Shown: in pieces, positions 1-64,000 of the stretch
How the letters are laid out: each line of letters starts with the position of its first letter
Numbering within the stretch: the first letter of the stretch is position 1
IMG/VR virus record: IMGVR_UViG_3300029258_004380
Coordinates: 3,558-67,557 of that record
DNA length: 64,000 bases
Strand: one strand, 5' to 3'
From: a virus
Position numbers and translations under genes: made by a program
Notes under the pieces: model-generated
What the model was told of the DNA's origin: nothing
What the model saw: only the letters and a program-made list of their open reading frames with translations
Databases searched by the model: none

Positions 1-266
1 CTTACGGCTGTTTCCAGGAGCTGGCGGCATTTCTGCTGCTCTCCGGCCACTACGTAAAAGCCGTGGCAACCAAGAACGGTCTGGTGATCGGAATTTCCCA
101 CCAAGACATCGAGGAGCATGACGACGAGGATGATGCGCTGGATGGCCTGAACGTCATTCTGGACCGCATTGACCATTTCTACGGCATTTCCCGCCGCTAC
201 TCGCCGCTAAACGTACCGCATCAGGGACTTTCCAACGTCCACCAGATGTCGGGACGCACGGCGTAG
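1..266 (+). CDS. hypothetical protein, 5'-partial
   Basis: Frame is open back to the window edge; ends TAG followed by the AGGAG RBS of the next gene. Confidence 0.6.
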   Translation, partial: YGCFQELAAFLLLSGHYVKAVATKNGLVIGISHQDIEEHDDEDDALDGLNVILDRIDHFYGISRRYSPLNVPHQGLSNVHQMSGRTA

Positions 267-275
267 GAGAAAAAC

Positions 276-566
276 ATGACGAAAGAACCCAGAATATCCG
301 CGGCTACAGAGGATCTGCTGATGGCTGAAGTCGAGAACGAGGCCGCCGGCGGCGCTTCTCCGGCAACCTTGGAGAGCGCGCTGGATTCTCTGGACCAGGG
401 GTACGTCCCTTGGATCTGCAACGCCGACGACTACCCGGTCGATGACGTGCGGGAGGAATTGTCCGCTCTTGCTGCCCGGTTCGGTAATTGCACTCCTGTA
501 GAAAGTGTGCTTGACAGATCAGCCTGGCAGCGGCGCGCCAGCCGCGGTCGCAGGAGAAAAACGTGA
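276..566 (+). CDS. hypothetical protein
   Basis: AGGAGAAAAAC-ATG start; GTGA overlap with next gene. Confidence 0.7.
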   Translation: MTKEPRISAATEDLLMAEVENEAAGGASPATLESALDSLDQGYVPWICNADDYPVDDVREELSALAARFGNCTPVESVLDRSAWQRRASRGRRRKT

Positions 567-1072
567 AAGTATTTCAACTCACCCTGCTCGGCTGGCAGGC
601 GGAAAACTGCACCGACGCCAGCGAGGAGTGCGTTAAGTTGGTTCGCTGCGAGAACTACGAGGTTCTCAACGATTGGCTGGAGAAAACCGGCCTGATCGAG
701 CTTGTACGAGAGATCGACGACAATCCCCCCGATCATTGGAAATTCGAGGACGGCGTGGACGTAAGGATCGAGGGCCAGGACGTGTTCTGGTCCGAGTCTT
801 ACGGTGTCGCGCCTAAGGACGAATGGAGAGCAACCGTAACTGCCGCCACCAACGAAATTGGGCCTCGCGGGTGGGTGTTTATCGGAGACGAGTACCCCGA
901 TCTTAACGAGGAGATCGGCTTTGCCCCGGCGGAGGAATACCCGGCTGCCGACCACGCTGTGCGGAAATTCGGAAACGAATACGGCGACGGCGATTTCGGC
1001 GTCTACTTTCGCGACTCCCACGGCAAACTGCATTCGTGCGGCGCCGAAAGCACCCCCGAAGATTTCGACTAG
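563..1072 (+). CDS. acidic hypothetical phage protein
   Basis: AGGAG RBS, coupled start, 169 aa. Confidence 0.75.
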   Translation: MKVFQLTLLGWQAENCTDASEECVKLVRCENYEVLNDWLEKTGLIELVREIDDNPPDHWKFEDGVDVRIEGQDVFWSESYGVAPKDEWRATVTAATNEIGPRGWVFIGDEYPDLNEEIGFAPAEEYPAADHAVRKFGNEYGDGDFGVYFRDSHGKLHSCGAESTPEDFD

Positions 1073-1080
1073 GAAAACCC

Positions 1081-1401
1081 ATGCCTACTGTTGACGAGAT
1101 AGCAGCGACAATTCGGGAGCTTGCTGCGAGGTGGGGTAGTTCCCCGCAAGAGATTAACAATGGCCAGTGCGAAGATTTTGCCATTGCTGTAGCAAACCAC
1201 TTGGGGCTTAATGCCTGGAAATTGCTAATGGCAAATCCCGTAGAGGAGTTGCTTGGGCATATCTGGCTGACAATCAACGGGAGACACTACGACGCAGAGA
1301 TGCCCGAGGGCGAGGATAGTTGGTGGGACCTCCCAATTTACCGGCGAATCAAAGATCACCCGTATTATCGGCAATTTTTTGCCGACGGAGAAAAACCGTG
1401 A
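1081..1401 (+). CDS. phage hypothetical protein, possible Cys-His-Asp (transglutaminase/papain-like) triad
   Basis: AGGA RBS; NNGQCEDFA...GHIW...HYDAE motifs. Confidence 0.6.
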   Translation: MPTVDEIAATIRELAARWGSSPQEINNGQCEDFAIAVANHLGLNAWKLLMANPVEELLGHIWLTINGRHYDAEMPEGEDSWWDLPIYRRIKDHPYYRQFFADGEKP

Positions 1402-2201
1402 CAACTGAAACCAAACAACGCCGCGTCCGCATTGTGCAGGACTTTGATCCTCAAAGTCCCCGCGAGTGGGACAATTTTGGGCGGATGGTCTGCTGGCATT
1501 GTTGCTACACCCTGGGCGACGAGCAGCCGAAGGAAAGCAGCGACGAGTGGCTGGCAAGTTTAGCAAGTGAGGCGAGCCCCCGCCTGGAGGAATTGCTGGG
1601 AAAGTGGCAAAACGAGTCGTGGTGTTGGTTGTCCGATCTGCTTGACGCCAGGTCGGGAAAGTCTCCCGCGTTTGAGGAAAAGCTCAAGATCGTGGCCGCA
1701 CATACGGATCAGCTCGTTGCCGCCGTGTTGAAAAAGCACTACGTGATCCTACCGCTGTACTTGTACGATCACAGCGGGATCACCATGAACACCGCGGGTT
1801 TCTCTTGTCCGTGGGACAGCGGACAGGTTGGCTGGATATACTGTTCGCTCGACGAGGCCAGGAAAAACTGGTTGCTGTCAGAGACGGCCGACTGGGATAC
1901 CCCCGTCGAATGGAAAGTCCCCGGCCGCGAGGAAACCATTTCGCTCAGGGAGGCGACCGAGAAAAACCTCCGCTGCGAGGTCGAGACGTACGACCAGTAT
2001 CTCACCGGAGATGTTTACGGTTTCGTCGTTGAGGAGTACGACGGCTGTGAGGCTTGTGGCCGGGGAGACTGGGAGCACGTTGATAGCTGCTGGGGATTTT
2101 TCAGCAGCAACGTGGAGGAAAACGGCATGTTTGACCACATCACCGATCCCGAGCTGCGAGAAATGGCAAAGCAGGCCGAGATCGAGTACCCGAGATATTG
2201 A
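1398..2201 (+). CDS. conserved phage/ICE hypothetical protein
   Basis: GGAG-GTG start; PREWDN, LPLYLYDHSGITM, CPWDSGQVGWIY and DSCWGF motifs recurrent in mobile elements. Confidence 0.8.
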   Translation: MTTETKQRRVRIVQDFDPQSPREWDNFGRMVCWHCCYTLGDEQPKESSDEWLASLASEASPRLEELLGKWQNESWCWLSDLLDARSGKSPAFEEKLKIVAAHTDQLVAAVLKKHYVILPLYLYDHSGITMNTAGFSCPWDSGQVGWIYCSLDEARKNWLLSETADWDTPVEWKVPGREETISLREATEKNLRCEVETYDQYLTGDVYGFVVEEYDGCEACGRGDWEHVDSCWGFFSSNVEENGMFDHITDPELREMAKQAEIEYPRY

Positions 2202-2214
2202 GGGAGAAACCCCA

Positions 2215-2475
2215 ATGACAGTTACCGACGCCTTTCTGGGCCTTGCGCCCGACGAGGTACAGCTTTTTCTCGCCAAGGACGCGGTCCGTGACAAGCTGAT
2301 GGCTGGTTTTCAGGCCGCGGTCGACCACATTCTCGGCGTAGACACCAGCCATGCGCACGCACGGCTGGGACTGTGGAACGACGAAAAGCGGGAGGAATTT
2401 GTGCGGCTGTGCAATTCGGCGATGGCCGACGTGGTGTGCGCGCCGCTTTACAATTTTGTGTTTGAGAAAGAATGA
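2215..2475 (+). CDS. hypothetical protein
   Basis: GGGAG RBS, ATG at 2215. Confidence 0.65.
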   Translation: MTVTDAFLGLAPDEVQLFLAKDAVRDKLMAGFQAAVDHILGVDTSHAHARLGLWNDEKREEFVRLCNSAMADVVCAPLYNFVFEKE

Positions 2476-2497
2476 CTGTTCACTTCAGGAGCAAACT

Positions 2498-2935
2498 ATG
2501 GGCCAGTATTACTATGTTGTAAATCTCGACAAGCGCGAGTATCTGTACCCGCACAAGTTCGGCGACGGACTCAAGCTGTGTGAATTTGGCGCCAGCGGTT
2601 GCGGTACAATGCTCGGCCTGGCGGTGCTGCTGTCGAACGGCAACGGGGGCGGTGGTGGGGACATCGACAGCGACGACGAGATTATCGGTTCGTGGGCCGG
2701 CGATCGAATTGTCCTTGCTGGTGACTACGGTGATTGTGGTCGGTTCATCCCCAACGACGTTTCTTTGGAGACTCTCCGGAGGATTGCTAGAAAGTCGTTC
2801 TCGGAGGGTTACCAACAACCTGAGCGTGTGAATTTACATCATCTTGCGCAGGTCGAGTGGACCGACATTTCGGACAGGGTTCTCGCCGCCCTCAAGCAGG
2901 ACGAGTATCTCGCAGAAAATTTGCGCACACCGTAG
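2498..2935 (+). CDS. conserved phage hypothetical protein
   Basis: AGGAG RBS; MGQYY..VNLDKREY, GLKL.E and GSWAGDRIVLAGDY motifs. Confidence 0.8.
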   Translation: MGQYYYVVNLDKREYLYPHKFGDGLKLCEFGASGCGTMLGLAVLLSNGNGGGGGDIDSDDEIIGSWAGDRIVLAGDYGDCGRFIPNDVSLETLRRIARKSFSEGYQQPERVNLHHLAQVEWTDISDRVLAALKQDEYLAENLRTP

Positions 2936-2938
2936 GGT

Positions 2939-3472
2939 GTGTCGCGATTGGAAAAAAATGTGCCCGAACAACTACCCTTGGCCAATCACGGACCACCAAT
3001 CCCGGCAGAGCCAGACTATCTGTACTCGGTGATCTATTCGTTTGACTGCCCTAAAACTCAGTGGGTGAGGAATTTTAACCCACCCACAAAGCAGCGAAAG
3101 CTGTGGCAGTTGACCGAACAAGACGACGCATCCGACGAATACGAGGACCTATGCAACTGTAACCCCGACGAACCTTGCTTGTGCGGGTTTCGCCGTGTAT
3201 ACTACCGAAAATGGTGCGCAATGCTCACGCAGGAGCAATTCGACGAGTTCGTGAATCTTGTCGGTCTGTGCGCTGAGGATATCGAGACAATGGGATCTAT
3301 TGGCGCTCCCGGTTTTGGTTTTGGATGCGCCCCAGCAATTTCGTTTACGTTACACGCCGATCTATACGCTGGCGCCTATGTCACCTCCTGTCCCAAAGAG
3401 GGTGACGAATTCTGGCCCACCGAGGATGCCTGGAAAAAGGTGCGCCGGCAAGTGATCGAGCACTACCAGTGA
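2939..3472 (+). CDS. hypothetical protein
   Basis: 177-aa ORF filling the gap; start uncertain. Confidence 0.7.
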   Translation: MSRLEKNVPEQLPLANHGPPIPAEPDYLYSVIYSFDCPKTQWVRNFNPPTKQRKLWQLTEQDDASDEYEDLCNCNPDEPCLCGFRRVYYRKWCAMLTQEQFDEFVNLVGLCAEDIETMGSIGAPGFGFGCAPAISFTLHADLYAGAYVTSCPKEGDEFWPTEDAWKKVRRQVIEHYQ

Positions 3473-3482
3473 GGAGAAAAAC

Positions 3483-3695
3483 ATGACAAACGAATGTCTG
3501 CTCGTTGACCTGATCTACCAGGGTTTGCGTCGTCTGGGCATGGGCAACCCAGCCATCAACGATGTTTCGTTCGATGGCGACCACAAGAGCTGTGAAGTTA
3601 TCATCACCCTGGACGACGGCCAGCAGCTACGGGACTACGTAATTTCTAGTAAAGCTGTCCACGAAAGCTACAGAGACTACGACGAAAGCCAGTGA
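3483..3695 (+). CDS. hypothetical protein
   Basis: GAGGAGAAAAAC-ATG. Confidence 0.7.
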   Translation: MTNECLLVDLIYQGLRRLGMGNPAINDVSFDGDHKSCEVIITLDDGQQLRDYVISSKAVHESYRDYDESQ

Positions 3696-3711
3696 GCTGA
3701 GGAGAAAAACT

Positions 3712-3963
3712 GTGGGAATGGGAGCAATACCCTGTCACGCGTCTGTGATCGAGTGGGAAAACATCAAGAAACTGGTGCCTAAAGAGGCGGCGGAATTCGA
3801 GCGCCTGGTGGACGAGCACGGCCTGACATTGGCCGCTGCCGCGATTTCCCGGCCCACTGCCGATGTGAAATCGGGCCCGGGCGGGCCGACGAGCCCGGAA
3901 CCATCACACGAAAGGGAGAAACGATGCCAGCGACACACATTGCGGAAATCACCGACAGAATGA
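3712..3963 (+). pseudogene. probably truncated hypothetical gene
   Basis: Good RBS and start, but the frame runs through an intergenic hairpin element and into the next gene. Confidence 0.4.
3881..3920 (+). repeat. intergenic hairpin/RBS element, copy 1
   Basis: GCGGGCCGAC-GAGCCCG...CACGAAAGGGAGA. Confidence 0.6.
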
Positions 3964-4211
3964 TCCTCGACCGATTGTGCCAGGTCCGCGGCGTGCATGT
4001 CTGTTGGACCGGCCGAATGCCACGAGAGGTCGAGCGATGGACTGACGCGGCAAACGAGATTCTGCCGACTTTGACGCCGGCCATCGTGTGCCGGCAGTTG
4101 GAGCACCACTTGATGGGCGACGATGCCCAGCACGAGATCGACATGGCGATCAGCATGGCCTGCGAGCCGGACGACCTGCCCGACGGGGCGATGGTTGAAC
4201 TGATGTTCTGA
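3924..4211 (+). CDS. hypothetical protein
   Basis: AAGGGAG RBS, 95 aa. Confidence 0.7.
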   Translation: MPATHIAEITDRMILDRLCQVRGVHVCWTGRMPREVERWTDAANEILPTLTPAIVCRQLEHHLMGDDAQHEIDMAISMACEPDDLPDGAMVELMF

Positions 4212-4264
4212 GCGGGCCGACTGAGCCCGATACACAACGCCGCCGAGGCGGCACAGAAAGGGAG
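4212..4264 (+). repeat. intergenic hairpin/RBS element, copy 2
   Basis: GCGGGCCGACTGAGCCCG...CAGAAAGGGAGA. Confidence 0.6.
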
Positions 4265-4272
4265 ATGAAACA

Positions 4273-4449
4273 ATGACCCCATATGAAAGAGCACGCGCAA
4301 TACAGGCATTGGTCGCTATCAACAGCCAGAATGCAGAATTACTTGACGACGCAATCCGCGGCATGCAAAGCACGGACGACCCCGCGTTGTGCGCGCTGCA
4401 TGATGCTCTGGTAGAACAGAGGGCAGAACTGACAAGCGCAAAAAACTAG
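4273..4449 (+). CDS. small hypothetical protein (58 aa, not in ORF track)
   Basis: GGGAG RBS; MTPYERARAIQ...SAKN. Confidence 0.65.
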   Translation: MTPYERARAIQALVAINSQNAELLDDAIRGMQSTDDPALCALHDALVEQRAELTSAKN

Positions 4450-4541
4450 CCCCCGGCAAGGCGTAAGGGGTTACGCTGGTCGGCGCATTGTCTTACCCTC
4501 GCCGACCAGTTGGGGTGGGAACACAATTGTAGGGGAAAACC

Positions 4542-4706
4542 ATGCCGGGTATGTCTGAGAAGTATTTAGTGTACAGAATCTTCCGTTTCGAGGACAAGAC
4601 GGACGTGGAGCACGACTTTGCGGTGATCTCCGCCGGTCCGGAGGAGGAAGTCAGAGAGTCGCGGAAGTACGGCAACTTTGTCTGCGTCGAGGTCCGAGAA
4701 CTGTAG
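4542..4706 (+). CDS. small hypothetical protein (54 aa, not in ORF track)
   Basis: AGGGG RBS; MPGMSEKYLVYRIF...VREL. Confidence 0.6.
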   Translation: MPGMSEKYLVYRIFRFEDKTDVEHDFAVISAGPEEEVRESRKYGNFVCVEVREL

Positions 4707-5106
4707 GGAAATTTTGGCTTCTTTCCCTGTGATGTACAGAATCCTCCAGAGGCTCACCGGGGCTCCGTTCTGCGCAGAGGGGCAGGATGTCTCCCGCTGT
4801 GCAGAACGAGATTCTGGCGCAAGCTGGCGCAAATTCGGGCTGGTTCTGGGAAATTCTCCCCGGAGTGGACGACCATGTACAGAATTGTTACCGCCAAAAA
4901 CTGAGGGGGTATTACACCATGGTTCTGGATCAAAATTTTGGGGCTGCTGGTGAGTTTTCTGGCCGAGCAGTACCACGAGAAACTGGCTGAGGGCGGCCGA
5001 TGACCGGCCAGTCGTTATCAAACTCAGCACTAGCTCCGGGTTTAACCCGGAGAGTTACTTTACGAGGGATTGCGCGAGAAATTCCGTAATTTACCTCACA
5101 ATTCGC

Positions 5107-5134
5107 TTGACCTGTAGCAACGCAACTGTATAAT
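5107..5134 (+). promoter_or_regulatory. sigma70-type promoter
   Basis: TTGACC-N16-TATAAT in an intergenic region. Confidence 0.7.
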
Positions 5135-5266
5135 GAGGGCAGACAGGAGCCCGTGCGCCTCTGGCCATGTACGGGCCGACAGGGCAAACCCGCATGTCCG
5201 CGCCTCTCCCCTTAGCAACAACGTCACCGCTACTATTCTGCGCGCGGTGACCGGAAAGGGCATTCT

Positions 5267-5632
5267 TTGAGCCACGTGGTAACCATTAAGCCGATGCTCT
5301 ACGACCCATCGGCAATCCGGGCTGCCTGCGCGCGGCTGGGGCTGGAGCCCCCGCAACACGGTGAGGGTAAGATTTTCACCAACCGGCGAACCGGTCAGAT
5401 CGTCAAGCTGCCCGGTTGGAAATACCCGCTAGTCTGCGATACCAGAACGGGCGAGGTTCACTACGACAACTACAAGGGCCGGTGGAGGGAGCAGAAGCAA
5501 CTCGATCGGTTTTTGCAAGCCTACTCGGTGGAAAAGGCCAAGATCGAGGCCCGCAAGCAGGGGCACTCAGTTGCCGAGCAGTCGCTTAAAGATGGTTCGG
5601 TAAAGCTGACCATTCAGGTCCGGGGAGGATGA
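5267..5632 (+). CDS. DUF1257 (Ycf35-like) protein, planctomycete type
   Basis: MSHVVTI..., LPGWKYP, YDNYKGRW, LQAYSVEKAKIEARKQGH, DGSVKLTI. Confidence 0.85.
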   Translation: MSHVVTIKPMLYDPSAIRAACARLGLEPPQHGEGKIFTNRRTGQIVKLPGWKYPLVCDTRTGEVHYDNYKGRWREQKQLDRFLQAYSVEKAKIEARKQGHSVAEQSLKDGSVKLTIQVRGG

Positions 5633-5829
5633 GGGCAATGGAACTAAAGATCTTCTGCCCGGTCACGGCGGAAATCCCCAACGAAGTTCTCCCCCAACAA
5701 AACCTTTGAGATCTCTTGCAACTACTTTGAGCCCGGCACGCTCGCGTGGTCAAAAGCGGAGAACTTGCCGCAGGCCAGTCCCGGCTGAAACGCCCCAACT
5801 TCTGGTGCGAGGAGGAAAACCAAGCATGA
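5629..5829 (+). pseudogene. small ORF with two in-frame TGA (5707, 5728)
   Basis: ATGA overlaps at both ends lie in the same frame. Confidence 0.5.
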
Positions 5830-6017
5830 AAACCATCGAGATTATTGTCGCCCCCGACGGCAAGACAAGCGTCGAGACCAGGGGCTTTCAGGGCGACGGC
5901 TGCCGATCGGCCTCGGGTGCGCTGGAGCGGGCCTTGGGATTGAAAAAGTCGGATGCGCCCACTGCCGAGTATTTTCAGCAGTCGCACAGCGACCATGTAC
6001 AGGAGGGTCTTGGATGA
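5826..6017 (+). CDS. DUF2997 protein
   Basis: GAGGAGG RBS; MKTIEIIVAPDGKTSVETRGFQGDGC...LERALG. Confidence 0.85.
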   Translation: MKTIEIIVAPDGKTSVETRGFQGDGCRSASGALERALGLKKSDAPTAEYFQQSHSDHVQEGLG

Positions 6018-6208
6018 GCAGACTCAGAAAAGGCTGTGGACGGGGGCGGAGGGCGCGGCGTGAGGATGCAGAAAAGCGACAGCAAGAGCGACGCCGTCGG
6101 ACGGCATCGCAGCAGCTTGGCCGCCTCGACCGGCTGCTGGGTAAGAACCTTGGTGTCCGCAAAGAGCGCGGCCGATTGCTGGCAGAAGTCTCCCGAGGGG
6201 CCGTCTAG
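6014..6208 (+). CDS. small basic phage protein
   Basis: ATGA coupling; QQLGRLDRLLG...KERGRL. Confidence 0.65.
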   Translation: MSRLRKGCGRGRRARREDAEKRQQERRRRTASQQLGRLDRLLGKNLGVRKERGRLLAEVSRGAV

Positions 6209-6402
6209 TGGTTATCATTAACCGCATCGGCGGAAAGTGGAGAATCGTCTTTGGTCTTAGCAGTGATCGCCGCTCTTGGGTTCGTAGGCGCCCGGTGGAG
6301 GCTCACGATCTGGCCGAAGTATTTGCCGTTTTAGGCCATTACTACGGCCACTACCACGCCGAAGAAATCTGTCCCTTGTGCAAGCGAGGAGAAAAACCGT
6401 GA
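6208..6402 (+). CDS. hypothetical protein
   Basis: Coupled at both ends; C-terminal HYH..CPLC. Confidence 0.6.
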   Translation: MVIINRIGGKWRIVFGLSSDRRSWVRRRPVEAHDLAEVFAVLGHYYGHYHAEEICPLCKRGEKP

Positions 6403-6845
6403 CGCAGACACAGACCAAGCTGCAGCAGGACTTGCTGGATTATGTCAACGCCAGAGAATGTCAAAAGCGGGACGCTCGCTTTGAGGAGGCAATACGGATG
6501 ACCGAGGAGGCGTTTCTCAGCGAACTGGGGCAGCTGGTGGGCAACCTCCGCGGGCGGCTTGCCGGCGATCAGGACGGCAGGCCCAAAGTCTTCCGCGATA
6601 CTACGGTGACCAACCTGGCCAAGTTTTTCGGACGCTTTAAGTCGCTGAACGTCAACTCCAGCGAGCAGCTGAACCAGTTGGTGGAGGAGGCCCAGCAGCT
6701 AATCGGCGGAGTTCAGCCACAGATGCTGCGGGAAGACCTCAACCTGAGGCAGCGGATCGGCGAGAGTCTGGGCAGCCTGCAGGAGTCTCTGGACGAACTG
6801 CTGGTAGATCGGCCGCGGAGAAACATCGTACGGAGGCCCAAGTAA
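6399..6845 (+). CDS. C-terminal part of a DUF3150-like planctomycete protein
   Basis: RFEEAI...DGRPKVFRD...FFGRFKSLNV...LLVDRPRRNI; the N-terminal half appears absent. Confidence 0.65.
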   Translation: MTQTQTKLQQDLLDYVNARECQKRDARFEEAIRMTEEAFLSELGQLVGNLRGRLAGDQDGRPKVFRDTTVTNLAKFFGRFKSLNVNSSEQLNQLVEEAQQLIGGVQPQMLREDLNLRQRIGESLGSLQESLDELLVDRPRRNIVRRPK

Positions 6846-6854
6846 GGAGAAACC

Positions 6855-7253
6855 ATGAAAGGACTACTGACTATCTCCCATTTTTCTGGGAGCAGCGAGG
6901 GCGTGAGCATCGAGGTTACCGACAAACTCAGCGGGATACCATTCTTGGAACTGGAAATCAGCCACGAGCAGTTTGGCCGTGCGCTTGGGTCGCAGGCATG
7001 CCGCCCGTGTGAATTCGAGTTGCGAGATACCGAGCGGGTTGGCAAACGGATGGAGGTCAAGACCGTGATGCTGCCCAGATATCTCGGCCAAGACCGGGAG
7101 GTGGCCCTCGCGAAATCTCTTGAGGATGCCCAGCCCTACGAGGTGGACGGCTGGGTGGCCGAGATTGAGCAGGCGTACCGGACTCAACAGCACGGCCACT
7201 ACCTGGTGGTAGTCTTTCGCCGCTACGTCAACGTGGGGGAGAACGGCAAGTAA
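6855..7253 (+). CDS. hypothetical protein
   Basis: AAGGAG RBS, TAATG coupling. Confidence 0.75.
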   Translation: MKGLLTISHFSGSSEGVSIEVTDKLSGIPFLELEISHEQFGRALGSQACRPCEFELRDTERVGKRMEVKTVMLPRYLGQDREVALAKSLEDAQPYEVDGWVAEIEQAYRTQQHGHYLVVVFRRYVNVGENGK

Positions 7254-7685
7254 TGGACTTGGTAGTAGAAAAGACCGGCGCGGTCCGCTGTGTCTACGGC
7301 GAGGAGATCGACCTGAAAACCCTGGGCGCCCCCTCCACGCGACGGGCCTCACACGTGGAGCCTGGCGACGGTGGCAACTGGTGGGCCGATCTTTCTCCAG
7401 TGGGTGGGCCGCTACTGGGACCTTTCGATCTGGGTACGCCAAACAGGTCCGGCGCGCAGTCGTTGCGAACCTCGTCCACGAGGAAAGCCTGTCGCTGCTG
7501 CGCACCAGGTTGTGGCAGAACATTTTGTCTGCCCCTGTCAACGGGTAGCTTTAGAACGCGAACTGCGGCGCAGTGGCTACTACGTCCCGCCAAAACCATT
7601 TGATTATATCAGTTTCCCTCGCAGTTGGTGGTCGAGTGGACTGCTCTATTGTCTTCGTTGGCTGGCAGCTGCCGCGTACGAGTAG
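7253..7685 (+). pseudogene. fusion of a DUF1257-cluster small protein (to about 7428) with the tail of another gene
   Basis: RCVYGEEIDL..RRASHVEP...WWADLSPVGGPLLGPF ends abruptly; the plausible coding frame then switches. Confidence 0.5.
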
Positions 7686-7705
7686 AAAATCTAGGAGAAA
7701 GTTTC

Positions 7706-7927
7706 ATGGAAAAGACACTCAAAGATCCTGCCGGTGGTGACTTTGTTTGGACCCAGGCCGACATTGACGGGGTGATGGGTGAACTGGGCCGACGGATGGC
7801 GCAAGGCAAGTTCGACCCCAAAACCTGGGAGGGAGAGGAATTCGAGTTCACCTTCGCCGACGGCACGGTCCACTGCGTGCTGCCAAAATACTTTGCCTAC
7901 GTTTACAAGCAGTGGAAAGAGATGTAG
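7706..7927 (+). CDS. hypothetical protein
   Basis: AGGAG RBS, ATG 7706. Confidence 0.65.
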   Translation: MEKTLKDPAGGDFVWTQADIDGVMGELGRRMAQGKFDPKTWEGEEFEFTFADGTVHCVLPKYFAYVYKQWKEM

Positions 7928-8100
7928 GAGAAAACTCCACGAGTCCTGAAATTATTGTCTGCCCGCACTGTCGAGGTAAGTGCCTCGTCGCGGATAGGGA
8001 GGAGCCCCAGGGGGCAGGAGACGGCGAGATGCCCTGCCCGGAGTGTGCGGGCGACGGGGTTATCTGCGCGCCGATGAAACTGTCGGGGGAGAGCGGATGA
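7912..8100 (+). CDS. small zinc-finger protein (DnaJ-like CxxCxGxG)
   Basis: CPHCRGK and CPECAGDG; start uncertain (the RBS precedes an ACG). Confidence 0.5.
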   Translation: MERDVGENSTSPEIIVCPHCRGKCLVADREEPQGAGDGEMPCPECAGDGVICAPMKLSGESG

Positions 8101-8666
8101 AAGTCGTCAACGAGACCCACTGGCGGACCGACCACCTGCGGCGGTTTCTCTACGCCGTGGGGCGAGAGGAATTGGAGCCGGAAGACCTCAGGCGGCTGCA
8201 CGTGCGAGTGATCTACGGCCGAGGGAGGCACTACAGGTACGGCAGCACCGGCGGGTATGCTTGGTACAACAGCACCCAGATGGTGTTGAAAATGCCCCAG
8301 GAAATCGTAATTTCCTATACCCGCCGCAGCTTGGCGATGACCATCGCGCACGAGATGGCCCACTGCCGCGGGATGCAACACCGCGACATGCGAGACAGCC
8401 CCCGGTACAGTTTCGTCGACGGTTGGTGGGAGCGATACGCCTGGGCCAACGATCTGCCGCTGGAGAAGAAGGCACCCAAGAAGAAAAAGCCCCGGCTTAC
8501 TGGCGAGGCCCTGGCCGCGGAGCGGGCGGAGCATTTTCGGGGGCTGCTTGCGCAGTGGGAGACCAGGGCCAAGCGCGCCGCCACAGCAATCAAGAAATAC
8601 CGCGCCAAGATCCGCTACTACGAGCGGAGAGTGGCGGCGTGTGCCAAGAGGGAAATCGATGACTGA
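8097..8666 (+). CDS. HExxH zinc metallopeptidase-like (SprT-like) protein
   Basis: TIAHEMAHCRGMQH; basic C-terminal helix. Confidence 0.75.
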   Translation: MKVVNETHWRTDHLRRFLYAVGREELEPEDLRRLHVRVIYGRGRHYRYGSTGGYAWYNSTQMVLKMPQEIVISYTRRSLAMTIAHEMAHCRGMQHRDMRDSPRYSFVDGWWERYAWANDLPLEKKAPKKKKPRLTGEALAAERAEHFRGLLAQWETRAKRAATAIKKYRAKIRYYERRVAACAKREIDD

Positions 8667-9141
8667 GCAGAACCAGCTTGCCGAAGTTCGCTGCCAATGC
8701 TGTGGAGAGGCTGGACACATGATCTGCGGTGACGCGAACACCTTGTGGTGTTTCAACTGCCGCAGCTGCCAGCCTGCCGGCACAGGCACTACAAGACAGG
8801 AAATCCACCAACAGCTGGACGCATTTCTGTTAGATCGCCGGAAGAGTGATGGCGGATACGCCAAAATCACCCAGAAGGACATCACAGATCTCGGTGAACT
8901 CCTACGCAAAATCATCGAAGAGAAATGCGAGCCTGATCCCGAAGGCAACCGGCCCATTGAGTTCAAGCTGATCGACCGCACACGGTTCGAGCCGATGCAC
9001 TTTGTGCCAGTAGCGTACGAGCACAAGGCCGAAAACCAAGGGGACCTTGACGAGATTCTTGACGACCACCTGCTGAATCTCTCGATTGCAATGAACCGCG
9101 TAGAAACCGAACTGCAGGTGACCAGACTGAGGAAACGATGA
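8659..9141 (+). CDS. hypothetical protein with N-terminal Cys cluster
   Basis: ATG 8659; CQCCG...CFNC. Confidence 0.65.
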   Translation: MTEQNQLAEVRCQCCGEAGHMICGDANTLWCFNCRSCQPAGTGTTRQEIHQQLDAFLLDRRKSDGGYAKITQKDITDLGELLRKIIEEKCEPDPEGNRPIEFKLIDRTRFEPMHFVPVAYEHKAENQGDLDEILDDHLLNLSIAMNRVETELQVTRLRKR

Positions 9142-9425
9142 TCCGCAAACTTGATCTCACAGCACAACTGGTATTCCCCGACTGCCGCAAGTTCGAGGAC
9201 CTCTTCTCGGCCTGGCAACCCTGGACCTGGGAACCCGCCTCAGGGCTGCCGCTGCCGTTAGGAGTGGTCTGGAAGTTTACCGAGTGGTCGGCCGAAACGC
9301 GGAGGTTTCGCAAGCGAATCCTGTACATCGGACCGCACTGCGAGGTGCGGAGCCCGCAGGGGAGCTATACCTACCTGGAGGCTGTACCCTCACAGCAGCT
9401 GCGGGCGTTTTTCCGCTGGCACTGA
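9138..9425 (+). CDS. hypothetical protein
   Basis: GAGG RBS, ATGA coupling. Confidence 0.6.
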   Translation: MIRKLDLTAQLVFPDCRKFEDLFSAWQPWTWEPASGLPLPLGVVWKFTEWSAETRRFRKRILYIGPHCEVRSPQGSYTYLEAVPSQQLRAFFRWH

Positions 9426-9465
9426 TCGACAGCAACACCGTCCCCAAGATCGAGGAGGAACCGCA

Positions 9466-9765
9466 GTGAACGTAAAGAAGTATGTGTCTCGCGTGACTTA
9501 CTACTACAGCCCCGCCCGCGAAGAGGACCTCAGGAGCATGGTCCGCGCTAGCGGACGGTTTATCGGCCGCGACGGCGAGGAGGGGATCTCCTACTGGGTA
9601 CTGGACGGCAAGGTCTACCCGATCTACAACGGTAGCAGTAGAATGACTGAGCCGGTGGAGTATTTCGAGTTCTGCCGCAAGATCCGCAACCGGCAGCTGC
9701 CGAATTTCTGTGGTGCGGACGACTTTCACCTGGGGCATCCGGAAACTGGAGAGGCGGACAGATGA
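9466..9765 (+). CDS. hypothetical protein
   Basis: GAGGAGG RBS, GTG start. Confidence 0.65.
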   Translation: MNVKKYVSRVTYYYSPAREEDLRSMVRASGRFIGRDGEEGISYWVLDGKVYPIYNGSSRMTEPVEYFEFCRKIRNRQLPNFCGADDFHLGHPETGEADR

Positions 9766-9956
9766 CGTTACAGGAAGATTACTCCAGTCTGTCGCTGTCG
9801 GAGCTACTCGGTAGAGCAGCGTGACTGGAGAAAGTTCTTGTCGGGTACGCTGCCAGAACGGGCGTGCGACACAACGATTACCAGAAAATAAACGACCTGG
9901 AGTCATTGCCTGTGCGGCAAGACGACCTAGCAATTTACGAGATTCTCGTTGAGTAA
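9762..9956 (+). pseudogene. small ORF with in-frame TGA at 9822
   Basis: ATGA-coupled start; frame continues 44 codons to TAA and fills the gap exactly. Confidence 0.6.
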
Positions 9957-9968
9957 GAGAAAACTGCC

Positions 9969-10370
9969 ATGCAATCAGAACTTGTGCGCTACGTCTGGGG
10001 GCACACCCAGATCGACGAGGATATTATCGGCGCGGTGGACTTGGTAATCTGCCACGTGGCCCCAACGGGGATGCCCATCGCCGAGAAACTCCGCGAACAT
10101 GTACAGGCCCACCCGCCGAGGTTTTTCAAGTTCGACCCGCTCGACGGCCAGTGGCACGGCTGGCTAAAACTGGCCTCCTGGCTGGGCGACGAGGAGGACT
10201 GGTTTGGCAGCGCCCTGCGCCTGGTGGGGCTGGGCGAGCTAATGGGGCTGTGGGAGGTCAAGACTCCCAAGGACAACCCCTGGCTACCACTTTTCTTGCA
10301 GCAAAACTTGGCCAACAGCGGGATGATAGAAATTCGGGCGATGGTGCCCCGAAAGGAACCGAAATGCTGA
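9969..10370 (+). CDS. hypothetical phage protein
   Basis: 133 aa; ALRLVGLG..MGLWEVKTP. Confidence 0.7.
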   Translation: MQSELVRYVWGHTQIDEDIIGAVDLVICHVAPTGMPIAEKLREHVQAHPPRFFKFDPLDGQWHGWLKLASWLGDEEDWFGSALRLVGLGELMGLWEVKTPKDNPWLPLFLQQNLANSGMIEIRAMVPRKEPKC

Positions 10371-10630
10371 AAATGGAGGAGGCGGTACTCGACCTGGAGA
10401 GCCAGTGGCCGAAGACAGGTCATCTAATCTGGGAAACGGCCAACCAGGAGTTGCTGGCAACACTGCGAACGCTGGCCCGGGAAATTGACGAACTCTCCGA
10501 ACGCCTCGATATGCTAGAACACACTGTTAACAAGCGAGACCATCGCGACAGGACCCAGGACTTGCCGAGAAGATTTCGCAAACTCGAAAACCGGGTGATG
10601 GTAGTGGAGTCAGAAATCCGTAGGAGGTAA
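10364..10630 (+). CDS. coiled-coil hypothetical protein
   Basis: AAGGA RBS; heptad Leu pattern. Confidence 0.65.
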   Translation: MLKMEEAVLDLESQWPKTGHLIWETANQELLATLRTLAREIDELSERLDMLEHTVNKRDHRDRTQDLPRRFRKLENRVMVVESEIRRR

Positions 10631-10632
10631 AA

Positions 10633-10862
10633 ATGAAATCTACACGCGCAGACGGCCGCGGACACTGGCCGGCGGGAAGGCGGCGGCATGCAGACGCAGG
10701 TAACTGGAGCCGGGTGCGGCTGTCGCTGACGAGATTTCTGGACGAGAACCACTCGCCAGGAGAAATCTCCATACGGGCACTCGCCGAGACGAGGAAGCGC
10801 AGGAGGCGATCACAGAGTGGCTCAGGCAGTGGCGTGAGAAACTCAAGCGGAGGGCGAAATGA
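10633..10862 (+). pseudogene. HTH-like gene with internal deletion/frameshift
   Basis: AGGAGG RBS; SIRALAE then a frame switch to DEEAQEAITEWL...AK-TGA coupled to ATG 10859. Confidence 0.45.
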
Positions 10863-11269
10863 AACACCTCTTTCGATTTACACTGATGGCCGTGGTCCTC
10901 GGCTGCGCGGGAAATCCCCCGGCGCCTGAGACGGTGCCAGACCCCGAGTGGCAGGAGCAGCAGCGGCTGGACGAGATCGAGGCGTGGTATCTGGGAGAAC
11001 TCAGAAAGCTGGTCTGGTGGCTGTGCACCGACGGCGAGTTTTTGGAGTCGGCTACCGCCGAGGAAATCCGCCTTAACCGGCGGTTCGACGAGTGCCCCGA
11101 GGAGGCCCGGCCAGTGCTTTGTGCTACGGTCTTTGAGTATTTTCATCGTCAGGACCCGCAGATGAAAAGCATCCCCGTCTACGACGAGGACTGGCACCAG
11201 ATCGGCAAGTGGAACCTTGTGGGGAAATTTACCAAAGACGGCTTTGTGCCATTGGAGGAGTCTAAATGA
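10859..11269 (+). CDS. putative lipoprotein
   Basis: MKHLFRFTLMAVVLG-C lipobox. Confidence 0.7.
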   Translation: MKHLFRFTLMAVVLGCAGNPPAPETVPDPEWQEQQRLDEIEAWYLGELRKLVWWLCTDGEFLESATAEEIRLNRRFDECPEEARPVLCATVFEYFHRQDPQMKSIPVYDEDWHQIGKWNLVGKFTKDGFVPLEESK

Positions 11270-11505
11270 CGGAGATTACACACGAGGCAAGTGTGGTGTA
11301 CCAAGGCGTTCTCGACATGCAGGTGTGCGTACCTGCCAAATGGGACGACGAGCATGTGCGATTGTTTGCCGCCGCCGCCGCCCCCTGCGGAACCTCACAC
11401 GGCTGGCAGATCCGCCGTCGGGGCGACGAGGCCCTGGGTGGCGATCCTGAGCGCAACCCCTGTGCGCAGCGAGAAGGTTTTGTGCACATTATGTTGGACG
11501 CCTGA
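11266..11505 (+). CDS. hypothetical protein
   Basis: GGAGGAG RBS, ATGA coupling. Confidence 0.7.
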   Translation: MTEITHEASVVYQGVLDMQVCVPAKWDDEHVRLFAAAAAPCGTSHGWQIRRRGDEALGGDPERNPCAQREGFVHIMLDA

Positions 11506-11512
11506 AACTTAG

Positions 11513-11584
11513 AGGTCGCAATGTTTCCGGTTGGCGATGAGGTCTCCAAAACCTCGTGGCGGGGTTCGACTCCCCGGCGACCTG
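11513..11584 (+). tRNA. tRNA-Trp(CCA) with atypical D arm
   Basis: Acceptor AGGTCGC/GCGACCT plus G73; anticodon arm GAGGT-CTCCAAA-ACCTC; T arm CGGGG-TTCGACT-CCCCG. Confidence 0.85.
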
Positions 11585-11658
11585 TTGCCAAAATTTTACG
11601 TCGGTGCGCGGCCTGGAGGCGTTTAAGCACCCCAAAAAGTTTCGCCAACGAAACAACC

Positions 11659-11856
11659 ATGAGCGTATACATGGAAAGACAAGCGGTGGCGTATTTACGA
11701 GTAACCCCCGACGACCCTGAATTTTCGGCCTCCAACCAGCAGACGGCGGTAGGCGTGTACGCCGATCGGCGGGGCATGGTCCTCCGACCTCGCACGTGGT
11801 CTACTATACGCCTGCGCACCCCCAAAAGTTTCAGTAGAAACACCACAGAAAACTAG
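11659..11856 (+). pseudogene. truncated serine-recombinase-like N-terminus
   Basis: AVAYLRVT...SNQQTA; duplicate of the start of the next gene. Confidence 0.65.
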
Positions 11857-12354
11857 ATGACAAAACTAGCAGTAGCCTATTGTCGTACGGCCACCCCGCA
11901 ACCGGAGCAGATCCGCAACCAGCAGACGGCGGCGGGGTGTTATGCGACCAACCAACTGCTGACGCTGCGGCCTGCCTGCATTGACCTGGGAGTTTCGGGC
12001 AACACACCGCTGAATGACCGCACGGGGATCGCCCAACTGCTGGCTGAACTGGCCAACGGGGCAGAGGTAGTGCTGGTGAGCAGCGCCGAACGGATCTCCC
12101 GGCAGTTTGAACTGGCGGACGAGTTCCTCAAACTCGCCGAAACCTTTGGCGCCAAGGTGATCGAAACCGAGAACGACCGTATACTGGTTCCCGGGGAGTG
12201 GTTTGAGGGTCGTCTGCCGGTAGCCAAAAACCTCAGCATGCTGTCGTTCGCCGAGTTATCTCGGCGGATCGAGTGGCTACAGGAGAGGGTCGCGAGGCAG
12301 GACGTGATCATCCAAAACCTCCAGCAGCAACTGGCGTCAGATGCCCATGCCTGA
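11857..12354 (+). CDS. resolvase-family protein lacking the catalytic Ser
   Basis: AVAYCRTA, DLGVSG, R.GI..LL, ERISR; C-terminal coiled coil. Confidence 0.8.
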   Translation: MTKLAVAYCRTATPQPEQIRNQQTAAGCYATNQLLTLRPACIDLGVSGNTPLNDRTGIAQLLAELANGAEVVLVSSAERISRQFELADEFLKLAETFGAKVIETENDRILVPGEWFEGRLPVAKNLSMLSFAELSRRIEWLQERVARQDVIIQNLQQQLASDAHA

Positions 12355-12943
12355 AAAAGAGCCTCGCGTCAGCCGCCGGGTTCCCAGGACGATCCGACTG
12401 AATCTCTTGGATCACAAGTTCGGGGAACTCACCGTAGTGGGCTACGGCGGCAAGCGAAAGGGCAACGTCCTCTGGGTCTGCCGCTGCAGCTGCGGTCAGA
12501 TTGGCAAGTATTTTGCCGGTAACCTCCGCAGCGGGGCCTCTCGCCGCTGCGTGGCCTGCGGTCATAAAGTGCCACGTACCGAGCCGGCAGCTAGCGGTAA
12601 GGTCCACACCCCCGAGTACCAAGCGTGGTACTTGGCCAAGAGCAACCGGGCGCTGTGTGGGGAATGGGCAGCAAGTTTCGCGCGGTTTATGAAAGACCTG
12701 GGGCCGCGGCCTTCGGGCGCGCGGCTGTGGCGAAAAGACCACAGCAAGAGACACGGGCCCGAAAATTCCCGTTGGCGGCTGCCGGAGGACGCCGTCGAGG
12801 ACTGCGTGGAGAAGATCCTCGCTGCTGGCGTGGTGGTTCCTGACCCAGAGGCACTCAGAGAACATCTAAAAAGTATCAGCCGACAGGCTCGCCACCAGAT
12901 GGTCGAGCGGGCAAAACAACTGCGGCAGATCGAGGAAATCTAG
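12341..12943 (+). CDS. HNH homing-endonuclease-related protein
   Basis: KFGELTV...WVCRCSCG...NLRSG..RC, TPEYQAW, F..F.KDLGPRP, GPENSRW. Confidence 0.7.
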   Translation: MPMPEKEPRVSRRVPRTIRLNLLDHKFGELTVVGYGGKRKGNVLWVCRCSCGQIGKYFAGNLRSGASRRCVACGHKVPRTEPAASGKVHTPEYQAWYLAKSNRALCGEWAASFARFMKDLGPRPSGARLWRKDHSKRHGPENSRWRLPEDAVEDCVEKILAAGVVVPDPEALREHLKSISRQARHQMVERAKQLRQIEEI

Positions 12944-13720
12944 ATGTCAAGGATCGTAGATCTTACGGGGAAAAGATTCGGAACACTGACAGTTATTGGA
13001 AAACGCAAACGCGAAAACGGGGCAACCAAGTGGTGGTGTCGCTGCGATTGCGGGGACGAGAGGTATTACTATCACGGCAATCTGCAGCAAGGCTTGTCTA
13101 CGCAGTGTGTCAAATGCGCAGGCCGGGCGTTCGGCCGGCGGATGCGGACGCACGGGGAGACAGCAGGCGGCAGGACTACGCCCACCTACGGGGCGTGGCG
13201 GGTCACCCGGGGCGACCGCGTGCCGGAGTGGGACCGCTACTCGCAATTCCTTGCGGACATGGGAGAAAAGCCGGTCAACACCCGGATCAGGCGACCGGAT
13301 CGCAAGCAGCCCTGGGGTCCAGGAAACTGCGCCTGGTGGACCGTCGAGGATGCCCTAGCAGCGGACGTTGAGCAAACCGTCAAGATAATGGTTTCGGCCG
13401 GACAGGGCGAGGACACGCCCCAGTTGAGGAGGCGGCTGGTGGGGGTGTCCCGCGCTCGGCGGGACCAGCTGCGCACACAGGCGATCTCCCGGATCGCCCG
13501 GCGGTTGACTGCCGCCAACGGGCGGCGGCTGGTTGACGCCGTCAGGGCGGAGGCCCGGCGTCAGGGCTGGACACCGCCGTCGCTCTCCCGGGCTACAGGG
13601 GCGAGCCGCGTCGCTGCGAACAATTTTCTCGTCGGCCGAAACGTGAGGCTGGAAACCTTTGCCCGTCTGGCCAGCTTTCTGGGCTTTGAAATGGTGCTGG
13701 GGGGAAACGGAGATGCCTAA
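12944..13720 (+). CDS. HNH-related protein with C-terminal XRE-like HTH
   Basis: DLTGKRFGTLTV...WWCRCDCG, THGE, FLADMGEKP, GPGNCAW; HTH-like tail. Confidence 0.7.
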   Translation: MSRIVDLTGKRFGTLTVIGKRKRENGATKWWCRCDCGDERYYYHGNLQQGLSTQCVKCAGRAFGRRMRTHGETAGGRTTPTYGAWRVTRGDRVPEWDRYSQFLADMGEKPVNTRIRRPDRKQPWGPGNCAWWTVEDALAADVEQTVKIMVSAGQGEDTPQLRRRLVGVSRARRDQLRTQAISRIARRLTAANGRRLVDAVRAEARRQGWTPPSLSRATGASRVAANNFLVGRNVRLETFARLASFLGFEMVLGGNGDA

Positions 13721-13982
13721 GGTGACCTACAAGACCACCGAGGTGGTCTGGCTGGAGATCGTCGGGGAGCAAGATAAGAGACCAGCAAAACTGCCTCGAA
13801 TTCGTCAAGACGGGGGTCTGATCCCCGACTTGTTAGGGTGGATGTGCCAAAACGGCATCTGGTTTGCCGTGAGTGGTTGGTCCACTGGAGGCGGCGCGAT
13901 GCGGGGCGGGTTTTGTCCTCACGACGCTGAGCAGATCGTCCGCTGGTTGCGACGGCGAGGCGTCGTCCCCAACTTTTCTTAA
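13713..13982 (+). CDS. hypothetical protein
   Basis: ATG 13713 overlapping the previous stop. Confidence 0.6.
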   Translation: MPKVTYKTTEVVWLEIVGEQDKRPAKLPRIRQDGGLIPDLLGWMCQNGIWFAVSGWSTGGGAMRGGFCPHDAEQIVRWLRRRGVVPNFS

Positions 13983-13995
13983 CAAAACGCCCAGA

Positions 13996-14031
13996 AATTC
14001 TGCTGTAGGTTGTACAAATCATTGTATAATA
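13996..14031 (+). promoter_or_regulatory. promoter motif shared with 33380-33415
   Basis: AATTCTGCTG..GGTT....A.ATCATTGTATAATA. Confidence 0.7.
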
Positions 14032-14059
14032 CTACGCAGAGAGTATGTAGGTACCACCT

Positions 14060-14302
14060 GTGATTGCCTTTCCCAGACCCAAATTCAAAAAAGTCCGCCC
14101 TCTGCCGCTGAGCAACGGCTGGATCGCTCTGGTAGATACCGAGGACTACGAATACCTGGCTGCGATGTCACCCTGGCACGTCGACGAGAACGAGCAGGTG
14201 TACACCGTCCAGCCGACCCCCAGTGGGCCCCCACAGCGGCTCTATCTGGCCCACGTGACGTTTGTGCTACACCGCTGCTCGATCATCGAAAAAGAAGAGT
14301 AA
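14060..14302 (+). pseudogene. N-terminal fragment of an HNH/AP2-type endonuclease
   Basis: LPLSNGWIALVDTEDYEYL...W...LYLAH; no HNH core follows. Confidence 0.55.
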
Positions 14303-14358
14303 AAAGTGTCCTATCTGCCAAAGTGTCCCGTACAACTCTCTGGAGAATACACTGCCCA

Positions 14359-15222
14359 ATGATAGATGTGCGCCCCAACGAGACTGCCGCTGCCGAGGAG
14401 TCCCCTGCCGAATTTTCCGTTGACGGGGTAATTCAGGGGGACTGCGTAGAAAAACTCAAGAAAATCCCGCCGGGGGTTATCAACCTGACGATCGCCGACC
14501 CTCCGTTTAATATCGACCACAACTACGGGCATTACCGGGACCGGCTGTCGGACGACGAGTATCTGTTCTGGTCCGAGTGTTGGCTGCGAGAGGTACACCG
14601 GGTGTCCCACAAACACGGCAGTTTCTGGCTATGCATCGGAGATAAGTACGTCAGCGAACTGGACGTGCTAGCAAAACGGCTGGGGTGGTACAAGCGGAGT
14701 CACGTGGTCTGGTACTTTACCTTCGGGAACAACTGCAAAAAGAATTTCACGCCATCACACACCCACCTGCTTTACTATGTGAAAAATCCCAAGAAGTTCA
14801 CTTTTAACGCTAAGCAGGTGCGGGTGCCCTCGGCCCGGCAGACGGTCTACAATGACAGCCGGGGGAGCCCCGACGGCAGGCTGCCCGACAATACCTGGAT
14901 CTTGCGTCCCCAGGAGGTGCCTGGAGGTTTCGAGACGATGGAAAACACCTGGCACCACCCGCGAGTCTGCGGGACCTACAAGGAGCGGGTGCCGGGGGCC
15001 ACCAACCAGATGCCAGAAATGCTGCTGGCGAGGATCATCCGCGCCAGCAGCCACCTTGGCGGCGTCGTGCTGGACCCCTTTGCGGGCACGGCCAGCACCG
15101 CCGTAGTGTCCAAGAAGCTGGGGCGGGTCTACCTGACCTACGAGATCTCTTTGCAGTGGGCGGCGAAAGGCACACAGCGATTGCGGGCGACCACTGCCGG
15201 AGAGCCAATCTGCGGAGAGTAA
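14359..15222 (+). CDS. N4-C/N6-A DNA methyltransferase (beta class)
   Basis: IQGDC, IADPPFN, NQMPE.LL.RII, VLDPFAGTAST. Confidence 0.92.
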   Translation: MIDVRPNETAAAEESPAEFSVDGVIQGDCVEKLKKIPPGVINLTIADPPFNIDHNYGHYRDRLSDDEYLFWSECWLREVHRVSHKHGSFWLCIGDKYVSELDVLAKRLGWYKRSHVVWYFTFGNNCKKNFTPSHTHLLYYVKNPKKFTFNAKQVRVPSARQTVYNDSRGSPDGRLPDNTWILRPQEVPGGFETMENTWHHPRVCGTYKERVPGATNQMPEMLLARIIRASSHLGGVVLDPFAGTASTAVVSKKLGRVYLTYEISLQWAAKGTQRLRATTAGEPICGE

Positions 15223-15642
15223 TCCTCACCGACGGCCGAAATTTTAACACTTCATTTTTTGCCAGGATGCTGCAAGAATTTTGAAAGCAGTGCTTTGACT
15301 TACCCCAAGTTAATGCACCTCACCGCTTCTACGGTCAACACGCATCTGCGCAGAACAAGGGAAAGCTGGGACTGTCGGGTCGCCCGCAGTCGCCACCTTT
15401 TCCGCTACCTATCGCAATCTGCGCACGCTGGACAATCTGTCATTTACTAGCAGCTGATCGGCACGAGACGTCAGAATAACTTTGGTGTGTCGCGATACAA
15501 GATTCTGTTTGACTCAGATAATGTTGGTGCGTAGGCTTAACTACTCCGGAGAAGTACCCGCAATGTGCGGAGTAGCGTACTATTCCCTCTCCGCTCCGCC
15601 TCCCACCGGGGGTGAGCAAACTCACAACCTAAGGAGTTCGCA

Positions 15643-15792
15643 ATGGACGGAACTCAACGGATTGTCTTTGAGCGACTAATGACCGTAGCCCAGGACGTGG
15701 CCACGGGGAAGTATGACACGGACGACGATTTCGAGATCACCCATTTTGACCTAGACATGGAGGAATTCTTACGAGAGTTGCATAAGACATGA
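15643..15792 (+). CDS. small acidic protein (49 aa)
   Basis: AAGGAG RBS; ATGA-coupled to the next ORF. Confidence 0.6.
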   Translation: MDGTQRIVFERLMTVAQDVATGKYDTDDDFEITHFDLDMEEFLRELHKT

Positions 15793-16037
15793 AGAGAACG
15801 AGGTTGCCCGAGAATAACCCGGACAACTGCTCGGAGTGTGTCGCAGTCTGGAACCAGTTTACGGGAAATCCCGTAGACCCCAAAAAAGTCGAGAGACTGT
15901 CGGACATGTGATGGACAAGAGTCAATTGTTTTTGGAACCTACACCACGGCGACCACATATCTATCGGCGGTGAAAAATGGGTCCGGTTCGTGAGAAACCG
16001 GGCCATCCGCTCGTTCAGCGAGAGAGGAGTAGACTGA
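15789..16037 (+). pseudogene. ORF with in-frame TGA at 15909
   Basis: ATGA start overlap and TGATG end overlap in the same frame. Confidence 0.55.
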
Positions 16038-16540
16038 TGACGACGAAAGAAAAAGCAGCGACACCCGCCGGCCTGATGAGCATCAGCAAGACTCGGGTAG
16101 TCAATCTCAAGCACGAGCTCTACGACGTGTACATTGGGCGGGGCACAGTCTGGGGCAATCCCTTTCACGTCGGACGAGATGGCACCCGCCGCGAGGTGAT
16201 TGAAAAGTTTCGCGAGTACGCGCCCAAAAACCGCGAACTGATGCGGAGGTTGCCCGAACTGAAAGACCAGCGGCTGGGGTGCTACTGCAAGCCGCTGCCC
16301 TGCCACGGCGATGTGCTGGTGGAACTGCTTCACGAGCGGCTGCTCTGGAACGAGTTGGTGACGATCTTTGGCAAGGACGACACCGGCTGCCGCAAGCGGC
16401 TGCGAATGCTGCTGAAACATCTGCTGCGGGAGAACTACCACACGGCCATAAAACTCGTGCAACTCTGGGCGGCCTCAGGACAACTCGCCAAGGACCTCGC
16501 CCGGCAAGCCGTAACGCGGATCGAAAACCTCTCGAAATAA
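16037..16540 (+). CDS. DUF4326 domain protein
   Basis: YDVYIGRGTVWGNPF...LGCYCKPLPCHGDVL. Confidence 0.9.
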   Translation: MTTKEKAATPAGLMSISKTRVVNLKHELYDVYIGRGTVWGNPFHVGRDGTRREVIEKFREYAPKNRELMRRLPELKDQRLGCYCKPLPCHGDVLVELLHERLLWNELVTIFGKDDTGCRKRLRMLLKHLLRENYHTAIKLVQLWAASGQLAKDLARQAVTRIENLSK

Positions 16541-16851
16541 AAAACGCCCGCTTGTCTGCAGGCGGAGCGCGCTTGCCGTCTTCGTCTGGGGAGCTGCCCG
16601 CAAAATTCTCAATCGGCCAGTGTGCCTCAGCACGGACTGTCCACTGAGAAAAAGAGATGCGCAGAGTGTTATGTGCTAGTTTTCCACGAGGATTCCGGAA
16701 GTTTTCTGCTCCGTGATGGCGATGAGTACGCCTTTGGGAATGGAAAGGCAACTGTGGAAACTACGGGAGTAACCTAGAAGAACTCATCGACATGTTTTGG
16801 CGGTATATCACCACCTCAAATAGGGACAGCCAGCGTTAGGCACTCGCCTGG

Positions 16852-16879
16852 TTGACTTTAGGAGAACTTATGCTAGAAT
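16852..16879 (+). promoter_or_regulatory. possible sigma70 promoter
   Basis: TTGACT-N16-TAGAAT with extended TG; overlaps the candidate RBS/ATG. Confidence 0.4.
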
Positions 16880-17601
16880 CGAGAACGACCGCACGTTTGC
16901 CAACACCCGCCTATGGCTACCCGCGGGTAAGCAGCAAGCGGCAGACCCGCGGCCACGGAATCAAGCGGCAGAGAGAGATCATCGGTGAGTTCGCCGAGAA
17001 GAATGGCTACACCATTGTTGGCTGGTACGATGAAGCATACACCGGCACCGAGTCTGAGCGCCCTGAGTTCGTGCGGATGCTCGACGACATGCTGGCCAAT
17101 GGCGTGCGGACGATCATCGTCGAGTCGCTGGACCGGTTTTCGCGCGCCCTGATGGTGCAAAACACTCTGTTGGCAAAACTCGCCAGTGAAGAGATTACGC
17201 TGATCGCCGCCAACACCGGCGAGGATGTCACCGAGGCGATGTCCGACGACCCCATGCGGTGGGCGATGGTACAGATGCAGGGGATCTTTGCTGAGCTGGA
17301 CAAGCGGCAGGTCGTCCGCAAACTGCGGCTGGCCCGAGAGGCAAAGCGGAAGGCGAGGCAAAAGTGCGAGGGACAACACCGATACGGGCAACACCCCGAC
17401 AAACCGGAGGAAGCAAAATGTCTGCGGCGAATGCGAGAATTGGCATTGCAGACCGACTCTCCCACAGAGATTTCCAGAATCCTAAACGGAGAGGGATTTC
17501 GCCCTCGTAGAGGACGGCGATGGTACCCCAGCACCGTCCGGAGGATACTAGACCGAGACGCTGCACCGGATGTGGCGGCTCCTCGCTTAGTACAAAAATA
17601 G
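16870..17601 (+). CDS. serine recombinase (resolvase plus recombinase DNA-binding domain)
   Basis: YGYPRVSS, ERPEF, ESLDRFSR, LNGEGF..RRGRRWYPSTVRRIL. Confidence 0.9.
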   Translation: MLESRTTARLPTPAYGYPRVSSKRQTRGHGIKRQREIIGEFAEKNGYTIVGWYDEAYTGTESERPEFVRMLDDMLANGVRTIIVESLDRFSRALMVQNTLLAKLASEEITLIAANTGEDVTEAMSDDPMRWAMVQMQGIFAELDKRQVVRKLRLAREAKRKARQKCEGQHRYGQHPDKPEEAKCLRRMRELALQTDSPTEISRILNGEGFRPRRGRRWYPSTVRRILDRDAAPDVAAPRLVQK

Positions 17602-17613
17602 AGGAGTAGTGTT

Positions 17614-17970
17614 ATGGCACGTCCGAAGAATGAGAACCGTCGCACTCCGCCCATTTTCTCTACTCGGGCGGAGGCAGCAAAGGCAGGTGAGGAGGGCAAG
17701 CCCTATCGCGTCACCTTTCCGCCGTGTAGCTGCACCCCGCAGGGGACTACCCTGTACACGGTCGCCCGCAGCAACATGGCCGCCACCTACCAAATCTTTC
17801 AGCATCTGGGAGGGATTTGCCGCAGCATAAAGAAGGACATCACCGATCCGGCTGCAGCAATCGCTGCATTGCAGGATCTGAACGCCAAGGATCGCGGCTA
17901 CTATCTGGAGGAACTGCTGCGGGGGATGAGCGCTGCGGAGCGGCGGCGGCTGATTGCCAAACTCAGCTAG
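17614..17970 (+). CDS. hypothetical protein
   Basis: GAGGAG RBS, 118 aa. Confidence 0.7.
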   Translation: MARPKNENRRTPPIFSTRAEAAKAGEEGKPYRVTFPPCSCTPQGTTLYTVARSNMAATYQIFQHLGGICRSIKKDITDPAAAIAALQDLNAKDRGYYLEELLRGMSAAERRRLIAKLS

Positions 17971-18507
17971 TCACTCGACCCGCGGACAGACCGTAGGTGG
18001 CACGACCCTGAAAAAATCCCTCAGATCGAGGATCACAAAAGGGTCGTGGCCGGGCAGATTGACGTGCAGTCGTGGCAGAGACTGCACGTTCTCGTGGGCG
18101 TCGATCTCCCACAAAAATCCCTGGTTGATGCAGAGCCGAATCCGGCCGTAGTCTCTTTTCCAACAAAGCATCGGCTCCACGCGATCTAGCTCCAACTCTC
18201 GTCGGCACCTCTCGGCATCGGGCACCGTCTGTGCGTACCACCACTCGGCGATCTGGCTGGTCACCGGATTTTTCACCTTGTGGTTACCCAGCAGGTCCTC
18301 GATTCTGACCTCCTTGTAGTGTTTGCACTCAATCACCAGCCTGAGGTCTCGGGGTGGCACAATGTCGCCATAGGTCCAGAAGGCCCCACCCCATCGCAAT
18401 CCTCCCGATCTGGGCACCTGCTTAAAGGTCTTCCCCGTCCACTCGGAGAAGAGTTTGGCCACCTCAGCCTGGTTGGCGTACGACTTCTTCTTGCTCTTGC
18501 TGCCCAT
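17971..18507 (-). CDS. Holliday junction resolvase (PD-(D/E)xK)
   Basis: SKKK...EVAKLFSEW, VPRSGG, GDIV, IECKHY. Confidence 0.8.
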   Translation of the reverse strand: MGSKSKKKSYANQAEVAKLFSEWTGKTFKQVPRSGGLRWGGAFWTYGDIVPPRDLRLVIECKHYKEVRIEDLLGNHKVKNPVTSQIAEWWYAQTVPDAERCRRELELDRVEPMLCWKRDYGRIRLCINQGFLWEIDAHENVQSLPRLHVNLPGHDPFVILDLRDFFRVVPPTVCPRVE

Positions 18508-18508
18508 G

Positions 18509-20026
18509 TCAATGTCTCCCCTCGTTGACCTTGCCAAACGACGCCAGCTCGGCAAAGTTGCCCATCTCCTCCATCAATTCCTTGTACTCCCTGAGGCAGT
18601 CGCCTACGTCCTTGAGATTCTCCGCTGCTAAGTGCGGGTTGGCGATCTCCCGCAAGTAGGTCTCGGTCTCGGGCGTAACCTCCAGCGGCCTGAGGATGTC
18701 GCCCTCCAACCCGGCCGGCGAGACGTAGACGATCCAGCCCATCGGCCGCTGGTTGTCGCCCAGGCGAATGCGGGTGTTGCGCTGTGCGCCGCCGGTGGTG
18801 TCGAAATAGAACCCGCAGATCCGCTCCATCCCTACCGAAAGCCAGTGAGTGTGCCCGGATAGCACGCGGCGGTACTGCTGCTCAGGCGGCATCCCCCGGT
18901 GCTTTACCAACAGTTCGTCCTTGATCGCCTCGATAAAAGCCGGCGAGTTGGGAGAGTGTTTCGAGTAGCCGAAACCGTGGCGGATCAACACGTTGTAGTA
19001 CCCGCTGGCGGCCAAGTTCACCGTGCAGTTGTCGAAAGTGTACACCAGGTCTACGTCGGGGATGTCCTGAATGAGCCCGAAACATCTCCAGTAGAGCGAC
19101 TCGGCCATGCTCACCCCGTGGGCGTACTCGTGGTTGCCCCGCATGAAGATGCAGCGGATCGGGGCGCTGCTCACCGAACGGATCGCCTGCAGGTAATGGC
19201 GGGTCTTGATCGCGCCCACGGCGATCTGCTCGGGCACGTCGTTGGTGGCCATGTCCAAGTCCTGATTCTTGTAGATTCCACTGCCCGCGATCCAGTCGTC
19301 CCACCCCACCAACTGAATTCTTTCCGGCTCGTACTGCTCGATCAGCACCAGCAGTTTCTGCGTCATCGACTCCACACAGCTAAGCAGGTGATTTTTGTCG
19401 CCGTGGTGGTCGTCGCTGCGGCGGATCGTCAGTAGTCCCCCCGTCCGCCCGGCGCTCTTAGCGTGCTGCGCCCAGGTCAGCTGCTGCTCCAGCCGGGCGA
19501 CCTTGGCCTCCAGTTCCCTGATCGTGGCCCGGTCGTCCGTCTCTGCCGGTGGATTGAGGGCGTCGCGGCGCATCTGCTGGCGGGCTTCCCGCCGACGGGC
19601 GGCAACCTCCTTGGCCGTGGGCTGCTGAGCGTCCTCATGTACAGTTTCTTCTTTCTCGGGCGAGACCCCATGTACAGTTTCTGCGGGTTCCAGCGACGGA
19701 CCATGTACAGTGAGGTCTGCGCGCGTTTCGGCGCCCGGCAGCGGCTTGTGGATCTCACCGGGGAGGCTAGCCACGCGAGGCGGCTCCTCGGCGGGTGGCG
19801 TTTCATGTACAGGCTGTTGCCCAAAGGTCAACCGCTGGTCGCCGTAGAGCACGGCGCTGTCGGTAATCCGCAGGTGCCCGGAACGAAAGTGCGAGGCCCA
19901 GCCAGCGACGGTCCGCCGGGGCACGTTCAGCTGCCGGGCGACCTCGCGGGGGCTGAGGTTGGCTTCCTCCAGCAGGCGGATGGCTTCGGTAATCACTTCC
20001 GGCGCGTGGGGGGTATTTCTGTTCAT
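18509..20026 (-). CDS. HTH plus calcineurin-like metallophosphoesterase
   Basis: N-terminal PREVARQLNVPRRTV; SDDHHG, GWDDW, GNHE, HG, GHTH. Confidence 0.8.
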   Translation of the reverse strand: MNRNTPHAPEVITEAIRLLEEANLSPREVARQLNVPRRTVAGWASHFRSGHLRITDSAVLYGDQRLTFGQQPVHETPPAEEPPRVASLPGEIHKPLPGAETRADLTVHGPSLEPAETVHGVSPEKEETVHEDAQQPTAKEVAARRREARQQMRRDALNPPAETDDRATIRELEAKVARLEQQLTWAQHAKSAGRTGGLLTIRRSDDHHGDKNHLLSCVESMTQKLLVLIEQYEPERIQLVGWDDWIAGSGIYKNQDLDMATNDVPEQIAVGAIKTRHYLQAIRSVSSAPIRCIFMRGNHEYAHGVSMAESLYWRCFGLIQDIPDVDLVYTFDNCTVNLAASGYYNVLIRHGFGYSKHSPNSPAFIEAIKDELLVKHRGMPPEQQYRRVLSGHTHWLSVGMERICGFYFDTTGGAQRNTRIRLGDNQRPMGWIVYVSPAGLEGDILRPLEVTPETETYLREIANPHLAAENLKDVGDCLREYKELMEEMGNFAELASFGKVNEGRH

Positions 20027-20736
20027 TTAGTTGCCAGCAGACCCTCGATAGACTCGTGGCCGGGGTCTCCCAGCACGGCGTCCATCAGGCCGTGGTCTAC
20101 TGCCTCTTTGGCGCTTAGGTAAAACTCTTGTTTCTCCTCCACACGGCGGCGAATCCACTCTTTGATTCGCTCGCGAGACCATTTTTTCCGCTTAAAGATG
20201 GGGCCCCGTACGCAGCGATCGGCGTAGATCGCCAGCATCCGGTCGGTGAGGATCTTCTCCCACTCGGCCTCGGAGATCACCGAAGCGAGGTTGCCCGCCA
20301 GATCGGAGGTGCCTAGATGGATCAAGAAATCGGCGTGGGGCATAATCACCCGCTTGCTGGCAGCCTGTGGGATGATCGAGGACATCGAGCGAGCGTGGGC
20401 GTGGGCCAGCAGAATGACCGGGGCCCGGCTGCTGGCGAGGGCATCGTAGATCGCCATGCCGAAATTCCAGTCTCCTCCGTTGCTGATCTGGTGCAAAAGA
20501 ATGGGGGCGCTGGAGATCTGGTTGAGGATGCGGATATTCTTGATGACGTTGGCAGCTACAAAGCCGTCGATCATTAGCTCCGGCGAATATCCGTGCCAGT
20601 GGAGAAAGACCTCCCGATGGTCGATGTTGATGCCGAACTCGTGGACATCGTAGACCAGTTCGCTGCGCTGCGAGATGGATCGCTGTGGGGGGCGAGAGGC
20701 GGCGCTCCCACGGCGCTTTCCGCCACAATTAGGCAC
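20023..20736 (-). CDS. clpP: ClpP-like protease
   Basis: SNGGD...AIYD, ARSMSSII.QA, R.IMPHA.FLIH, YLSAKEAVDHGLMD. Confidence 0.85.
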   Translation of the reverse strand: MPNCGGKRRGSAASRPPQRSISQRSELVYDVHEFGINIDHREVFLHWHGYSPELMIDGFVAANVIKNIRILNQISSAPILLHQISNGGDWNFGMAIYDALASSRAPVILLAHAHARSMSSIIPQAASKRVIMPHADFLIHLGTSDLAGNLASVISEAEWEKILTDRMLAIYADRCVRGPIFKRKKWSRERIKEWIRRRVEEKQEFYLSAKEAVDHGLMDAVLGDPGHESIEGLLATK

Positions 20737-20783
20737 AGTCAGCCTCCGGGTTTCGGTAACTGCTGGTTAGGGCCGTCGGTCAG

Positions 20784-21599
20784 CTAGGGCAGCATGTCGG
20801 GCGTAGCCCCGCAGTCGACCAGGGCGTTGAGCAGGTTCTCCCTGCCCCAGCGGCCGTCAATGTTGGCGATTCCTGCCTCTTCAACCACGTCGCCGATGGC
20901 CTTGAGTTGGTCGGTAGTGAGGGCGTCTAGCGCAGCGTGCTGGGCAGCGGCGTCGCCCTCCTCAGAAACCTCCTCACCGACTGGCTCAGGGGCGTCGGGG
21001 GCCTCAGGGACCTCGACCACCGTCTCGGGCGCCGGGGGCGCCGGTGGGGCGGGTGGGGTGACAACCGAAAGTTCCTCGGCAACAGGTTCCTCGGCAACAG
21101 ATTTACCGGGATCGCCGGCCACGCCGGTCGGGCCGGAATCGTCCACGACCTCAGGCGGTGCGGCGGGCACCTCACCGACGAGGTCGTCGGGCTGTGAGAG
21201 CACAACCTCTGCAGCCTCATCCGCCTCTTTCGCCAGGGGCGACAGGACCTCGGGGGCCGGCACCGGATCTTCCGGCACCTGCACCAGATCGGCAGGCGTC
21301 TTGCCGGCAGCAACCAAGGTCTTGATCAGTTCCGCCCGCCCGGCGTCCACCACCGGCGGGTCGAGCCGCTGGCCCAACACGTTCAAATCGTCGTCAGGCA
21401 AGGTCTCCAGGGCGGCGTACTCGGGGGACATCTCCTCAGGCAGCGACTCCTCGACCGCCGGCTCCTTGACCGCCTCGGCGGCAGGTGCGGGGGTCCCGGC
21501 AGGCGCTTCCAGCTTGGCGGGGGTCTCCCCCCTGGCGGCCATCTGTTCCCTTACTCTTGCCTGAGTGATCTCAGGTGCAGATCCAAAATTCATCGGCAT
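20784..21599 (-). CDS. Pro/Glu/Ala-rich protein with two small helical repeat domains
   Basis: Two AL..L..D.L...GR..L...L...G.TP units. Confidence 0.7.
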   Translation of the reverse strand: MPMNFGSAPEITQARVREQMAARGETPAKLEAPAGTPAPAAEAVKEPAVEESLPEEMSPEYAALETLPDDDLNVLGQRLDPPVVDAGRAELIKTLVAAGKTPADLVQVPEDPVPAPEVLSPLAKEADEAAEVVLSQPDDLVGEVPAAPPEVVDDSGPTGVAGDPGKSVAEEPVAEELSVVTPPAPPAPPAPETVVEVPEAPDAPEPVGEEVSEEGDAAAQHAALDALTTDQLKAIGDVVEEAGIANIDGRWGRENLLNALVDCGATPDMLP

Positions 21600-21605
21600 C
21601 TTTGT

Positions 21606-21857
21606 CTACCCTTTCGTATCAGGTGTGCGGTGTGGTTCCAACTGTCGTTTCCAGACTGCCTTGGCAGTTGCTAGAGGCACCAAAACTTTCTCACTCTCGC
21701 CGGGGATGGTGCTTACTTCGCCCAGTTCGTCGTCGAGCAGTAGACTGCGGAGCACCACCACTTGGTCAGGCAAGGGAAACTCTCCGGCCAAGTACTGCTG
21801 CGGTCCCATCGTGGGCTACTGGGTTGAAACACCAAAACCGTGTACAGAAAAACTCAT
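21606..21857 (-). pseudogene. ORF with in-frame TAG at 21816-21818
   Basis: TAATG-coupled to the sbcC stop, in frame with ORF 21606..21809. Confidence 0.5.
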
Positions 21858-23986
21858 TATGTGGCAATTTGTGAAATGCCTCCAATCTTTTCGACCCTCA
21901 CCCGGCGGGAGAACATCGCCTTGAGGTCTTCGTCGTGGCTGATCACCAGCAGCGTGCCCACCCGTGGGGCCACCACCCGGTTAAGCAGGTCCACTACCCG
22001 CTCCTTACCCTCCGCGTCCAAGCCGTCAAAGGGCTCGTCCAGCAGGCGGATGCCCACCGGGGCCATTGCCCGCGAGGCGGCTAGGTCACCCAGGGCCAGC
22101 ATGATGGGAATGTCGGCCCGGCGGAGTTCCCCGCCGGAGATCCCCTTTCGGCTTTTAGCCCCCTGTTGGTAGGATACAGCGACCTGGAACTTTTCCCGCA
22201 GCGAGCCGTCTTTGAGCCGGGTCTGGGTGCCAAACTCGACCCGGGCCCCATCGCCAACCAGCACCTCCAGGTACTCGCCCGCCCGCTTGTTCAAGAACGG
22301 CACGCAGGTGTCCAGCAGCAGGCTCTTAACCCCCGCGTTCCCGAAACCAGTTACCCAGTACTCCTGGTATGGAATTGCGCGCTCGAACAGGCTCAGGTAG
22401 CCGTGCCGTCGCTCAAAACGCCCCTGTAGCTGGGTTAGACGGTCCCTTTCGGTAGCAATTAGGGCAGTGTACGGTGAGGTCTGTTTCGTAACCCGTTGCA
22501 GAGACTCCTCTGCAATCGCCAGATCACGCCCATACGCCGCCTGTGCGTCCCGCTGGGCGTCTCGGCGCTGGCTGAGGTCTCTCAACGCCTCCTGGGCCTG
22601 GAGCGCCTCAGAGACGATCTGACGGGCTCTGGCGAGGACATCCTCCAGCTTGGCGATCTCTGCCTCTATCCCAGTCTGCTGCTGCTTGAGTTCTGAGATC
22701 GAATTGTCAATATCACTATTATGTTTGTGGTCCTCCTGCCAGTTCTCGTACTGCACCGCCTCGTCACAGCACCGCTGGGTAGACTCCAAGGCCCCGCGAT
22801 GCTTGGTGAGCAGGTCCTGAGCGAGTTCGATCTCCCCCTCGGCGGTTTCGAGTTCGTCGGCGTGGGAGCCAAAGAGGTGCTCCTTGGCCTCCTCGGAGAG
22901 TTTTTGGCCGCAGTAGCGGCAGTCGGTGGTCTCATTCCGCAGCTGGATCTGGCGGATAGCCTTGTCGGCAACCTGCCGTTGCTCGGTAACCTTGGTCTCG
23001 GCCCGCAGCACGTCCTTCTCGATGGCGCTGATCTGCTGGGCATAGTGCTCGGAGGGAAACTCCGGTTCGGGAGGCGGCTGGTCGGTGATCTTGCACCGCT
23101 GCTGGCCGAGTGACTGGACCCGCCCCTGGATTTCTCCCCACCGTTTGCGACAGTTGGAGACCGCCGTCTCGGCCTGGGTAGAAACCAAGTGGGCCTTCTT
23201 GATCTTTTTCGTCTCCTCGGAGAGGGCCTCGATCTGCTCGTCGAGCGTCTCGTCGACCACCGGCGGGTTTTCTTTCAGCCTTGAAATCTCGGCAGTAGCC
23301 CTCGAAATTTCAATGCGTTTGGTCTCCTCGAACTCGTGCTGCTGCTGCTTGAGTCGCTCCAAAGACTGGCGACCATTGCCGACCTGCTGCTGCAGGTGGG
23401 CGATGTTGTCGCGGGCTCGCTGGGCGTCCCTCTCCAGCTGGGCAAGGCGGGCCTTTTTTCTCGCCTGAGCCTCGGCAAACCGCCCGGCGCTCAAGAGGCG
23501 TTCGAGGATCGCCTTCTGGGCCGCGTCGGTGTTGGAAGCAAAGCCAGAAAAATCCTGACCGAACAGCACACAATTGGAGAAGGTAGGAAAGTCCAGCCGG
23601 AGGATCTCCTCGATCTTCTGTTGGGTGTCGCGGTTGCTAGATCCAGTGATGTCGTGGCCGTTGACCTTGAGAATGCACCTGTCTTTGTGCTGGTGATGTT
23701 TGCGGTAGCGAGCAACCACCACCCGGTCGCCGTCGTTGTCCAAGACGACCTCAGCAAAGGTGTTTCCCGCGATCGGCTTGTCGGTCTGGTGGTCGCAGCG
23801 GATTACTTCGTCGGCCCGCTGATCACTCAGCGGGTTGTCGAATAGACACCAGCTGAGCGACTTGAGAATGCTGCTCTTGCCCGCCCCGTTGGAACCCTCC
23901 AGCAAACACAGCCCCAGGTCGTCCAGCCGGATGTCCAGCGACTGGTAGGAAAACAGATCGGCGGTTTGCAGGCGGAGAGGTTTCAT
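21857..23986 (-). CDS. sbcC: SbcC/Rad50 (gp46-like) ATPase
   Basis: GSNGAGKS, coiled coil, CRYC hook, ISGGE, LLDEPF, ISH. Confidence 0.93.
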   Translation of the reverse strand: MKPLRLQTADLFSYQSLDIRLDDLGLCLLEGSNGAGKSSILKSLSWCLFDNPLSDQRADEVIRCDHQTDKPIAGNTFAEVVLDNDGDRVVVARYRKHHQHKDRCILKVNGHDITGSSNRDTQQKIEEILRLDFPTFSNCVLFGQDFSGFASNTDAAQKAILERLLSAGRFAEAQARKKARLAQLERDAQRARDNIAHLQQQVGNGRQSLERLKQQQHEFEETKRIEISRATAEISRLKENPPVVDETLDEQIEALSEETKKIKKAHLVSTQAETAVSNCRKRWGEIQGRVQSLGQQRCKITDQPPPEPEFPSEHYAQQISAIEKDVLRAETKVTEQRQVADKAIRQIQLRNETTDCRYCGQKLSEEAKEHLFGSHADELETAEGEIELAQDLLTKHRGALESTQRCCDEAVQYENWQEDHKHNSDIDNSISELKQQQTGIEAEIAKLEDVLARARQIVSEALQAQEALRDLSQRRDAQRDAQAAYGRDLAIAEESLQRVTKQTSPYTALIATERDRLTQLQGRFERRHGYLSLFERAIPYQEYWVTGFGNAGVKSLLLDTCVPFLNKRAGEYLEVLVGDGARVEFGTQTRLKDGSLREKFQVAVSYQQGAKSRKGISGGELRRADIPIMLALGDLAASRAMAPVGIRLLDEPFDGLDAEGKERVVDLLNRVVAPRVGTLLVISHDEDLKAMFSRRVRVEKIGGISQIAT

Positions 23987-23987
23987 G

Positions 23988-24083
23988 CTAGTCCAGCCGT
24001 CTCTTGACCCGCCTTAGGGTGTCGAAAGTCTCGTTTAGGACCCGAAGAAACTCCGGGGCGTAGTCTTCGAGTTGGTTTTCCAC
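23988..24083 (-). CDS. 31-aa small protein
   Basis: AAGGAGGT RBS, GTG start, fills the gap. Confidence 0.5.
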   Translation of the reverse strand: MENQLEDYAPEFLRVLNETFDTLRRVKRRLD

Positions 24084-24097
24084 AAACACCTCCTTTG

Positions 24098-24628
24098 TTA
24101 CGGTTCCCAGACCTGTCCACGGGCCAGCGACTTGCAGCCGCCGATCTGGTCCTCAAAACACTCGTGGCGAACCCCCGCCTCTTTGAGCATCGCTAGGCCC
24201 TTGTCCACCTCACTGTCCCAGTGGTCGGAGAGTTCTTTGTATTTTTGGTGCATCGCGGCATGGGAGATCACCCGCGAGATCCCCGCGTCGATGATCGCCT
24301 GAGCGCACCCCCGGCAGCAGGCCCAGGTCGCCAGCAGCGTCTTGCCCTGGGTGCGGATGCCCCGGCGGGCGGCGCGGTAGATCACCGCCCGTTCGGCATG
24401 GATGATGTTGTGATACTTCTCCGGGCGGGTGAGATTCTCCTCGGTCCCCCGGATGCCCAGCGGCAGACGGTTGGCCTCGGCCAGCAGCATCGCCTGCAGT
24501 CCCCCGACCTGGTCCCAGCCGACGTCCAAAAGCAGCGAGGCCGTCTTAGTATCGCGGTCGTCGGACCAGGCCCAAGCGATCATGTAGGCCCGCCTGAGGT
24601 AGTCACGTATCTTTTCGTATTCAATCAC
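24098..24628 (-). CDS. dCMP deaminase
   Basis: HAE...ACCRGCAQAIIDAGI; GTGA coupling. Confidence 0.9.
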   Translation of the reverse strand: MIEYEKIRDYLRRAYMIAWAWSDDRDTKTASLLLDVGWDQVGGLQAMLLAEANRLPLGIRGTEENLTRPEKYHNIIHAERAVIYRAARRGIRTQGKTLLATWACCRGCAQAIIDAGISRVISHAAMHQKYKELSDHWDSEVDKGLAMLKEAGVRHECFEDQIGGCKSLARGQVWEP

Positions 24629-24963
24629 TCGGTCATCTCCCCGTAAAGTTCGTGAAAGATCTGCTGTGCTCTCGACGATCGCAAGTCGTCGATTCCCTCC
24701 CGACCACAACAAACCCGCCAAAGGGCAACCATCTCGTCGGTGATATTTCCGAGAACTGCGTTGTAGGTGGTATTGAACGAGAGTCCGGTAATCTGCAACT
24801 GGATCAGCGCCTCCTGGATGATGGCCAGCCCCTTGGGCGTGACCACGTAGGTCACCTGCTCGTCCTCCTTGGGGCAGGTTTGCCGATTTGGGTTGTGGAC
24901 GCAGTAGGTGTCGTGCGGCTGGTAGGCCAAGTCGGCACCGCAGCAAGGACACAAAGACGGCAT
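24625..24963 (-). CDS. hypothetical protein
   Basis: GGAGGAG RBS; CPCCG...H..YC.HNP. Confidence 0.65.
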   Translation of the reverse strand: MPSLCPCCGADLAYQPHDTYCVHNPNRQTCPKEDEQVTYVVTPKGLAIIQEALIQLQITGLSFNTTYNAVLGNITDEMVALWRVCCGREGIDDLRSSRAQQIFHELYGEMTE

Positions 24964-24964
24964 C

Positions 24965-25696
24965 TCACTCCTCCTCCAAGGGCACTTGCTCAAAATATCT
25001 CTGCTGCAGCTTGGCGTAGCCCGCGTCGAGGATCTGCCGGGCCCGCTCGGGGCTGATCCCAAATCGGTCACCAATCTCCCGCAGGGTCTGCAGTCTCAGG
25101 CGGCGAATAATCACCGCCCGGGTCCGCCAGGATAGGCCGCGAAGGGCGGTTCGCAGCCATTTGGACTGGGCGCGGGAGATGGGCCGCGACGGCAGCGGGT
25201 CGCGATCCGCCGCCACTAGAGTGTCCCTCCAGAGCTGCGAGCCGTCCGGGCCGGTCGTGTCCAGCGAGAACACCGGACGCATCGCCTGCCGGGCGTACGG
25301 GGCGAACTTGTGTGGGGGCTTGCCGTTTCCCAGCTGCTTCTGCACGTAGCTGGGAACGCGGACAATCGAGTTGGTCTTTGTCAGGGCGCTCCAGATCGCC
25401 TGTCTGATCCACCACGACGCGTAGGTGCTCAGCCGGGTACCACGGTCGGGATTGAACCGGTCCACCGCACGGATCAGACCCACATTACCCCAGCCGATGG
25501 CGTCGTCGAGTTCGTGGGGTCGCTTGGCCGTCAGACGGGTGGCCATGCGAATCACCCAGGGCAGGTGGCTGCGGATCAGCTGTTCGCGGGCCTCGGCGTC
25601 GCCAGCCTCTTTGCGAACGGCCAGTTTGTGCTCCTCCTCGCGGGAGAGGGGGCCCTTGTAGCCGATCTGCTCCCAGTAAACAGCAAAGGTGTCCAT
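24965..25696 (-). CDS. sigma-70 family factor (RpoD/RpoS-like)
   Basis: GNVGLIRAVDRFNPDRGTRLSTYASWWIRQAI; TLREIG..FGISPERARQI. Confidence 0.93.
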   Translation of the reverse strand: MDTFAVYWEQIGYKGPLSREEEHKLAVRKEAGDAEAREQLIRSHLPWVIRMATRLTAKRPHELDDAIGWGNVGLIRAVDRFNPDRGTRLSTYASWWIRQAIWSALTKTNSIVRVPSYVQKQLGNGKPPHKFAPYARQAMRPVFSLDTTGPDGSQLWRDTLVAADRDPLPSRPISRAQSKWLRTALRGLSWRTRAVIIRRLRLQTLREIGDRFGISPERARQILDAGYAKLQQRYFEQVPLEEE

Positions 25697-26767
25697 CTAC
25701 TGCTGGTCTCCTGCCAGTTCTGCCAACCCCTCCTCCAACAAGCGGTCGGGATCGAGGTCGCCGTGGGGGTTTGTCTCTATCCACGCCTGCAGCAACGCCC
25801 TGTCATTGCCCACGACCTCCTCGGAGACCCGCTGCAACTGGGCGGGCCCCTCGCGGATCTGCTCGATCATCAACCGGGGGTACGTCTCTTTCATCCCCAA
25901 TGCGGCCTTCTCCCAGTAGGCGTCGTAGCGGAGCTTGACAAAATCACGAGAGAGGTCCGCGCCACTGGGTTCGAGCATCCCATTGCTGGGGTCGGGGTCG
26001 TTCTCGGCGGCAGTGAACAGGTAAAACTTGGGAGCGACGGTCTCGACGGTCTCAATCTCCAACGTCTCGGTGTCGAGGATCGAAAACGCCTTGGCCTCGT
26101 CCCGCTCGCCAAAATTCAGCTGCAGCGGCGAGCCCACGTAGTGAAACCGGCCTCCGGCCAAATCCTGCCGCTTGTGGATGTCGCCGGAGATCACCTTGCG
26201 GACGTGCTGCCAAGCGATGTCGTCAACGCTCAGCTTGGGCTTGCTAGGGCTGTCGGCCGGTCCGGGGATGGCCTCGACCACCGGCTGGTGGAGAAAGACC
26301 ACGTCGGTAGTCGCGTGAATCCTCGAAAGGTGCCCCCGCAGAGTCTCATCGTCGGCGGTAAAGGGAAAGAGTTTGATCCGCAGTCCTCTCTCCCAGGAGT
26401 TCTCCTCGCACCACGGCTGGTCGACGACGGTAGCGAACTGCCTAAAGGGCTCCAGCGAGTGCAGATCTCCAACCCGCGAGCACTGATCGTGGTTGCCAAC
26501 AACCAAGTAGAGCTTGTCCAGTTCTGCCGCCAGCGCGTAAAACGCCTTGTAGGTCTCGGAGAAGACCTCGATGTCAATCTTGGTACGGCTGTGAAACAGG
26601 TCTCCCAGAAACACGCAGACCTTGATCTGCCGCTGTTGGCAGAACCCCTTGGCCTGCTCGACAATGTTTAGCGAATCGACCAGCCGCGAGTTGAGCCCGT
26701 TGGCCAGCCGAGTGGAGAACTGGGCGTGGTTGTGGGCGTGCAAATCTGCGAAACAGAGGATTTTCAT
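25697..26767 (-). CDS. sbcD: SbcD/Mre11 (gp47-like) nuclease
   Basis: ADLH, GDLF, GNHD, GDIH, YVGSP.Q.NFGE. Confidence 0.92.
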   Translation of the reverse strand: MKILCFADLHAHNHAQFSTRLANGLNSRLVDSLNIVEQAKGFCQQRQIKVCVFLGDLFHSRTKIDIEVFSETYKAFYALAAELDKLYLVVGNHDQCSRVGDLHSLEPFRQFATVVDQPWCEENSWERGLRIKLFPFTADDETLRGHLSRIHATTDVVFLHQPVVEAIPGPADSPSKPKLSVDDIAWQHVRKVISGDIHKRQDLAGGRFHYVGSPLQLNFGERDEAKAFSILDTETLEIETVETVAPKFYLFTAAENDPDPSNGMLEPSGADLSRDFVKLRYDAYWEKAALGMKETYPRLMIEQIREGPAQLQRVSEEVVGNDRALLQAWIETNPHGDLDPDRLLEEGLAELAGDQQ

Positions 26768-26771
26768 GTGT

Positions 26772-27575
26772 TTATTCTTCTCCCATCGCCAGTTTCGAGA
26801 GTTCCAACAAGCATCGCTCCTCCTCCTCCTGTTGGAGAGCAAACTCCTCCTCCTCACGGTATTCGAGTCCGCAGTCGTAGAGCACCGGGAGCACATCCTG
26901 AGAGGCAGCGAGGTCGCAGACCCGTTCGGCCCAGGCCAGGTCGGCAGGTTGGCGGACCTGCAGACAGCGGCCTGGCGGGAGCGCACAGAGACCGACCTTA
27001 CCGCAGTCGATCCGCCGGTACTTCCAAAAATTCTCCACCCAAGTCACCTCAGCCACGTGGGCGTAGACGTAATAGGTGTTGCGCCAGTCCCAGGTCATGT
27101 CGGCGGAGAGGTCGGCGGCTAGGCCGCCGTGGCTCCGCCAGAGCCTCGCTCGCTGCGGGTAGACACCAACCACCGAGTCAACCAGCCCAGGACTCCGCAA
27201 GAGGGTGTCCAGCACATTGCGGTAGTCGTCGGCAACGGCCAGCGTCGCCTGCCAGTGGACTCGCAGCACCAGGTCAAAAAACTCCTCCTCGGCATCCTCC
27301 AGTGCGCGGAGGGTCTCGCGGTAGACCAGCGCCTGGCTGGGTTGCTTTTTGGAGGCAGCGACCACCATCGCCCCTGCCTTTTTCAGTCCCCGGCGGACCC
27401 AGGCGTCGTCGCAGTAAACGGCCGTAGCAGCAATCTCTGTCATTTCCTCTAGCAAGCCCAAGCGGTCCTCCACCAAGGGAATTGCCGCCGCCCGCCATGA
27501 TTGCGGCGAGTCAGTGTCGTTGGGGGTGGTGATCGAGAGGATAGCTAGAATGCGATGCATGCGTTTGTTAAACAT
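26772..27575 (-). CDS. hypothetical protein
   Basis: 267-aa ORF in operon. Confidence 0.65.
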   Translation of the reverse strand: MFNKRMHRILAILSITTPNDTDSPQSWRAAAIPLVEDRLGLLEEMTEIAATAVYCDDAWVRRGLKKAGAMVVAASKKQPSQALVYRETLRALEDAEEEFFDLVLRVHWQATLAVADDYRNVLDTLLRSPGLVDSVVGVYPQRARLWRSHGGLAADLSADMTWDWRNTYYVYAHVAEVTWVENFWKYRRIDCGKVGLCALPPGRCLQVRQPADLAWAERVCDLAASQDVLPVLYDCGLEYREEEEFALQQEEEERCLLELSKLAMGEE

Positions 27576-27623
27576 TGAATGCCAAACAAGGAATGCTGAA
27601 GTACGAAAGAGGTCCAGCCAAGT

Positions 27624-28250
27624 TCATTCGGCATCCTTAAAAACCCGAAAGTGTATTTCGATGTTCTGTAAAGGCATATCTGTGTCCATATAAGAACCAA
27701 ACACGGGCTTGCCGTCCGGCCCCTTATTCCAATACGAACCGCCCCACCAACCGTTTAGTGACTTGCGGTGAATCGTAAATCGGCTTCGGGCTATCTGGGC
27801 ACCGTCCCAGGCCCAATCAAGATCCACCATGTCACCACCAAACCCAGCATTGAGTCTGACGGGTTCTTCACCGGGTTTGCTCAGCAGACAATTGGTCTTA
27901 TGCACCTCTTGGGCCAAAACCTCCCAGCCGTCCTCCAGTTCGATCTCCCAGGTGGTCCCTTTCCTATCCTTGTAACCCTTTACCCAGCCATGTTCGTCCC
28001 GAAGGGTCCCCTTGTTACTGGCTATGTGACGCAAGGTATCCTTTGCCGCAATCCTGACAATGATCTTCCATCCATAACCCCCAGGTTTTTCATCCACAGG
28101 ATTCCAAAACTGGTATTTGGTGACCCCAAGAGTTTTTGACTCGCAGCCGTAGTCGGCGAGTGGTTTGAGAGCGAAGGCAGGTGGATTGTCTGCCAATGCC
28201 GCCTGCGACCCGAGTAAGAGAACAAACAGTAATGTTGTCGTTTTAACCAT
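27624..28250 (-). CDS. putative secreted protein
   Basis: AGGAG RBS; signal peptide ending ALA; visibly AT-richer. Confidence 0.75.
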   Translation of the reverse strand: MVKTTTLLFVLLLGSQAALADNPPAFALKPLADYGCESKTLGVTKYQFWNPVDEKPGGYGWKIIVRIAAKDTLRHIASNKGTLRDEHGWVKGYKDRKGTTWEIELEDGWEVLAQEVHKTNCLLSKPGEEPVRLNAGFGGDMVDLDWAWDGAQIARSRFTIHRKSLNGWWGGSYWNKGPDGKPVFGSYMDTDMPLQNIEIHFRVFKDAE

Positions 28251-28293
28251 TACTCTTCTCCTGTTGGAAATCAGTTCAAGATTCAGCGGCCGG

Positions 28294-28629
28294 TCAAGCC
28301 CTGAGTAATCTTTCTGCCATGTCGATCATCGCTGCTGCCAGCGGATGCGGTTTGCTCGTCGGGGCCGTGCCTGAGCGGACCACCTCGCCGTCGTCGCGCT
28401 CCAGCTGCACCCGCCAAAACTCGCCCCGATCACCGTAGAGGTACTCGTTGGTGATCTTGGTGTCGATCAAGTCCATCGCCGCCAAGAGGCGAATCGGCGT
28501 GGGGGCATCTTTGCACTCCTCCATCGCCCGGTGGACCGCGTAGTGGGCCACAGCCTCGGCGTTAAAGGGTTCGCCGGTGAGGATCTGGTAATCCTCAAGC
28601 CACCCTATCAGGGTCGATTTCGAGATCAT
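28294..28629 (-). CDS. hypothetical protein
   Basis: MISKSTLIGW..., overlaps the recA end. Confidence 0.6.
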   Translation of the reverse strand: MISKSTLIGWLEDYQILTGEPFNAEAVAHYAVHRAMEECKDAPTPIRLLAAMDLIDTKITNEYLYGDRGEFWRVQLERDDGEVVRSGTAPTSKPHPLAAAMIDMAERLLRA

Positions 28630-29695
28630 CGTAAAGCAGGGTTTTGAGTTTGGGGAACTGCTCAAGTTTCTTGGGCCAGTCGCCTGCGTGGAACTTGGTC
28701 TGCGACTTGTCGATACTGGGGTGCAGCAGGAACCAGCCGCCCTTGTCCCCCGCCGAGACCACCACGCGTTCACACTTGTCGTTGACGAAGAACCGGCCGA
28801 TCTGGTAGTAGCTAAACAGGGTCTGATCGGTGTCGATCCCCAACTGCGTCTTGCGGCCCTTGTAAACCGGATGCGGCAGTCCGGTGGCCGTATAGATCGG
28901 CAGGCGAAAGCGGGCAAAGGGCGTGGCCAGTTTGTTCTTGGACACGTAGCCCACCACCCAGCGGCCGAGCTCGAAATCGTTAGAGTCGGTAATGATGCTG
29001 GTTTTGGTTCCGCCATCAAATTTCAGTTCCAGACGCTGGCTGGCGTGAAACTTCCACGCCTTGCCTCCGGGAGTGGTGGGCTCGGAGTCCTTGGTCTTGT
29101 AGTTCTCGCGGGTCTGGTTGGTGGCAATCACGCAGATCCCGGCCTTGTGGATCTTGTTAGTCACCAGCTTGCAGCCCTGGGAGACCATCTTGGGGTGGGA
29201 CATGTCTACCACGTCCATGCCCTTCTCCTCCAAGTGGTCGGTGCCGGTAGCGGCGATACCATCCCAACCCACGCAGACCGGCCTGCTGCCGCCCAGTTTG
29301 CTGACTTTCAGACAGATCTGCTCGATGAGTTTGAACACCCGCTCGACGGTGGATGTCTCGTCGTCGGCGAACACCAGCAGTTTGCTCGGGTCGCCGCCGA
29401 GAGTCGCGAAAAAGTCGTCGTCGAAAGCGCCCTCCGATTCGATCAGGATCGAATCCCCACCGAAGCGCTGGTTGTTGGCCAGGGCATAGTACAGCAGCAT
29501 GGTCTTGCCACTGGACCAATTGCCGTAGAGTTCGATGGTGCGGCCGTAGCCAAACCCGCCGCCCAGTCCGTGGTCCACTGCAGCGATCCCAGTGGGCAAG
29601 ACGTTGGTGTTCCAGACCTTGTCGGTGCCTAAGTGTCCACGTCCTGAAAATCCGTCGAACAAGTGCTCGGACTTTTTTGCGCGTTTCTTCGCCAC
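28595..29695 (-). CDS. recA: RecA/UvsX recombinase
   Basis: GGGFGYGRTIELYGNWSSGKT, TNQTR, TPGGKAWKFHASQR. Confidence 0.93.
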   Translation of the reverse strand: MAKKRAKKSEHLFDGFSGRGHLGTDKVWNTNVLPTGIAAVDHGLGGGFGYGRTIELYGNWSSGKTMLLYYALANNQRFGGDSILIESEGAFDDDFFATLGGDPSKLLVFADDETSTVERVFKLIEQICLKVSKLGGSRPVCVGWDGIAATGTDHLEEKGMDVVDMSHPKMVSQGCKLVTNKIHKAGICVIATNQTRENYKTKDSEPTTPGGKAWKFHASQRLELKFDGGTKTSIITDSNDFELGRWVVGYVSKNKLATPFARFRLPIYTATGLPHPVYKGRKTQLGIDTDQTLFSYYQIGRFFVNDKCERVVVSAGDKGGWFLLHPSIDKSQTKFHAGDWPKKLEQFPKLKTLLYDDLEIDPDRVA

Positions 29696-30021
29696 TCTTC
29701 TGCTTCTTTCAGGAGAAATCCAAGGTATTCATCAACAGAGATTTTGCCGCTGACAACATCGAAATCCCACACCTCGTAGACCCAGTCTCGGAGGTAGCTG
29801 TAGACCGGCCAGCCGTCCCAGCTAGGCTCGTACTGCGCGTCTTCGTCCTCGATAGTGTCGGGAACGCCGACAAGATCGGCGACCAATGTCAGCAGGTCTA
29901 GATTGGGAAAATCAAATTTGAGTTCTCTCGGGAGGCGGGCTCGAAAAGACTCCCACCAAGCGTCCACTCTCAGTTGCTGCTCAAGAATCTTTTTGGCCAC
30001 AGCGGGGTTAAGTTCTTGCAT
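29629..30021 (-). CDS. hypothetical protein
   Basis: AGGAG RBS. Confidence 0.65.
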   Translation of the reverse strand: MQELNPAVAKKILEQQLRVDAWWESFRARLPRELKFDFPNLDLLTLVADLVGVPDTIEDEDAQYEPSWDGWPVYSYLRDWVYEVWDFDVVSGKISVDEYLGFLLKEAEEWRRNAQKSPSTCSTDFQDVDT

Positions 30022-30032
30022 TGATTGTTCTC

Positions 30033-30260
30033 CTACTTGTCGACTCTACTCTCAGCCGCAGCTTCTCCCCCACCACCAACATCTGAATCTGGGACCGCAG
30101 CAGAACTCAACGCAGTGAGAACCTACTCCCAAGAGTATCGATATGTTCTGTCAGAAATACGAATTCTTGGAATTCTCCCCGCCGCAACCGCGCGATGCAG
30201 AGTATCCCTGCAAACGTGCAATTTTGCAGCCAGTTCATTCGCAGTAAGTAGGTCCTGCAT
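30033..30260 (-). pseudogene. excisionase-like HTH (HTH_17) with in-frame TAG at 30123-30125
   Basis: MQDLLTANELAAKLHV.RDTL.R....GRIP.IRI...YRYSWE*VLTAL. Confidence 0.7.
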
Positions 30261-30588
30261 CGGTTTCTTCTTGGGCATTTATTCCCAGTCTTTCTCGACC
30301 TCGTGAATGATCTTCTCGGAATCGACCCAGCGCCTTAGCCACTAGCCGCACAATCCGCGAGACAATGTACTGGGAGTTTAACAGGCGACCGATACCAACC
30401 CGACAACGGTGGCGACCCGGCAAGACGGACGTTACGCCTGGAATCTCCAGAATGGCTCTGGCAGTGTCAGTAGCAAAACCCTTGTCATTTTCTCCAAACC
30501 CCTGCGCGCCCTCCTGCAGGCAACCCAGCAGGTTGACATCGAAATGGATCACGCACGCCTCGGCGAATTTGTCTACGCAGTAACGCAT
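30235..30588 (-). CDS. hypothetical protein, weak NifU/Nfu N-terminal-like segment
   Basis: AGGAG RBS; ARAILEIPGVTSV. Confidence 0.55.
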   Translation of the reverse strand: MRYCVDKFAEACVIHFDVNLLGCLQEGAQGFGENDKGFATDTARAILEIPGVTSVLPGRHRCRVGIGRLLNSQYIVSRIVRLVAKALGRFREDHSRGRERLGINAQEETDAGPTYCE

Positions 30589-30596
30589 GGTTTCTC

Positions 30597-30974
30597 CTAT
30601 TGATCGAGTTTCACTTCCGCATACTGCTGAACCAGTTTCCGCATGTCGGCCAAGTGCGCCTGCACGGCGGTCATCTGTCCGGCCGAGCCCTCGCCCTCAG
30701 TGGGGCGGATGCCAGCCTGCCATAGCCGATCCATGAGTTCCTGGACCTCGGAGTTCTCCAAGACCAGCGAGGGCGGGGGCATCGCGCCCTCCTCGATCTC
30801 CTCCCAGACCACGTCGGCCAGGGCGAACACCCTACGGTCCGGAGACTTGGCGAGCGAGAGCGGCAAACGAACGAGAGCCAGCCGTACGCCTCCCCTGCCG
30901 CAATAATTCGGTTCAGCAAAAAACCGAAACTCGGAGACTTTGCCCGTAGACTTGACGCCGAGAAAATGTCCCAT
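30597..30974 (-). CDS. conserved phage hypothetical protein
   Basis: QELMDRLWQAGIRP...HLADMRKLV. Confidence 0.75.
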   Translation of the reverse strand: MGHFLGVKSTGKVSEFRFFAEPNYCGRGGVRLALVRLPLSLAKSPDRRVFALADVVWEEIEEGAMPPPSLVLENSEVQELMDRLWQAGIRPTEGEGSAGQMTAVQAHLADMRKLVQQYAEVKLDQ

Positions 30975-30987
30975 CGGTGCCTCGCGA

Positions 30988-31032
30988 GAAAACGGGGCCG
31001 GCAGGAAAAAGGCGTAGAAAGCCTGCCGGCCC
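30988..31032 (-). terminator. probable intrinsic terminator after ssb
   Basis: 11-bp stem GGGCCGGCAGG/CCTGCCGGCCC followed by a T run on the minus strand. Confidence 0.55.
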
Positions 31033-31047
31033 TGGGACCAAGAACCC

Positions 31048-32229
31048 CTATTTCAGCTGCCGCTCCAAATCCTCGGCCGTGCTCGGCAGGGCCGACTGCT
31101 GCTGGTTGACCAGCCCGGCGACCTGCTGCTCCAGACCCTCCGTCTGAGAGGGAGGCAACGGATGCTGCGAGGGTGCGGGCGCCGCAGGAGGCGCAGCTGG
31201 TGCGGCCGGAGCAGCGGGCGCCGCCGGAGCCGGTGGTGGCGTCGGCTGCTGAACCTTAAACCCACGAGCCGAGGCGGTCGTCCAGCCGCCCGAATGGTCG
31301 TGGTTCATGATTTGGGGATCACCGCCCTCCGAGACCTCGGCGGCGATCACAGCAGCGTCGCAGCTTACCACGCCTTTGGGCCCGTTGTACCAGAAGGAGG
31401 TGTTCTCCTGGACGCCCTCGGGGTAGACCACGGTGGCAGAACTGCTCGGCGCTGCGGGCGCGCTGCCACGGAAGGAGTCGTCATCGTGATCAGGCTCGAA
31501 ACCCTCGCCCTCGCGGCGGTCCTCGATCCACTGCTCCACCGTCCCGTCCAGCACGGCCTGAATATAGTCGGCCTCAGATGGCATTGTCAGCCGCTGCCAG
31601 AGGTCCTCGCCACACCACTGCTGGATCTGCTCCTCGGTTCCCAGCAGGGTCTGCTCCAGCGAGGGTCCGATCTTGTACTTGGCGACCTTATTCTTGGTCT
31701 TGCTACCCGGCGTAAAGATGATTTTCAAGTCCCTCGCGCCGCGGCCGTCGGCGTCGGGGCGGACTAGTTCCACGTCGCCCACCTCGGCGTCCTGGCAAAC
31801 CGACAACACCATCTCCAGGTTGTTGGTGGTGGTCTCCCAATACTGCGGCCCGAGTTCCTCAGCGTCGCGGTCGATCAACCACATCCCTGCGTTGTTTTTG
31901 GGCGAGAGTTTGTTCATCTGTTTGCGGGCCACCTCGTTGCCGCCGGTGGCCGCCGCAGTCAACTCGGCGTACTTCTTTTCCCAAGGACAATCGTCGTGGC
32001 CGAACTGGCTGCGGGGGATGATCTTCCAGTGTTCCTTCCAGACCGTCTTGTACTCGCGAAAGAACCAGGTCTCAGGGTTATCGCGGTCGTAGGGCACCGG
32101 CGCGCCGGGTGTGGTGGCGTTAAAGGGGGAGATGATCCGCACGCGGTTCAGACCCTCCTTGGGTTTCCACCACTGCACCTTTTTGCCGGAGTTCTTCAGC
32201 TGGTTGATCTTCTGGTCATACTTTCCCAT
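31048..32229 (-). CDS. single-stranded DNA-binding protein (T4 gp32-like)
   Basis: WWKPKEG.NRVRII, DCP, IDRD, G.RDLKI; Pro/Ala linker; replication context. Confidence 0.7.
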   Translation of the reverse strand: MGKYDQKINQLKNSGKKVQWWKPKEGLNRVRIISPFNATTPGAPVPYDRDNPETWFFREYKTVWKEHWKIIPRSQFGHDDCPWEKKYAELTAAATGGNEVARKQMNKLSPKNNAGMWLIDRDAEELGPQYWETTTNNLEMVLSVCQDAEVGDVELVRPDADGRGARDLKIIFTPGSKTKNKVAKYKIGPSLEQTLLGTEEQIQQWCGEDLWQRLTMPSEADYIQAVLDGTVEQWIEDRREGEGFEPDHDDDSFRGSAPAAPSSSATVVYPEGVQENTSFWYNGPKGVVSCDAAVIAAEVSEGGDPQIMNHDHSGGWTTASARGFKVQQPTPPPAPAAPAAPAAPAAPPAAPAPSQHPLPPSQTEGLEQQVAGLVNQQQSALPSTAEDLERQLK

Positions 32230-32248
32230 CGTCTTCTCCTCACGCTAA

Positions 32249-32782
32249 CTAGGTTTGGTGTCGGTTGTGATATCCTGCGCGCACGGCGTCCGAGTCGTGG
32301 CGCTGCTGCAGGGCCTGGTCGCCCTGAAAATCTGAGAGTGCCAGTTCACGGCACTGGCGAGAGTTGATCGACTGCAGGGCGCTTAGGCGATTGTCTACCG
32401 CCCGGGCAATCGCCAAGAGGCGTTTCCAGAAGGTGTAGCGGCGGTCCTGCTCACGGCGGGCCAGCTGGCAGACGGCCATCAGCTGGGCGGCCTCGTCCAG
32501 CGTCTTGTCGGTACACTTGGCGCCTGCAGCCAAGAGATCGTGACGGGCCTTACGGCGGCAGTCAGCCTCTACGTTGTCGGCGGTGCGGACGAACTCCTTG
32601 TAGACCCCCTCAGCGTAGCCGGCCAGCTGCGCCCACTGCCAGTAGTTGTGGGCGTGGTGCCTGAGATCCTCCAGCACGTCGTCGTCATGATGGACGACAT
32701 CGTCCCGAGACTCGGCCTCCATCTCCTGCGGGTTATCTAAATATTGCTCGTAAAGTTGAGCGATCGTCTTCTGCCGCCTCAC
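32249..32782 (-). CDS. UvsY-like recombination mediator (tentative)
   Basis: Helical; K.TDK.L...AVDNR.SALQSI; adjacent to ssb. Confidence 0.5.
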   Translation of the reverse strand: MRRQKTIAQLYEQYLDNPQEMEAESRDDVVHHDDDVLEDLRHHAHNYWQWAQLAGYAEGVYKEFVRTADNVEADCRRKARHDLLAAGAKCTDKTLDEAAQLMAVCQLARREQDRRYTFWKRLLAIARAVDNRLSALQSINSRQCRELALSDFQGDQALQQRHDSDAVRAGYHNRHQT

Positions 32783-33093
32783 TGGTCAAACTCGTTCTCG
32801 GCCTCATCCCAAAGTTCCTCCTCCCCAGCAAAATCATCCAGATCGTCCTCCTCATCCAAGTCCTCCTCGTATGCCAGCTCCTCGTCCTCGTCAGCCTCCT
32901 CGCCCTCGGCGTCGTAGAGCGTCAACAGGTCCTCGGCCATCTCCGCCCACCGGTCGGCGAACGCCTGCAAAAACGCCTCCTTGTCCTCGACGCGGATCAC
33001 GATGGCGTGTCCCTCACCCCCCTGATCGAACTCGGTATAGTAGTAGCCCTCGGCGTAGAGAGCATCGAGATCGAGTCTGAGGTGACTGCTCAT
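32779..33093 (-). CDS. highly acidic small protein
   Basis: ATGA coupling; D/E-rich C-terminal half. Confidence 0.75.
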   Translation of the reverse strand: MSSHLRLDLDALYAEGYYYTEFDQGGEGHAIVIRVEDKEAFLQAFADRWAEMAEDLLTLYDAEGEEADEDEELAYEEDLDEEDDLDDFAGEEELWDEAENEFDQ

Positions 33094-33374
33094 CGTGACA
33101 CTAGGTGGGGAACCACTTCCAGTAATTCAGCGAGGACCTCCGGCCCTAAGGAAAATTCCCCGTAGGGCGACCCCATCACTACCTGCGGACAGGTCCCGGC
33201 CGCCTCAGGGCTCTGACTGATCTCCAGCACGTAGCGCAGTACGGCATTGCGGAAGGGCTGGGGGAGTTCCCCCCAGAGAGCGCGGGCGGCGTGCTGCCGA
33301 CGCTGCCGGTAGAGCGCAATCGCCTCTTTGAGCAGTTGCCAGCTGGTCGGCGGGCGGGTTTGTCCTTGGGCCAT
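33090..33374 (-). CDS. hypothetical protein (probably leaderless)
   Basis: ATG lies 6 nt after TATAAT. Confidence 0.6.
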   Translation of the reverse strand: MAQGQTRPPTSWQLLKEAIALYRQRRQHAARALWGELPQPFRNAVLRYVLEISQSPEAAGTCPQVVMGSPYGEFSLGPEVLAELLEVVPHLVSR

Positions 33375-33379
33375 GATGA

Positions 33380-33415
33380 TATTATACAATGATCTCAGAA
33401 ACCATCTGCAAAATT
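33380..33415 (-). promoter_or_regulatory. promoter motif shared with 13996-14031
   Basis: AATTTTGCAG..GGTT....A.ATCATTGTATAATA; 27/36 ungapped identity. Confidence 0.7.
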
Positions 33416-33450
33416 CTTTACTTAATGGCGCCCATAAGTCCCCACAGCAC

Positions 33451-35943
33451 TCAGCCAATGCTCCGAGTCTTTAGATCAACATCTTTCAGCGCCCCCCAAG
33501 TAAGCCCCGCCTTGAGGTCCACCACAAGGGGAACCGTCAGCCAGTCAAACGCCAGCCCCTCCATCACCACCTTGACCGCCTCGGCTGCATCCCAAAAGCG
33601 GTCCTTAGGCATCGAGGAGATGATCGAGTCGTAGACGGTCAGCACGGGGCGGGCAGAGATCTGCAGTCTCTTAAACACGTAGACCACTCTAGGCAGCGAG
33701 AGCAGAGTGAAATCGCTGGCAGTGCTCTGAATGGGAAAGTTGTAGCCCTGGCGGATGGCCTCGGCGGTGATCTCGGCGTACCGTCGTCGCATGCCGAAAT
33801 GGGTCTCCTGAAACCCCCGGGTCCGCAAGATCCGCTCCTGCTCGGCTATCCACGCCCACATATCGGGAAAAGTCTTCCGGTGGTTGGCGTAAAACCCCAG
33901 AGCCTCCTCCTCGGTGTTGCCGGCAGCGATGAACCGCTTGATGAGCGTGTTCTCGCCCATCCCATAGATCACGCCAAAATTGATCGCCTTGGCATTGCGA
34001 CGCTGAACGGGTGTGACCTCGGCAAGAGGTACACCACAGGCAGCGGCAGCAGTGGCGGCGTGCATGTCCTCGCCAACGCGAAAGATCCGCAGCATCTCCT
34101 TATCGCCAGAGAGACAGGCCAGCACCCGCAGTTCGATCTGCGAGTAGTCGGCCTCCAGCAGTACGTGTCCATCCTCGGCCGTAAACAGCCCCTTAATCTG
34201 GGCGCCGTCCTCCAACACCTTGCCCGCCTTCTCCGGCGAGGTGATGTTGTTGAGGTTGAGGCTCTCGCTGGTAGGGCGGCCGGTGACCGTGCCGTGGAGC
34301 TTATAGGAGGTGTGTGCCCGACCGTCGGCCTCAGAGGCGGCGATCAAACCACGCACCTCTTTGCTAGCAAGCTTTTGCAGGGCGCGGAGAGTGACAATCT
34401 CCGAGACGCAGGGCTCGTCGCTGTAAGTATCCATCACCTCTGCGTCCACCGAATACTCCCCGCCAGCAGTGGTTTTCAGCCTCGGTAGCTTGAGCACATG
34501 CTCCATCAGATTGCGGACCTGCGGATCGCTCAGCGGGTTGAACTCCTTGCCCTGAGCCAACGACCATGCCTTTACGGCGTCAAAGGTCCCCAACTGCCTG
34601 CGGATCTTCTCTATCCTCTCGGTCAAGTACGTTTCGAGCCGCTTGAGGTTCTCGCGGTGGATGGGCACGCCCCGATACTCCATGTCCATCAGCACGTTGC
34701 CCGCCGGCAGTAGCAGTTCCCGCAAGCGCCACCACTGCAGTTCGTTCAACTGCCCCTCAAACACCTCACGCAATCGCCAAGTGGCGTCCACGTCGCGACA
34801 GAGGTACTCGCACAGACGATTGGTGTCGGGAATGCAGAAGGTTGACTTCCAAGGGGCCATCGTGGTGAACAACAGCGCCAGCTGCTCCAGATCGTGGGTT
34901 CCCTTCTCCTCGTCCAAGAGGTAGTGAGCCAACATCGTATCAAACGTGATCCGGCAGTAGTCTACGTCGAACTGGTGGCGAACCCACTTTTGGTCGAAAG
35001 CCACAAAGTTGTGACCAAAGACCTCCTTGGTTCTCAAGAGTTCGGCAATGCGGGGGACGAGATTGTCTTCCACAAACCTGTCGGGCCAGTAGTGCAGAGT
35101 GTTGAGCCCGCGAGCAAAGAGGGGGATCGCCCGGCCGATGCCGGGGCCAAAACTAAACCCGACGGCGATCACCCGACAGTCGTCGTAGGGAAACAGGCGA
35201 GGCCGAAAATTGGTATCGCCGGTCTCCAAGTCGCAAGCCAGGTAGTCGTGCTGGGCAAACTCAGCAAAGAAGCGGTCGCAGTCAGCCTCGGTGCGGGCCA
35301 CTTGGTAGTTGGTGGGGATGTCGCCGCCTCGCTGGATGGTGCCCGCCTCGACCTGCCCGCGTATCCAGCGGAGGTCCTCGACCATCGACTGGTAGAGTGT
35401 CTGGTGCCCGGCCCGGTCCTCAGTGTGAAAGAGCATCGCAGGCTGACGGATGGGAAACACTAGCACCGAGTAGCCCACATCCAGAGCGCAGGGCAACCCC
35501 CGGCGGCGGAGCTTTTTCAGCCCTGTCTGCCCAGTCAACCAAGTCAGGGCCTCAGCCCCGGCGGCAAGGATTACCTTGGGGCGACGATGGCGAATCTCCT
35601 CGACCAGATAGTCCTGACACTGCTGCACGTGTCGCTTGAGGACATTCTTGCCGTGTGGGCAACACTTGATCACGTTGGTTACATAGCAGCTGCGAACGTC
35701 GACCCCGGCCGTCTGCAGCAATTCCCGCAACAGTCGGCCGTTGCCTCCGGCCATCGGGTACCCCCGGCGGTCGTCCTCCACTCCTGGGTGCTTTCCCACG
35801 ATCATGTATGTCGGCGTGCTGTTGCCGGTGCCACCCATACGGTTGGTCTTTAGTTCCGGTGAGGAGCAGAGATCGCAGGCGGCGCACCGCAGATCGGTGC
35901 GGACCTTTCCGTCGACGACGTGTAGCAGGGATAGTTGAGGCAT
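33451..35943 (-). CDS. polA: family A DNA polymerase with N-terminal UDG-family-4-like domain and 3'-5' exonuclease
   Basis: CAACDLC...TNVIKC; DLET, HN..FD, DTML, DV; DYSQIELR, AKAINFGVIYG, VYDS. Confidence 0.95.
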   Translation of the reverse strand: MPQLSLLHVVDGKVRTDLRCAACDLCSSPELKTNRMGGTGNSTPTYMIVGKHPGVEDDRRGYPMAGGNGRLLRELLQTAGVDVRSCYVTNVIKCCPHGKNVLKRHVQQCQDYLVEEIRHRRPKVILAAGAEALTWLTGQTGLKKLRRRGLPCALDVGYSVLVFPIRQPAMLFHTEDRAGHQTLYQSMVEDLRWIRGQVEAGTIQRGGDIPTNYQVARTEADCDRFFAEFAQHDYLACDLETGDTNFRPRLFPYDDCRVIAVGFSFGPGIGRAIPLFARGLNTLHYWPDRFVEDNLVPRIAELLRTKEVFGHNFVAFDQKWVRHQFDVDYCRITFDTMLAHYLLDEEKGTHDLEQLALLFTTMAPWKSTFCIPDTNRLCEYLCRDVDATWRLREVFEGQLNELQWWRLRELLLPAGNVLMDMEYRGVPIHRENLKRLETYLTERIEKIRRQLGTFDAVKAWSLAQGKEFNPLSDPQVRNLMEHVLKLPRLKTTAGGEYSVDAEVMDTYSDEPCVSEIVTLRALQKLASKEVRGLIAASEADGRAHTSYKLHGTVTGRPTSESLNLNNITSPEKAGKVLEDGAQIKGLFTAEDGHVLLEADYSQIELRVLACLSGDKEMLRIFRVGEDMHAATAAAACGVPLAEVTPVQRRNAKAINFGVIYGMGENTLIKRFIAAGNTEEEALGFYANHRKTFPDMWAWIAEQERILRTRGFQETHFGMRRRYAEITAEAIRQGYNFPIQSTASDFTLLSLPRVVYVFKRLQISARPVLTVYDSIISSMPKDRFWDAAEAVKVVMEGLAFDWLTVPLVVDLKAGLTWGALKDVDLKTRSIG

Positions 35944-35949
35944 TTTTTG

Positions 35950-36594
35950 TTACCCCGCAGAGAGTTCCCCCGCAAGATAGGCACGACCTATCGCCATCCG
36001 CGACAGCTTGTTGGCTTCCTCGTAGTGGGCGCAATCAGTGTGGTTGGAAATGGCGTGGATAAATCTCTCTGCTACCACGTCCCAAAGTAGGGATTTTGGG
36101 TACTTGACCGAGAACACGGAGGCAATGTGGAACAACAGCAAGCAGTCGTCTCCCAGACAACCGATGTTCTTACGTTCGTTAACCGCAGGTATGTAGGTGC
36201 CGTTCTGCTGAACAAAGCATCCATTCCTAAGGTTGTAGATCCCGTCGTGAACGTGACAAGTCACCGCCTCGACATACTGCGAGCACACGCGGAGTTTGAC
36301 CGGACCGGTTAACCAGTAGTGCCAGAGCGGGTCCTCGTGCAAAACTTTCTGGTAGAGGTGACTGAGCAGAATTGCGTAGTCCTCATGCCCGGCTCCCTCT
36401 GAAGATATCAGCAGTTCAACCAGAGGCGGTGCTTCTCCCTGTAGCAGATGCTCCCGCCTATCGGCCACCTTTCGAGGCTGGTCCGAGTTGGCATTCTCCT
36501 GAGCCTACGAGTCAAAGGAACTCTGGTACATTTCGGGGTGGTCTACCACGTCTACGTTGGGCAGACCGTCGGCCGTTTCGTTGTTCTCGTTCAT
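35950..36594 (-). CDS. hypothetical protein with in-frame TAG at 36505-36507
   Basis: GGAG-ATG at 36594 is in frame with ORF 35950..36468. Confidence 0.55.
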
Positions 36595-36607
36595 TTCGTT
36601 CTCCATG

Positions 36608-36823
36608 TTAGTGGGGTTCCCGCCAGAGCAGCATGCAGTAGCGGCACTGTCTAAGTTCCTCGCCGCCGTGGGGGTAGTTGTCGTGGGTCACTCTCTTGCT
36701 GCGCGAGCGGCGAGATCCGCAGCGAGGGCATTTCGGACGGGTATGGTGGTAACACACCAACACCGCGCAGCCGACCAGCAAGACGGCCATCACCGGTGAG
36801 TAAAAGACAAAGTAGTAGTACAT
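36608..36823 (-). CDS. membrane-anchored zinc-ribbon protein
   Basis: Hydrophobic N-terminus; CPRC...CRYC; TAATG coupling. Confidence 0.65.
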   Translation of the reverse strand: MYYYFVFYSPVMAVLLVGCAVLVCYHHTRPKCPRCGSRRSRSKRVTHDNYPHGGEELRQCRYCMLLWREPH

Positions 36824-38512
36824 TATCCGGGCGTTCTCCTTTTGGGCGGTAGTTCTCGTAGAATCTCCTCAACCAGCGTAATTCGCCGTCCGATCCATTG
36901 CAGCACAGGCACAGCAATGCTGTTACCCAACGCCTTGTATCGCGGACCGTCTGGGCACTTCTCGCGGGGTTTGTTTCGCCAGGGGATCAGGGTGTAACCG
37001 TCGGGAAAACCCATCAACCTCTCGCATTCGCACACCGACAAACGTCTTACCTCTGCGCCAGCGACAATACCCTCCTGGCGGCGACTACCCTTGTTGGCGT
37101 CGATGGTGGCGTGAACGTCCAACTCTCGCACGCCGCTCTGTGATTCCTTCTGGCCCCAGAGTCGCCCGTAGCTGGCGGACACCGGCGCGGACACCGGCGC
37201 GGTGTGCTGTACCAGAAAGGTCTCGGTCTCGAAGTCTATCCGGCCGCTGCCGCCCTTGGCACTCAGGGCACCGGCAGTGTCGATAGGCCCGGAGGTGTTG
37301 TTGTGACCGTAGGCCACTGCGGTAACTGGGTCTCCGTGGGTATACCCGCCGCGAATCTTGTGACAGGCGGAACAGGGAAAGTTTAGTGTGCCCACAAACG
37401 AATGGCCGCAGTCACACGTCATCTGCCAAAGTTCCAAGAACTGTGTCGCCTTAGGGTAGGCCACCAAATTGGTGTCGTCTTCGCACCGCCGTCCTGCGTA
37501 GCCACCCCTCCCGGCAGACTCTGCACCGCGAGTGAGTGTCGCGGCTGTAGCCGGACAAATCACTAGATTGTCGCTACCGTCGCCTCGTGGACTCGAATGG
37601 CCGTGGTGTCCAGCACTGGCAGCAACAGTGTTGGTGGTATTGTCGCACACCACCAGTGTCTGTGTGCAGTCGCTGTCGGGGCTACCCTTTGCATCGCGAC
37701 TGAGAACCGTTGTAGCCACTAAGTGCTCGCCGGGTTCGGTCCTGAATCCCCCTTCGTTGCCACCGCTGTTAAGGCACGCCGCAGCCGCTCGGGGATCTCC
37801 CAGCCCCGTTTCTCGGCTCGGCGGAGAATCCCCCGACAGGCTCTGGGGCTCAAAAAGTACCGCTGCGGCAGATCTCCAGTCTCCAAAATATCCGACAAGA
37901 AAGACACGACGGCGTCGCTGTGGAACTCCAAAGTGTTGAGCATCAAGAACCCGGTAGGCGAACCCATACCCGAGTTCTGCCAGTGCCCCGAGCAAGGTGC
38001 CAAAATCCCGTCCTTTCGGCTTGCCGGAGGACAACACACCGGGGACGTTCTCCCAGACCAACCATCGGGGGCGTGTGTAGCCAGCAAGCTGACAGAATCT
38101 GAGGGCCAAGTTACCACGCGGATCATCCAAGCCTTTTCTGAGTCCGGCGACTGAGAACGATTGGCAGGGGGTCCCCCCCAACAAGCAGGTCGATTCTTCC
38201 TCTGGCATCTAGCATATCTCCAGTGATCCTCGTTATGTCGCCCAGATTGGGCACTTGCGGATAATGGTACCCCAGAACCTCGCTGGGAAACCTCTCGATC
38301 TCCGAGTACCACGCCGCCCGCCACCCCAGCGGTCCCCAGGCCGCACTCGCCGCCGAGATCCCCGAGCAGGCGCTGCCGAAAACCAGACCGCGCATCCGCA
38401 TGATGTCCAGTTCTCGTTGGTGTTCCTCGCGCTGGTGCTGTACCGACAGCCGGGCGAGAATCTCAGCGTAGTGTCCCCTACGGTCGTCCTTTTTTCGTCG
38501 TCGTGCCATCAA
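36823..38512 (-). CDS. C5-cytosine DNA methyltransferase, frameshifted at G7 tract (38173-38179)
   Basis: Motif I (SACSGI), SEI and GDI in frame 38123..38512; GGTPCQSFS, ENVPG, QRRRRVF, ECERLMGFP and KALGNS in frame 36823..38208. Confidence 0.9.
37719..38130 (-). CDS. alternative-frame ORF inside the C5 MTase (M.EcoHK31I beta-like)
   Basis: LSDILETGDLPQRYFLSPRACRGILRRAEKRG; start uncertain. Confidence 0.6.
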
Positions 38513-39537
38513 ACCCTCAGCGCCAATATGTGTGCAAACCCGTCTTCACCAAACCAGAGCGAGCGAGGATTCTCGGTCATCACGTCGGCGAGATTTCCGG
38601 CGGGAGTCTGCTTCAGCGCGGCAACCAGCCACCCGGCGTCCACCTGAATGTCGAACTCTCCGGCAAAATCCCACGGCAGCGTCTCTTCGGACTGGCCGAT
38701 CTCCTTCTTGACACAAGAGACAGTGAGTTGCCCAGCCCGTTGCGACAGCCGCACCGCCCGCTGTTGCGCAGCGGACGGCGTCACACTGTGCACACGCTGC
38801 ACGACCACCGCCAGTTCATCCGGCCACCTGCAGTTCCACTGCAGGTCGCGGCGGGCCTCGAACAGTCCGGCCAGGGCGGCAGAGGGAAACTCTGCCGCCT
38901 GCAACGCGCAGACCACCGCCGTGCCCGTCTGGGGATACATCGCCACCAGCACCGCGCCGTTGGTAAGCACCTTGCTGGGGCTACCCAGCGCCACCAGTTG
39001 CGAAACCGCTTGGCGGGGGACTGCCACCTCGCCGTCGGCCGGGCGCTGCAGGCGGACGCGAACAAAGCGATTGCCGTCGGTCGCGTAGACCCACTCGCCG
39101 CAGACCCCCACCCCGTGTAGGACCGGTTGTCCGGGGGCCTCGGCGGTCAGCTGCGCGGCGGTCTTCATCGCTGGGACCAGATCGGGTGACTCGCACAGCA
39201 GCCAGGTGTTCTCAGGCAGAAAACGGGGAAAGGCCGCCGGGTCGGTGGTGTTCAGGCGGGTGGTGTTGCCGCCGCTTTTCAGCCGCAGCAGGTTGCCCTC
39301 CACAGCGATCTCGATCGGCCCGCCCATCTGTGAGACCACCCGGTAAAGCGGCCCAGCAGGCACGCAGAAATCGCAGTCGATCCCGCAGCTAGTGGCCACG
39401 CCCAATAGCTGGTTGTAGCCCAACAGCAGCCCGTCGCGCTGGCAGAGATTCCGCAACATCGCCACCGGATGGTTCTTGTCCACCACACGGCGGACGCGGG
39501 AGATAGCCGTCAGAAAATCCTGTTGCAAAACCTGCAT
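38509..39537 (-). CDS. dnaN: DNA polymerase III beta-like sliding clamp
   Basis: 342 aa; FPRF, LHGV, YATDGNR, EFP, IGQSEE motifs. Confidence 0.8.
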   Translation of the reverse strand: MQVLQQDFLTAISRVRRVVDKNHPVAMLRNLCQRDGLLLGYNQLLGVATSCGIDCDFCVPAGPLYRVVSQMGGPIEIAVEGNLLRLKSGGNTTRLNTTDPAAFPRFLPENTWLLCESPDLVPAMKTAAQLTAEAPGQPVLHGVGVCGEWVYATDGNRFVRVRLQRPADGEVAVPRQAVSQLVALGSPSKVLTNGAVLVAMYPQTGTAVVCALQAAEFPSAALAGLFEARRDLQWNCRWPDELAVVVQRVHSVTPSAAQQRAVRLSQRAGQLTVSCVKKEIGQSEETLPWDFAGEFDIQVDAGWLVAALKQTPAGNLADVMTENPRSLWFGEDGFAHILALRV

Positions 39538-39539
39538 GC

Positions 39540-39875
39540 TCACCACTCGATCCCCAAACGGTCCAGGGCATCTTTGACCTCGCTCACGGTGGCCATGTCT
39601 GGGGCACCGTAGTAGGTAACCCTCGTAGGTCCGGCCAGAACCACATCGCGGATTAGCCGCAGCCCGGAGTTCTTGCAAATCTTGCGGCTGCGAGATGAAA
39701 TCTGCAGTCGGTCCACCGGCAATGCCAGCAGGTCTTCCGAGGGGCGCACGAAGGCGTGCTCTCCACAAGTGTCCTCGCGGAACTTTTCCTCCTCGCGGGG
39801 AAAGCGGCGGCAGATTCCGGCAGGCTCGTCAAAGTCCCGAAAATGTCGGCAGTTGCGGCAAAAACGGTTAGCCAT
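39540..39875 (-). CDS. Cys-rich domain plus RNA polymerase alpha-CTD-like domain
   Basis: CRNCRH...C..FP...CGEH; LLALPVDRLQISSRSRKIC..SGL..IRDVV...EVKDAL.RLG. Confidence 0.7.
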   Translation of the reverse strand: MANRFCRNCRHFRDFDEPAGICRRFPREEEKFREDTCGEHAFVRPSEDLLALPVDRLQISSRSRKICKNSGLRLIRDVVLAGPTRVTYYGAPDMATVSEVKDALDRLGIEW

Positions 39876-40512
39876 CGACCAAGGCCCCCACCTCACGGCA
39901 GAAATCGCGGAGTTGTTCGGAAGTAATCGTCTTGGCAACCCGTCGGTAGTATTGCGTCCGAATCATCCGTCGCACTTGATAAAGCAGAAGGCTGCGCCGC
40001 GGCAAGCGGACGAAATTCTCCAACGTCCGCCGAGCTTGCGGAGAAAGCCGGCAGAGAATTTCGTCAGCCCAGCAGCGGTCGGGTGCCGTCGTCTTCCGCA
40101 CCAGGAGGTGCTGCTCCCCGAGAGCATCCTCCAGAGACCTGCCGGCAGATTTGGGCCGACCACCATCCGACCGACACAGACGACTGAAGTGCGTCACTTT
40201 CTGCGGCGCGGGACACCGCCTGCTCGACCACCGGAACTTCACCTCTCTGAGCGAGCAGATTTCCAGATGTCGGTAGAGAAAAGTGAAGAAACCCACACCC
40301 TTCCCGGCGTCGAACCGCTTTGCCGCCTCAAGAGCACACAAGCGTAAGTCGGCAAAGAGGTCCTCCTGCTGGTCCTGCAGCGAGAGCCCATATTTGGGCA
40401 GTCTCGGCAAGACACGTTTTACACAACGCCAAATGTAGTCGTCGTACTTTCCTTCAGCAATTTCCTGCCTCGCCTGCTCCTCACTCCACTCAGTCTCTAC
40501 TGTCGTGGCCAT
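39868..40512 (-). CDS. divergent sigma-70-like factor
   Basis: EDLF.DL.LCALEAAKRFDAGKGVGFFTFLY (region 2); LSPQAR (region 4 start). Confidence 0.65.
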   Translation of the reverse strand: MATTVETEWSEEQARQEIAEGKYDDYIWRCVKRVLPRLPKYGLSLQDQQEDLFADLRLCALEAAKRFDAGKGVGFFTFLYRHLEICSLREVKFRWSSRRCPAPQKVTHFSRLCRSDGGRPKSAGRSLEDALGEQHLLVRKTTAPDRCWADEILCRLSPQARRTLENFVRLPRRSLLLYQVRRMIRTQYYRRVAKTITSEQLRDFCREVGALVDG

Positions 40513-40540
40513 AAGCAATGCTCCTCGCCTCGTTTCTGGG

Positions 40541-40789
40541 CTAATCGAGATAGCCGTACGTCTCCAAAATCATCGTCACCCCACTGCGGATTACCGCCGC
40601 GCGGGAGGGAAAGTCACCAGAATGCTCGGTGATCAAGCGGTCCAGCAGATCAAGCATCTTGGGGGTCAGCCCCACCGAGAGCCGCTGCTGCTTTTGGCCG
40701 TCCAGCGGCGGGCGACCGGCGCGTTTGGAGGGCAGTGGAAAAGGCGGAGGCGGCGGATCAGTTGGAAAACTCAACTTGGGGACAGCCAT
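40541..40789 (-). CDS. ribbon-helix-helix (CopG-like) regulator
   Basis: GRPP...RLSVGL...LDLLD...SRAAVIR; TGATG coupling. Confidence 0.75.
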   Translation of the reverse strand: MAVPKLSFPTDPPPPPFPLPSKRAGRPPLDGQKQQRLSVGLTPKMLDLLDRLITEHSGDFPSRAAVIRSGVTMILETYGYLD

Positions 40790-41676
40790 CAGAACCTCAT
40801 CTCCTCCAACAAGCTCTGCAGTTCCCACTCGCGGCAGAAGGCCACAAACGCCCTCAGGTCCCGGCGCCGGGAGTGGCGGCTCTGCTGGACAAACTCATAA
40901 CACTCCGCGCCGTCGTAGGGCGTCTGGCCGAGATCGCGGGGCAGACGCATCAGTTCGAGGTTTCTCAGCACCAGATCGTGCTGCTTGGAAACCACCTCGC
41001 CCCAGTGGTCGGCCTGCTTGATCGCCTTCTGGTCGCTGAGATTGGCAGGTCCGTTGACCACCAGCCGCGCCCGCTTGATCCCCACACTGCGCACGCCAGC
41101 GATGGCGTCGGCGGAATCGCCGACGATCGCTCGCAGGCGAAGAATCTTATCGGCCGAGTCCACCTCCCACTGCGATAGCACGTCGGTGTGTGAGAGCCAG
41201 CCGCGGCGGGAGTCGTAAATGGAGATCCGCGGCGAGACCAGCTGATGAAAGTCCTTGTCGCCGGAAAAGATCACCACCGGCCGAGGCGTGCTGTGGGCCA
41301 ACACCGAGATCCAGTCGTCGGCCTCAGTGCCGCGAATGCGGATGCTGCGACAGCCCAGCGTGGCCAAGCCCCAACGCAGCGCGCGGATCTGGTTGACGTA
41401 GGCCAGCTGCTCGGCCCGCTGCTGGTCGCTGGGATTCTCAGGCACCCGGCCCGACTTGTACTCGGGGAAGAGTTCCAGACGCCGGCGAGCCTTGCCGCCG
41501 TCCCAAACCACGGTGGTCTGCGAAGCGCTCGCGCGCAATTCGCCGGCCGTAAAGGCAAGCCCCTTTAAGAAGCCATAGACGACGCCCGAGGGACGGCCGT
41601 CGGAGGTGCACAGATCGGCAACCTTGGAGTACCGGCAGCGGGCAGCGAGATGATTGCCGTCGACGAGGAGTTCCAT
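40789..41676 (-). CDS. 5'-3' exonuclease (FEN / T4 RNase H-like)
   Basis: LLVDGN, VVWDG, YK..R, EADD, SGDKDF.QL, GD.AD.I.GV..VG.K. Confidence 0.92.
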   Translation of the reverse strand: MELLVDGNHLAARCRYSKVADLCTSDGRPSGVVYGFLKGLAFTAGELRASASQTTVVWDGGKARRRLELFPEYKSGRVPENPSDQQRAEQLAYVNQIRALRWGLATLGCRSIRIRGTEADDWISVLAHSTPRPVVIFSGDKDFHQLVSPRISIYDSRRGWLSHTDVLSQWEVDSADKILRLRAIVGDSADAIAGVRSVGIKRARLVVNGPANLSDQKAIKQADHWGEVVSKQHDLVLRNLELMRLPRDLGQTPYDGAECYEFVQQSRHSRRRDLRAFVAFCREWELQSLLEEMRF

Positions 41677-41742
41677 CTGCTAAGCGGGTTCCCGTCGGTC
41701 CTGAGGTGGTTAATCCATTAGTAAACTCACCGTGCAAGTCCT

Positions 41743-41771
41743 AGCATAATGTATTGTGAAATGGATTGCAA
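41743..41771 (-). promoter_or_regulatory. sigma70-type promoter containing an operator-like motif
   Basis: TTGCAA-N17-TATGCT; spacer motif shared with 62482-62501. Confidence 0.65.
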
Positions 41772-41777
41772 GCGCAA

Positions 41778-42743
41778 TTACTGCCCAATTCGCAAAAAAT
41801 CCGAAATTCCCCCCACCGGAACCGCGTGAGCGACCAGATCCCAACACTTCTGGTAACCTAGCGAGTTTGGGTCGTCCCCGGAGGGGATCTCAGCGACGTA
41901 GTTGGTGAACATCGTGCCGGTCATCTGCAGTGCGGCCCGCCGCTGCTTGGCGGCAGCGTCGGGGTCGAGCATCCAAACCAGCCGCCTGACGCCCCGCCGC
42001 TTTCTGAGTTCCAGCAGCTGGACGAGCTGGCCGGGGTGGAGCACGCTGCCAAAGATTCCCGCCGCGTTGGTCCGCAAAGTTTCGGCGTCAAAGATCGATT
42101 CGGTGATCACCACAAAGTCCTGAGAGAGGTCCCAGGCAGGTGTGCAGTAGATCGTCACACCAGTGGGAAACATCGACAGTGACTTGGTGGGATGTTTTAG
42201 AAAACTCTTAGCCTCAAAACCGACCAGCTGGTCGTCGAGATCGCGGACCGGCAATATCCAGCGGTCGGCGTACTTGCCCTCCACGCAAAGGTAGATCCGC
42301 CCCTGCATATGCTCCAGCCCGCGTCGGCGGAGAACCTCGCGAGAGGGATGCTCGTCGTACGCCTCGTCAAGTGGGATCGCCTCCTGCGGGATAGAAATCT
42401 GTTTCTGTTTGGGCAACCTCTCCGACGAGATCCCATCGGGGTAGTCGGCCAACTCCAGCACCCGCTCGATGGCCTCCCGATGGGAGATCCCTTCAACTAG
42501 AGAGATCAGGTCCAGCAGCCCCCCGCGCCCCGACCACGTCTGTCCCCCGTGATCGCCGTGGTCGCAGCGGTAGCAGCGGCAGTTGCGGAACTGTTGGTTA
42601 ATCTCCAAGGTGTCACGACCACCGCAATGGGGACAGTCTGCGCGAACCTTCTCGCGGGAGAGATCGCCGGTCTTCAGCCCCGACTCTACCAGCCAGCGAC
42701 GAATGGGAAATTCTTTGATCGCCTGTTTGAAATCAGTGGGCAT
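41778..42743 (-). CDS. DNA primase
   Basis: CPHC...CYRC zinc finger; TESIFDA, LDPDA, DPN (TOPRIM). Confidence 0.9.
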   Translation of the reverse strand: MPTDFKQAIKEFPIRRWLVESGLKTGDLSREKVRADCPHCGGRDTLEINQQFRNCRCYRCDHGDHGGQTWSGRGGLLDLISLVEGISHREAIERVLELADYPDGISSERLPKQKQISIPQEAIPLDEAYDEHPSREVLRRRGLEHMQGRIYLCVEGKYADRWILPVRDLDDQLVGFEAKSFLKHPTKSLSMFPTGVTIYCTPAWDLSQDFVVITESIFDAETLRTNAAGIFGSVLHPGQLVQLLELRKRRGVRRLVWMLDPDAAAKQRRAALQMTGTMFTNYVAEIPSGDDPNSLGYQKCWDLVAHAVPVGGISDFLRIGQ

Positions 42744-42744
42744 T

Positions 42745-43006
42745 GGACGTCACCGCGGCGGGTTGACCACCACCAGTATCTTGTTGGACCTCACCGGCCT
42801 AAGATCGACCCCTCCACGTAGAGGCTGTTTTCGGGCATCTCGTTGCTATCACACGCGTTGACCACATTGGGGTGGAAGATCAGCCGATCGTAGGTCCAGC
42901 CCAAGAGCCTCGCAGCCGCGTTGGCATGCCCGCCGATCTCGGCGCCGATGCCGGCAGGCACGATCATCACCACGTTGAAATTAGTATCTGTCGATACACA
43001 CGTCAT
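42745..43006 (-). pseudogene. DUF3326 remnant
   Basis: IVPAGIGAEIGGHA..HPNVVNA.D.NEMPENSLYVEGSIL, then a frameshift to RPVRSNKILVVVN and truncation. Confidence 0.7.
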
Positions 43007-43373
43007 TGACGATCTCTCCCCCAAACCACGAAACCACGAACTGGCGGACCGCCTGCGGATCGAAATCTTTGCAGATAAATACGTTCAGACGCACCGCCTC
43101 TTGAAATTCTAGGGTGTGGATGGTGATGTTCGAGGTGTGGGTAAACTGCACGGCAGCGGTGCCTTTCAGGTGCGGCTCGGTCTCCCACTGCCACGGCAGA
43201 GCCAGAAAGTCGTCCCGCCAGTAGAGCGGACCACGAACCATATCAATCCGCTCGCAGAGTTCCCGCATAAACCGCTTGATGCTACGGTAGGTAAAGGTCT
43301 TGGGATCACAGCCGTGCAGGTCGAGGATGAGTTCTTTGCCGTAGGTCGGCAGTGTTGTTTCTTGTTGAGTCAT
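42981..43373 (-). CDS. speD: S-adenosylmethionine decarboxylase-like protein
   Basis: YGKELILDLHGC, G..AVQF..TSNITIHT, NVFICK.FD. Confidence 0.8.
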   Translation of the reverse strand: MTQQETTLPTYGKELILDLHGCDPKTFTYRSIKRFMRELCERIDMVRGPLYWRDDFLALPWQWETEPHLKGTAAVQFTHTSNITIHTLEFQEAVRLNVFICKDFDPQAVRQFVVSWFGGEIVNDVCIDRY

Positions 43374-43385
43374 TACGTACCCCTG

Positions 43386-43598
43386 TCAGTGTGGGGAGTC
43401 CCGTTCGCCGCGTTTCCAGGCAACAAAATCGCGGTAGCCCTCCTTTAACTCCTTGCGGTGCAAACGGCAAAACGCAGCCAGTTCGTCGTAAGTGATCTGA
43501 TCGTCCTGGGGAAACCCGACGACGGCCAGAACAATCGGTTTTCAGGGAAACCGGCAGTCATCGTCGGCCCAGTTGTCGACCTCTTTCCAGTCAGTCAT
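43386..43598 (-). pseudogene. ORF with in-frame TGA at 43542-43544
   Basis: GAGGAG RBS; 71 codons filling the gap. Confidence 0.6.
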
Positions 43599-43812
43599 CG
43601 TGTGTCTCCTCCTCTGCTGCCTTTCGCCGATTGAGAGAAATCTGCCAAAACGACAACCCTACAACAGCCAGCGATAGCCCCATCGCGGCCAGCAGAATTG
43701 CCCCGCCAGACTCTCCGAGAATGGTAAACACGCCATACGCCACACAGCCAGCCAGTATGCCTAAAGCCAGCAAGCAGCGGGCGCCAGTTTCGTCGCTCAT
43801 CTGAGATTTCAT
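43591..43812 (-). CDS. small two-TM membrane protein
   Basis: Two hydrophobic segments; ATGA coupling. Confidence 0.65.
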   Translation of the reverse strand: MKSQMSDETGARCLLALGILAGCVAYGVFTILGESGGAILLAAMGLSLAVVGLSFWQISLNRRKAAEEETHDD

Positions 43813-44300
43813 ACAAAGAGTCCCTCCGGTTGCAATCTCGTCGGCACAGTCTCCAGATCCGGTAGCAAGAAAATGCCGGAGAACCAGAGAATGACGTGGA
43901 CTGAAAGACCACAAACCTGTCGCTCGCAGCCTTTAGCCAGGAATATGCTGGTGTTAAAAGAGTGAGGCCCGGCGCGGAGTGGTTCGTCTTTGAGGTGGGC
44001 AAAGTTCTCCGGGCCCAGTACCGCGTGTTTTGCCTCGCCCGAGTAGATCAGTTCGATGTTCTGCTGGCTTTGAAGGAGCACCTCGCGGACGGAGTCGTGA
44101 GAGATCGTCGCCCGGCGGTAGAACTCCTCCACCGGGTAGTGCTCCACGGAGAGCGCCCGCCACAAGCAGCGGAGAGACATCGCCCACAGCCACCTCAGCA
44201 GGTCCATCCAGCCGCTATCCAGACAGTCCTTGACGTACTCCCACTCCTTGCCAAAAATCTCCGGGACGCAGAGGGGGATACTTTCCTGTGAGACCATCAA
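43809..44300 (-). CDS. LegC/DegT aminotransferase N-terminal stub fused to a hypothetical protein
   Basis: IPLCVPEIFGKEWEYVKDCLDSGW followed by unrelated sequence. Confidence 0.7.
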   Translation of the reverse strand: MMVSQESIPLCVPEIFGKEWEYVKDCLDSGWMDLLRWLWAMSLRCLWRALSVEHYPVEEFYRRATISHDSVREVLLQSQQNIELIYSGEAKHAVLGPENFAHLKDEPLRAGPHSFNTSIFLAKGCERQVCGLSVHVILWFSGIFLLPDLETVPTRLQPEGLFV

Positions 44301-45232
44301 ACAACCCCCTTGTCGGTTAGTTCGTGCAGTTCGCGGATGCCCCCAGCAACGGTGTGAACAGTGGTGTAGCCGAGCTTCTCGTTGATCTTACGGAAAGAGA
44401 CCCGGTAGTCGCGGGGGTCCTCGTCGCGGTGGATAAAGTCGACGCGGACGCCGGGGGTCAGCGGGCGGATCATCTCGACGATCCCCCGCTTGCGGAAATT
44501 CTCCTCGGTGGCCCCCACGCCAAATACCTGACGCAAGACCGTCACCGGAGGCGATTGCAATACCTTGACGATTGCCCGGCCCACATCCACCACATGCACG
44601 TAGGGCCGCCAGAACTGCTGACCAAAGACATCCAGCTTGCCGGTGCAAACCATCTCACGGACGAACTGATTGACCGTCAGGTCCCATCGCATCCTCGGCG
44701 AGGTGCCGTAAACGGTAGCCAGCCTAAGACTGGTGCAGCAGATGTTGTCGGAGCGGGTGTGTAGGAGGATCTTTTCAGACAGCACCTTGGTCTTGGCGTA
44801 CAGCGACACCGGGTGCAGCGGCGAATTCTCGTCAACATAGCCATCGGAGTTCTCCATCTTGCCGTAATTGCTGCAAGTGGAGGCAAAGACAAACCTTGAG
44901 ATGCCGCGCGCCTTGGCTGCCGTCAACAACGCCGAAACGGCGTTGAGGTTCGTGGCCACGGCCAGTTCTGGCCGGCTGGCGCATGCCGGATCGCCCACGA
45001 TCGCCGCCAGGTGCACCACTGCCTCGCAGCCGGAGACGGCCTCGTCCACGCACTCTCGGTTGCAGATGTCTCCGTGGACAAACTGGAAATCCCTGTGGGG
45101 CCAAACGCCCAGCAGCCCCTGCCCGCCGAAGGTGAGGTTATCCAGCACCCTCACAGCATGCCCAGCCGCAAGCAACTGCGGCACCAGCGCAGAGCCGATA
45201 TACCCAGCCCCTCCGGTCACCAAAACTCTCAT
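44297..45232 (-). CDS. NAD-dependent nucleotide-sugar epimerase/dehydratase
   Basis: TGGAGYIG, HLAAIVGDPAC, ASTCSNYG, YAKTK. Confidence 0.92.
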   Translation of the reverse strand: MRVLVTGGAGYIGSALVPQLLAAGHAVRVLDNLTFGGQGLLGVWPHRDFQFVHGDICNRECVDEAVSGCEAVVHLAAIVGDPACASRPELAVATNLNAVSALLTAAKARGISRFVFASTCSNYGKMENSDGYVDENSPLHPVSLYAKTKVLSEKILLHTRSDNICCTSLRLATVYGTSPRMRWDLTVNQFVREMVCTGKLDVFGQQFWRPYVHVVDVGRAIVKVLQSPPVTVLRQVFGVGATEENFRKRGIVEMIRPLTPGVRVDFIHRDEDPRDYRVSFRKINEKLGYTTVHTVAGGIRELHELTDKGVV

Positions 45233-45234
45233 AA

Positions 45235-46302
45235 CTACTCGCCTTTCTCCGCGTCTCGTTGCGCGTTCCGGTAGTCCTCCACAGTCCCTACATCCATCCA
45301 GTATTCGATAATTGGAAAGCTGCAGATCGTCATTCCGCTACCCAGCAGCCGCAAAATCAGGTCCGGCATATCAATCTGCTCACCCGCCGCGATGTGCTCG
45401 TAGACCACCGGCTCCAGCAGGTAGATCCCGGCGCTCACCGAGAGCGTCAGCGAGGGTTTTTCCGATATCCCCGTCACCAGCCCGTTCTCGATCTCCACCA
45501 CACCATAGGGCACCCGAAAATCAAACTGACGAACGCCCAGAGTGAGATCCGCCTGCTGCTCGCGGTGGTAAGCAAACAGGGCCTCGAAGCTCAGATTGGT
45601 ATGGATGTCGCCGTTTACCACCAGCGTGGTACAAGCGGGCGGCGGGTTGAGCGTACCCAAAGAGCCGGCGGTACCCAGCGGCAAACCCTCGGTGGTGTAT
45701 TGAATCTCCAGACCAAAGTCTCGGCCGTCGCCAAAATGTTCGGTGATCTGCTCGGCCAGGTATCCGGTGCTAATCGTCATCCGCCGCACACCGGCGTTCT
45801 GCAACTTGCGGACCAGATGCTCAATCAGCGGGCGGTCGCCCACCGGAAGCATTGGTTTTGGCGTGTCCTCGGTTAGTGGACGCAGCCTAGAGCCCCGCCC
45901 CCCGGCCATCACCACTGCGTGCACTGGAGGAGGTTCGTCCGGCAGCAGTTCGTCCAGACGGACAACCCCCACGACCACCCCAGCATCATTCACTAACGGC
46001 AGGTGCTTTAGTTGGGCAGCGTGCATGATCCGCGAGAGCATGGCCTTCGGAGCGTCGGCAGGGGCGGTCACCGTAGGTGCGGGAATCTTGCCCGCCCGGC
46101 GCAACAGCAACGCACCGACTGGGCTGTCCAGCCCCATACCCTCCAGCACAGCCCGGCGGATGTCCCCGTCGGTCGCCGTCCCCACCAGAGCTCCGCCTGC
46201 GACCACCAGGGCGATCCCTTTGGCTCCCCGGTCGATCACCTCCAGCACCTCGTAGAGGGTCTGCTCGGGGGCAACAAAGAATTCATCGCAGGCAGCGTTC
46301 AT
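45235..46302 (-). CDS. CBS plus sugar-phosphate nucleotidyltransferase (LegX/PtmE-like)
   Basis: TDGDIRR (CBS); MAGGRGSRLRPLTEDTPKPML, PLGTAG, NGD, YWMDVG. Confidence 0.9.
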   Translation of the reverse strand: MNAACDEFFVAPEQTLYEVLEVIDRGAKGIALVVAGGALVGTATDGDIRRAVLEGMGLDSPVGALLLRRAGKIPAPTVTAPADAPKAMLSRIMHAAQLKHLPLVNDAGVVVGVVRLDELLPDEPPPVHAVVMAGGRGSRLRPLTEDTPKPMLPVGDRPLIEHLVRKLQNAGVRRMTISTGYLAEQITEHFGDGRDFGLEIQYTTEGLPLGTAGSLGTLNPPPACTTLVVNGDIHTNLSFEALFAYHREQQADLTLGVRQFDFRVPYGVVEIENGLVTGISEKPSLTLSVSAGIYLLEPVVYEHIAAGEQIDMPDLILRLLGSGMTICSFPIIEYWMDVGTVEDYRNAQRDAEKGE

Positions 46303-46306
46303 GCAG

Positions 46307-46975
46307 CTAGCTCCTGTGAAAGTCTCGGGCGGGAAACTGGCGACCCTTGGCACCCACCGCCACCGTGTTGTCAGGAACATCGCGGTAGACGGCCATCCCC
46401 GCGCCGATAATCGCGCCGCTGCCGATCGAGACCCCCGGCCGTACGCTAACCCCGGCGCCGATCGCCGCGCAGGCGCCCACCACCACACCGCCCGCCATGC
46501 TCACACCGGTGGCCACAGTAGCAAAATCACCCAGCACGCAGTCGTGCTCAACGATCGCCCCAGTATTGACAACCACGCCCTGGCCGAGCTTGGCCCGCGA
46601 GTGGACCACTGAGTAGGGCATACACTGGCAGCCAAGCCCGCAGTCGGCCGAGGACGACACCACCGCCGTAGGGTGTCTTACGGTGACCGGGTGGAGCTGT
46701 TGGCCACAGGCCAGCTCAAAGAGTTCTCTCCGCAGCAGAGAATTGCCCGCCGCAGCGATAAAGCTGTCCACCCCCTCGGCCACGAGTCCCGGCAAGAGTT
46801 TGTCGGTGCCTCGGATGGGCACGCCCAGCAACCGATCACCGACACGGTCAGCGTCATCACAGAGGATCGCCCGCAGCAGATCGCTGCCAGGGGCCTGGGC
46901 CCGCAAACATTCGATCAACACGGCGGCGTGGCCGCCTGCGCCGAACATCACGCAGTATTTCTTACCACAGAACAT
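46307..46975 (-). CDS. NeuD/PglD/LegH-family acetyltransferase
   Basis: GAGGHA, HP.A, NTGAIVEHDC, hexapeptide repeats. Confidence 0.9.
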   Translation of the reverse strand: MFCGKKYCVMFGAGGHAAVLIECLRAQAPGSDLLRAILCDDADRVGDRLLGVPIRGTDKLLPGLVAEGVDSFIAAAGNSLLRRELFELACGQQLHPVTVRHPTAVVSSSADCGLGCQCMPYSVVHSRAKLGQGVVVNTGAIVEHDCVLGDFATVATGVSMAGGVVVGACAAIGAGVSVRPGVSIGSGAIIGAGMAVYRDVPDNTVAVGAKGRQFPARDFHRS

Positions 46976-46980
46976 CTTGG

Positions 46981-48099
46981 TTATCCGTCTTGGAACTTCT
47001 TGACGATCAGTTGCTGATCTAGAGACACCTCGGCCAGCCGGGCGCAGATGATCTTTGCCGCCCCACCCTTGTCATAGGGGTTTTTAAGGGCCTTCAGCGA
47101 GTCGCGAAACTCCTCGCCGGTGGCCCGGCAAATCGCGTCGCGGATGGCGACCGAATCAGCCGGCACGCTGATCACGTTCCTGGCCCGTTGACGGCCCGCC
47201 TGCCGATTGCCGACGTTGATCACCGGCAGGCCAAACGAGGCTGCCTCTACGATCCCGCTGGAGGAGTTGCCCACCATCGCCGCAGCGTTACTCATCACGC
47301 TGAAATAGACCTGCCAACCAAGGGTTTCGTAAAGTTCCGCGTTGGGGTGGCTATCGACGTACTCGCGAACCCGCCGGGACACCATGCCACCAAAGGTGTC
47401 TGTGTTCGTGCCTGTGAACAACACCGGCCGCTGGGTCATCTCCAAGGCCGCCAGCAGGTGCTCGACTTGGTATGACACGCTTTCGTATTCCAGCGTTGTG
47501 GGGTGAAAGGTGACCAAGAGGGTCTCTTCGGTCACGAAAACCCCCAGTTCGGCCAGTTCACGGCAGGTGTAAAATGACATCCCCCGACCATTGTCCAGCG
47601 AGGGCGCCCCCGAAACGGTAATCCGCCAATCCTCCTCTCCCATCTGGGCAATTCTCTGAGCACTCTGCCGAGTGGCCACAAAGTGTAGGTGGGCGAGTTT
47701 GGTGATCGAGTGCCGAAGGCTGTCGTCGATGGCCCCCCACGAGATCTCCCCGCCGTGAATGTGGGCAGTGGGGATCTTTTGTGGCAGTGCGGCCACTGCC
47801 GCCGAGTGCATCTCGTAGCGGTCGCCGCAGACCAGCAGAATGCTGGGACGGGTCCTCGCCAGGGCGTCGGCAAACCCCAGCGTGTGCAAGCCCATCGAGC
47901 GGGCGATCGCCGTAGGGCAGTCGTGCCCAGGCAACATGTCCACGACCTCATCGGCCACAAAGCCGTCAGCAAGTTGGTGGTGCCCAGCGGTAAATATCCG
48001 CAACTGCAGCGATGGGTTGCCCCGAATCGCCAGCATCACCGGCCGCAAAATCCCGTAGTCGGCCCGGTTGGTAGTAACAACGCCGATAGTTCTAGTCAT
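46981..48099 (-). CDS. hydrolysing UDP/GDP-sugar 2-epimerase (LegG/NeuC-like)
   Basis: RADYG, GDRYE, HIHGGE, RHSITKLAH.HF, GNSSSGI.EA. Confidence 0.9.
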   Translation of the reverse strand: MTRTIGVVTTNRADYGILRPVMLAIRGNPSLQLRIFTAGHHQLADGFVADEVVDMLPGHDCPTAIARSMGLHTLGFADALARTRPSILLVCGDRYEMHSAAVAALPQKIPTAHIHGGEISWGAIDDSLRHSITKLAHLHFVATRQSAQRIAQMGEEDWRITVSGAPSLDNGRGMSFYTCRELAELGVFVTEETLLVTFHPTTLEYESVSYQVEHLLAALEMTQRPVLFTGTNTDTFGGMVSRRVREYVDSHPNAELYETLGWQVYFSVMSNAAAMVGNSSSGIVEAASFGLPVINVGNRQAGRQRARNVISVPADSVAIRDAICRATGEEFRDSLKALKNPYDKGGAAKIICARLAEVSLDQQLIVKKFQDG

Positions 48100-48824
48100 G
48101 TAGTCTTCTCCAGTTTGAGAACCTCCAACTGGTCGCCAAAGATCACCGGCAATCGCGAGGCCATCTGCCGCAGCAGAGAGCACATGATCTGGCGGATCTG
48201 CCACTGGGCCCGTTTGTTCAGAGCCCGTTCGCGAAACACGTGCCGCCACTGACGGAGGTTGAACGTGCTAACCACCTCGGTCTTGGTGGCGTTGGGCAGA
48301 ACGCTGCGGGCGTCCTCGGGCGGGATGCCGTCTTCCCGAAGATCCAAATACTCTTTGTACTCTCGCCGTCTGTTATCCAGCCACTTGCATAAACGGTTGC
48401 TGTCGAGGTCCGTACCACACCCCTCGTGATCCCAGACCGACATACACCCGAGACCCGCACGATGCTCCCAAGTTCCGGGTGCTAGATATCCAATACTCGG
48501 CGGGCAAACAACCTGCAGGCCCTTCTTGCCGTAGTCGCAGTACCGCTGCGACTCCTGCGAGTACGCCGCGATCCGGTGACGGACCAGCTGGTGGGACATC
48601 GAGCGGTCGCCGATGATCCGTGCTGTATAGACCGCGTGCTCGATCACCGACTCGTGGCCGCGATTGATAATCCCGCGAATAAATTTCCCGGCCGAGTCGT
48701 CTGTGGCCTTGTCCTCGCTCTTGTAGCAGGTCCTGCCAGCGTCCTCCAACAGTCGCATGATCTCGGCATCCCAAGACACTGGGGTGATAATTTCCGCCGA
48801 GGGTTTAACAATGGTGATTTTCAT
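48096..48824 (-). CDS. thyX: FAD-dependent thymidylate synthase
   Basis: GHESVIEH, HQLVRHRIAAYSQESQRY, EDARSVLPN, AQWQIR. Confidence 0.95.
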   Translation of the reverse strand: MKITIVKPSAEIITPVSWDAEIMRLLEDAGRTCYKSEDKATDDSAGKFIRGIINRGHESVIEHAVYTARIIGDRSMSHQLVRHRIAAYSQESQRYCDYGKKGLQVVCPPSIGYLAPGTWEHRAGLGCMSVWDHEGCGTDLDSNRLCKWLDNRRREYKEYLDLREDGIPPEDARSVLPNATKTEVVSTFNLRQWRHVFRERALNKRAQWQIRQIMCSLLRQMASRLPVIFGDQLEVLKLEKTT

Positions 48825-49259
48825 TGACTGCTCCTAACCAACTGGTAAAATTCCCCCACCGAAACGTAACGCTTCCCATCCCAAACAGACCCGGCCTTGA
48901 GCACCACGCCCTCGGGCAGCGAAGTCAGGGAACTGAGGTCCAGATATCCGCCCACCTCCAACTTCCGTCCGTCGAACTTCCGCGTCACCCGGCGAAAGAC
49001 CTCCCGCCTACACTTCTCCGTCATCCACTCCGCCCACCACTCGGGCTTTTCCGCAACAAAGCGGAAATCCCCCAGCGATGTCCAGCAGGTCCCCGAACCA
49101 GGATCATCTCGACGGACGTCTGGTAGCAGTCCAGCAAACCGCCCCGTCCCTAAGATTGTGCTCGCGCCAAATCTCCTCGTGAGACGAGAAACTTTCCGAC
49201 ATGTAGATGCTGATCTCGCCGTTGGCAAAGACCACGATTGCACTCTCAAATTGATACAT
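48821..49259 (-). pseudogene. hypothetical gene split by a frameshift near 49145
   Basis: AGGAG-ATG MYQFESAIV...SHEE in one frame; C-terminus (GGYLDLSSLTSLPEG) in another, coupled to thyX. Confidence 0.55.
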
Positions 49260-49269
49260 GGAATTTCTC

Positions 49270-50559
49270 CTAGTCGTACCCGAGTACAGAAAAACAGAGT
49301 TTCTCCCAGTCGGAGTGGACCTGCAGCACGGCCCCACGAATGCCGTCGCGGTTCTTGATGATCTTCACGTTGGTGACCCCTTGAGCGTCGGAGGCGTCGT
49401 CGCGGGAGATCGACAACGCCACGTGGCAGATGTGGATCTTCTTGACGGCACCACCCACGCGATGCTGCTCAGCGTGCTGCTCTTGGGCCGCTGCCCGCTG
49501 CGCTTGGGCCACCGTCCAGCCGGGAATCTTCCAGTCCTTCATCCATGCCTCAAAAGTCAGAAAGATCTCGTTCTCCGAATCGGAGATACTGGTCCGCAGA
49601 CTAGGCGTCTCCGGGGCGCACTTGTCCAGATAATCCACCAGCACCACATCCGGGCGCCAGTTGCGGGTGGCGTAGCAGGTCTCAGCGTACTGCCGCAGAT
49701 CGCTGACCCGCGTAGAGCCCGGCGCGAACTCGTAGATGTGCACCGATCCCCGTCGCAAATAGCGGCCCACTTGGCGGTGGATCTTGCCCGCATCGGTGAG
49801 CTGGTCGCGGCGGAGGGCGGCAAAACACTGGTCCAGCCGGTCCTCGTAACTCTCGGCGCTCTCCTCTCCGGTGCAGATCAACACGTTTTTGTTCTGAAAA
49901 GTAGCCGCGCGGGCAACGTGGCACAAAAAGGTGGTCTTGCCGTCGCTGGAGAGCCGCGAGAGGAGCAGACCCACCTCGCCCCCTTTCAAGCCCGGCACCC
50001 AAGCGTCAATAGGCGGAATGCCCAGCCAGAGCCGCTGCTGGTCCTCCTCCATCCGCCGGGCAATCCGCCGGGCAGGGTCGGCCGTGTAGTCAATCCCACC
50101 ACTAAGCAACCGCCGGTCAGTGAGAACCAGCGATTTGAGCAGCTGCTCGGCACCCTCGCGGTCCCGCTTTTCCACACACTCAGCCAGCGGCAGTAGGGCA
50201 GTCTCGATCCGTTTCTGCCAGCAAAAGTCGTCAAAGACACTCTCCAGATAGCCGCGGTTCTGCAACTCAATGCGAAACAACTCGTCGCAGTAGGTGTTGC
50301 AGTTCTGGTGCGGCGACTCGCCCAGACGGCCCTGGTCCCGCAGGCGGTCGAGTTCCTCGAAGATCAGCGTCTCCGGGGCGGACTTCTCGGCGTCGTAGAA
50401 CTGCAGAATCAGACGGACGATCCGCCGCAGGGTCTCATCCTCGAAATACTCCGGTTTGACCCGCTCACGCACCACCGCCAGAAAACTGTGGTCGCGAAGC
50501 ATAAAGGCCGCAAAACACAGCTGAAAGTGGGCGCCAAATGCGAGGTCGTCTTTGGACAC
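49270..50559 (-). CDS. replicative DnaB/gp41-like helicase
   Basis: GGE...SSDGKT, TGEE, VDYLD, WTVAQ, IIKNRDG. Confidence 0.88.
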   Translation of the reverse strand: MSKDDLAFGAHFQLCFAAFMLRDHSFLAVVRERVKPEYFEDETLRRIVRLILQFYDAEKSAPETLIFEELDRLRDQGRLGESPHQNCNTYCDELFRIELQNRGYLESVFDDFCWQKRIETALLPLAECVEKRDREGAEQLLKSLVLTDRRLLSGGIDYTADPARRIARRMEEDQQRLWLGIPPIDAWVPGLKGGEVGLLLSRLSSDGKTTFLCHVARAATFQNKNVLICTGEESAESYEDRLDQCFAALRRDQLTDAGKIHRQVGRYLRRGSVHIYEFAPGSTRVSDLRQYAETCYATRNWRPDVVLVDYLDKCAPETPSLRTSISDSENEIFLTFEAWMKDWKIPGWTVAQAQRAAAQEQHAEQHRVGGAVKKIHICHVALSISRDDASDAQGVTNVKIIKNRDGIRGAVLQVHSDWEKLCFSVLGYD

Positions 50560-50562
50560 GTA

Positions 50563-50793
50563 CTACCCCCAGTTCTCGTAGGGCCGCGCGCAACTGCGAA
50601 ACTGGCGGAGCATAACATCAGAGAGGTCGGTCAGCAGTCCCAGGCAAACGTGCGAATTGCCGACGTGGTGTCGCCGGATGATCGTGTCGCCCGAAGGGCC
50701 GCCGTCAACGCAGACCATTCCCAACACAAAGTGGTGGGATCGCCGCATAAGTTCCTCAACCAACTTGTCTGTCTCAACCAATTCAAGATCCAT
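50563..50793 (-). CDS. hypothetical protein, paralogue A
   Basis: GGAG RBS; MDLELVETDKLVEEL.RR..H. Confidence 0.7.
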   Translation of the reverse strand: MDLELVETDKLVEELMRRSHHFVLGMVCVDGGPSGDTIIRRHHVGNSHVCLGLLTDLSDVMLRQFRSCARPYENWG

Positions 50794-51064
50794 TGTCTTC
50801 TCCACAGTCGTATTCAGAGTCTCTCGATCCCGGCCCTCCCTCGGCCCCCTCCGCGCGGGTCTGGTCAAGGATCTGCTGGGCCACATCTCCCAGCGCCCCG
50901 GAGATGGTGTGCCCATCGCCCGACCAATTCCACCACAGCCACGCCGAACGGCCGTCGGCCCGGTCCCGCCGCAGGATCACCACCCCGTGATCGCAGCGGT
51001 CCAAAAGTTCGTCTACCAGGGCCTCGGTTGGCACCAATTCCAGATCCAGATCCGGTTCAGCCAT
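50783..51064 (-). CDS. hypothetical protein, paralogue B
   Basis: GAGGTG RBS; DLELVPTEALVDEL..R..H. Confidence 0.7.
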   Translation of the reverse strand: MAEPDLDLELVPTEALVDELLDRCDHGVVILRRDRADGRSAWLWWNWSGDGHTISGALGDVAQQILDQTRAEGAEGGPGSRDSEYDCGEDNGS

Positions 51065-51494
51065 CGTCACCTCGCATATCAAAAACCCTCGCGTAGAGAT
51101 CCCGCAGTTGTTCCGCGTCCCGCTGCACCAGCCCCGGGTCCGCCTCCGGCAGCTTGCTCATATAGTCACCCAAGAGTTTCTTGTTCTTCAGTTGCCCCGG
51201 GTGGGGCACAGTCGGCGACAGCGTCTTGAACACAAACCGCAGGTACCCCATCCAGTGGTAGTCCATCCAACTGATCCGCCAGCCGCCAGCCTCCAGCCAC
51301 TTGCGTACCGTCTCGAAAGTCCTGAACAGCCGGTGTCGCTTGATCTGAGGGCCGCGGGCGGTGCCAAAGATCACGATCCACTGGTTGGCCAACTCCCGGC
51401 GAACCAGCTGGTATCCGGAGGCCAGCACCAGCGTGCGGCGGTCCTCATCAGAAAAGGTCCGCGCGCACTCCAGCAGTTGTCCGCCGCGTCTCAT
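51057..51494 (-). CDS. hypothetical protein
   Basis: ATGA coupling. Confidence 0.65.
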   Translation of the reverse strand: MRRGGQLLECARTFSDEDRRTLVLASGYQLVRRELANQWIVIFGTARGPQIKRHRLFRTFETVRKWLEAGGWRISWMDYHWMGYLRFVFKTLSPTVPHPGQLKNKKLLGDYMSKLPEADPGLVQRDAEQLRDLYARVFDMRGDDG

Positions 51495-52942
51495 GGCCGG
51501 TAGTTCTCCCATTTGTCGATATATTGGTCGTAGCCCTCGGCCCGCAGCGTCCTCAGCCGGTCCAGACTGGCGTCGGAGAGAAATTCGTGGGTCTTGTCCA
51601 GCACGTCGCAGTAGTCAAAATGCGTCTTGCCGGGGTAGCTGCGGCAGCCACGGCCGATAAACTGGACAGTGTCCCGTCCGGTGTTCTCGATCTGCGTGGC
51701 ATCACCCCCGCCGCGTCCGCCGGTGGCGTTGACGATGGCCCTAAGCGGCGGCAAGTCGGTCCCCGCACCCACGATCGAGGCGATCGAGACCACAACCTGC
51801 AGGCGCCCGGCGAACAGCGCCTCGAATGTCTGCTCGCGTTCAGCTTGGGGGACGTCACCAAAGATGAATTTTGTGGCAACTCCTTGCCCCTCCAACAGGG
51901 ATTTAAGTATCCGGCCGTGCCGCTTACGAGTGACTAGCATCAGAGCAGACTTCTTGTCAGCCACCAACTGCGTGCAGAAATCGCAGAACAGCTGGTTGCG
52001 AGCCTCATTGTCCACAATCAGTTCCTTGTAGACCGTCTGCCAGGGAGTCTTCTTGGGCAACGTAGGACTGTCCAGAGTGGCAAACCAGAGCCGCGGGGGC
52101 ACGCTCACGCCCCGGTCAATCAACTCCTGCTGGGAGAGGCGGTAGATCACGTCCCCGGTCATCGCCAACAGGTTCATCCCCTCCAACTCCAAGTTGGGAG
52201 TGGCCGAGAGCCCAAAGCGAAACGGTGCCGGACAGGCGGTAAAATTGTCGTACCACTGGTCGGCCTCCATGCGGTGGATCTCGTCGCCAAAGACCAGCTG
52301 GCGAGACCGGAGAAACTCGTCGAATTTCCTCCTCGCGCAGGTTTGGATCATAGCCACCACCACCTCGTCGTCGGCAGCGGCGCGGTGCCCATCGCCTAGC
52401 AGGACCACCGGACGCTGCAGGCGGGTCTCCAGCCGGTCGCGGGTCTGGTACATCAGGTGGCGAGAGTCAGTAAAAAACACTGTGGGCCGGTCGATCGACT
52501 TAATCACCGCAGCGGCGATCTCGGTCTTGCCCGCGCCGGTGGCCGCATGGACGATCCCCCGGCCGTGTGCTAGGCAAGCGTCGACGATCTCGGCCTGGTA
52601 ATCATACTTACCATCGTCCAGGCAGATCTGCGCGCCGTTGTTGCCGGCCAGCTGGTAGCAGGCGCCCTCGACTGGCTCGAACGTCTGCCAGTCCTCCAAC
52701 TGGTAGGCAACCCCCTGCTGGGTGAGAAAGTTGGTCACGCGAGAGAGAAAGCCGGTAGGAAAGTAATACTGCCCCGTCTTGCGGTGTCGTTTGACGTAGC
52801 GGTGTACGCCATCCCAGTGCCCTTTGCGCCAAGCGGGGGAAAACCAGCGGCCGGGGACCTTGTAGGAAGTCACCGGATCAAGCAGCCCACGCTGGTAACT
52901 GCCCGCAATCCAGGTCCAGACGTTGTAGGCAAGCAGACGCAC
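51491..52942 (-). CDS. SF2 helicase (UvsW-like)
   Basis: YQ, ATGAGKT, DEIH, GLSATP, Q.IGRG.R. Confidence 0.92.
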   Translation of the reverse strand: MRLLAYNVWTWIAGSYQRGLLDPVTSYKVPGRWFSPAWRKGHWDGVHRYVKRHRKTGQYYFPTGFLSRVTNFLTQQGVAYQLEDWQTFEPVEGACYQLAGNNGAQICLDDGKYDYQAEIVDACLAHGRGIVHAATGAGKTEIAAAVIKSIDRPTVFFTDSRHLMYQTRDRLETRLQRPVVLLGDGHRAAADDEVVVAMIQTCARRKFDEFLRSRQLVFGDEIHRMEADQWYDNFTACPAPFRFGLSATPNLELEGMNLLAMTGDVIYRLSQQELIDRGVSVPPRLWFATLDSPTLPKKTPWQTVYKELIVDNEARNQLFCDFCTQLVADKKSALMLVTRKRHGRILKSLLEGQGVATKFIFGDVPQAEREQTFEALFAGRLQVVVSIASIVGAGTDLPPLRAIVNATGGRGGGDATQIENTGRDTVQFIGRGCRSYPGKTHFDYCDVLDKTHEFLSDASLDRLRTLRAEGYDQYIDKWENYRP

Positions 52943-52945
52943 AGG

Positions 52946-53308
52946 TTACCTGCAGACTCTCAGGGGCGGGAGGTGGAGCACAAACGGCTGGGAGTTCTTG
53001 CCCCGCCGCTGGGGCTCGACCCAGAAAGAGACCTCCCCGTCGCGGAAGATCTCGACCTCCACTTCAAAGGTGGAGGTGCGCACATGCAAGGAAATCCCGC
53101 CGTCGGGCGTAGGGTCGATCTCTCCGGAACAGCCAAACTCATCCGCCCGCAGACCAGCCTCCTCGGCGCTCCGCTCTAGAATTCGGGCGGCGGTACGTAA
53201 AGCGGTCCGAGTAGGGGCCGGAGAGCCGTAGCCGTCCCAGCCGTCTTCAAGCGCCCTGATCTCGGCGAGCCGAACTTTCCACGCAGGTTGACTTTTTGTC
53301 TTGCTCAT
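52946..53308 (-). CDS. hypothetical protein
   Basis: L.DGWDGYGSPAP...PTPDGGI motif. Confidence 0.7.
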   Translation of the reverse strand: MSKTKSQPAWKVRLAEIRALEDGWDGYGSPAPTRTALRTAARILERSAEEAGLRADEFGCSGEIDPTPDGGISLHVRTSTFEVEVEIFRDGEVSFWVEPQRRGKNSQPFVLHLPPLRVCR

Positions 53309-53828
53309 ACTTACCATCCAGTCGAGAATCTTCGTCGCGGACCGTGCCGCGACACTCGGCCCCAAGAACCATCAGGTAGGCGTCCTCGGGCGTATCTTCG
53401 TAGTATTCGCGAAGAACGGAGACGGCGAGGAAACCGTTTTCGCGGAAAAACAACTGGGCGGGTAGGTTGGTTTCACGCACTTCGAGCACCAACCGGCTGC
53501 GGCGCTGAGACGACAGCTTGCCAATCAGCTTGGCCAGCATCTGGCTGCCCACACTCTGCCGTCGATAATCGCGGGCGACGGCGAAATTGAGTACGTGGAT
53601 TCGGGTTTTGTGCAGTTCATAGATCATGAACCCCACCACCCCGTCTTCGTGTTCGGCGACCATGCCGATGCAGTTACGCTGCCGCAAGCAGCGAATGAAA
53701 TCCTCGTCCAGCCAGGAAAACTCGAAGCTTTCGTTCTCGATGGCAAGGACTTCGGATATGTCGCGTCGGATCATCCAGCGGATGTGGACGCGCAGTTGCT
53801 CACGAGGCCGGCCACTAACCGCGCACAT
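53247..53828 (-). CDS. rimI: ribosomal-protein-alanine N-acetyltransferase
   Basis: IRWMIRRD..EVL.IE, CLRQRNCIGMVAE, LEVRETNLPAQLFF, YYEDTPEDAYLM. Confidence 0.9.
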   Translation of the reverse strand: MCAVSGRPREQLRVHIRWMIRRDISEVLAIENESFEFSWLDEDFIRCLRQRNCIGMVAEHEDGVVGFMIYELHKTRIHVLNFAVARDYRRQSVGSQMLAKLIGKLSSQRRSRLVLEVRETNLPAQLFFRENGFLAVSVLREYYEDTPEDAYLMVLGAECRGTVRDEDSRLDGKYEQDKKSTCVESSARRDQGA

Positions 53829-54405
53829 GGAAACCTCCCTCGACTCTCAGTTCGGCGGCCTTGCGGATCAGCCGGATCACGTCCATCGCATCCTCCACAG
53901 CCGTGTGCGAGACCTGTTTGTCGTACCCAGCCCGTTTTAGACAGGTCGCCATGTCGGGTAGCTGCCGATCCTCTCCGCAGCGCCACCAGAGCAGCCCCGG
54001 GTCGATCACGCGGTGGTGAAACTGCACGTCGTCGTCGAAATTCGGCAGGCGGCGCAAAAACTGCAGGTCAAAGCCCGCAAAGTTCTTACCCGCCGCAGTA
54101 ATCTTGTCGTGATACTGGTGGTGCCAGAGAAACTTGGCAAACAACTTCCCCAACTCGCCGGGTTCAACACAGAGCGCGCCCTCCGCGCCCTTCCCCGTAG
54201 CCAGAACACGAAAGATCCTTGTGTGCATTGACAAGGCGTACGCCTGCCCCTGAAACAGCCCGTGGTGGATATAGGCGTGAAACACGGGCAGGTTATCCAG
54301 CGGGGCCTGGTTGTCAAGGTCGTCAATCACGGCTGCGAACTCGATCACATCGCAGGTGGCGGGGTCAAGGCCGGTGGTCTCCAGATCAATCGATACGTAC
54401 CTCAT
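53815..54405 (-). CDS. DEDDh 3'-5' exonuclease
   Basis: IDLETTGL, GKN.A.FD..FL, ID, HTAVEDA. Confidence 0.88.
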   Translation of the reverse strand: MRYVSIDLETTGLDPATCDVIEFAAVIDDLDNQAPLDNLPVFHAYIHHGLFQGQAYALSMHTRIFRVLATGKGAEGALCVEPGELGKLFAKFLWHHQYHDKITAAGKNFAGFDLQFLRRLPNFDDDVQFHHRVIDPGLLWWRCGEDRQLPDMATCLKRAGYDKQVSHTAVEDAMDVIRLIRKAAELRVEGGFHVRG

Positions 54406-55244
54406 GCACAAAAATCCTTTCTCGGCAGCACCAGGTGCGCAGGCACCACATCGCCGTGTTCAAGGTTGCAATCAATAAGGTCCGCGCCGCAGTTGCGCAG
54501 GTTGGAAAACCCGGCCCACTGCCCGCAAGTCACATCCAGATAGCCCGGCCAAGCGATCCGTCCGTGGTCAATGTCGTAAAAGTACCCCGGCCGAGTAAGA
54601 TACTGGCAACCAGCCAGCCGGACCTCGGCCCCTGGGTTGAGGATGCAGGCCAAGTGCGCGGCGGCGGTGAGCACCGAGGCGTGGTGATACAGCGAGTAGG
54701 GCGGCTGCCTCCAGGACATCCCCCGCAAGACCACCGGCAGGCTGCAGTGGGTGGTAAACCAACTAACCGGTAGCCCACTCTGCTCGACAATCCGGCGGAT
54801 CTCCGGCAGGGCGGCAGTCTCGGAGACAAACAGCCTCAGCAACCGAGACCGCAACAAGGTGTCGCTGCGGATCACATCCAGCTGTCGCCGCAGCAGCGCG
54901 CACATCTGGGGCGTGTGTGTATCCAGCAGCATCCAGCAAGTGGGCCGAAAACCCAGCAGCCGCCAGTGCTCAGGAAAGTGGTTGACACAAAACACCCAGG
55001 GGGCGCGGTCTAGATGTTTCCGCTCGGCCAGGGTGAGGTATTTCAGCTGCCAGGAGTTGCCCAGCACGTAGGACGGCCCCAGCGGATAATTCCACTCGGG
55101 GTTCTCGGGGTGCTTGTAGCGGCAAGTGCGGTACTCGCTGGCCGCAAGTAGGTCGTTCTTGGGTAGCGGCTGCCGCGCAGACAGTCTCTCACGGACGATC
55201 TTTTGGGTCACCTCGGGGGCGCCACCCATCGTGGGTGCAGGCAT
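54402..55244 (-). CDS. Maf/DUF115-like putative nonulosonate transferase, paralogue 1
   Basis: YVLGNS, VFCVN, PT.W..LD, SVL.AA.HLA, EV.L.GC.Y, YFYD. Confidence 0.6.
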   Translation of the reverse strand: MPAPTMGGAPEVTQKIVRERLSARQPLPKNDLLAASEYRTCRYKHPENPEWNYPLGPSYVLGNSWQLKYLTLAERKHLDRAPWVFCVNHFPEHWRLLGFRPTCWMLLDTHTPQMCALLRRQLDVIRSDTLLRSRLLRLFVSETAALPEIRRIVEQSGLPVSWFTTHCSLPVVLRGMSWRQPPYSLYHHASVLTAAAHLACILNPGAEVRLAGCQYLTRPGYFYDIDHGRIAWPGYLDVTCGQWAGFSNLRNCGADLIDCNLEHGDVVPAHLVLPRKDFCA

Positions 55245-55245
55245 C

Positions 55246-56163
55246 TCAGTCTCTCCTCGTGGACAGACGCGGGAGTCTTTCCAGCCAATCCGCAACAAGT
55301 TCGAGCCAAGGACCCTCGTCCTCTCTCTCACCAACAAAGCCGACGGGATAGCGGCAGACGCCCACATCGATCTCGTACCGCTGCCTGATCGCCTCAGCCA
55401 CAAAGCGGTACCCGCCACGAAACAGCGCGATCCTGACCATTTTCTGAAATTCAATCATGAACCGGGCCGCCAGACTCGCGTCACCGCCGAGAAACGCCCT
55501 TCGCACCTGCGAGCACTCCGGCCCAAAGACACCGAAGAAGGTGCCGATAGCTCCCACCGCTCCGGAGAGCGCGGCGTGGCAGAAGACCTCGTCGTGGCCG
55601 CTGAACAGCCGCAGCCGGTCTCCTGCATAGCCGTGAATCAGACCAAACTGGTTGAGGTCCCCGGTGGTGATTTTCATGCCCGCAATCGTGGGAATCTCCA
55701 ACAGTTCACCGACGTAGTCGCAAACATCAAGCAAAGACTTCTTAACTAAGTCGATCTGGTAGATGTACAACGGCAACGAACACGCCTCAGAGATCTGGCG
55801 GTAGTGCCCAAAAACGGCACGCATGGGCAGGTCGTAGTAGACCGGCCCCACCGCAGAGATCGCGTCGGCCCCGATCCGCTCGGCATGTAGCGCCAGCCTA
55901 ACAGCCTCAGAGGTGGTCATCGCACCCACGTGGACAAACACCGGCAGCCGGCCGGCTGCGGCGTCGACGACCGTAGCTGCAAACTCCTGCCGCTCCTCGG
56001 TGGAGAGCAAAAGACCCTGGCCGGTGCTGCCGAGGATATACAGCCCACCCAGTTGCTGGTCGCAGTACACGTCCACCAGCTTTCGGGCGGCCGTATGGTT
56101 GAGCCTGCCCGAATCTGTCATCGGCGTAACCATTGCGGGCCAGACCCCGGCGTCATAAATCAT
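55246..56163 (-). CDS. nanA: N-acetylneuraminate lyase (DapA family)
   Basis: GLYILGSTG, IYQI, GMKIT, FSGHDE, GAIGTF. Confidence 0.8.
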   Translation of the reverse strand: MIYDAGVWPAMVTPMTDSGRLNHTAARKLVDVYCDQQLGGLYILGSTGQGLLLSTEERQEFAATVVDAAAGRLPVFVHVGAMTTSEAVRLALHAERIGADAISAVGPVYYDLPMRAVFGHYRQISEACSLPLYIYQIDLVKKSLLDVCDYVGELLEIPTIAGMKITTGDLNQFGLIHGYAGDRLRLFSGHDEVFCHAALSGAVGAIGTFFGVFGPECSQVRRAFLGGDASLAARFMIEFQKMVRIALFRGGYRFVAEAIRQRYEIDVGVCRYPVGFVGEREDEGPWLELVADWLERLPRLSTRRD

Positions 56164-57287
56164 CTACGAACCTCCTGAAACTGTTTTTGTGGTATCGCCT
56201 GCCAGGAGCACCGCCGCAAGATCGCCACGAATTTCTCTGCGCTGCCCCCCTCGCCAAACGGGTAGTTTGGCTTGACCGCTTTGGGTAGGGCAGCCATTGC
56301 CATCAAGATTTCGTTTTCGTTCTCGTCCACATGGACCACCGCCGGGCTGTCACCCCGGTTGCGCTGCCGAGTGCCGAGATTGATCGCGGGCACCCCGTAA
56401 ACGGGCGCCTCGCGAATCCCGCTGCTGGAGTTGCCCAGCACAAACTGGGCGTGCTTGAGCAACGAAAGGTAATACTCAAACCGCATCGAGGGATAGATGC
56501 GAAACCGCCCCCAACAGTCGGGCATCAGCATCTCGGAGATCGCCCGGCGGATCACCTCCGCGCCGGGATCGTTGTTAGGCTGAATCACCACATAACTGTG
56601 GGTCGACTCCACCATCGCCATCAGAACCTCGCCGATTTTGTCAGGCAGGTCCGCCAGTTCGTCGGAGACGGAGTGGTAGCAGAAGATGGCATACTGGTCG
56701 AACGGGATCGAATACCGCTGCTTAACCTTCTCGATCTCAGGCAGCGAGCCGAGCATCACGTCCACCTCCGGGGAGCCGATCTGGTGGATCGACCGGGGGT
56801 CCTCACCCATCTGCTCGACGCGGTTCTGGGCCTCCCGGTTGGCCACAAAGTGCATGTGTGAGAGTTTGGTCACTGCGTGGCGGACGACCTCGTCGATGGT
56901 GCCGGAGAGTTCTCCGCCCTCAATGTGTGCCACCGGCACGCCGCAGGCGTTGCCCACAATCGCCCCGGCCAGGGCCTCCATGCGATCGCCGTGAATCACG
57001 ATCAGCTGCGGGCGGACCTCGCAGACGTATTTCGACAGCCCCGAGACGGTCTCGGCCAACACCAGTTCGGGCCGGTTCTGCTCGGCCGTCTGGTTAAAGC
57101 ACAAGAAGAGGTTGCTGAAATCGCACTTGCGGATCTCCAAATAGGTCTCGCCGTGCGCAGCCAGCAGGTGCATCCCAGTAGCAAAGACATACTCCACCAG
57201 CGTGGGGTCGTCGTGGACGGCGCGGATCAGCGGCTTGAGCTTGCCGAAATCGGCGCGGGTACCGGTGATAAACAGGATCTTGCGCAT
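56160..57287 (-). CDS. neuC: UDP-GlcNAc 2-epimerase (hydrolysing), SiaA type
   Basis: ILFITGTRADFGKLKPL, HGDR.EALAGA, HIEGGELSGTID, IGSP, PNND.G. Confidence 0.93.
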   Translation of the reverse strand: MRKILFITGTRADFGKLKPLIRAVHDDPTLVEYVFATGMHLLAAHGETYLEIRKCDFSNLFLCFNQTAEQNRPELVLAETVSGLSKYVCEVRPQLIVIHGDRMEALAGAIVGNACGVPVAHIEGGELSGTIDEVVRHAVTKLSHMHFVANREAQNRVEQMGEDPRSIHQIGSPEVDVMLGSLPEIEKVKQRYSIPFDQYAIFCYHSVSDELADLPDKIGEVLMAMVESTHSYVVIQPNNDPGAEVIRRAISEMLMPDCWGRFRIYPSMRFEYYLSLLKHAQFVLGNSSSGIREAPVYGVPAINLGTRQRNRGDSPAVVHVDENENEILMAMAALPKAVKPNYPFGEGGSAEKFVAILRRCSWQAIPQKQFQEVRR

Positions 57288-58327
57288 CAGGCGATCATGT
57301 CCCAGGTGAGTTGCATGTCGGCGGGGATGACGCAGGCGGCTGTTCGCCCGTAGACCTGATCCAGATCGTCGGCCTGCAGCGGCCCAGTCCCCGGCCGCTT
57401 TACCCAGACGTTATGGCGGTCGAGGAGTTCTCCCTCGGCAATCTCCCGAGTGCTCACCACCGAGGCAAAGGCAAACTCGGCAACGGACTCCTCCTCCGGC
57501 AGTACGTTCTTGCCCGAACCAATGGCGGTGTACGCCTGCTGTACTCCATCAACCAGATCCCGCATCTGCTGGGGGTTGGCCGAAACGGGGATGTCGGGGC
57601 CAGAGAGCCACGACGAGCAGGTAAAATGCTTCTCGATGATGCTCGCTCCCATCCCCACAGCGGCAAAGGCGGCGTAGTTGTTGGTAGTGTGATCGCTGAG
57701 GCCCACCACGGCGTCGGGGAATCTCTTGCGCAGAAACTCCATTCCCCGCAGGTGGACCTTGTCGACCGGCGTGGGATAGATCGAGGTACACTGCAGCAGC
57801 GCAAACGGCACCTTGGCCTCGCGGAGGATCTCCACCGAGCGGGCCACCGACGGCAGGTTGTTCATCCCCGTAGAGAGGATCACCGGCTTGCCGAAACCGG
57901 CGATGTGCCTGACCAGCGGCCGGTTGTTACACTCGCCGCTGCCGATCTTGAACGCCTCTACGCTCATCCGGGCAAGCCGCAACGCCGCCTCGGCAGAGAA
58001 GGGCGTGCTCAGGTAGATCATCCCCTCCCGCTCGACCAGCTGCTTGAAATGAAAATCCTCAGCTTGGCTAAGCGAGCAGCGGTCAATCAGAGAATAGACA
58101 TCCTCGCCCGTTCCAGTTATGACTTTCTTGGCGTGCGGGGACATCTCCTTATCGGCGATGTGGCACTGAAATTTTACACACTCGCAGCCGCAGCCCTTGG
58201 CGGCGCGGACCATGTCAGTGGCGAGATCCAGATGGCCTCGGTGGTTGATGCCAATCTCGGCGATTACCAAAGGCGAGTAGCCAGAGCCGACGTAACGGCG
58301 TCCGAGTCGCAAGAAATTGGCTGTCAT
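57287..58327 (-). CDS. neuB: N-acetylneuraminate synthase, SiaC type
   Basis: IAEIGINH, STPFS, KIGSGECNN, GLSDHT, EKHFT, FAFASVV...WVKRPG. Confidence 0.95.
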   Translation of the reverse strand: MTANFLRLGRRYVGSGYSPLVIAEIGINHRGHLDLATDMVRAAKGCGCECVKFQCHIADKEMSPHAKKVITGTGEDVYSLIDRCSLSQAEDFHFKQLVEREGMIYLSTPFSAEAALRLARMSVEAFKIGSGECNNRPLVRHIAGFGKPVILSTGMNNLPSVARSVEILREAKVPFALLQCTSIYPTPVDKVHLRGMEFLRKRFPDAVVGLSDHTTNNYAAFAAVGMGASIIEKHFTCSSWLSGPDIPVSANPQQMRDLVDGVQQAYTAIGSGKNVLPEEESVAEFAFASVVSTREIAEGELLDRHNVWVKRPGTGPLQADDLDQVYGRTAACVIPADMQLTWDMIA

Positions 58328-58339
58328 CGGTTCCTCCGT

Positions 58340-59188
58340 TCAATTGGGTTTGCTGCCGAGAATGTCGCGCCACGCAGGAGAGGTCCGCGAGATCCAGTTG
58401 AGAAGTTTCTGGCAAGCCTCTGCGTCCAGCCCCTCCAGGCTGCGAAAGGCCGCTGCTGCTGCCGAGATCAACCAGTCCTGCTTGGGTGGGCAGTATTTGA
58501 CGATTCCCTTGATCTGCCCGGTGTACATCTTGCGGTACCAGTCCGCATCGCGAGCGGAGGACGGAAAGACTTGGTGCTCGTGGTGCGTCTTCAGCACCCT
58601 GGCGTATCGCCCGCCGTGGTTTTCGACCAGAGCCCGAAAGACCAAGTCCTCGTTGCGGTAGAGGTACCCATCATCCTCGATCTTGTGTAGAAACGGGGCA
58701 AAGGCGCTGCGGCGGGCCAGCTGGCTGCCGCTGTAGGGCCTTGCAGCAGCGTTCTGCGCGGCGGCTACGGTCTTGGCCCCCGTCCGCAGATCGTGCCACA
58801 CCCGACCACACTCCATAAACTCCGCCAGCGACGAGTGGGCCCACATCACGTCGTACCAGCCGCCAACCACCCGCACGTCGGCGTGCAGATAGACGAACCA
58901 CTCCGAACTGACACACTCGATCAGTTCGGCGATGCAGTAACCCAGCGACCTGTAACACCGCTGGTCAAGAACCGTCATCCTCGGGTAGGGACGAGAAAGC
59001 AGCCAGTAGCTATCGTTGATTTCGCAGTTGCCGATCAGCAGACGACGGATGGGGATCTCGGCGTAGTGGAATTTCAGGTTGTTGTGAAACTCCAGCGGCG
59101 GCTGCCCTTTCATGGGGATGATCACGTCCACCCCCACGTCGGAGGTCAGGTAGCGGTCCTTCTCCAGCGGCGAGTTGAGTCTGTTCAT
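58340..59188 (-). CDS. GT-A (GT2-like) glycosyltransferase
   Basis: VDVIIP, EWFVYLHADV, RNEDL. Confidence 0.65.
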   Translation of the reverse strand: MNRLNSPLEKDRYLTSDVGVDVIIPMKGQPPLEFHNNLKFHYAEIPIRRLLIGNCEINDSYWLLSRPYPRMTVLDQRCYRSLGYCIAELIECVSSEWFVYLHADVRVVGGWYDVMWAHSSLAEFMECGRVWHDLRTGAKTVAAAQNAAARPYSGSQLARRSAFAPFLHKIEDDGYLYRNEDLVFRALVENHGGRYARVLKTHHEHQVFPSSARDADWYRKMYTGQIKGIVKYCPPKQDWLISAAAAAFRSLEGLDAEACQKLLNWISRTSPAWRDILGSKPN

Positions 59189-60438
59189 AGAAAAGTCACC
59201 TTTCCCTCGGCCACCAGTTCCGAAAAAATCTCGTGCTCGCGGTGGTAATTCTGCCCAGTGGCAAAAGGCTTGTTGGGAGCGTAGTAGTGGCAAGGACCAC
59301 GATCATCGGGTTTGCCAAAACCGACCAGCGAGATCACTTGGTTAGGAAAGCGGTCCATCGCCTTGTAGGTGGCAATCAGACCAGTGGAGGGCCCCTTGAC
59401 CTTGGCATGCAAACGCCGCTCCACCCTGGCGGGCGTAAGTTCGATCTTCCGCTGCGCAGATGGGTCGATGGGACGAAACCACTGTAAAAACTGAAAGAAC
59501 TCCTCACGGTTCTTGACCGTGCTAAACGGTATCCAGATCGCCTCCAAGGTGGGAAGAAAGTCGGCGAGATCCACCCCGTACTGTTGGCAAAAATTTCGCA
59601 GCTTGAAATTGGCGCCGTTCCAGGTGGAAAGCGCCCAGCAGTCGGTCCTCCGCCCCACGTCTACCTCAAACCCCTGCGTGATGAACGAGTTGCAGCGAAC
59701 GACCAGATCGTGGGCGTCGATCTGCTCGCCCAACCCCCGCCCGAGCAGTTCCGCCGAATTGCCGACGATGATGATTGACCCCTGCGATCTCCCAGAGGCG
59801 GGAGCGCCCCGCAACAAGTACCCGTTAGTGATCAGCCACTCTCGATACGTCTGCTCGATAGCCCCCACAATTTCCTCGGAGAGGGTTTTTTGGTAAGTGC
59901 CCGTGCCCCCATCGGTGAAATGGTTGGGGTGGAGCATGGTCACCGGGTCGATCACGTCGCCAGGGCGGAGTTCCTCAACCTGCCGATTCACCCGCTCAGC
60001 GTCGCACTCCACGCCCAGAACCTTGGCGATCTCGACGATAGCGAGAGGCTTGTCGCGGATCATCTCCTCGTAGGAGACCAGGAGGTCGGCGCGAGGTGAC
60101 CAACCGCGAGACTCGTGGCGGATAAGCGTGCGTAAGAACTCGATCACCGCCGACATGTCGTGGGCAACCAGCCCCATGCGGACGGCGGAGGCAGCAACGT
60201 CCCGCAGGTCCCGGCGGGTGGTGAGGACGTAGTCACCAAGTTCCTCCCACTGCGGATCGTAGCGGTGGATCTTGAGGATGTGCACAGGAGCCGGATTGGC
60301 GGGGTTGTAGTCCCCAGTAGCGAAAGAACAGTAAATGTCGCGGTTGTCGTTGAGATAGATGAAACGGACCACGTTGTAGAGCCACGTACTCCCAGCACGG
60401 TGCATTCCGGCGCAAAGTATCCTCAGTGGTCGCTCCAT
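59185..60438 (-). CDS. sulfotransferase-GT29 sialyltransferase-like fusion
   Basis: GMHRAGSTW and RDLRDVAAS; sialylmotif L IVGNS...IDAHDLVVRCN...DVGRRT, S motif PSTG...LVGF, HYY. Confidence 0.85.
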   Translation of the reverse strand: MERPLRILCAGMHRAGSTWLYNVVRFIYLNDNRDIYCSFATGDYNPANPAPVHILKIHRYDPQWEELGDYVLTTRRDLRDVAASAVRMGLVAHDMSAVIEFLRTLIRHESRGWSPRADLLVSYEEMIRDKPLAIVEIAKVLGVECDAERVNRQVEELRPGDVIDPVTMLHPNHFTDGGTGTYQKTLSEEIVGAIEQTYREWLITNGYLLRGAPASGRSQGSIIIVGNSAELLGRGLGEQIDAHDLVVRCNSFITQGFEVDVGRRTDCWALSTWNGANFKLRNFCQQYGVDLADFLPTLEAIWIPFSTVKNREEFFQFLQWFRPIDPSAQRKIELTPARVERRLHAKVKGPSTGLIATYKAMDRFPNQVISLVGFGKPDDRGPCHYYAPNKPFATGQNYHREHEIFSELVAEGKVTFL

Positions 60439-61089
60439 CTACGCTTCTCCCAAAATAGTGATCTGTCCCTCGTGGTGTAATCTCTGCAAAACCGCCCACT
60501 CGGCGCTGTAGTCGTGCACCGTGCGATATTCCTGAGGCTCTTGGCAGGGCCGCTCAAAATAGTGGGCATGCTCGGCTGGCGCGTCAAAGACAAGATAGTC
60601 GTACTTGCCGCCGCCGGGTTGTCTCCGGGGGATTTCCCGAATCGGCCCAAACCCAGTCACCGACACCCGCCCCGCACCATAGCGGGCAATCGCCAGTAGC
60701 ACAGCGAAAAATCCGTGCGAGGAGTGACCTACCAACTCCTCGGCCTGCGCGACTATCTGAGGGTCCGGAGGACGGAGTGGTGGCAGTGGTCCTACCATCT
60801 CGGCAAAGGCATCTCGCAATTCCGCCGACGGCGGCTTGGGGCGAAACCAGATCTCCGAGAGCGACTGCACGAAACCGAAACCTCCGCTGGCCGAGAAGAC
60901 GGCCCGCAGGCGTGGGAGCACATCCATCCGCAGGGAGACGCACCAGATGTCAGTGCGCTGGCCGACGTGCTTGACAAACCCCCGCGTGACAAAACTGTTG
61001 CATCGAATCACCAGAGCGTGGGCGTCGATGGTATGTCCCAGCTGCTTGTCCAACAGAGATCTCGCGTTTCCCACCACCACCACACTCAT
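60439..61089 (-). CDS. GT29 sialyltransferase
   Basis: VVGNA...IDAH.LVIRCN...HVGQRT; SSHG...VTGF; HYF; HDYSAE. Confidence 0.85.
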   Translation of the reverse strand: MSVVVVGNARSLLDKQLGHTIDAHALVIRCNSFVTRGFVKHVGQRTDIWCVSLRMDVLPRLRAVFSASGGFGFVQSLSEIWFRPKPPSAELRDAFAEMVGPLPPLRPPDPQIVAQAEELVGHSSHGFFAVLLAIARYGAGRVSVTGFGPIREIPRRQPGGGKYDYLVFDAPAEHAHYFERPCQEPQEYRTVHDYSAEWAVLQRLHHEGQITILGEA

Positions 61090-61769
61090 GCCAGCCCCAA
61101 GCACCTCGCCAGCCGCTCGCCCCGCTGCCAGTCCTCCTCGGTGTCGATGTCGATCCACCGCAACGGGTCGGTCTCCACCACGCCCACGCGACCCCCAATC
61201 ACGTACGACATCACAGGCAGCCGCAACCGGTCGAGCACGTAGACCGCCGAGTCCTGCACCCACTGCGGCGCCCAGTCCTTTGACCAGGGCAGACCACCAT
61301 TAGCGCCCTTAATTAGGGGATGGTTGACCACCTCCCCGTCTCTGTCGCGGAGCACAAACCTCGCGGGCCAGCCGGAGTAGACCGAGTCAAACTTTCCTAG
61401 AGCGTGCAGTTCGACCGCGCGGTAGATGGTACGGTAATCCATCAGCGGGCTGGTCGGCTGCAAATAAATAATATGATGCTGCGACCCCCGCTGCTGGAAA
61501 AAGAACCGCGCCACCTCGGCCAACGGCGTATTGCCCTTAGCCAACTCGGGAGGCTCCTTGAGTACGGCCGCGCCCATGGTGCGGGCCTCCTTGGAGATCG
61601 CCCCTGAGTCGGTAACCACCGTCGGGGAAAAGCCCGCCACTAAGGCATTACGGATCGACCAGTGGATCAGCGGTCGTCCGGCGAATTTTCTTAGGTTCTT
61701 GCCCTCGACCCTCGTGGACCCGCCTCGGGCAGGAATCATCAGTCGGTAGTCGTCTTTATTGATTGTCAC
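61086..61769 (-). CDS. neuA: CMP-N-acylneuraminate synthetase
   Basis: IPARGGSTRV.GKN, LQPTSPL, IDIDTEED. Confidence 0.93.
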   Translation of the reverse strand: MTINKDDYRLMIPARGGSTRVEGKNLRKFAGRPLIHWSIRNALVAGFSPTVVTDSGAISKEARTMGAAVLKEPPELAKGNTPLAEVARFFFQQRGSQHHIIYLQPTSPLMDYRTIYRAVELHALGKFDSVYSGWPARFVLRDRDGEVVNHPLIKGANGGLPWSKDWAPQWVQDSAVYVLDRLRLPVMSYVIGGRVGVVETDPLRWIDIDTEEDWQRGERLARCLGLA

Positions 61770-62454
61770 TGTTCGGTTTCTGCACGTAGTAAACAGCCGA
61801 CTGCTGGCCGTACTCGGTCAGCAGCAGTTCGAGGCCGCAGTCGTTGAGGATCTCGGCGAATTGCTCATCACCGTAGCTGGTCATACTCATCGCGTTGCGC
61901 TCGTAGTCCTTCGTTTTGGGCCGAAACCTCTGGGGGTCGCCCTCCTCGTAGATGCGAACCTGGAAGATCGCCGTCCCGCCAGGGACCAGCAGATCGTGGG
62001 CCAGCCGCACCACCCGCAGCCCGTACGCCTGGCTGGGCACGTGCTGCAGCACGGAGACGGTCAGAAAGAAATCCACCGCCGGGATTGACGCCAGGACTAG
62101 CTCTGGCCGTGAGACCTCAGTCAACACGGGTTCAAACCCGACGAAACCACACTGCTGCGCCCGTCGATCAGCCTCCTTGAGGTTCTCCAGCGATACATCC
62201 ACGCCGTAGATCGCCTCAAACCGCCCAGCAAAGGCAACCACGTTGGCGCCGCCACCGCAGCCGTACTCGCACATGCGCACCTGCCGCATGTCGCCGGCGA
62301 GATCTCGCAGGCAGTCGTAGCGGCGGAGGTTCTTTTGCCCCAAGGCATACCAGTGGGCGGGGTCCTTCCAGCGACCGTAGCCCCGCCAGTGGCTCCAGGC
62401 CCGCCGCCGGGCGTCGTCGCGGTTCCAGAACTGTTGGGCCTCGTCGTGTAACAT
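61756..62454 (-). CDS. class I SAM-dependent methyltransferase
   Basis: GAGGAG-ATG at 62454; EYGCGGG, GVDVS, VLQH.P, L.PGG. Confidence 0.88.
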   Translation of the reverse strand: MLHDEAQQFWNRDDARRRAWSHWRGYGRWKDPAHWYALGQKNLRRYDCLRDLAGDMRQVRMCEYGCGGGANVVAFAGRFEAIYGVDVSLENLKEADRRAQQCGFVGFEPVLTEVSRPELVLASIPAVDFFLTVSVLQHVPSQAYGLRVVRLAHDLLVPGGTAIFQVRIYEEGDPQRFRPKTKDYERNAMSMTSYGDEQFAEILNDCGLELLLTEYGQQSAVYYVQKPNSDNQ

Positions 62455-62473
62455 GCCGCTCTCCTCACCAGTT

Positions 62474-62505
62474 ATTATACGATGTATTCCGAAATCCATT
62501 GTGAA
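62474..62505 (-). promoter_or_regulatory. promoter for the sialic-acid operon with operator-like motif
   Basis: CAATggATTTCggAATACAT-cg-TATAAT in an AT-rich patch 20 nt before the ATG. Confidence 0.65.
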
Positions 62506-62549
62506 AAACTTTCCAGGGGCTACAGATGGTAAACTGGGTAAGCTGGGGG

Positions 62550-63242
62550 TCACCCAGCCAGCAGGTCGCGGCGGGGTAGGTGGTAGGGTGGCAGGTCGTC
62601 ATGGTAAAGGTTGCTATCGACTAGGTTTACGCCCCCGGCCCGCAGCAAGGCAAAGCCCTCCCACATCCGCCTCCGAAAGTCTTCGTCCCCCAGCCAGGGT
62701 GTTGGCGCAGCATCGGGCGGATCGTAGAAATGCAACACCGCGCCCGGCGGACCGTACTCGCAGGCAAACACACGAATCTCCGCCCGGGAGCAGAGGGTGT
62801 AGGCGAGGTTGGCCGCACCAGTCAAGGAACTACCTGCCTGAAGCATGGGCAGATCCAAGCTGTCCGAGATCGGCCGGTGTCGTTCGGCATAGTAGCCCCG
62901 CAGAAATCTGGTTACTGGAAACCCCGCGTCGGTCAGCAAACGTTTGATCCGCTCGTCGCTGTCGCGGCAGTTGACGTAGCGGGTGGCCATCCGGCGTCGC
63001 AGCCGGGCGTCAGTCCGCAGCAGGTGGAACACCTGCCGAGCGCTGTCAACGGCAGAGTCGCCCCAACAATCCATCTGCGCCCAGTGTGTGGGACAAAAGC
63101 CAGCCTGCCGGTAGTGCAGCGGAAAGCGATTTACACAGAACACGTACTCGGCAGAGTCGAGATGCCGACGCTGAGCAGAACTGAGATAAGAGACCTGCGG
63201 AGAGCAGCCAGCCACGTAGATGATCGGGCGATCAGTAGTCAC
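62550..63242 (-). CDS. Maf/DUF115-like putative nonulosonate transferase, paralogue 2
   Basis: YVAGCS, VFCVN, PT.W..MD, SSL..A.NLA, EI.V..C.Y, HFYD. Confidence 0.6.
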   Translation of the reverse strand: MTTDRPIIYVAGCSPQVSYLSSAQRRHLDSAEYVFCVNRFPLHYRQAGFCPTHWAQMDCWGDSAVDSARQVFHLLRTDARLRRRMATRYVNCRDSDERIKRLLTDAGFPVTRFLRGYYAERHRPISDSLDLPMLQAGSSLTGAANLAYTLCSRAEIRVFACEYGPPGAVLHFYDPPDAAPTPWLGDEDFRRRMWEGFALLRAGGVNLVDSNLYHDDLPPYHLPRRDLLAG

Positions 63243-64000
63243 GAATGATCCAGCCGACCACGTAGTAGGGCGGGCGGTTGTCGGTGTTGGAGTGATTGTA
63301 GAAATCGTCCCCGCCGTTGGTCGCCAAGCAGGTGACGCCCGTGGTCCAGAATTCAGTGTCAGCATCCCAGACCTTGACGTTGGCCGCCACACCATCGTGG
63401 GCCACATCCACGTCCGTCTTAGTGACGGCATCTGCAGCGTGCCGATGATTGTCGTGATTCGCGTGCCCGTTTTCCGAGTCGCCGTGGACGGCATACCCGC
63501 CGGTGTCGCCGATAGAGTCCAGGTCGGTGGCCCCGCCGCTGTGTACGCCGGTGAGAAACCTACCCCGCAGGTCGGGCGTGCCCTCAGTGCCGTCACACAG
63601 CCGCCAACCCAGCGTGATACTGTTGATATGGCCCGCCCACGGGCGGAGGGTGCCAAAGGGAGCATCAACGGGGTCGCTGAGACAGGCGTACTCGCCCTCG
63701 TCGTCCTCGCCGTACACAAGCACGTCGTCCTCGAACACCGAGGGGGCGCGGGACTGGGGCACGCAGAGGTGAATCTCGAACGTGTCGCCGGCAGGGCTGC
63801 TGCCGTCAGAGTTGCATTTCTTTACGGGGATGTCGCCCCCGATGGTGTTGCAGTAAGACTGCACCAGACAGTATTGCGCCGGGTAACTGCGGTCGAACAG
63901 CCCGTAGCGGGGTGAAAAGGCGGCGCCGTGAGTGCCGGTAAAGTGGGCGCAGACCACGTCCCCGACCTTGGGCGCGGTAGTCGGTGGAGCGAAAGAGACC
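63232..64000 (-). CDS. tail fibre/collar-like structural protein, 5'-partial
   Basis: P.GT...W.G...GWRLCDGTEGTPDLRGRFL.G...GDTGG; terminal NRPPYYVVGWII. Confidence 0.75.
   Translation of the reverse strand, partial: VSFAPPTTAPKVGDVVCAHFTGTHGAAFSPRYGLFDRSYPAQYCLVQSYCNTIGGDIPVKKCNSDGSSPAGDTFEIHLCVPQSRAPSVFEDDVLVYGEDDEGEYACLSDPVDAPFGTLRPWAGHINSITLGWRLCDGTEGTPDLRGRFLTGVHSGGATDLDSIGDTGGYAVHGDSENGHANHDNHRHAADAVTKTDVDVAHDGVAANVKVWDADTEFWTTGVTCLATNGGDDFYNHSNTDNRPPYYVVGWIIRDY

Follow-up and report, generated by a model that had tools for sequence, protein, structure and literature searches.

Eight in-frame stop codons in small ORFs of a GC-rich environmental phage: probably ordinary gene ends together with limited decay of accessory genes

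The stop codons and the ORFs that contain them

The window, which is the whole 64,000 nt stretch of DNA analysed here (positions 3,558 to 67,557 of IMG/VR record IMGVR_UViG_3300029258_004380), has an overall GC content of 60% (range 0.55–0.63). A preliminary description of it had listed eight in-frame stop codons in seven small ORFs, here called A to G, and all eight were found in the listed frames: TGA at 5707, 5728, 9822 and 15909 on the plus strand and at 43542 on the minus strand, and TAG at 21816, 30123 and 36505 on the minus strand. That each ORF has a ribosome binding site or a coupled start was largely borne out. On the plus strand, the ATGs of A (5629, preceded by GGGGAGG), B (9762) and C (15789) lie in ATGA overlaps. 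On the minus strand, the ATG of D (43598) follows the ribosome binding site GAGGAGG, that of E (21857) is in a TAATG overlap and that of G (36606) is 1 base past an upstream TAA. A Shine-Dalgarno motif is unclear in many of the confident genes of the window. All eight stops are indeed one transition away from CGA, CAG or TGG, but this is true of any TGA or TAG and is thus uninformative.

Other damaged genes in the window

The statement that no core gene is affected needs qualifying. The long genes have no in-frame stops, but the C5 cytosine methyltransferase gene mentioned in the preliminary description (36823–38512, minus strand) is disrupted by a frameshift, which leaves it as two overlapping ORFs. 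The frameshift is at a G7 tract (C7 on the plus strand, 38173–38179; the sole G or C run of 7 in the window) directly before the PCQ motif. Read directly, the upstream frame runs into ...DLLVGG and the downstream frame into GGTPCQSFS, and in the 461 aa piece the match to the Pfam DNA_methylase profile does not begin until position 61. The gene is out of frame in the haplotype represented by the window.

Two further genes are incomplete. Two genes downstream of D, a 60 aa N-terminal remnant of a DUF3326 protein (42791–42973, minus strand; match 1.4e-15 to profile positions 2–62 of 337) is followed after only 47 nt by a primase-like gene (phrog_47, 6.4e-31), and this stub is evidence of further accessory-gene decay in the same neighbourhood. 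A serine recombinase ends within its Recombinase domain (match positions 1–52 of 102).

Chance expectation for open frames

In the five non-coding frames of the 49 confident genes, stops occur at 0.0248 per codon (approximately 2.5%), and 43–55% of off-frame windows of 64–83 codons include no more than one stop. The proportion of off-frame windows of the same length with no more stops than observed was 77% for A (66 codons with at most two stops), 55% for B, 44% for C, 51% for D, 43% for E, 45% for F and 69% for G. Among 32 ordinary same-strand junctions with gaps of 0–300 nt, 13 share a frame and nine of the 32 do so without a further stop in the spacer, making these nine indistinguishable from the reported read-through cases. 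The observation that the ORFs fill their gaps when read through is therefore not above chance. As non-coding frames in a GC-rich genome are open over 60–80 codons about half the time, caution is needed, and gap filling of this kind is no evidence of recoding.

Codon usage was examined using log-odds per codon from a model trained on the long ORFs of the window itself, with p values taken from empirical nulls of open off-frame windows; the power of this model for segments of 12–26 codons is low. For A, C, E and F the p values were 0.17–0.50. D was the sole strong case, G was plausible, B was weak, and A, C, E and F were ordinary.

ORFs A, C, E and F

For four of the seven ORFs, namely A, C, E and F, nothing unusual has to be invoked. 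The stops of C, E and F are normal gene ends and A is simply a spacer with no coding function; none of the four has the coding signal of a nonsense pseudogene, and their apparent continuations follow from the long open frames that arise by chance in a genome of 60% GC. Frame A (5629–5829, plus strand) corresponds to a 193 nt spacer between a gene for a 121 aa protein (5267–5632) and a DUF2997 gene (5826–6017), and contains both TGA 5707 and TGA 5728. Its coding signal is unconvincing, with log-odds of 0.02 and 0.17 per codon (p=0.34 and 0.17). Neither strand of this spacer has a terminator-like site, and its only promoter-like site is on the minus strand.

C (15789–15911, plus strand) is a 40 aa ORF ending at TGA 15909, and the exact ORF was called on four contigs. 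The log-odds were 0.18 upstream of the stop (p=0.18) and −0.01 downstream (p=0.36), and read-through would produce a 60 nt overlap, in a different frame, with a DUF4326 gene starting at ATG 15977. E (21606–21857, minus strand) is an ordinary 67 aa ORF from ATG 21809, also called exactly on four contigs. TAG 21816 is two codons upstream of this ATG, within the 47 nt spacer that follows an SbcC-like gene, and GC3 is 0.31 in the 13 codons ahead of the TAG, which show no coding signal (p=0.26).

F (30123–30278, minus strand) encodes a 51 aa HTH_17/excisionase-like protein (phrog_66) and ends at TAG 30123–30125. The proposal that its HTH_17 domain is broken before the last helix failed, as read-through adds nothing: the protein as it stands matches HTH_17 (PF12728) with 32.1 bits (cut-off 27) at residues 10–49 and profile positions 1–39 of 51, and with Q in place of the TAG the score is 31.6 bits and the alignment still ends at profile position 39. 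The 28 codons past the TAG have no coding signal (GC3 0.36; log-odds −0.11, p=0.48). On inspection by eye only, the residues VLTAL could fit the end of the HTH_17 consensus.

ORF D

D (43386–43598, minus strand) is a frame of 70 codons in which TGA 43542–43544 is codon 19. Upstream of the TGA the log-odds were 0.47 per codon, reached by only 0.7% of open off-frame windows (p=0.007), and in the segment between the TGA and the next potential start they were 0.50 per codon, reached by 0.2% (p=0.002). That start, a TTG 26 codons on, is the first and only in-frame ATG, GTG or TTG past the stop, and no Shine-Dalgarno motif was found within these 26 coding-like codons. D thus has the features of a nonsense pseudogene, namely coding signals both before and after the stop and a downstream part with no independent start, and for these reasons it is very probably a single ancestral orphan gene of 70 codons, now cut by a fixed TGA nonsense codon. 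The TGA would represent loss of function by mutation and not a form of regulation. Searches using HMMER and other collections revealed no true homologue; five HMMER matches were to tandem-repeat proteins, with single alignments of only 20–30 bits.

ORFs G and B

G (35950–36606, minus strand) consists of a 33-codon ORF (36508–36606), TAG 36505–36507, 12 open codons and GTG 36468, which starts a 172 aa ORF called by gene finders. It is either one gene of 218 codons with a nonsense codon or two adjoining genes. The log-odds were 0.39 for the upstream 33 codons (p=0.013 against off-frames) and 0.31 for the 12-codon spacer (p=0.074), so that G resembles a nonsense pseudogene in part, with a GTG only 12 codons past the TAG. 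In the collections searched, the records for G included only the 172 aa and 33 or 29 aa ORFs of this phage itself. G may be a further interrupted gene.

The case for B (9762–9956, plus strand), a frame of 64 codons with TGA 9822–9824 as codon 21, is weaker and it is less likely than G to be an interrupted gene. The 43 codons downstream of the TGA are coding-like (log-odds 0.28, p=0.06), but the 20 upstream codons are not (−0.11 per codon, p=0.47), and only 1% of true in-frame windows score so low, leaving a signal on one side of the stop rather than on both. The first in-frame start past the TGA is GTG 9864, and no homologue or family was found for B in the collections searched. For A, B, C, D and G alike, no homologue was detected in any collection searched, and neither an ancestral residue nor an intact allele was seen; the ancestral codon at the interrupting stops is one that we infer.

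An alternative is that no ORF is interrupted and all of the stops are true gene ends, with the segments past the stops in D, G and B representing small genes of their own, whose translation would depend on coupling or on re-initiation at weak or non-canonical starts (an ATT or CTG 3–5 codons past the TGA in D, or GTG 36468 in G). This agrees with the gene finders used for public collections, which call G as 33 or 29 aa plus 172 aa, with the frequency of open same-frame junctions (nine of 32) and with the many confident genes here that have no clear Shine-Dalgarno motif. However, the 26 coding-like codons past the TGA in D lack any ATG, GTG or TTG and any Shine-Dalgarno motif, and in G the 12 codons ahead of the GTG are also coding-like. 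We consider this explanation unlikely.

Presence of the stops in other assemblies

The window was compared with independently built contigs (X1–X4) from four public runs belonging to three studies, with depths of 6–10. The stops at 30123, 36505 and 43542, the three sites for which this comparison gave support, were identical in all four. No difference was listed at 30123, and the X1 and X2 pieces listed cover the site; at 43542 there was likewise no difference in X1–X4, with listed pieces of X1 and X2 spanning the site and X3 and X4 represented by depth only. Indirect support comes from the exact 40 aa ORF ending at 15909 and the 33 or 29 aa ORFs ending at 36505, which are present on two to four contigs from several sources.

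The haplotypes of the four runs are separated elsewhere by five SNPs and one indel, and at 38173, in the methyltransferase tract, X3 and X4 have one base fewer whereas X1 and X2 are the same as the window. Since the runs are approximately 99.98% identical over 20 kb, the fixation of a stop is uninformative about selection. Errors in sequencing or assembly of the IMG/VR contig could in principle have generated the stops, as it is a metagenome assembly and at 33489 none of the four runs agrees with the window. However, the identical bases refute this for 30123, 36505 and 43542, which are not assembly errors, and the exact ORFs ending at 15909 and 36505 argue in the same direction. As an explanation for the stops in general, error has only a very slight chance of being correct.

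Tests of read-through and recoding

The suggestion that conditional read-through gates accessory genes found no support in terminator use, coding density, decoding genes or RNA structure. The 49 confident genes terminate with TGA (28), TAA (11) or TAG (10), and coding density, estimated using a crude purpose-made gene caller, was 0.91 with the standard code, 0.82 with TGA as a sense codon and 0.91 with TAG as a sense codon. No suppressor tRNA or release factor (RF-1 domain) was found in the 67.5 kb searched, which is approximately 32% of the genome. None of six stretches of 91–101 nt around the stops folds into an unusually stable structure (z +1.10 to −1.34), and no Rfam family reached its gathering score. 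In a Pfam scan of 94 ORFs of at least 60 aa, no domain match required read-through of a stop; the window includes no structural module. Programmed read-through would be expected to involve a stimulatory RNA structure or sequence context, together with an extension that relatives have retained; neither was seen here, and no relatives that could show such conservation were found.

The only tRNA-like gene in the record (11513–11584, plus strand) was detected by ARAGORN and has the anticodon CCA (Trp), which is not a suppressor anticodon, and an atypical D-arm. It did not match the general tRNA model RF00005 and scored 31.5 bits against the tRNA-Sec model, under the gathering score of 47.

Decoding of the TGA in D, and perhaps that in B, at some level, for instance with a near-cognate tRNA-Trp inserting Trp or with the help of factors whose genes lie in the remainder of the genome, so gating the accessory proteins, was also considered. 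D retains full codon bias on both sides of its fixed TGA, and a functional read-through site would also show a fixed nonsense codon amid intact codon bias. The phage has the tRNA-Trp(CCA)-like gene with its unusual D-arm, suppressor genes could be located outside the 32% of the genome that was covered, and the base following the TGA in B is C, TGA-C being the leakiest stop context in Escherichia coli. Against this, TGA terminates 28 of the 49 confident genes, treating it as sense lowers the coding density to 0.82, no suppressor anticodon or release factor is present in the sequence searched, the folds around the stops are unexceptional, and the mixture of TGA and TAG would require two mechanisms. 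The GC content of 60% also differs from that of recoded phages, which are of low GC in the available part of the report describing them (10.1101/2021.08.26.457843). Such decoding is very unlikely.

A more specific version, less likely still, is that the TGA codons in D, and perhaps in B, A and C, are read as tryptophan by the phage tRNA-Trp(CCA), with its D-arm making it a UGA suppressor of the Hirsh type. Synthesis of the tiny accessory proteins would then have to await expression of the tRNA during infection, in a GC-rich, partial and early-region form of phage stop-codon recoding. Nothing beyond the co-occurrence of the tRNA-like gene and these codons points to it.

Selenocysteine at the TGA in D (local context C-R-F-P-[TGA]) has a negligible probability. 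There is a Cys four residues ahead of the TGA and a hairpin begins approximately 6 nt past it, but the fold is no more stable than shuffled sequence (z=−0.67) and the spacing differs from the CxxU usual in selenoproteins. The sequence searched contains neither Sec genes nor a tRNA-Sec, the only tRNA-like gene having a CCA anticodon and a score under the tRNA-Sec threshold, and no homologue with Cys at the position of the TGA was found.

Interpretation and comparison with known systems

The eight stops are probably a mixed bag rather than a single phenomenon, made up of ordinary gene ends and limited decay of accessory genes. Decay of dispensable genes, one of the explanations offered in the preliminary description, is a good explanation for D and a possible one for G and B, but does not apply to A, C, E and F, which are ordinary. 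It is consistent with the other damage in the window, namely the frameshifted methyltransferase, the DUF3326 remnant and the truncated recombinase. The more specific route suggested in that description, C-to-T change through 5-methylcytosine, is hypothetical: no homologue was found that shows an ancestral codon, and the methyltransferase gene itself is out of frame in this haplotype. D, maybe G and less likely B would then be young pseudogenes, or would encode truncated products of dispensable accessory genes, carried by a large environmental phage.

Leaky read-through of UGA by tRNA-Trp is known from the A1 protein of phage Q-beta and from the Hirsh D-arm suppressor of E. coli tRNA-Trp. The UGA in D is similarly in frame with a coding-like extension and the D-arm of the tRNA-Trp(CCA)-like gene is unusual, but the extension in D shows no conservation, the TAG cases would not be covered and the role of the tRNA here is putative. 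If UGA suppression by a phage tRNA-Trp with an altered D-arm did occur, the range of phage code switching would widen to a high-GC phage of marine or sediment origin and would include early accessory genes.

The recoded phages in the available part of the report by Borges et al. (10.1101/2021.08.26.457843), in which TAG is read as Q or TGA as W, have low GC and are depleted in the recoded stop; in contigs of 5–100 kb an alternative code increases the coding density by more than 10%, suppressor tRNAs occur often and it is mainly structural and lysis genes that contain the in-frame stops. The window shares with them in-frame TGA and TAG codons in a metagenomic phage. Unlike the phages in that part of the report, it has a GC content of 60%, TGA as the commonest terminator, no increase in density and no suppressor in approximately 32% of the genome, and the in-frame stops, which are of two different kinds, concern no more than one to three tiny orphan ORFs. 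A density rise of more than 10%, a rare recoded stop and low GC, the marks of an alternative code, are all lacking.

The difference between G7 and G6 that switches the frame of the C5 methyltransferase between samples resembles what is seen in the phase-variable DNA methyltransferases that switch via homopolymeric tracts. However, just two tract lengths were seen here, in the assembled contigs of four runs, and the tract is shorter than those of classical contingency loci.

The final comparison is with the pseudogenes that arise in accessory (orphan) genes of large phages by nonsense mutation, frameshift or deletion. The earlier wholeness of D is deduced from codon statistics and a missing start, unlike cases in which an intact homologue or allele is available. 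As in such pseudogenes, there is a fixed premature stop amid codon bias in D, and possibly in G and B, with a frameshifted methyltransferase and truncated genes alongside, while the replication genes of the window are intact. Of the eight stops, what remains is a single well-supported interruption of an orphan ORF, with at most two further candidates, and this amounts to ordinary gene decay.

Position of the stops and chance expectation

All eight stop triplets attributed to seven small ORFs in the preliminary description are present at their coordinates and in frame, and most of the starts described are real, with ATGA or TAATG overlaps and GAGGAGG ahead of one ORF (D). Readthrough that fills the gap to the next gene had been seen as an unusual pattern, but it is not above chance when compared with off-frame stop density and ordinary gene junctions. 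Across 49 confident genes of this GC-rich genome, the five frames that are not coding have only 0.0248 stops per codon, and off-frame windows with the lengths of the proposed ORFs contain as many stops as observed, or fewer, in 43–55% of cases, with values of 69% for ORF G and 77% for ORF A, which has two stops. The two genes are in the same frame in 13 of 32 ordinary same-strand junctions (gaps of 0–300 nt), and nine of these 13 have no further stop, so undisputed gene ends also 'read through'. The argument that a single transition separates the stops from CGA, CAG or TGG carries no weight because this is true of every TGA and TAG. The finding is mostly ordinary, with four of the seven ORFs needing no explanation, leaving one well-supported interrupted orphan gene and, it may be, up to two more.

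Coding signal in the individual ORFs

A codon log-odds model was trained on the long ORFs of the window and each segment was scored per codon, using equal-length windows of confident genes, in frame and in open off-frames, as the null. The clearest case was ORF D (43386–43598, minus strand, TGA at 43542), which starts with the ATG that follows GAGGAGG. The 18 codons upstream of the TGA scored 0.47 per codon, a value reached by 0.7% of off-frames, and the 25 codons between the TGA and the first possible start (TTG) scored 0.50, reached by 0.2%. A single coding frame whose codon 19 is a stop is well supported, and D is very probably a truly interrupted gene. The context of this stop is ccc TGA a, and CCC-UGA is prone to +1 frameshifting in Escherichia coli. 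Frameshifting was rejected as an explanation of D because the sequence beyond the stop does not look coding in the +1 frame.

ORF G (35950–36606, minus strand, TAG at 36505) was ambiguous. The 33 codons upstream of the TAG had p=0.013 and the 12 codons from the TAG to the GTG of a 172-aa ORF had p=0.074, while about one junction in four is expected to be same-frame; the odds that G is truly interrupted are even. For ORF B (9762–9956, plus strand, TGA at 9822), the 43 downstream codons were coding-like (p=0.06) and the 20 upstream codons, at −0.11, resembled non-coding sequence. The case for B as an interrupted gene is weak, and a true interruption there is doubtful.

ORF F (30123–30278, minus strand, TAG at 30123) encodes an HTH_17 protein (32.1 bits, Pfam). 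The domain had been described as broken by the TAG, but the Pfam match stops at position 39 of the 51-position profile either way, scoring 31.6 bits with the TAG read as Q. GC3 is 0.36 in the 28 codons past the stop, which is an ordinary gene end; interruption is unlikely. Two terminator-like matches in the adjacent spacer are on the plus strand, opposite to the genes, and have no bearing on readthrough. The stop of ORF C (15789–15911, plus strand, TGA at 15909) is also an ordinary gene end, that of a 40-aa ORF whose readthrough would overlap a DUF4326 gene out of frame, and interruption is improbable. In ORF A (5629–5829, plus strand, TGA at 5707 and 5728) coding signal was absent (p=0.34 and 0.17). 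This is a 193-nt spacer, and a damaged gene here is highly improbable; it includes one promoter-like consensus match, on the minus strand, that has no bearing on readthrough. The least likely of the seven is ORF E (21606–21857, minus strand, TAG at 21816), where the TAG lies two codons ahead of the ATG of a 67-aa ORF, within a 47-nt spacer, and GC3 is 0.31 in the 13 upstream codons. E is an ordinary ORF and can hardly be an interrupted one.

Homologues of the small ORFs

No match to A, B, C, D or G was found in Pfam or PHROGs, and exact-sequence look-ups of the small ORFs recovered no longer alleles. Among 5.8 billion clusters, G retrieved only its own 172-aa ORF; it had no match in phages, and the best score of the 172-aa ORF in the ESM Atlas (0.80) was at chance level. 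In a word search, D and B shared no words with anything. A full HMMER scan of 1.84 billion representatives with D gave five hits, all long tandem-repeat proteins with 3–11 matched stretches. These were rejected as chance, being far from significant for the size of the library, because single BLASTP alignments reached only 20–30 bits and the totals were inflated by near-identical repeats. An AlphaFold2 model of D, predicted from the single sequence with no alignment, had a pLDDT of 66 and was uninformative.

The stops in other assemblies

Part of the region 30,000–39,999 is present in seven public sequencing runs, with 94–99% of its words in four of them (X1–X4; sediment from 2018 and seawater from 2021, three studies). 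Three of these four are possible sources of the window itself. The contigs of these four runs (depth 6–10) were compared with the window over 24,000–43,900. They showed no difference at 30123, 36505 or 43542, which excludes assembly error at these positions; the long pieces listed run across all three stops in X1 and X2 and across 36505 in X3 and X4. Exact copies of the 40-aa ORF (C) and of the 33- and 29-aa ORFs upstream in G were found on two to four contigs from several sources. At other positions, five substitutions (24154, 33489, 36631, 36765 and 36904) and one single-base indel separate the haplotypes. Since the populations are approximately 99.98% identical, fixation of the stops is uninformative on selection. 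At 33489, the window has G and all four runs have T (PolA codon 819, L to M), so the window is identical to none of the compared assemblies.

The phage fragment and its relatives

The source record is linear and 67,557 bp long, the window being its bases 3558–67557, and its completeness is estimated at approximately 32% (CheckV). The plus strand carries the genes as far as about 17,970, and the minus strand those beyond it. Module content was assigned using Pfam and PHROGs. The window includes a replication and nucleotide-metabolism module, with a family A polymerase fused to a UDG domain, a DnaB-like helicase, primase, RecA, an SbcC/SbcD-like pair, a 5′–3′ exonuclease, ThyX, dCMP deaminase and two sigma factors, as well as an island of two resolvases, two HNH endonucleases and two methylases, and a long sugar/nonulosonic-acid cluster. 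No structural genes were detected in the window with either resource. The sugar gene set (44297–48204 and 54402–62454, minus strand) is a large one, carried here by a phage, and includes NeuB, two UDP-GlcNAc 2-epimerases, a CMP-sugar cytidylyltransferase, a DHDPS-family lyase, an acetyltransferase and two neighbouring GT29 (sialyltransferase-family) ORFs, one with an additional sulfotransferase match. At 12341–13720 (plus strand), two paralogous HNH-endonuclease ORFs follow each other head to tail and share a frame, split only by a TAG at 12941, and both match phrog_374 positions ~191–344.

There is no close relative of this phage in any collection searched. Megablast of 24 kb against 50,697 phage records gave no match, and scans with the PolA protein found no relative in IMG/VR or in GTDB genomes, only 27–30% identity in JGI metagenomes and, by tblastn against phages, ~30% at best to isolates. 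An N6/N4 methylase scan of IMG/VR recovered three loci (49, 32 and 22% identity) that have no further gene in common with the window. A search with the AdoMet decarboxylase found no relative, and the exact DNA pattern around 9822 had no match in IMG/VR.

Other damaged genes

The C5 cytosine methyltransferase cited in the preliminary description in support of C-to-T decay is indeed encoded (36823–38512, minus strand), but Pfam and direct reading of the frames revealed that it is split in the window into two ORFs by a frameshift. In the 461-aa ORF, the Pfam match begins only at profile position 61. The frameshift is at a G7 tract on the coding strand (38173–38179; C7 on the plus strand) just ahead of the PCQ motif, the only G/C run of seven in the window. 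The upstream overlapping ORF runs into the tract as DLLVGG and the downstream frame emerges as GGTPCQSFS. X1 and X2 agree with the window, whereas the tract is one base shorter in X3 and X4, which places both pieces in one open frame. The methyltransferase may be phase-variable or recently inactivated.

A 60-aa N-terminal DUF3326 stub (42791–42973, minus strand), two genes downstream of D, matches positions 2–62 of a 337-position profile, and only 47 nt separate it from the primase gene. It sits between an AdoMet decarboxylase-like gene and the primase, and the remainder of the gene is absent; a 321-aa ORF past the stub was rejected as the missing part because it is primase-like. A serine recombinase (16852–17601, plus strand) ends at position 52 of 102 of the Recombinase domain. 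An ORF 12 nt beyond it in the same frame (17614–17970) has no match to the rest of this domain.

From these three cases, the accessory genes of the fragment are visibly decaying or, for the methylase, switching. This fits a reading of D as an orphan gene interrupted by a nonsense codon, which would make it a nonsense pseudogene among decaying accessory genes. A route by C-to-T change or 5-methylcytosine is not demonstrated by this damage. In the window's haplotype the methylase is out of frame, and the contexts of the stops have no clear motif in common.

Recoding and readthrough

The alternative proposed for the stops, conditional readthrough gating accessory genes, was unsupported in the roughly one third of the genome seen, with terminator usage, coding density, the search for suppressor tRNA and RF-1 genes and RNA folding all negative. 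As two different stop codons are involved, recoding or readthrough would demand two mechanisms. RNA folds of six stretches around the stops did not exceed shuffled sequence in stability (z from +1.10 to −1.34), an Rfam scan found no family at gathering score, and no RF-1 domain was detected in the 67,557-bp record (~32% of the genome).

The only tRNA-like gene in that record has the anticodon CCA (tRNA-Trp-like, 11513–11584, plus strand, ARAGORN). Its acceptor, anticodon and T arms are perfect, the 3-bp D-stem is weak and position 8 is A, not U. Because of this odd D-arm the general Rfam tRNA model does not recognise it, and the tRNA-Sec model gives it 31.5 bits against a gathering score of 47. 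A tRNA-Trp with an altered D-arm recalls the Hirsh-type UGA suppressor, and by this analogy the phage gene might conceivably suppress UGA, though we consider this very unlikely.

Programmed readthrough or recoding is unsupported. Reading TGA as sense lowered the coding density given by our own crude gene caller from 0.91 (standard code) to 0.82, and reading TAG as sense left it at 0.91. The study of Borges et al. (bioRxiv 10.1101/2021.08.26.457843) takes an increase above 10% as the criterion for recoded phages. It describes them as low in GC, depleted of the recoded stop and frequently carrying suppressor tRNAs, their in-frame stops falling chiefly in structural and lysis genes. The GC content of the window is 55–63%, and its 49 confident genes end in TGA (28), TAA (11) and TAG (10).

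Follow-up and report, generated by a model that had tools for sequence, protein, structure and literature searches.

A single open reading frame in a phage sialic-acid operon joins a sulfotransferase domain to a GT29 sialyltransferase-like domain that carries a Gln in place of the catalytic His. This fusion is so far unique and may be a route to sulfate on sialic-acid sugars. The gene occupies positions 59185–60438 on the minus strand of the window, the 64,000-nucleotide stretch analyzed here, which covers part of the genome of an uncultured phage. The open frame starts with an ATG and encodes 417 amino acids followed by a stop codon. It comprises a sulfotransferase domain (residues 1–207, 59818–60438; delimited by Pfam, a family alignment, and a profile comparison with solved enzymes), a linker of approximately 10 residues (residues 208–218, 59785–59817), and a GT29 sialyltransferase-like domain (residues 219–417, 59188–59784; delimited by Pfam, a PDB profile match, AF2, and Foldseek).

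The fusion gene lies in an operon, likewise on the minus strand, in which the stops and starts of the NeuC, NeuB, CMP-synthetase, methyltransferase, GT29-A, fusion, and GT2-like genes overlap or abut. Directly upstream of the fusion is GT29-A (60439–61089, 216 amino acids), which has the canonical VS motif HDYSAE and whose ATG overlaps the stop of the preceding gene; the open reading frame containing it (60439–61263) matched PF00777 with an E value of 2.1e-19. Downstream, the ATG of a gene for a GT2-like glycosyltransferase with a GT-A fold (58340–59188, 282 amino acids) overlaps the TGA of the fusion (ATGA). The other members of the operon are a CMP-nonulosonate (NeuA-like) cytidylyltransferase (61086–61769; PF02348, E 7.8e-20, with weak PseF and KdsB matches below the cut-offs), a class I SAM methyltransferase (61756–62553, assigned by Pfam), a NeuB-type nonulosonate synthase with a SAF domain (57287–58327; TIGR03569, 341 bits, below the cut-off of 399.65), and a NeuC-type hydrolysing UDP-GlcNAc 2-epimerase (56160–57287; TIGR03568, 361 bits against a cut-off of 235.9). 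The same strand also encodes an N-acetylneuraminate lyase-like aldolase of the DHDPS family (55246–56163, with scores below the equivalog cut-offs) and 2 unknown proteins, at 62550–63200 (for which a possible MptE-like fold is a lead) and 54402–55100, that are paralogues of each other (37% identity over 226 columns, E 7e-36). Among 27 viral GT29 loci, a NeuA-like gene was present within 10 kb in 6 and a NeuB-like gene in 5. The PolA-type polymerase of the phage is only about 30% identical to those of Bacillus SPO1-like phages.

The TAG stop codon of GT29-A (60441–60439) abuts the ATG of the fusion and is in frame with it. Because the 2 frames are continuous, we considered a TAG read-through that would join GT29-A to the fusion. 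This was rejected, as there was no sign of recoding: long open reading frames elsewhere are intact under table 11, the sole tRNA is Trp-CCA, and a separate Shine-Dalgarno-like site (GGGAGAAG) serves the fusion.

A preliminary description of this DNA had proposed that a PAPS-binding sulfotransferase is joined to a GT29 domain, and this was borne out by matches of the protein to both PF00685 and PF00777 and by its sulfotransferase motifs. In a Pfam search with the whole protein, residues 117–202 matched PF00685 (Sulfotransfer_1; E 2.3e-6, 27.6 bits against a cut-off of 22), and the domain alone scored 31.5 bits (cut-off 22); this profile was also matched by 46 of the 64 members of the sulfotransferase family. 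The domain contains a 5'-PSB loop (R14-A-G-S-T-W19), a K56-x-H58 motif in which H58 is by motif the putative catalytic His, a 3'-PB motif (R76...S84), and a further motif (H173/G177). H58, R76, S84, and H173 were invariant in the 64-sequence alignment A4, in which the 63 relatives share 32% to 44% identity over residues 1–208, and the G-S-T-W loop was nearly invariant. Moreover, when the family profile was compared with retinol dehydratase and oestrogen sulfotransferase, VKxH, RDxRDxxxS, and the PSB loop aligned to motifs of these enzymes, the counterparts of the K56/H58 and R76/S84 motifs in the solved enzymes being VKTH and RDPRDVAVS. The names PSB and PB are those of the sulfotransferase literature, and the motifs are also named in PMC9304399. 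Judged by its motifs, the N-terminal domain is thus an intact-looking PAPS-type sulfotransferase with every catalytic and PAPS motif in place. No APS kinase was found in the phage fragment, so PAPS has to be supplied by the host or by the remaining two thirds of the genome.

The closest relatives of this domain form a small PAPS-type sulfotransferase family of phages and bacteria (proteins P0012–P0156, viral loci L094–L113) that has the same invariant residues as the fusion and is likewise found in phage glycan-modification islands. Unlike the fusion, the relatives either stand alone, with a length of about 200 to 230 amino acids, or carry other modules, namely an FkbM methyltransferase (P0009) or unknown C-terminal domains (P0085, P0104, and P0110). 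A GT29 partner was absent from all the relatives found. Indeed, none of the searches, which covered proteins and viral and bacterial loci, gave another sulfotransferase-GT29 fusion, so the architecture is not common. Genes for standalone relatives occur in phage glycan islands with GT2, GT9, GT47, and FkbM methyltransferase genes, and NeuA- or NeuB-like genes were present within 10 kb at 2 of 23 loci. The family therefore has no built-in link to sialic acid, which fits a specificity provided by the fused GT29 module. The same 2 of 23 loci would also allow the sulfate to be placed on another sugar of the glycan.

Residues 221–412 of the fusion matched PF00777 (Glyco_transf_29) with an E value of 6.5e-19 (68.8 bits against a cut-off of 23) over profile positions 56–271 of 272, and the domain gave a PDB profile match to 2WNB (E 1.6e-34). 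When the whole fusion was aligned by MAFFT together with its sulfotransferase and its GT29 relatives, the GT29 sequences were wrongly matched to the sulfotransferase domain; we rejected this alignment and therefore modelled the GT29 domain alone. The AF2 model had a pLDDT of 90.1 and a pTM of 0.87, with values below 50 for its residues 1–11, which form the linker; AF2 run on the whole fusion as a single sequence gave a pLDDT of 35.3. The top Foldseek matches of the domain model were all GT29 enzymes (E 4.8e-10 to 1.5e-5, TM (query) 0.57–0.71), the best being ST8SiaIII (E 4.8e-10), with ST6GalNAc2, ST3Gal1, and ST6Gal1 also among them; GT42 CstII ranked behind. The term eukaryote-like, which had been applied to this domain, is misleading. 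We found GT29-like domains at 62 bacterial or archaeal genome loci and 27 viral loci, and bacterial GT29 proteins were published in 2018 in PMC5811610, the supplementary tables of which give accessions of bacterial GT29 proteins, some of which may coincide with the loci found here. GT29 is thus not eukaryote-specific, and many bacteria and phages carry it. A word-index search with the GT29 domain as the sole query gave no match.

In agreement with the earlier observation, the fusion has sialylmotifs L, S, and III, the last being His384-Tyr385-Tyr386 in the family alignment (59281–59289). In an alignment of 57 GT29-like domains, the fusion has the consensus residue in 21 of the 23 columns that are at least 75% conserved (among them V225-G-N227, D241, R248, N250, G262, P350, G353, G373-F374, and H384-Y385), the exceptions being C249 and Gln396. 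This indicates that the donor-binding motifs L, S, and III are intact and that the base alone is lost. Full retention of the donor motifs is equally to be expected of an active transferase.

Gln396 (codon CAG, 59251–59253) occupies the column of the catalytic His of the VS motif. The proposed alignment of GQNYHREH in the fusion to VHDYSAEW in the neighbouring GT29 was reproduced by MAFFT and by hmmalign, and the replacement of the VS-motif His by Gln was upheld. Among the 87 GT29-like domains with a residue in this column of the hmmalign alignment, 83 have His, 2 Gln, and 2 Met, while the Glu located 5 residues further on (Glu401 in the fusion, 59236–59238) is present in 87 of 87. The family profile places the column on the VS-motif His of ST3Gal1 (VHDGDFE) and of ST6Gal1 (YHPLLYE), and His is described as the catalytic base of GT29 enzymes in PMC10225777 and PMC8433944. 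Because the fusion has Gln396 in this column, and thus lacks the H-x4-E motif with its catalytic His although Glu401 is present, we class its domain as GT29-like and not as a canonical sialyltransferase. His399 (i+3) and His402 (i+6) lie on a helix that starts just past Gln396 in the secondary structure of the model, and in this protein either of them may reach the acceptor. The sole close sister of the Gln-type domain, the C-terminal domain of protein P0011 from metagenomic contig L031, is 48% identical and has the same CAG Gln codon, with Gly and Ala at the positions of His399 and His402. The next relative, P0019, has His in the VS column; a viral scan with P0019 as query gave no match. Since Gln is kept in the sister, the nearby His residues are not, and P0019 has His, we regard Gln as a selected state of a small clade.

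P0011 is a tandem fusion of a His-type and a Gln-type GT29 domain. The only other Gln-type GT29 is thus fused to a His-type GT29 and not to a sulfotransferase, and this His-type domain is the closest relative of GT29-A of the window (SH-aLRT 99 in a quick tree). The 2 GT29 domains that form one polypeptide in P0011 are split in the window by the TAG stop and the sulfotransferase domain. As in the window, the Gln-type GT29 of P0011 is followed by a homologue of the GT2-like gene; there is no sulfotransferase, and an FkbM-type methyltransferase gene follows instead. In addition, a Met-type GT29 gene on a viral contig (L013) overlaps by 4 nt a His-type GT29 gene of the same clade. Each of the 3 assessable His-less copies thus adjoins a His-bearing copy or shares a polypeptide with one, which is the pattern to be expected if the His-less copy is a non-catalytic partner.

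The preliminary description had left 2 options, a coupled enzyme that transfers both sialic acid and sulfate or a GT29 fold reused as a binding module. Because the base alone is lost, Gln is kept in the sister, and the His-less copies stand beside a His-bearing copy, the evidence leans modestly towards a binding or partner module, although neither option is proven. In the reading that we tentatively prefer, and to which we give a little less than an even chance, the Gln domain has no catalytic role and instead binds CMP-sialic acid or sialosides, thereby aiming the sulfotransferase and cooperating with the active GT29-A encoded upstream. The fusion would then be a two-domain glycan-modifying enzyme of the sialic-acid (nonulosonic-acid) glycosylation operon of the phage. 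Its N-terminal domain would be an active PAPS-dependent sulfotransferase, and its C-terminal domain would derive from a duplication of the phage's own sialyltransferase in which general-base catalysis was lost by the change of His to Gln. The latter domain could still bind CMP-sialic acid, the sialylated product, or both, and as a recognition module it would bring the sulfotransferase to the sialic acid, whereas the canonical GT29-A would carry out the transfer step. This would yield a sulfated sialoglycan carried by a surface structure of the phage or its host. A complex prediction for GT29-A and the Gln-type domain, made without control runs, gave a score of 0.00, which speaks neither for nor against such cooperation.

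A truly bifunctional enzyme, in which the Gln-type GT29 still transfers nonulosonic acid before the product or the acceptor is sulfated by the sulfotransferase, seems unlikely to us but deserves serious consideration. His399, His402, the VS Glu401, or a donor phosphate could serve as the base, or the acceptor could be one that needs no deprotonation. Every donor-binding column is kept, the fold is intact, and 2 His residues lie within 6 residues of Gln396. Inverting transferases with no obvious base exist, such as POFUT1 as described in PMC8433944, and plant GT29-like proteins lacking motif III and the VS motif are proposed in PMC5811610 to be working transferases. The other transferase-like genes of the cluster are, moreover, enough to suggest a multi-step glycan. 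However, the His that is missing here is present in 83 of 87 relatives and is the accepted base, the 2 alternative His residues are Gly and Ala in the sister, and the constant association of His-less with His-bearing copies points to a regulatory or partner subunit and not to an independent enzyme.

We consider it rather improbable that the Gln-type domain is a mere structural partner (for dimerisation or as a scaffold) of GT29-A, with the sulfotransferase as a passenger acting on a sugar of the same glycan other than sialic acid and a fusion that keeps the enzymes together. Such an arrangement agrees with P0011, a Rosetta-stone fusion that joins an A-type to a Gln-type domain, and with the sulfotransferase family, which lacks sialic-acid genes at 21 of 23 loci and is also seen beside GT2, GT9, and GT47 genes; but all donor-binding columns are kept across the 48%-identical Gln-type pair, which is unexpected for a purely structural domain.

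The stretch 59100–61300 (2.2 kb) showed 0 differences and 0 gaps across contigs of 4 public sequencing runs from 3 studies, which may include the source sample and in which 2 contigs of equal length are possibly one data set filed twice; identical copies of the fusion protein are on record on 4 contigs. The fusion and its Gln are thus no assembly slip of a single contig. Even though the source is a metagenomic contig and one base separates His (CAY) from Gln (CAR), this agreement, the same CAG codon in the independent contig L031 with its 48%-identical domain, and a domain boundary inside a continuous frame with its own Shine-Dalgarno-like site and ATG make an artefact of mis-assembly, frameshift, or sequencing error extremely improbable. 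Among the public runs with this stretch, no RNA data were found.

Sialic acids that bear sulfate are known to occur in sea urchins and vertebrates. A literature search, confined largely to the main text of openly available papers, gave no paper containing both "GT29" and "sulfotransferase domain", and among the matches listed there was none on phage GT29 or phage sialic-acid clusters. The fusion could represent the first system for sialic-acid (nonulosonate) O-sulfation outside deuterostomes, encoded by a phage and using a duplicated, base-less GT29 as the recognition domain of the sulfotransferase. More broadly, phages may repeatedly duplicate GT29 and strip one copy of its base (in one case to Gln, in another to Met), giving pseudo-enzymes that pair with active copies and recruit modifiers, namely the sulfotransferase of the fusion and, in L031, a methyltransferase gene. 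We regard the whole of this proposal, the first system and the broader pattern alike, as speculative and doubtful. A compact, soluble phage protein in which a sulfotransferase is coupled to a fold that recognises sialic acid would offer a candidate means of producing sulfated sialosides, and the Gln domain, if a binding module, would be a natural example of a GT29 pseudo-enzyme. Conversely, if the Gln domain is active, GT29 catalysis can dispense with a histidine held to be essential. The operon adds to the evidence that large environmental phages carry complete nonulosonic-acid glycosylation pathways decorated with acetyl, methyl, and sulfate groups.

The fusion domain has the fold (a GT-A variant), motifs L, S, and III, and the VS Glu in common with the GT29 sialyltransferases ST3Gal1 (2WNB), ST6Gal1 (4JS1/6QVS), ST8SiaIII (5BO9), and ST6GalNAc2 (6APL) and with their GT29-like relatives in bacteria and phages. 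It differs from them in the Gln that replaces the VS His and in the attached sulfotransferase, and its length of about 200 amino acids falls short of that of the catalytic domains in animals. In common with the bacterial GT29 proteins already published, the fusion has no evident membrane anchor, and like several other phage GT29 genes its gene lies beside genes for CMP-sialic acid synthesis. The longer bacterial GT29 proteins have GT4, Wzx-like, or other domains as partners, and a sulfotransferase in 0 of 59. A precedent for the targeting logic is provided by the vertebrate sialate:O-sulfotransferases WSCD1 and WSCD2, which according to PMC9304399 act on sialoglycans and contain, besides a PAPS sulfotransferase, a WSC domain, a module associated with carbohydrates; for sialic-acid sulfation, this 2022 paper names them as the only known enzyme class, with orthologues in deuterostomes only. 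As in the fusion, a PAPS sulfotransferase is joined to a second domain, but WSCD1/2 are membrane proteins with demonstrated activity on sialic acid, whereas the activity of the phage protein is inferred. The fusion had no Pfam match to a WSC domain at E values up to 0.01, and the nearest relatives of its sulfotransferase domain are small prokaryotic and viral proteins and not WSCD1/2 orthologues. Apart from the general sulfotransferase fold, the likeness is thus one of function only. A second analogy, from a different system and of the GT-B fold class, is the streptococcal GtfA-GtfB pair, in which GtfB, a glycosyltransferase fold that arose by duplication, is no longer catalytic and binds the substrate for its active partner.

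The ORF at 59185-60438 on the minus strand encodes a protein of 417 amino acids, in which Pfam assigned the N-terminal half to Sulfotransfer_1 and residues 221-412 to Glyco_transf_29, both above the curated cut-offs; no family in NCBIfam or PHROGs matched the protein. A linker of approximately 10 residues (208-218), modelled with low confidence, joins the two domains. This ORF, its two Pfam domains and all alignments confirmed the sulfotransferase-GT29 fusion with Gln in the VS-motif column proposed in the preliminary description. Residues 208-417 were modelled with a 57-row alignment (pLDDT 90.1, pTM 0.87), and the best PDB matches of the GT29 domain model were ST8SiaIII, ST6GalNAc2, ST3Gal1, and ST6Gal1, followed by the GT42 enzyme CstII, so the predicted fold is indeed that of a GT29. 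Among the 23 columns with a conservation of 75% or higher, the domain keeps the consensus residue in 21; the two non-consensus positions are C249 (mostly Phe, and Cys in the closest relatives) and Gln396. The sialylmotifs L, S, and III serve CMP-sugar binding. Retention of the 21 columns indicates that these motifs are kept and that only the catalytic base is missing.

Gln396 (codon CAG, 59253-59251) occupied the VS-motif His column in every alignment made. We aligned 98 GT29-like domains, of which 29 are viral (the two of the window among them), 3 come from database proteins, and 66 are ORFs of 62 bacterial or archaeal genome loci. A residue stands in this column in 87 rows, with His in 83, Gln in 2, and Met in 2; the remaining 11 rows are gapped or truncated there. 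The Glu located five residues past this column was present in 87 of 87. A profile built from 57 of these domains aligned end to end with the solved ST3Gal1 (E 1.6e-34) and ST6Gal1, and placed the Gln396 column on the His of VHDGDFE (ST3Gal1) and YHPLLYE (ST6Gal1). Two reviews state that this His is the catalytic base of GT29 enzymes (PMC10225777, PMC8433944).

Closest to the fusion's GT29 domain is the domain at the C-terminus of P0011, a database protein of 422 amino acids that is also encoded on a metagenome contig of 1962 bases (L031). It is 48% identical to the fusion's domain and likewise has Gln in the His column, where P0011 reads GQRYGIE (codon CAG). A quick maximum-likelihood tree grouped these two Gln-type domains with the His-bearing database protein P0019 (SH-aLRT 91) and paired the N-terminal domain of P0011, a His-bearing GT29, with GT29-A (SH-aLRT 99), the separate upstream GT29 gene of the window. 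GT29-A shares 33% identity with the GT29 domain of the fusion across 170 alignment columns (E 9e-21). Because P0011 matches both window GT29s, the conserved unit is a pair of a His-type and a Gln-type GT29. In the window a sulfotransferase domain lies between the two GT29s and is fused to the second, whereas in L031 the GT29s are fused directly, and the genes that come next encode an FkbM methyltransferase and a homologue of the GT2-like enzyme found downstream in the window. In the viral contig L013, a Met-type GT29 (9704-10540) overlaps by 4 nt a His-type GT29 of the same clade (10537-11625), and L014 is identical there; this is a second phage GT29 pair in which one copy has lost the base, independently of the first. 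Each of the assessable His-less copies (3/3) therefore lies beside, or is fused to, a His-bearing copy; a Met-type gene in L011, near-identical to that of L013, is close to the end of its stretch and was left out of this count.

From these sequence comparisons, we tentatively favour a GT29-derived domain that has lost catalysis and would still bind CMP-sialic acid or the sialylated product, directing the fused sulfotransferase and acting together with the active GT29-A. Such a binding module would explain why the base was lost selectively, why His-less copies always come with a His-bearing one, why Gln is retained while neighbouring His residues are not, and why the sulfotransferase family has no sialic-acid link of its own. 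The main rival, somewhat unlikely, is that the Gln-type domain would still be a transferase, either with a different base or with an acceptor for which no base is required. In the domain model Gln396 lies two residues ahead of the last helix, which carries His399 and His402, candidates for such a base, and these two positions are Gly and Ala in the C-terminal domain of P0011.

Judging from its motifs, the sulfotransferase part of the fusion looks active. In a 64-sequence alignment H58, R76, S84, and H173 were invariant and G11, G16-S-T-W19, and K56 nearly so, and in the family profile VKxH, RDxRDxxxS, and the PSB loop lined up with the motifs of solved cytosolic sulfotransferases. An exhaustive HMMER search with the fusion gave 2378 matches at E <= 0.001; the best 150 comprised the protein itself, 2 matches on the GT29 part (P0011 and P0019), and 147 on the sulfotransferase part only, these relatives being mostly stand-alone proteins of approximately 200-230 amino acids. 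Members of the family lie in phage glycan islands of varied content, together with GT2, GT9, and GT47. NeuA/NeuB-like genes were near the family in only 2 of 23 viral loci, one of them on L103, a phage contig of 264 kb that encodes two sulfotransferases of this family along with an MptE-like protein, a CMP-sugar synthetase, and NeuB. The L103 island (5991-17137) also encodes GT2-like, GT11 and GT10 fucosyltransferase-like, HAD-nucleotidyltransferase, GDSL esterase-like, radical SAM/SPASM, and methyltransferase proteins. This family setting speaks for a third reading, in which the Gln-type domain would be a purely structural partner and sulfate would go onto another sugar; the retained sialylmotifs speak against it, and we consider it improbable. 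An FkbM methyltransferase gene adjoined the sulfotransferase gene in 3 of the 8 loci looked at (L095, L102, and L105); this type was also seen beside the Gln-type GT29 (L031, 762-1481, plus strand) and fused to the sulfotransferase family (P0009). Modules for sulfation and for methylation appear interchangeable. Near sulfotransferase genes, inteins (Intein_splicing plus LAGLIDADG) interrupt a subtilase and a sugar epimerase/dehydratase on viral contigs L094 (13024-15213) and L105 (10581-12746).

The fusion belongs to a minus-strand sialic-acid operon. In gene order, the protein at 62550-63200 and a methyltransferase are followed by a CMP-nonulosonate synthetase (cytidylyltransferase), whose stop is overlapped by the likely GT29-A start, an ATG at 61089. 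The GT29-A TAG abuts, in the same frame, the ATG of the fusion (60436-60441), with GGGAGAAG just upstream. Read-through there would yield a three-domain GT29-sulfotransferase-GT29 protein; no sign of recoding of this TAG was seen in the window. A GT2-like enzyme follows with an ATGA overlap (Atlas structure TM 0.70 to GT2 families), and then NeuB, NeuC (above the NCBIfam cut-off), a neuraminate-lyase-like aldolase, and the protein at 54402-55100. This last protein and that at 62550-63200, which bracket the operon, are paralogues (37% identity, E 7e-36) without a Pfam family. In the protein Atlas, one of them lies near viral clusters, one with MptE-like (PF01973) on 22% of its members, a lead that they could be further nonulosonate-transferase-like proteins. 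Among 27 viral GT29 loci, NeuA-, NeuB-, and NeuC-like genes were found within 10 kb in 6, 5, and 2, respectively. A second minus-strand sugar-nucleotide island of the window (44297-48249) encodes an SDR epimerase/dehydratase, a nucleotidyltransferase with CBS domain, an acetyltransferase of the NeuD family (TIGR03570, 169.9 bits, which exceeds the cut-off), and another hydrolysing 2-epimerase of the NeuC type (TIGR03568, 362 bits). Besides Neu5Ac, the phage may produce a nonulosonate that is acetylated or resembles legionaminic acid.

The window covers almost all of an IMG/VR record of 67,557 bases with a CheckV completeness of approximately 32%, and the contig end cuts through a tail-collar fibre gene. 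Its phage replication genes encode a PolA-type polymerase (only approximately 30% identical to that of Bacillus SPO1-like phages), SbcCD, a DnaB-like helicase, a primase, and a processivity factor resembling a clamp; the window also encodes ThyX (48096-48824) and two DNA methyltransferase-like proteins (36823-38208, minus strand, PHROG 116; 13873-15222, plus strand, PHROG 67). The 2.2 kb around the fusion showed 0 differences in contigs from 4 public runs of 3 studies (labelled sediment and seawater metagenomes), among which the source sample may be included, and an artefact is very unlikely. Readings beyond those considered here have a slight chance.

A word-index search of 5.8 billion clusters returned no second PF00777 plus PF00685 protein, only the fusion itself on 4 contigs, and no second fusion was among the best 150 matches of an exhaustive search of 1.84 billion representatives (reach approximately 88 bits and above). 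None occurred in the 27 viral GT29 loci, the 23 viral sulfotransferase loci, or the 62 genome loci with GT29, the only case among the latter being a weak, unfused sulfotransferase-like ORF 2.5 kb from a GT29 (L083). The 59 long GT29 proteins had no sulfotransferase partner; their partners were GT4, Wzx-like, DcpS-like, and endonuclease-phosphatase domains. The architecture was thus not common in these searches. The anatomy and the Gln of the preliminary description stood, and its interpretation is partly supported: of its two proposals, a bifunctional enzyme or a sialoglycan-binding module, the second is modestly favoured over a domain that is still a transferase.

GT29 itself is not exotic in bacteria and phages. 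The genome loci belong to Actinomycetota, Pseudomonadota, Verrucomicrobiota, Bacillota, and others, NCBI already uses the name 'glycosyltransferase family 29 protein', phage entries so named are present in BFVD, and the report of GT29 from bacteria dates from 2018 (PMC5811610). The fusion combines, in a new way, a sulfotransferase family and a GT29 fold that were both known before; it has naturally lost the catalytic His, which is rare, and it sits in the sialic-acid operon of a phage. The closest functional analogy, not a relationship, is to the vertebrate sialate O-sulfotransferases WSCD1/2, for which the substrates described in PMC9304399 are sialoglycans, not free or CMP-Neu5Ac.
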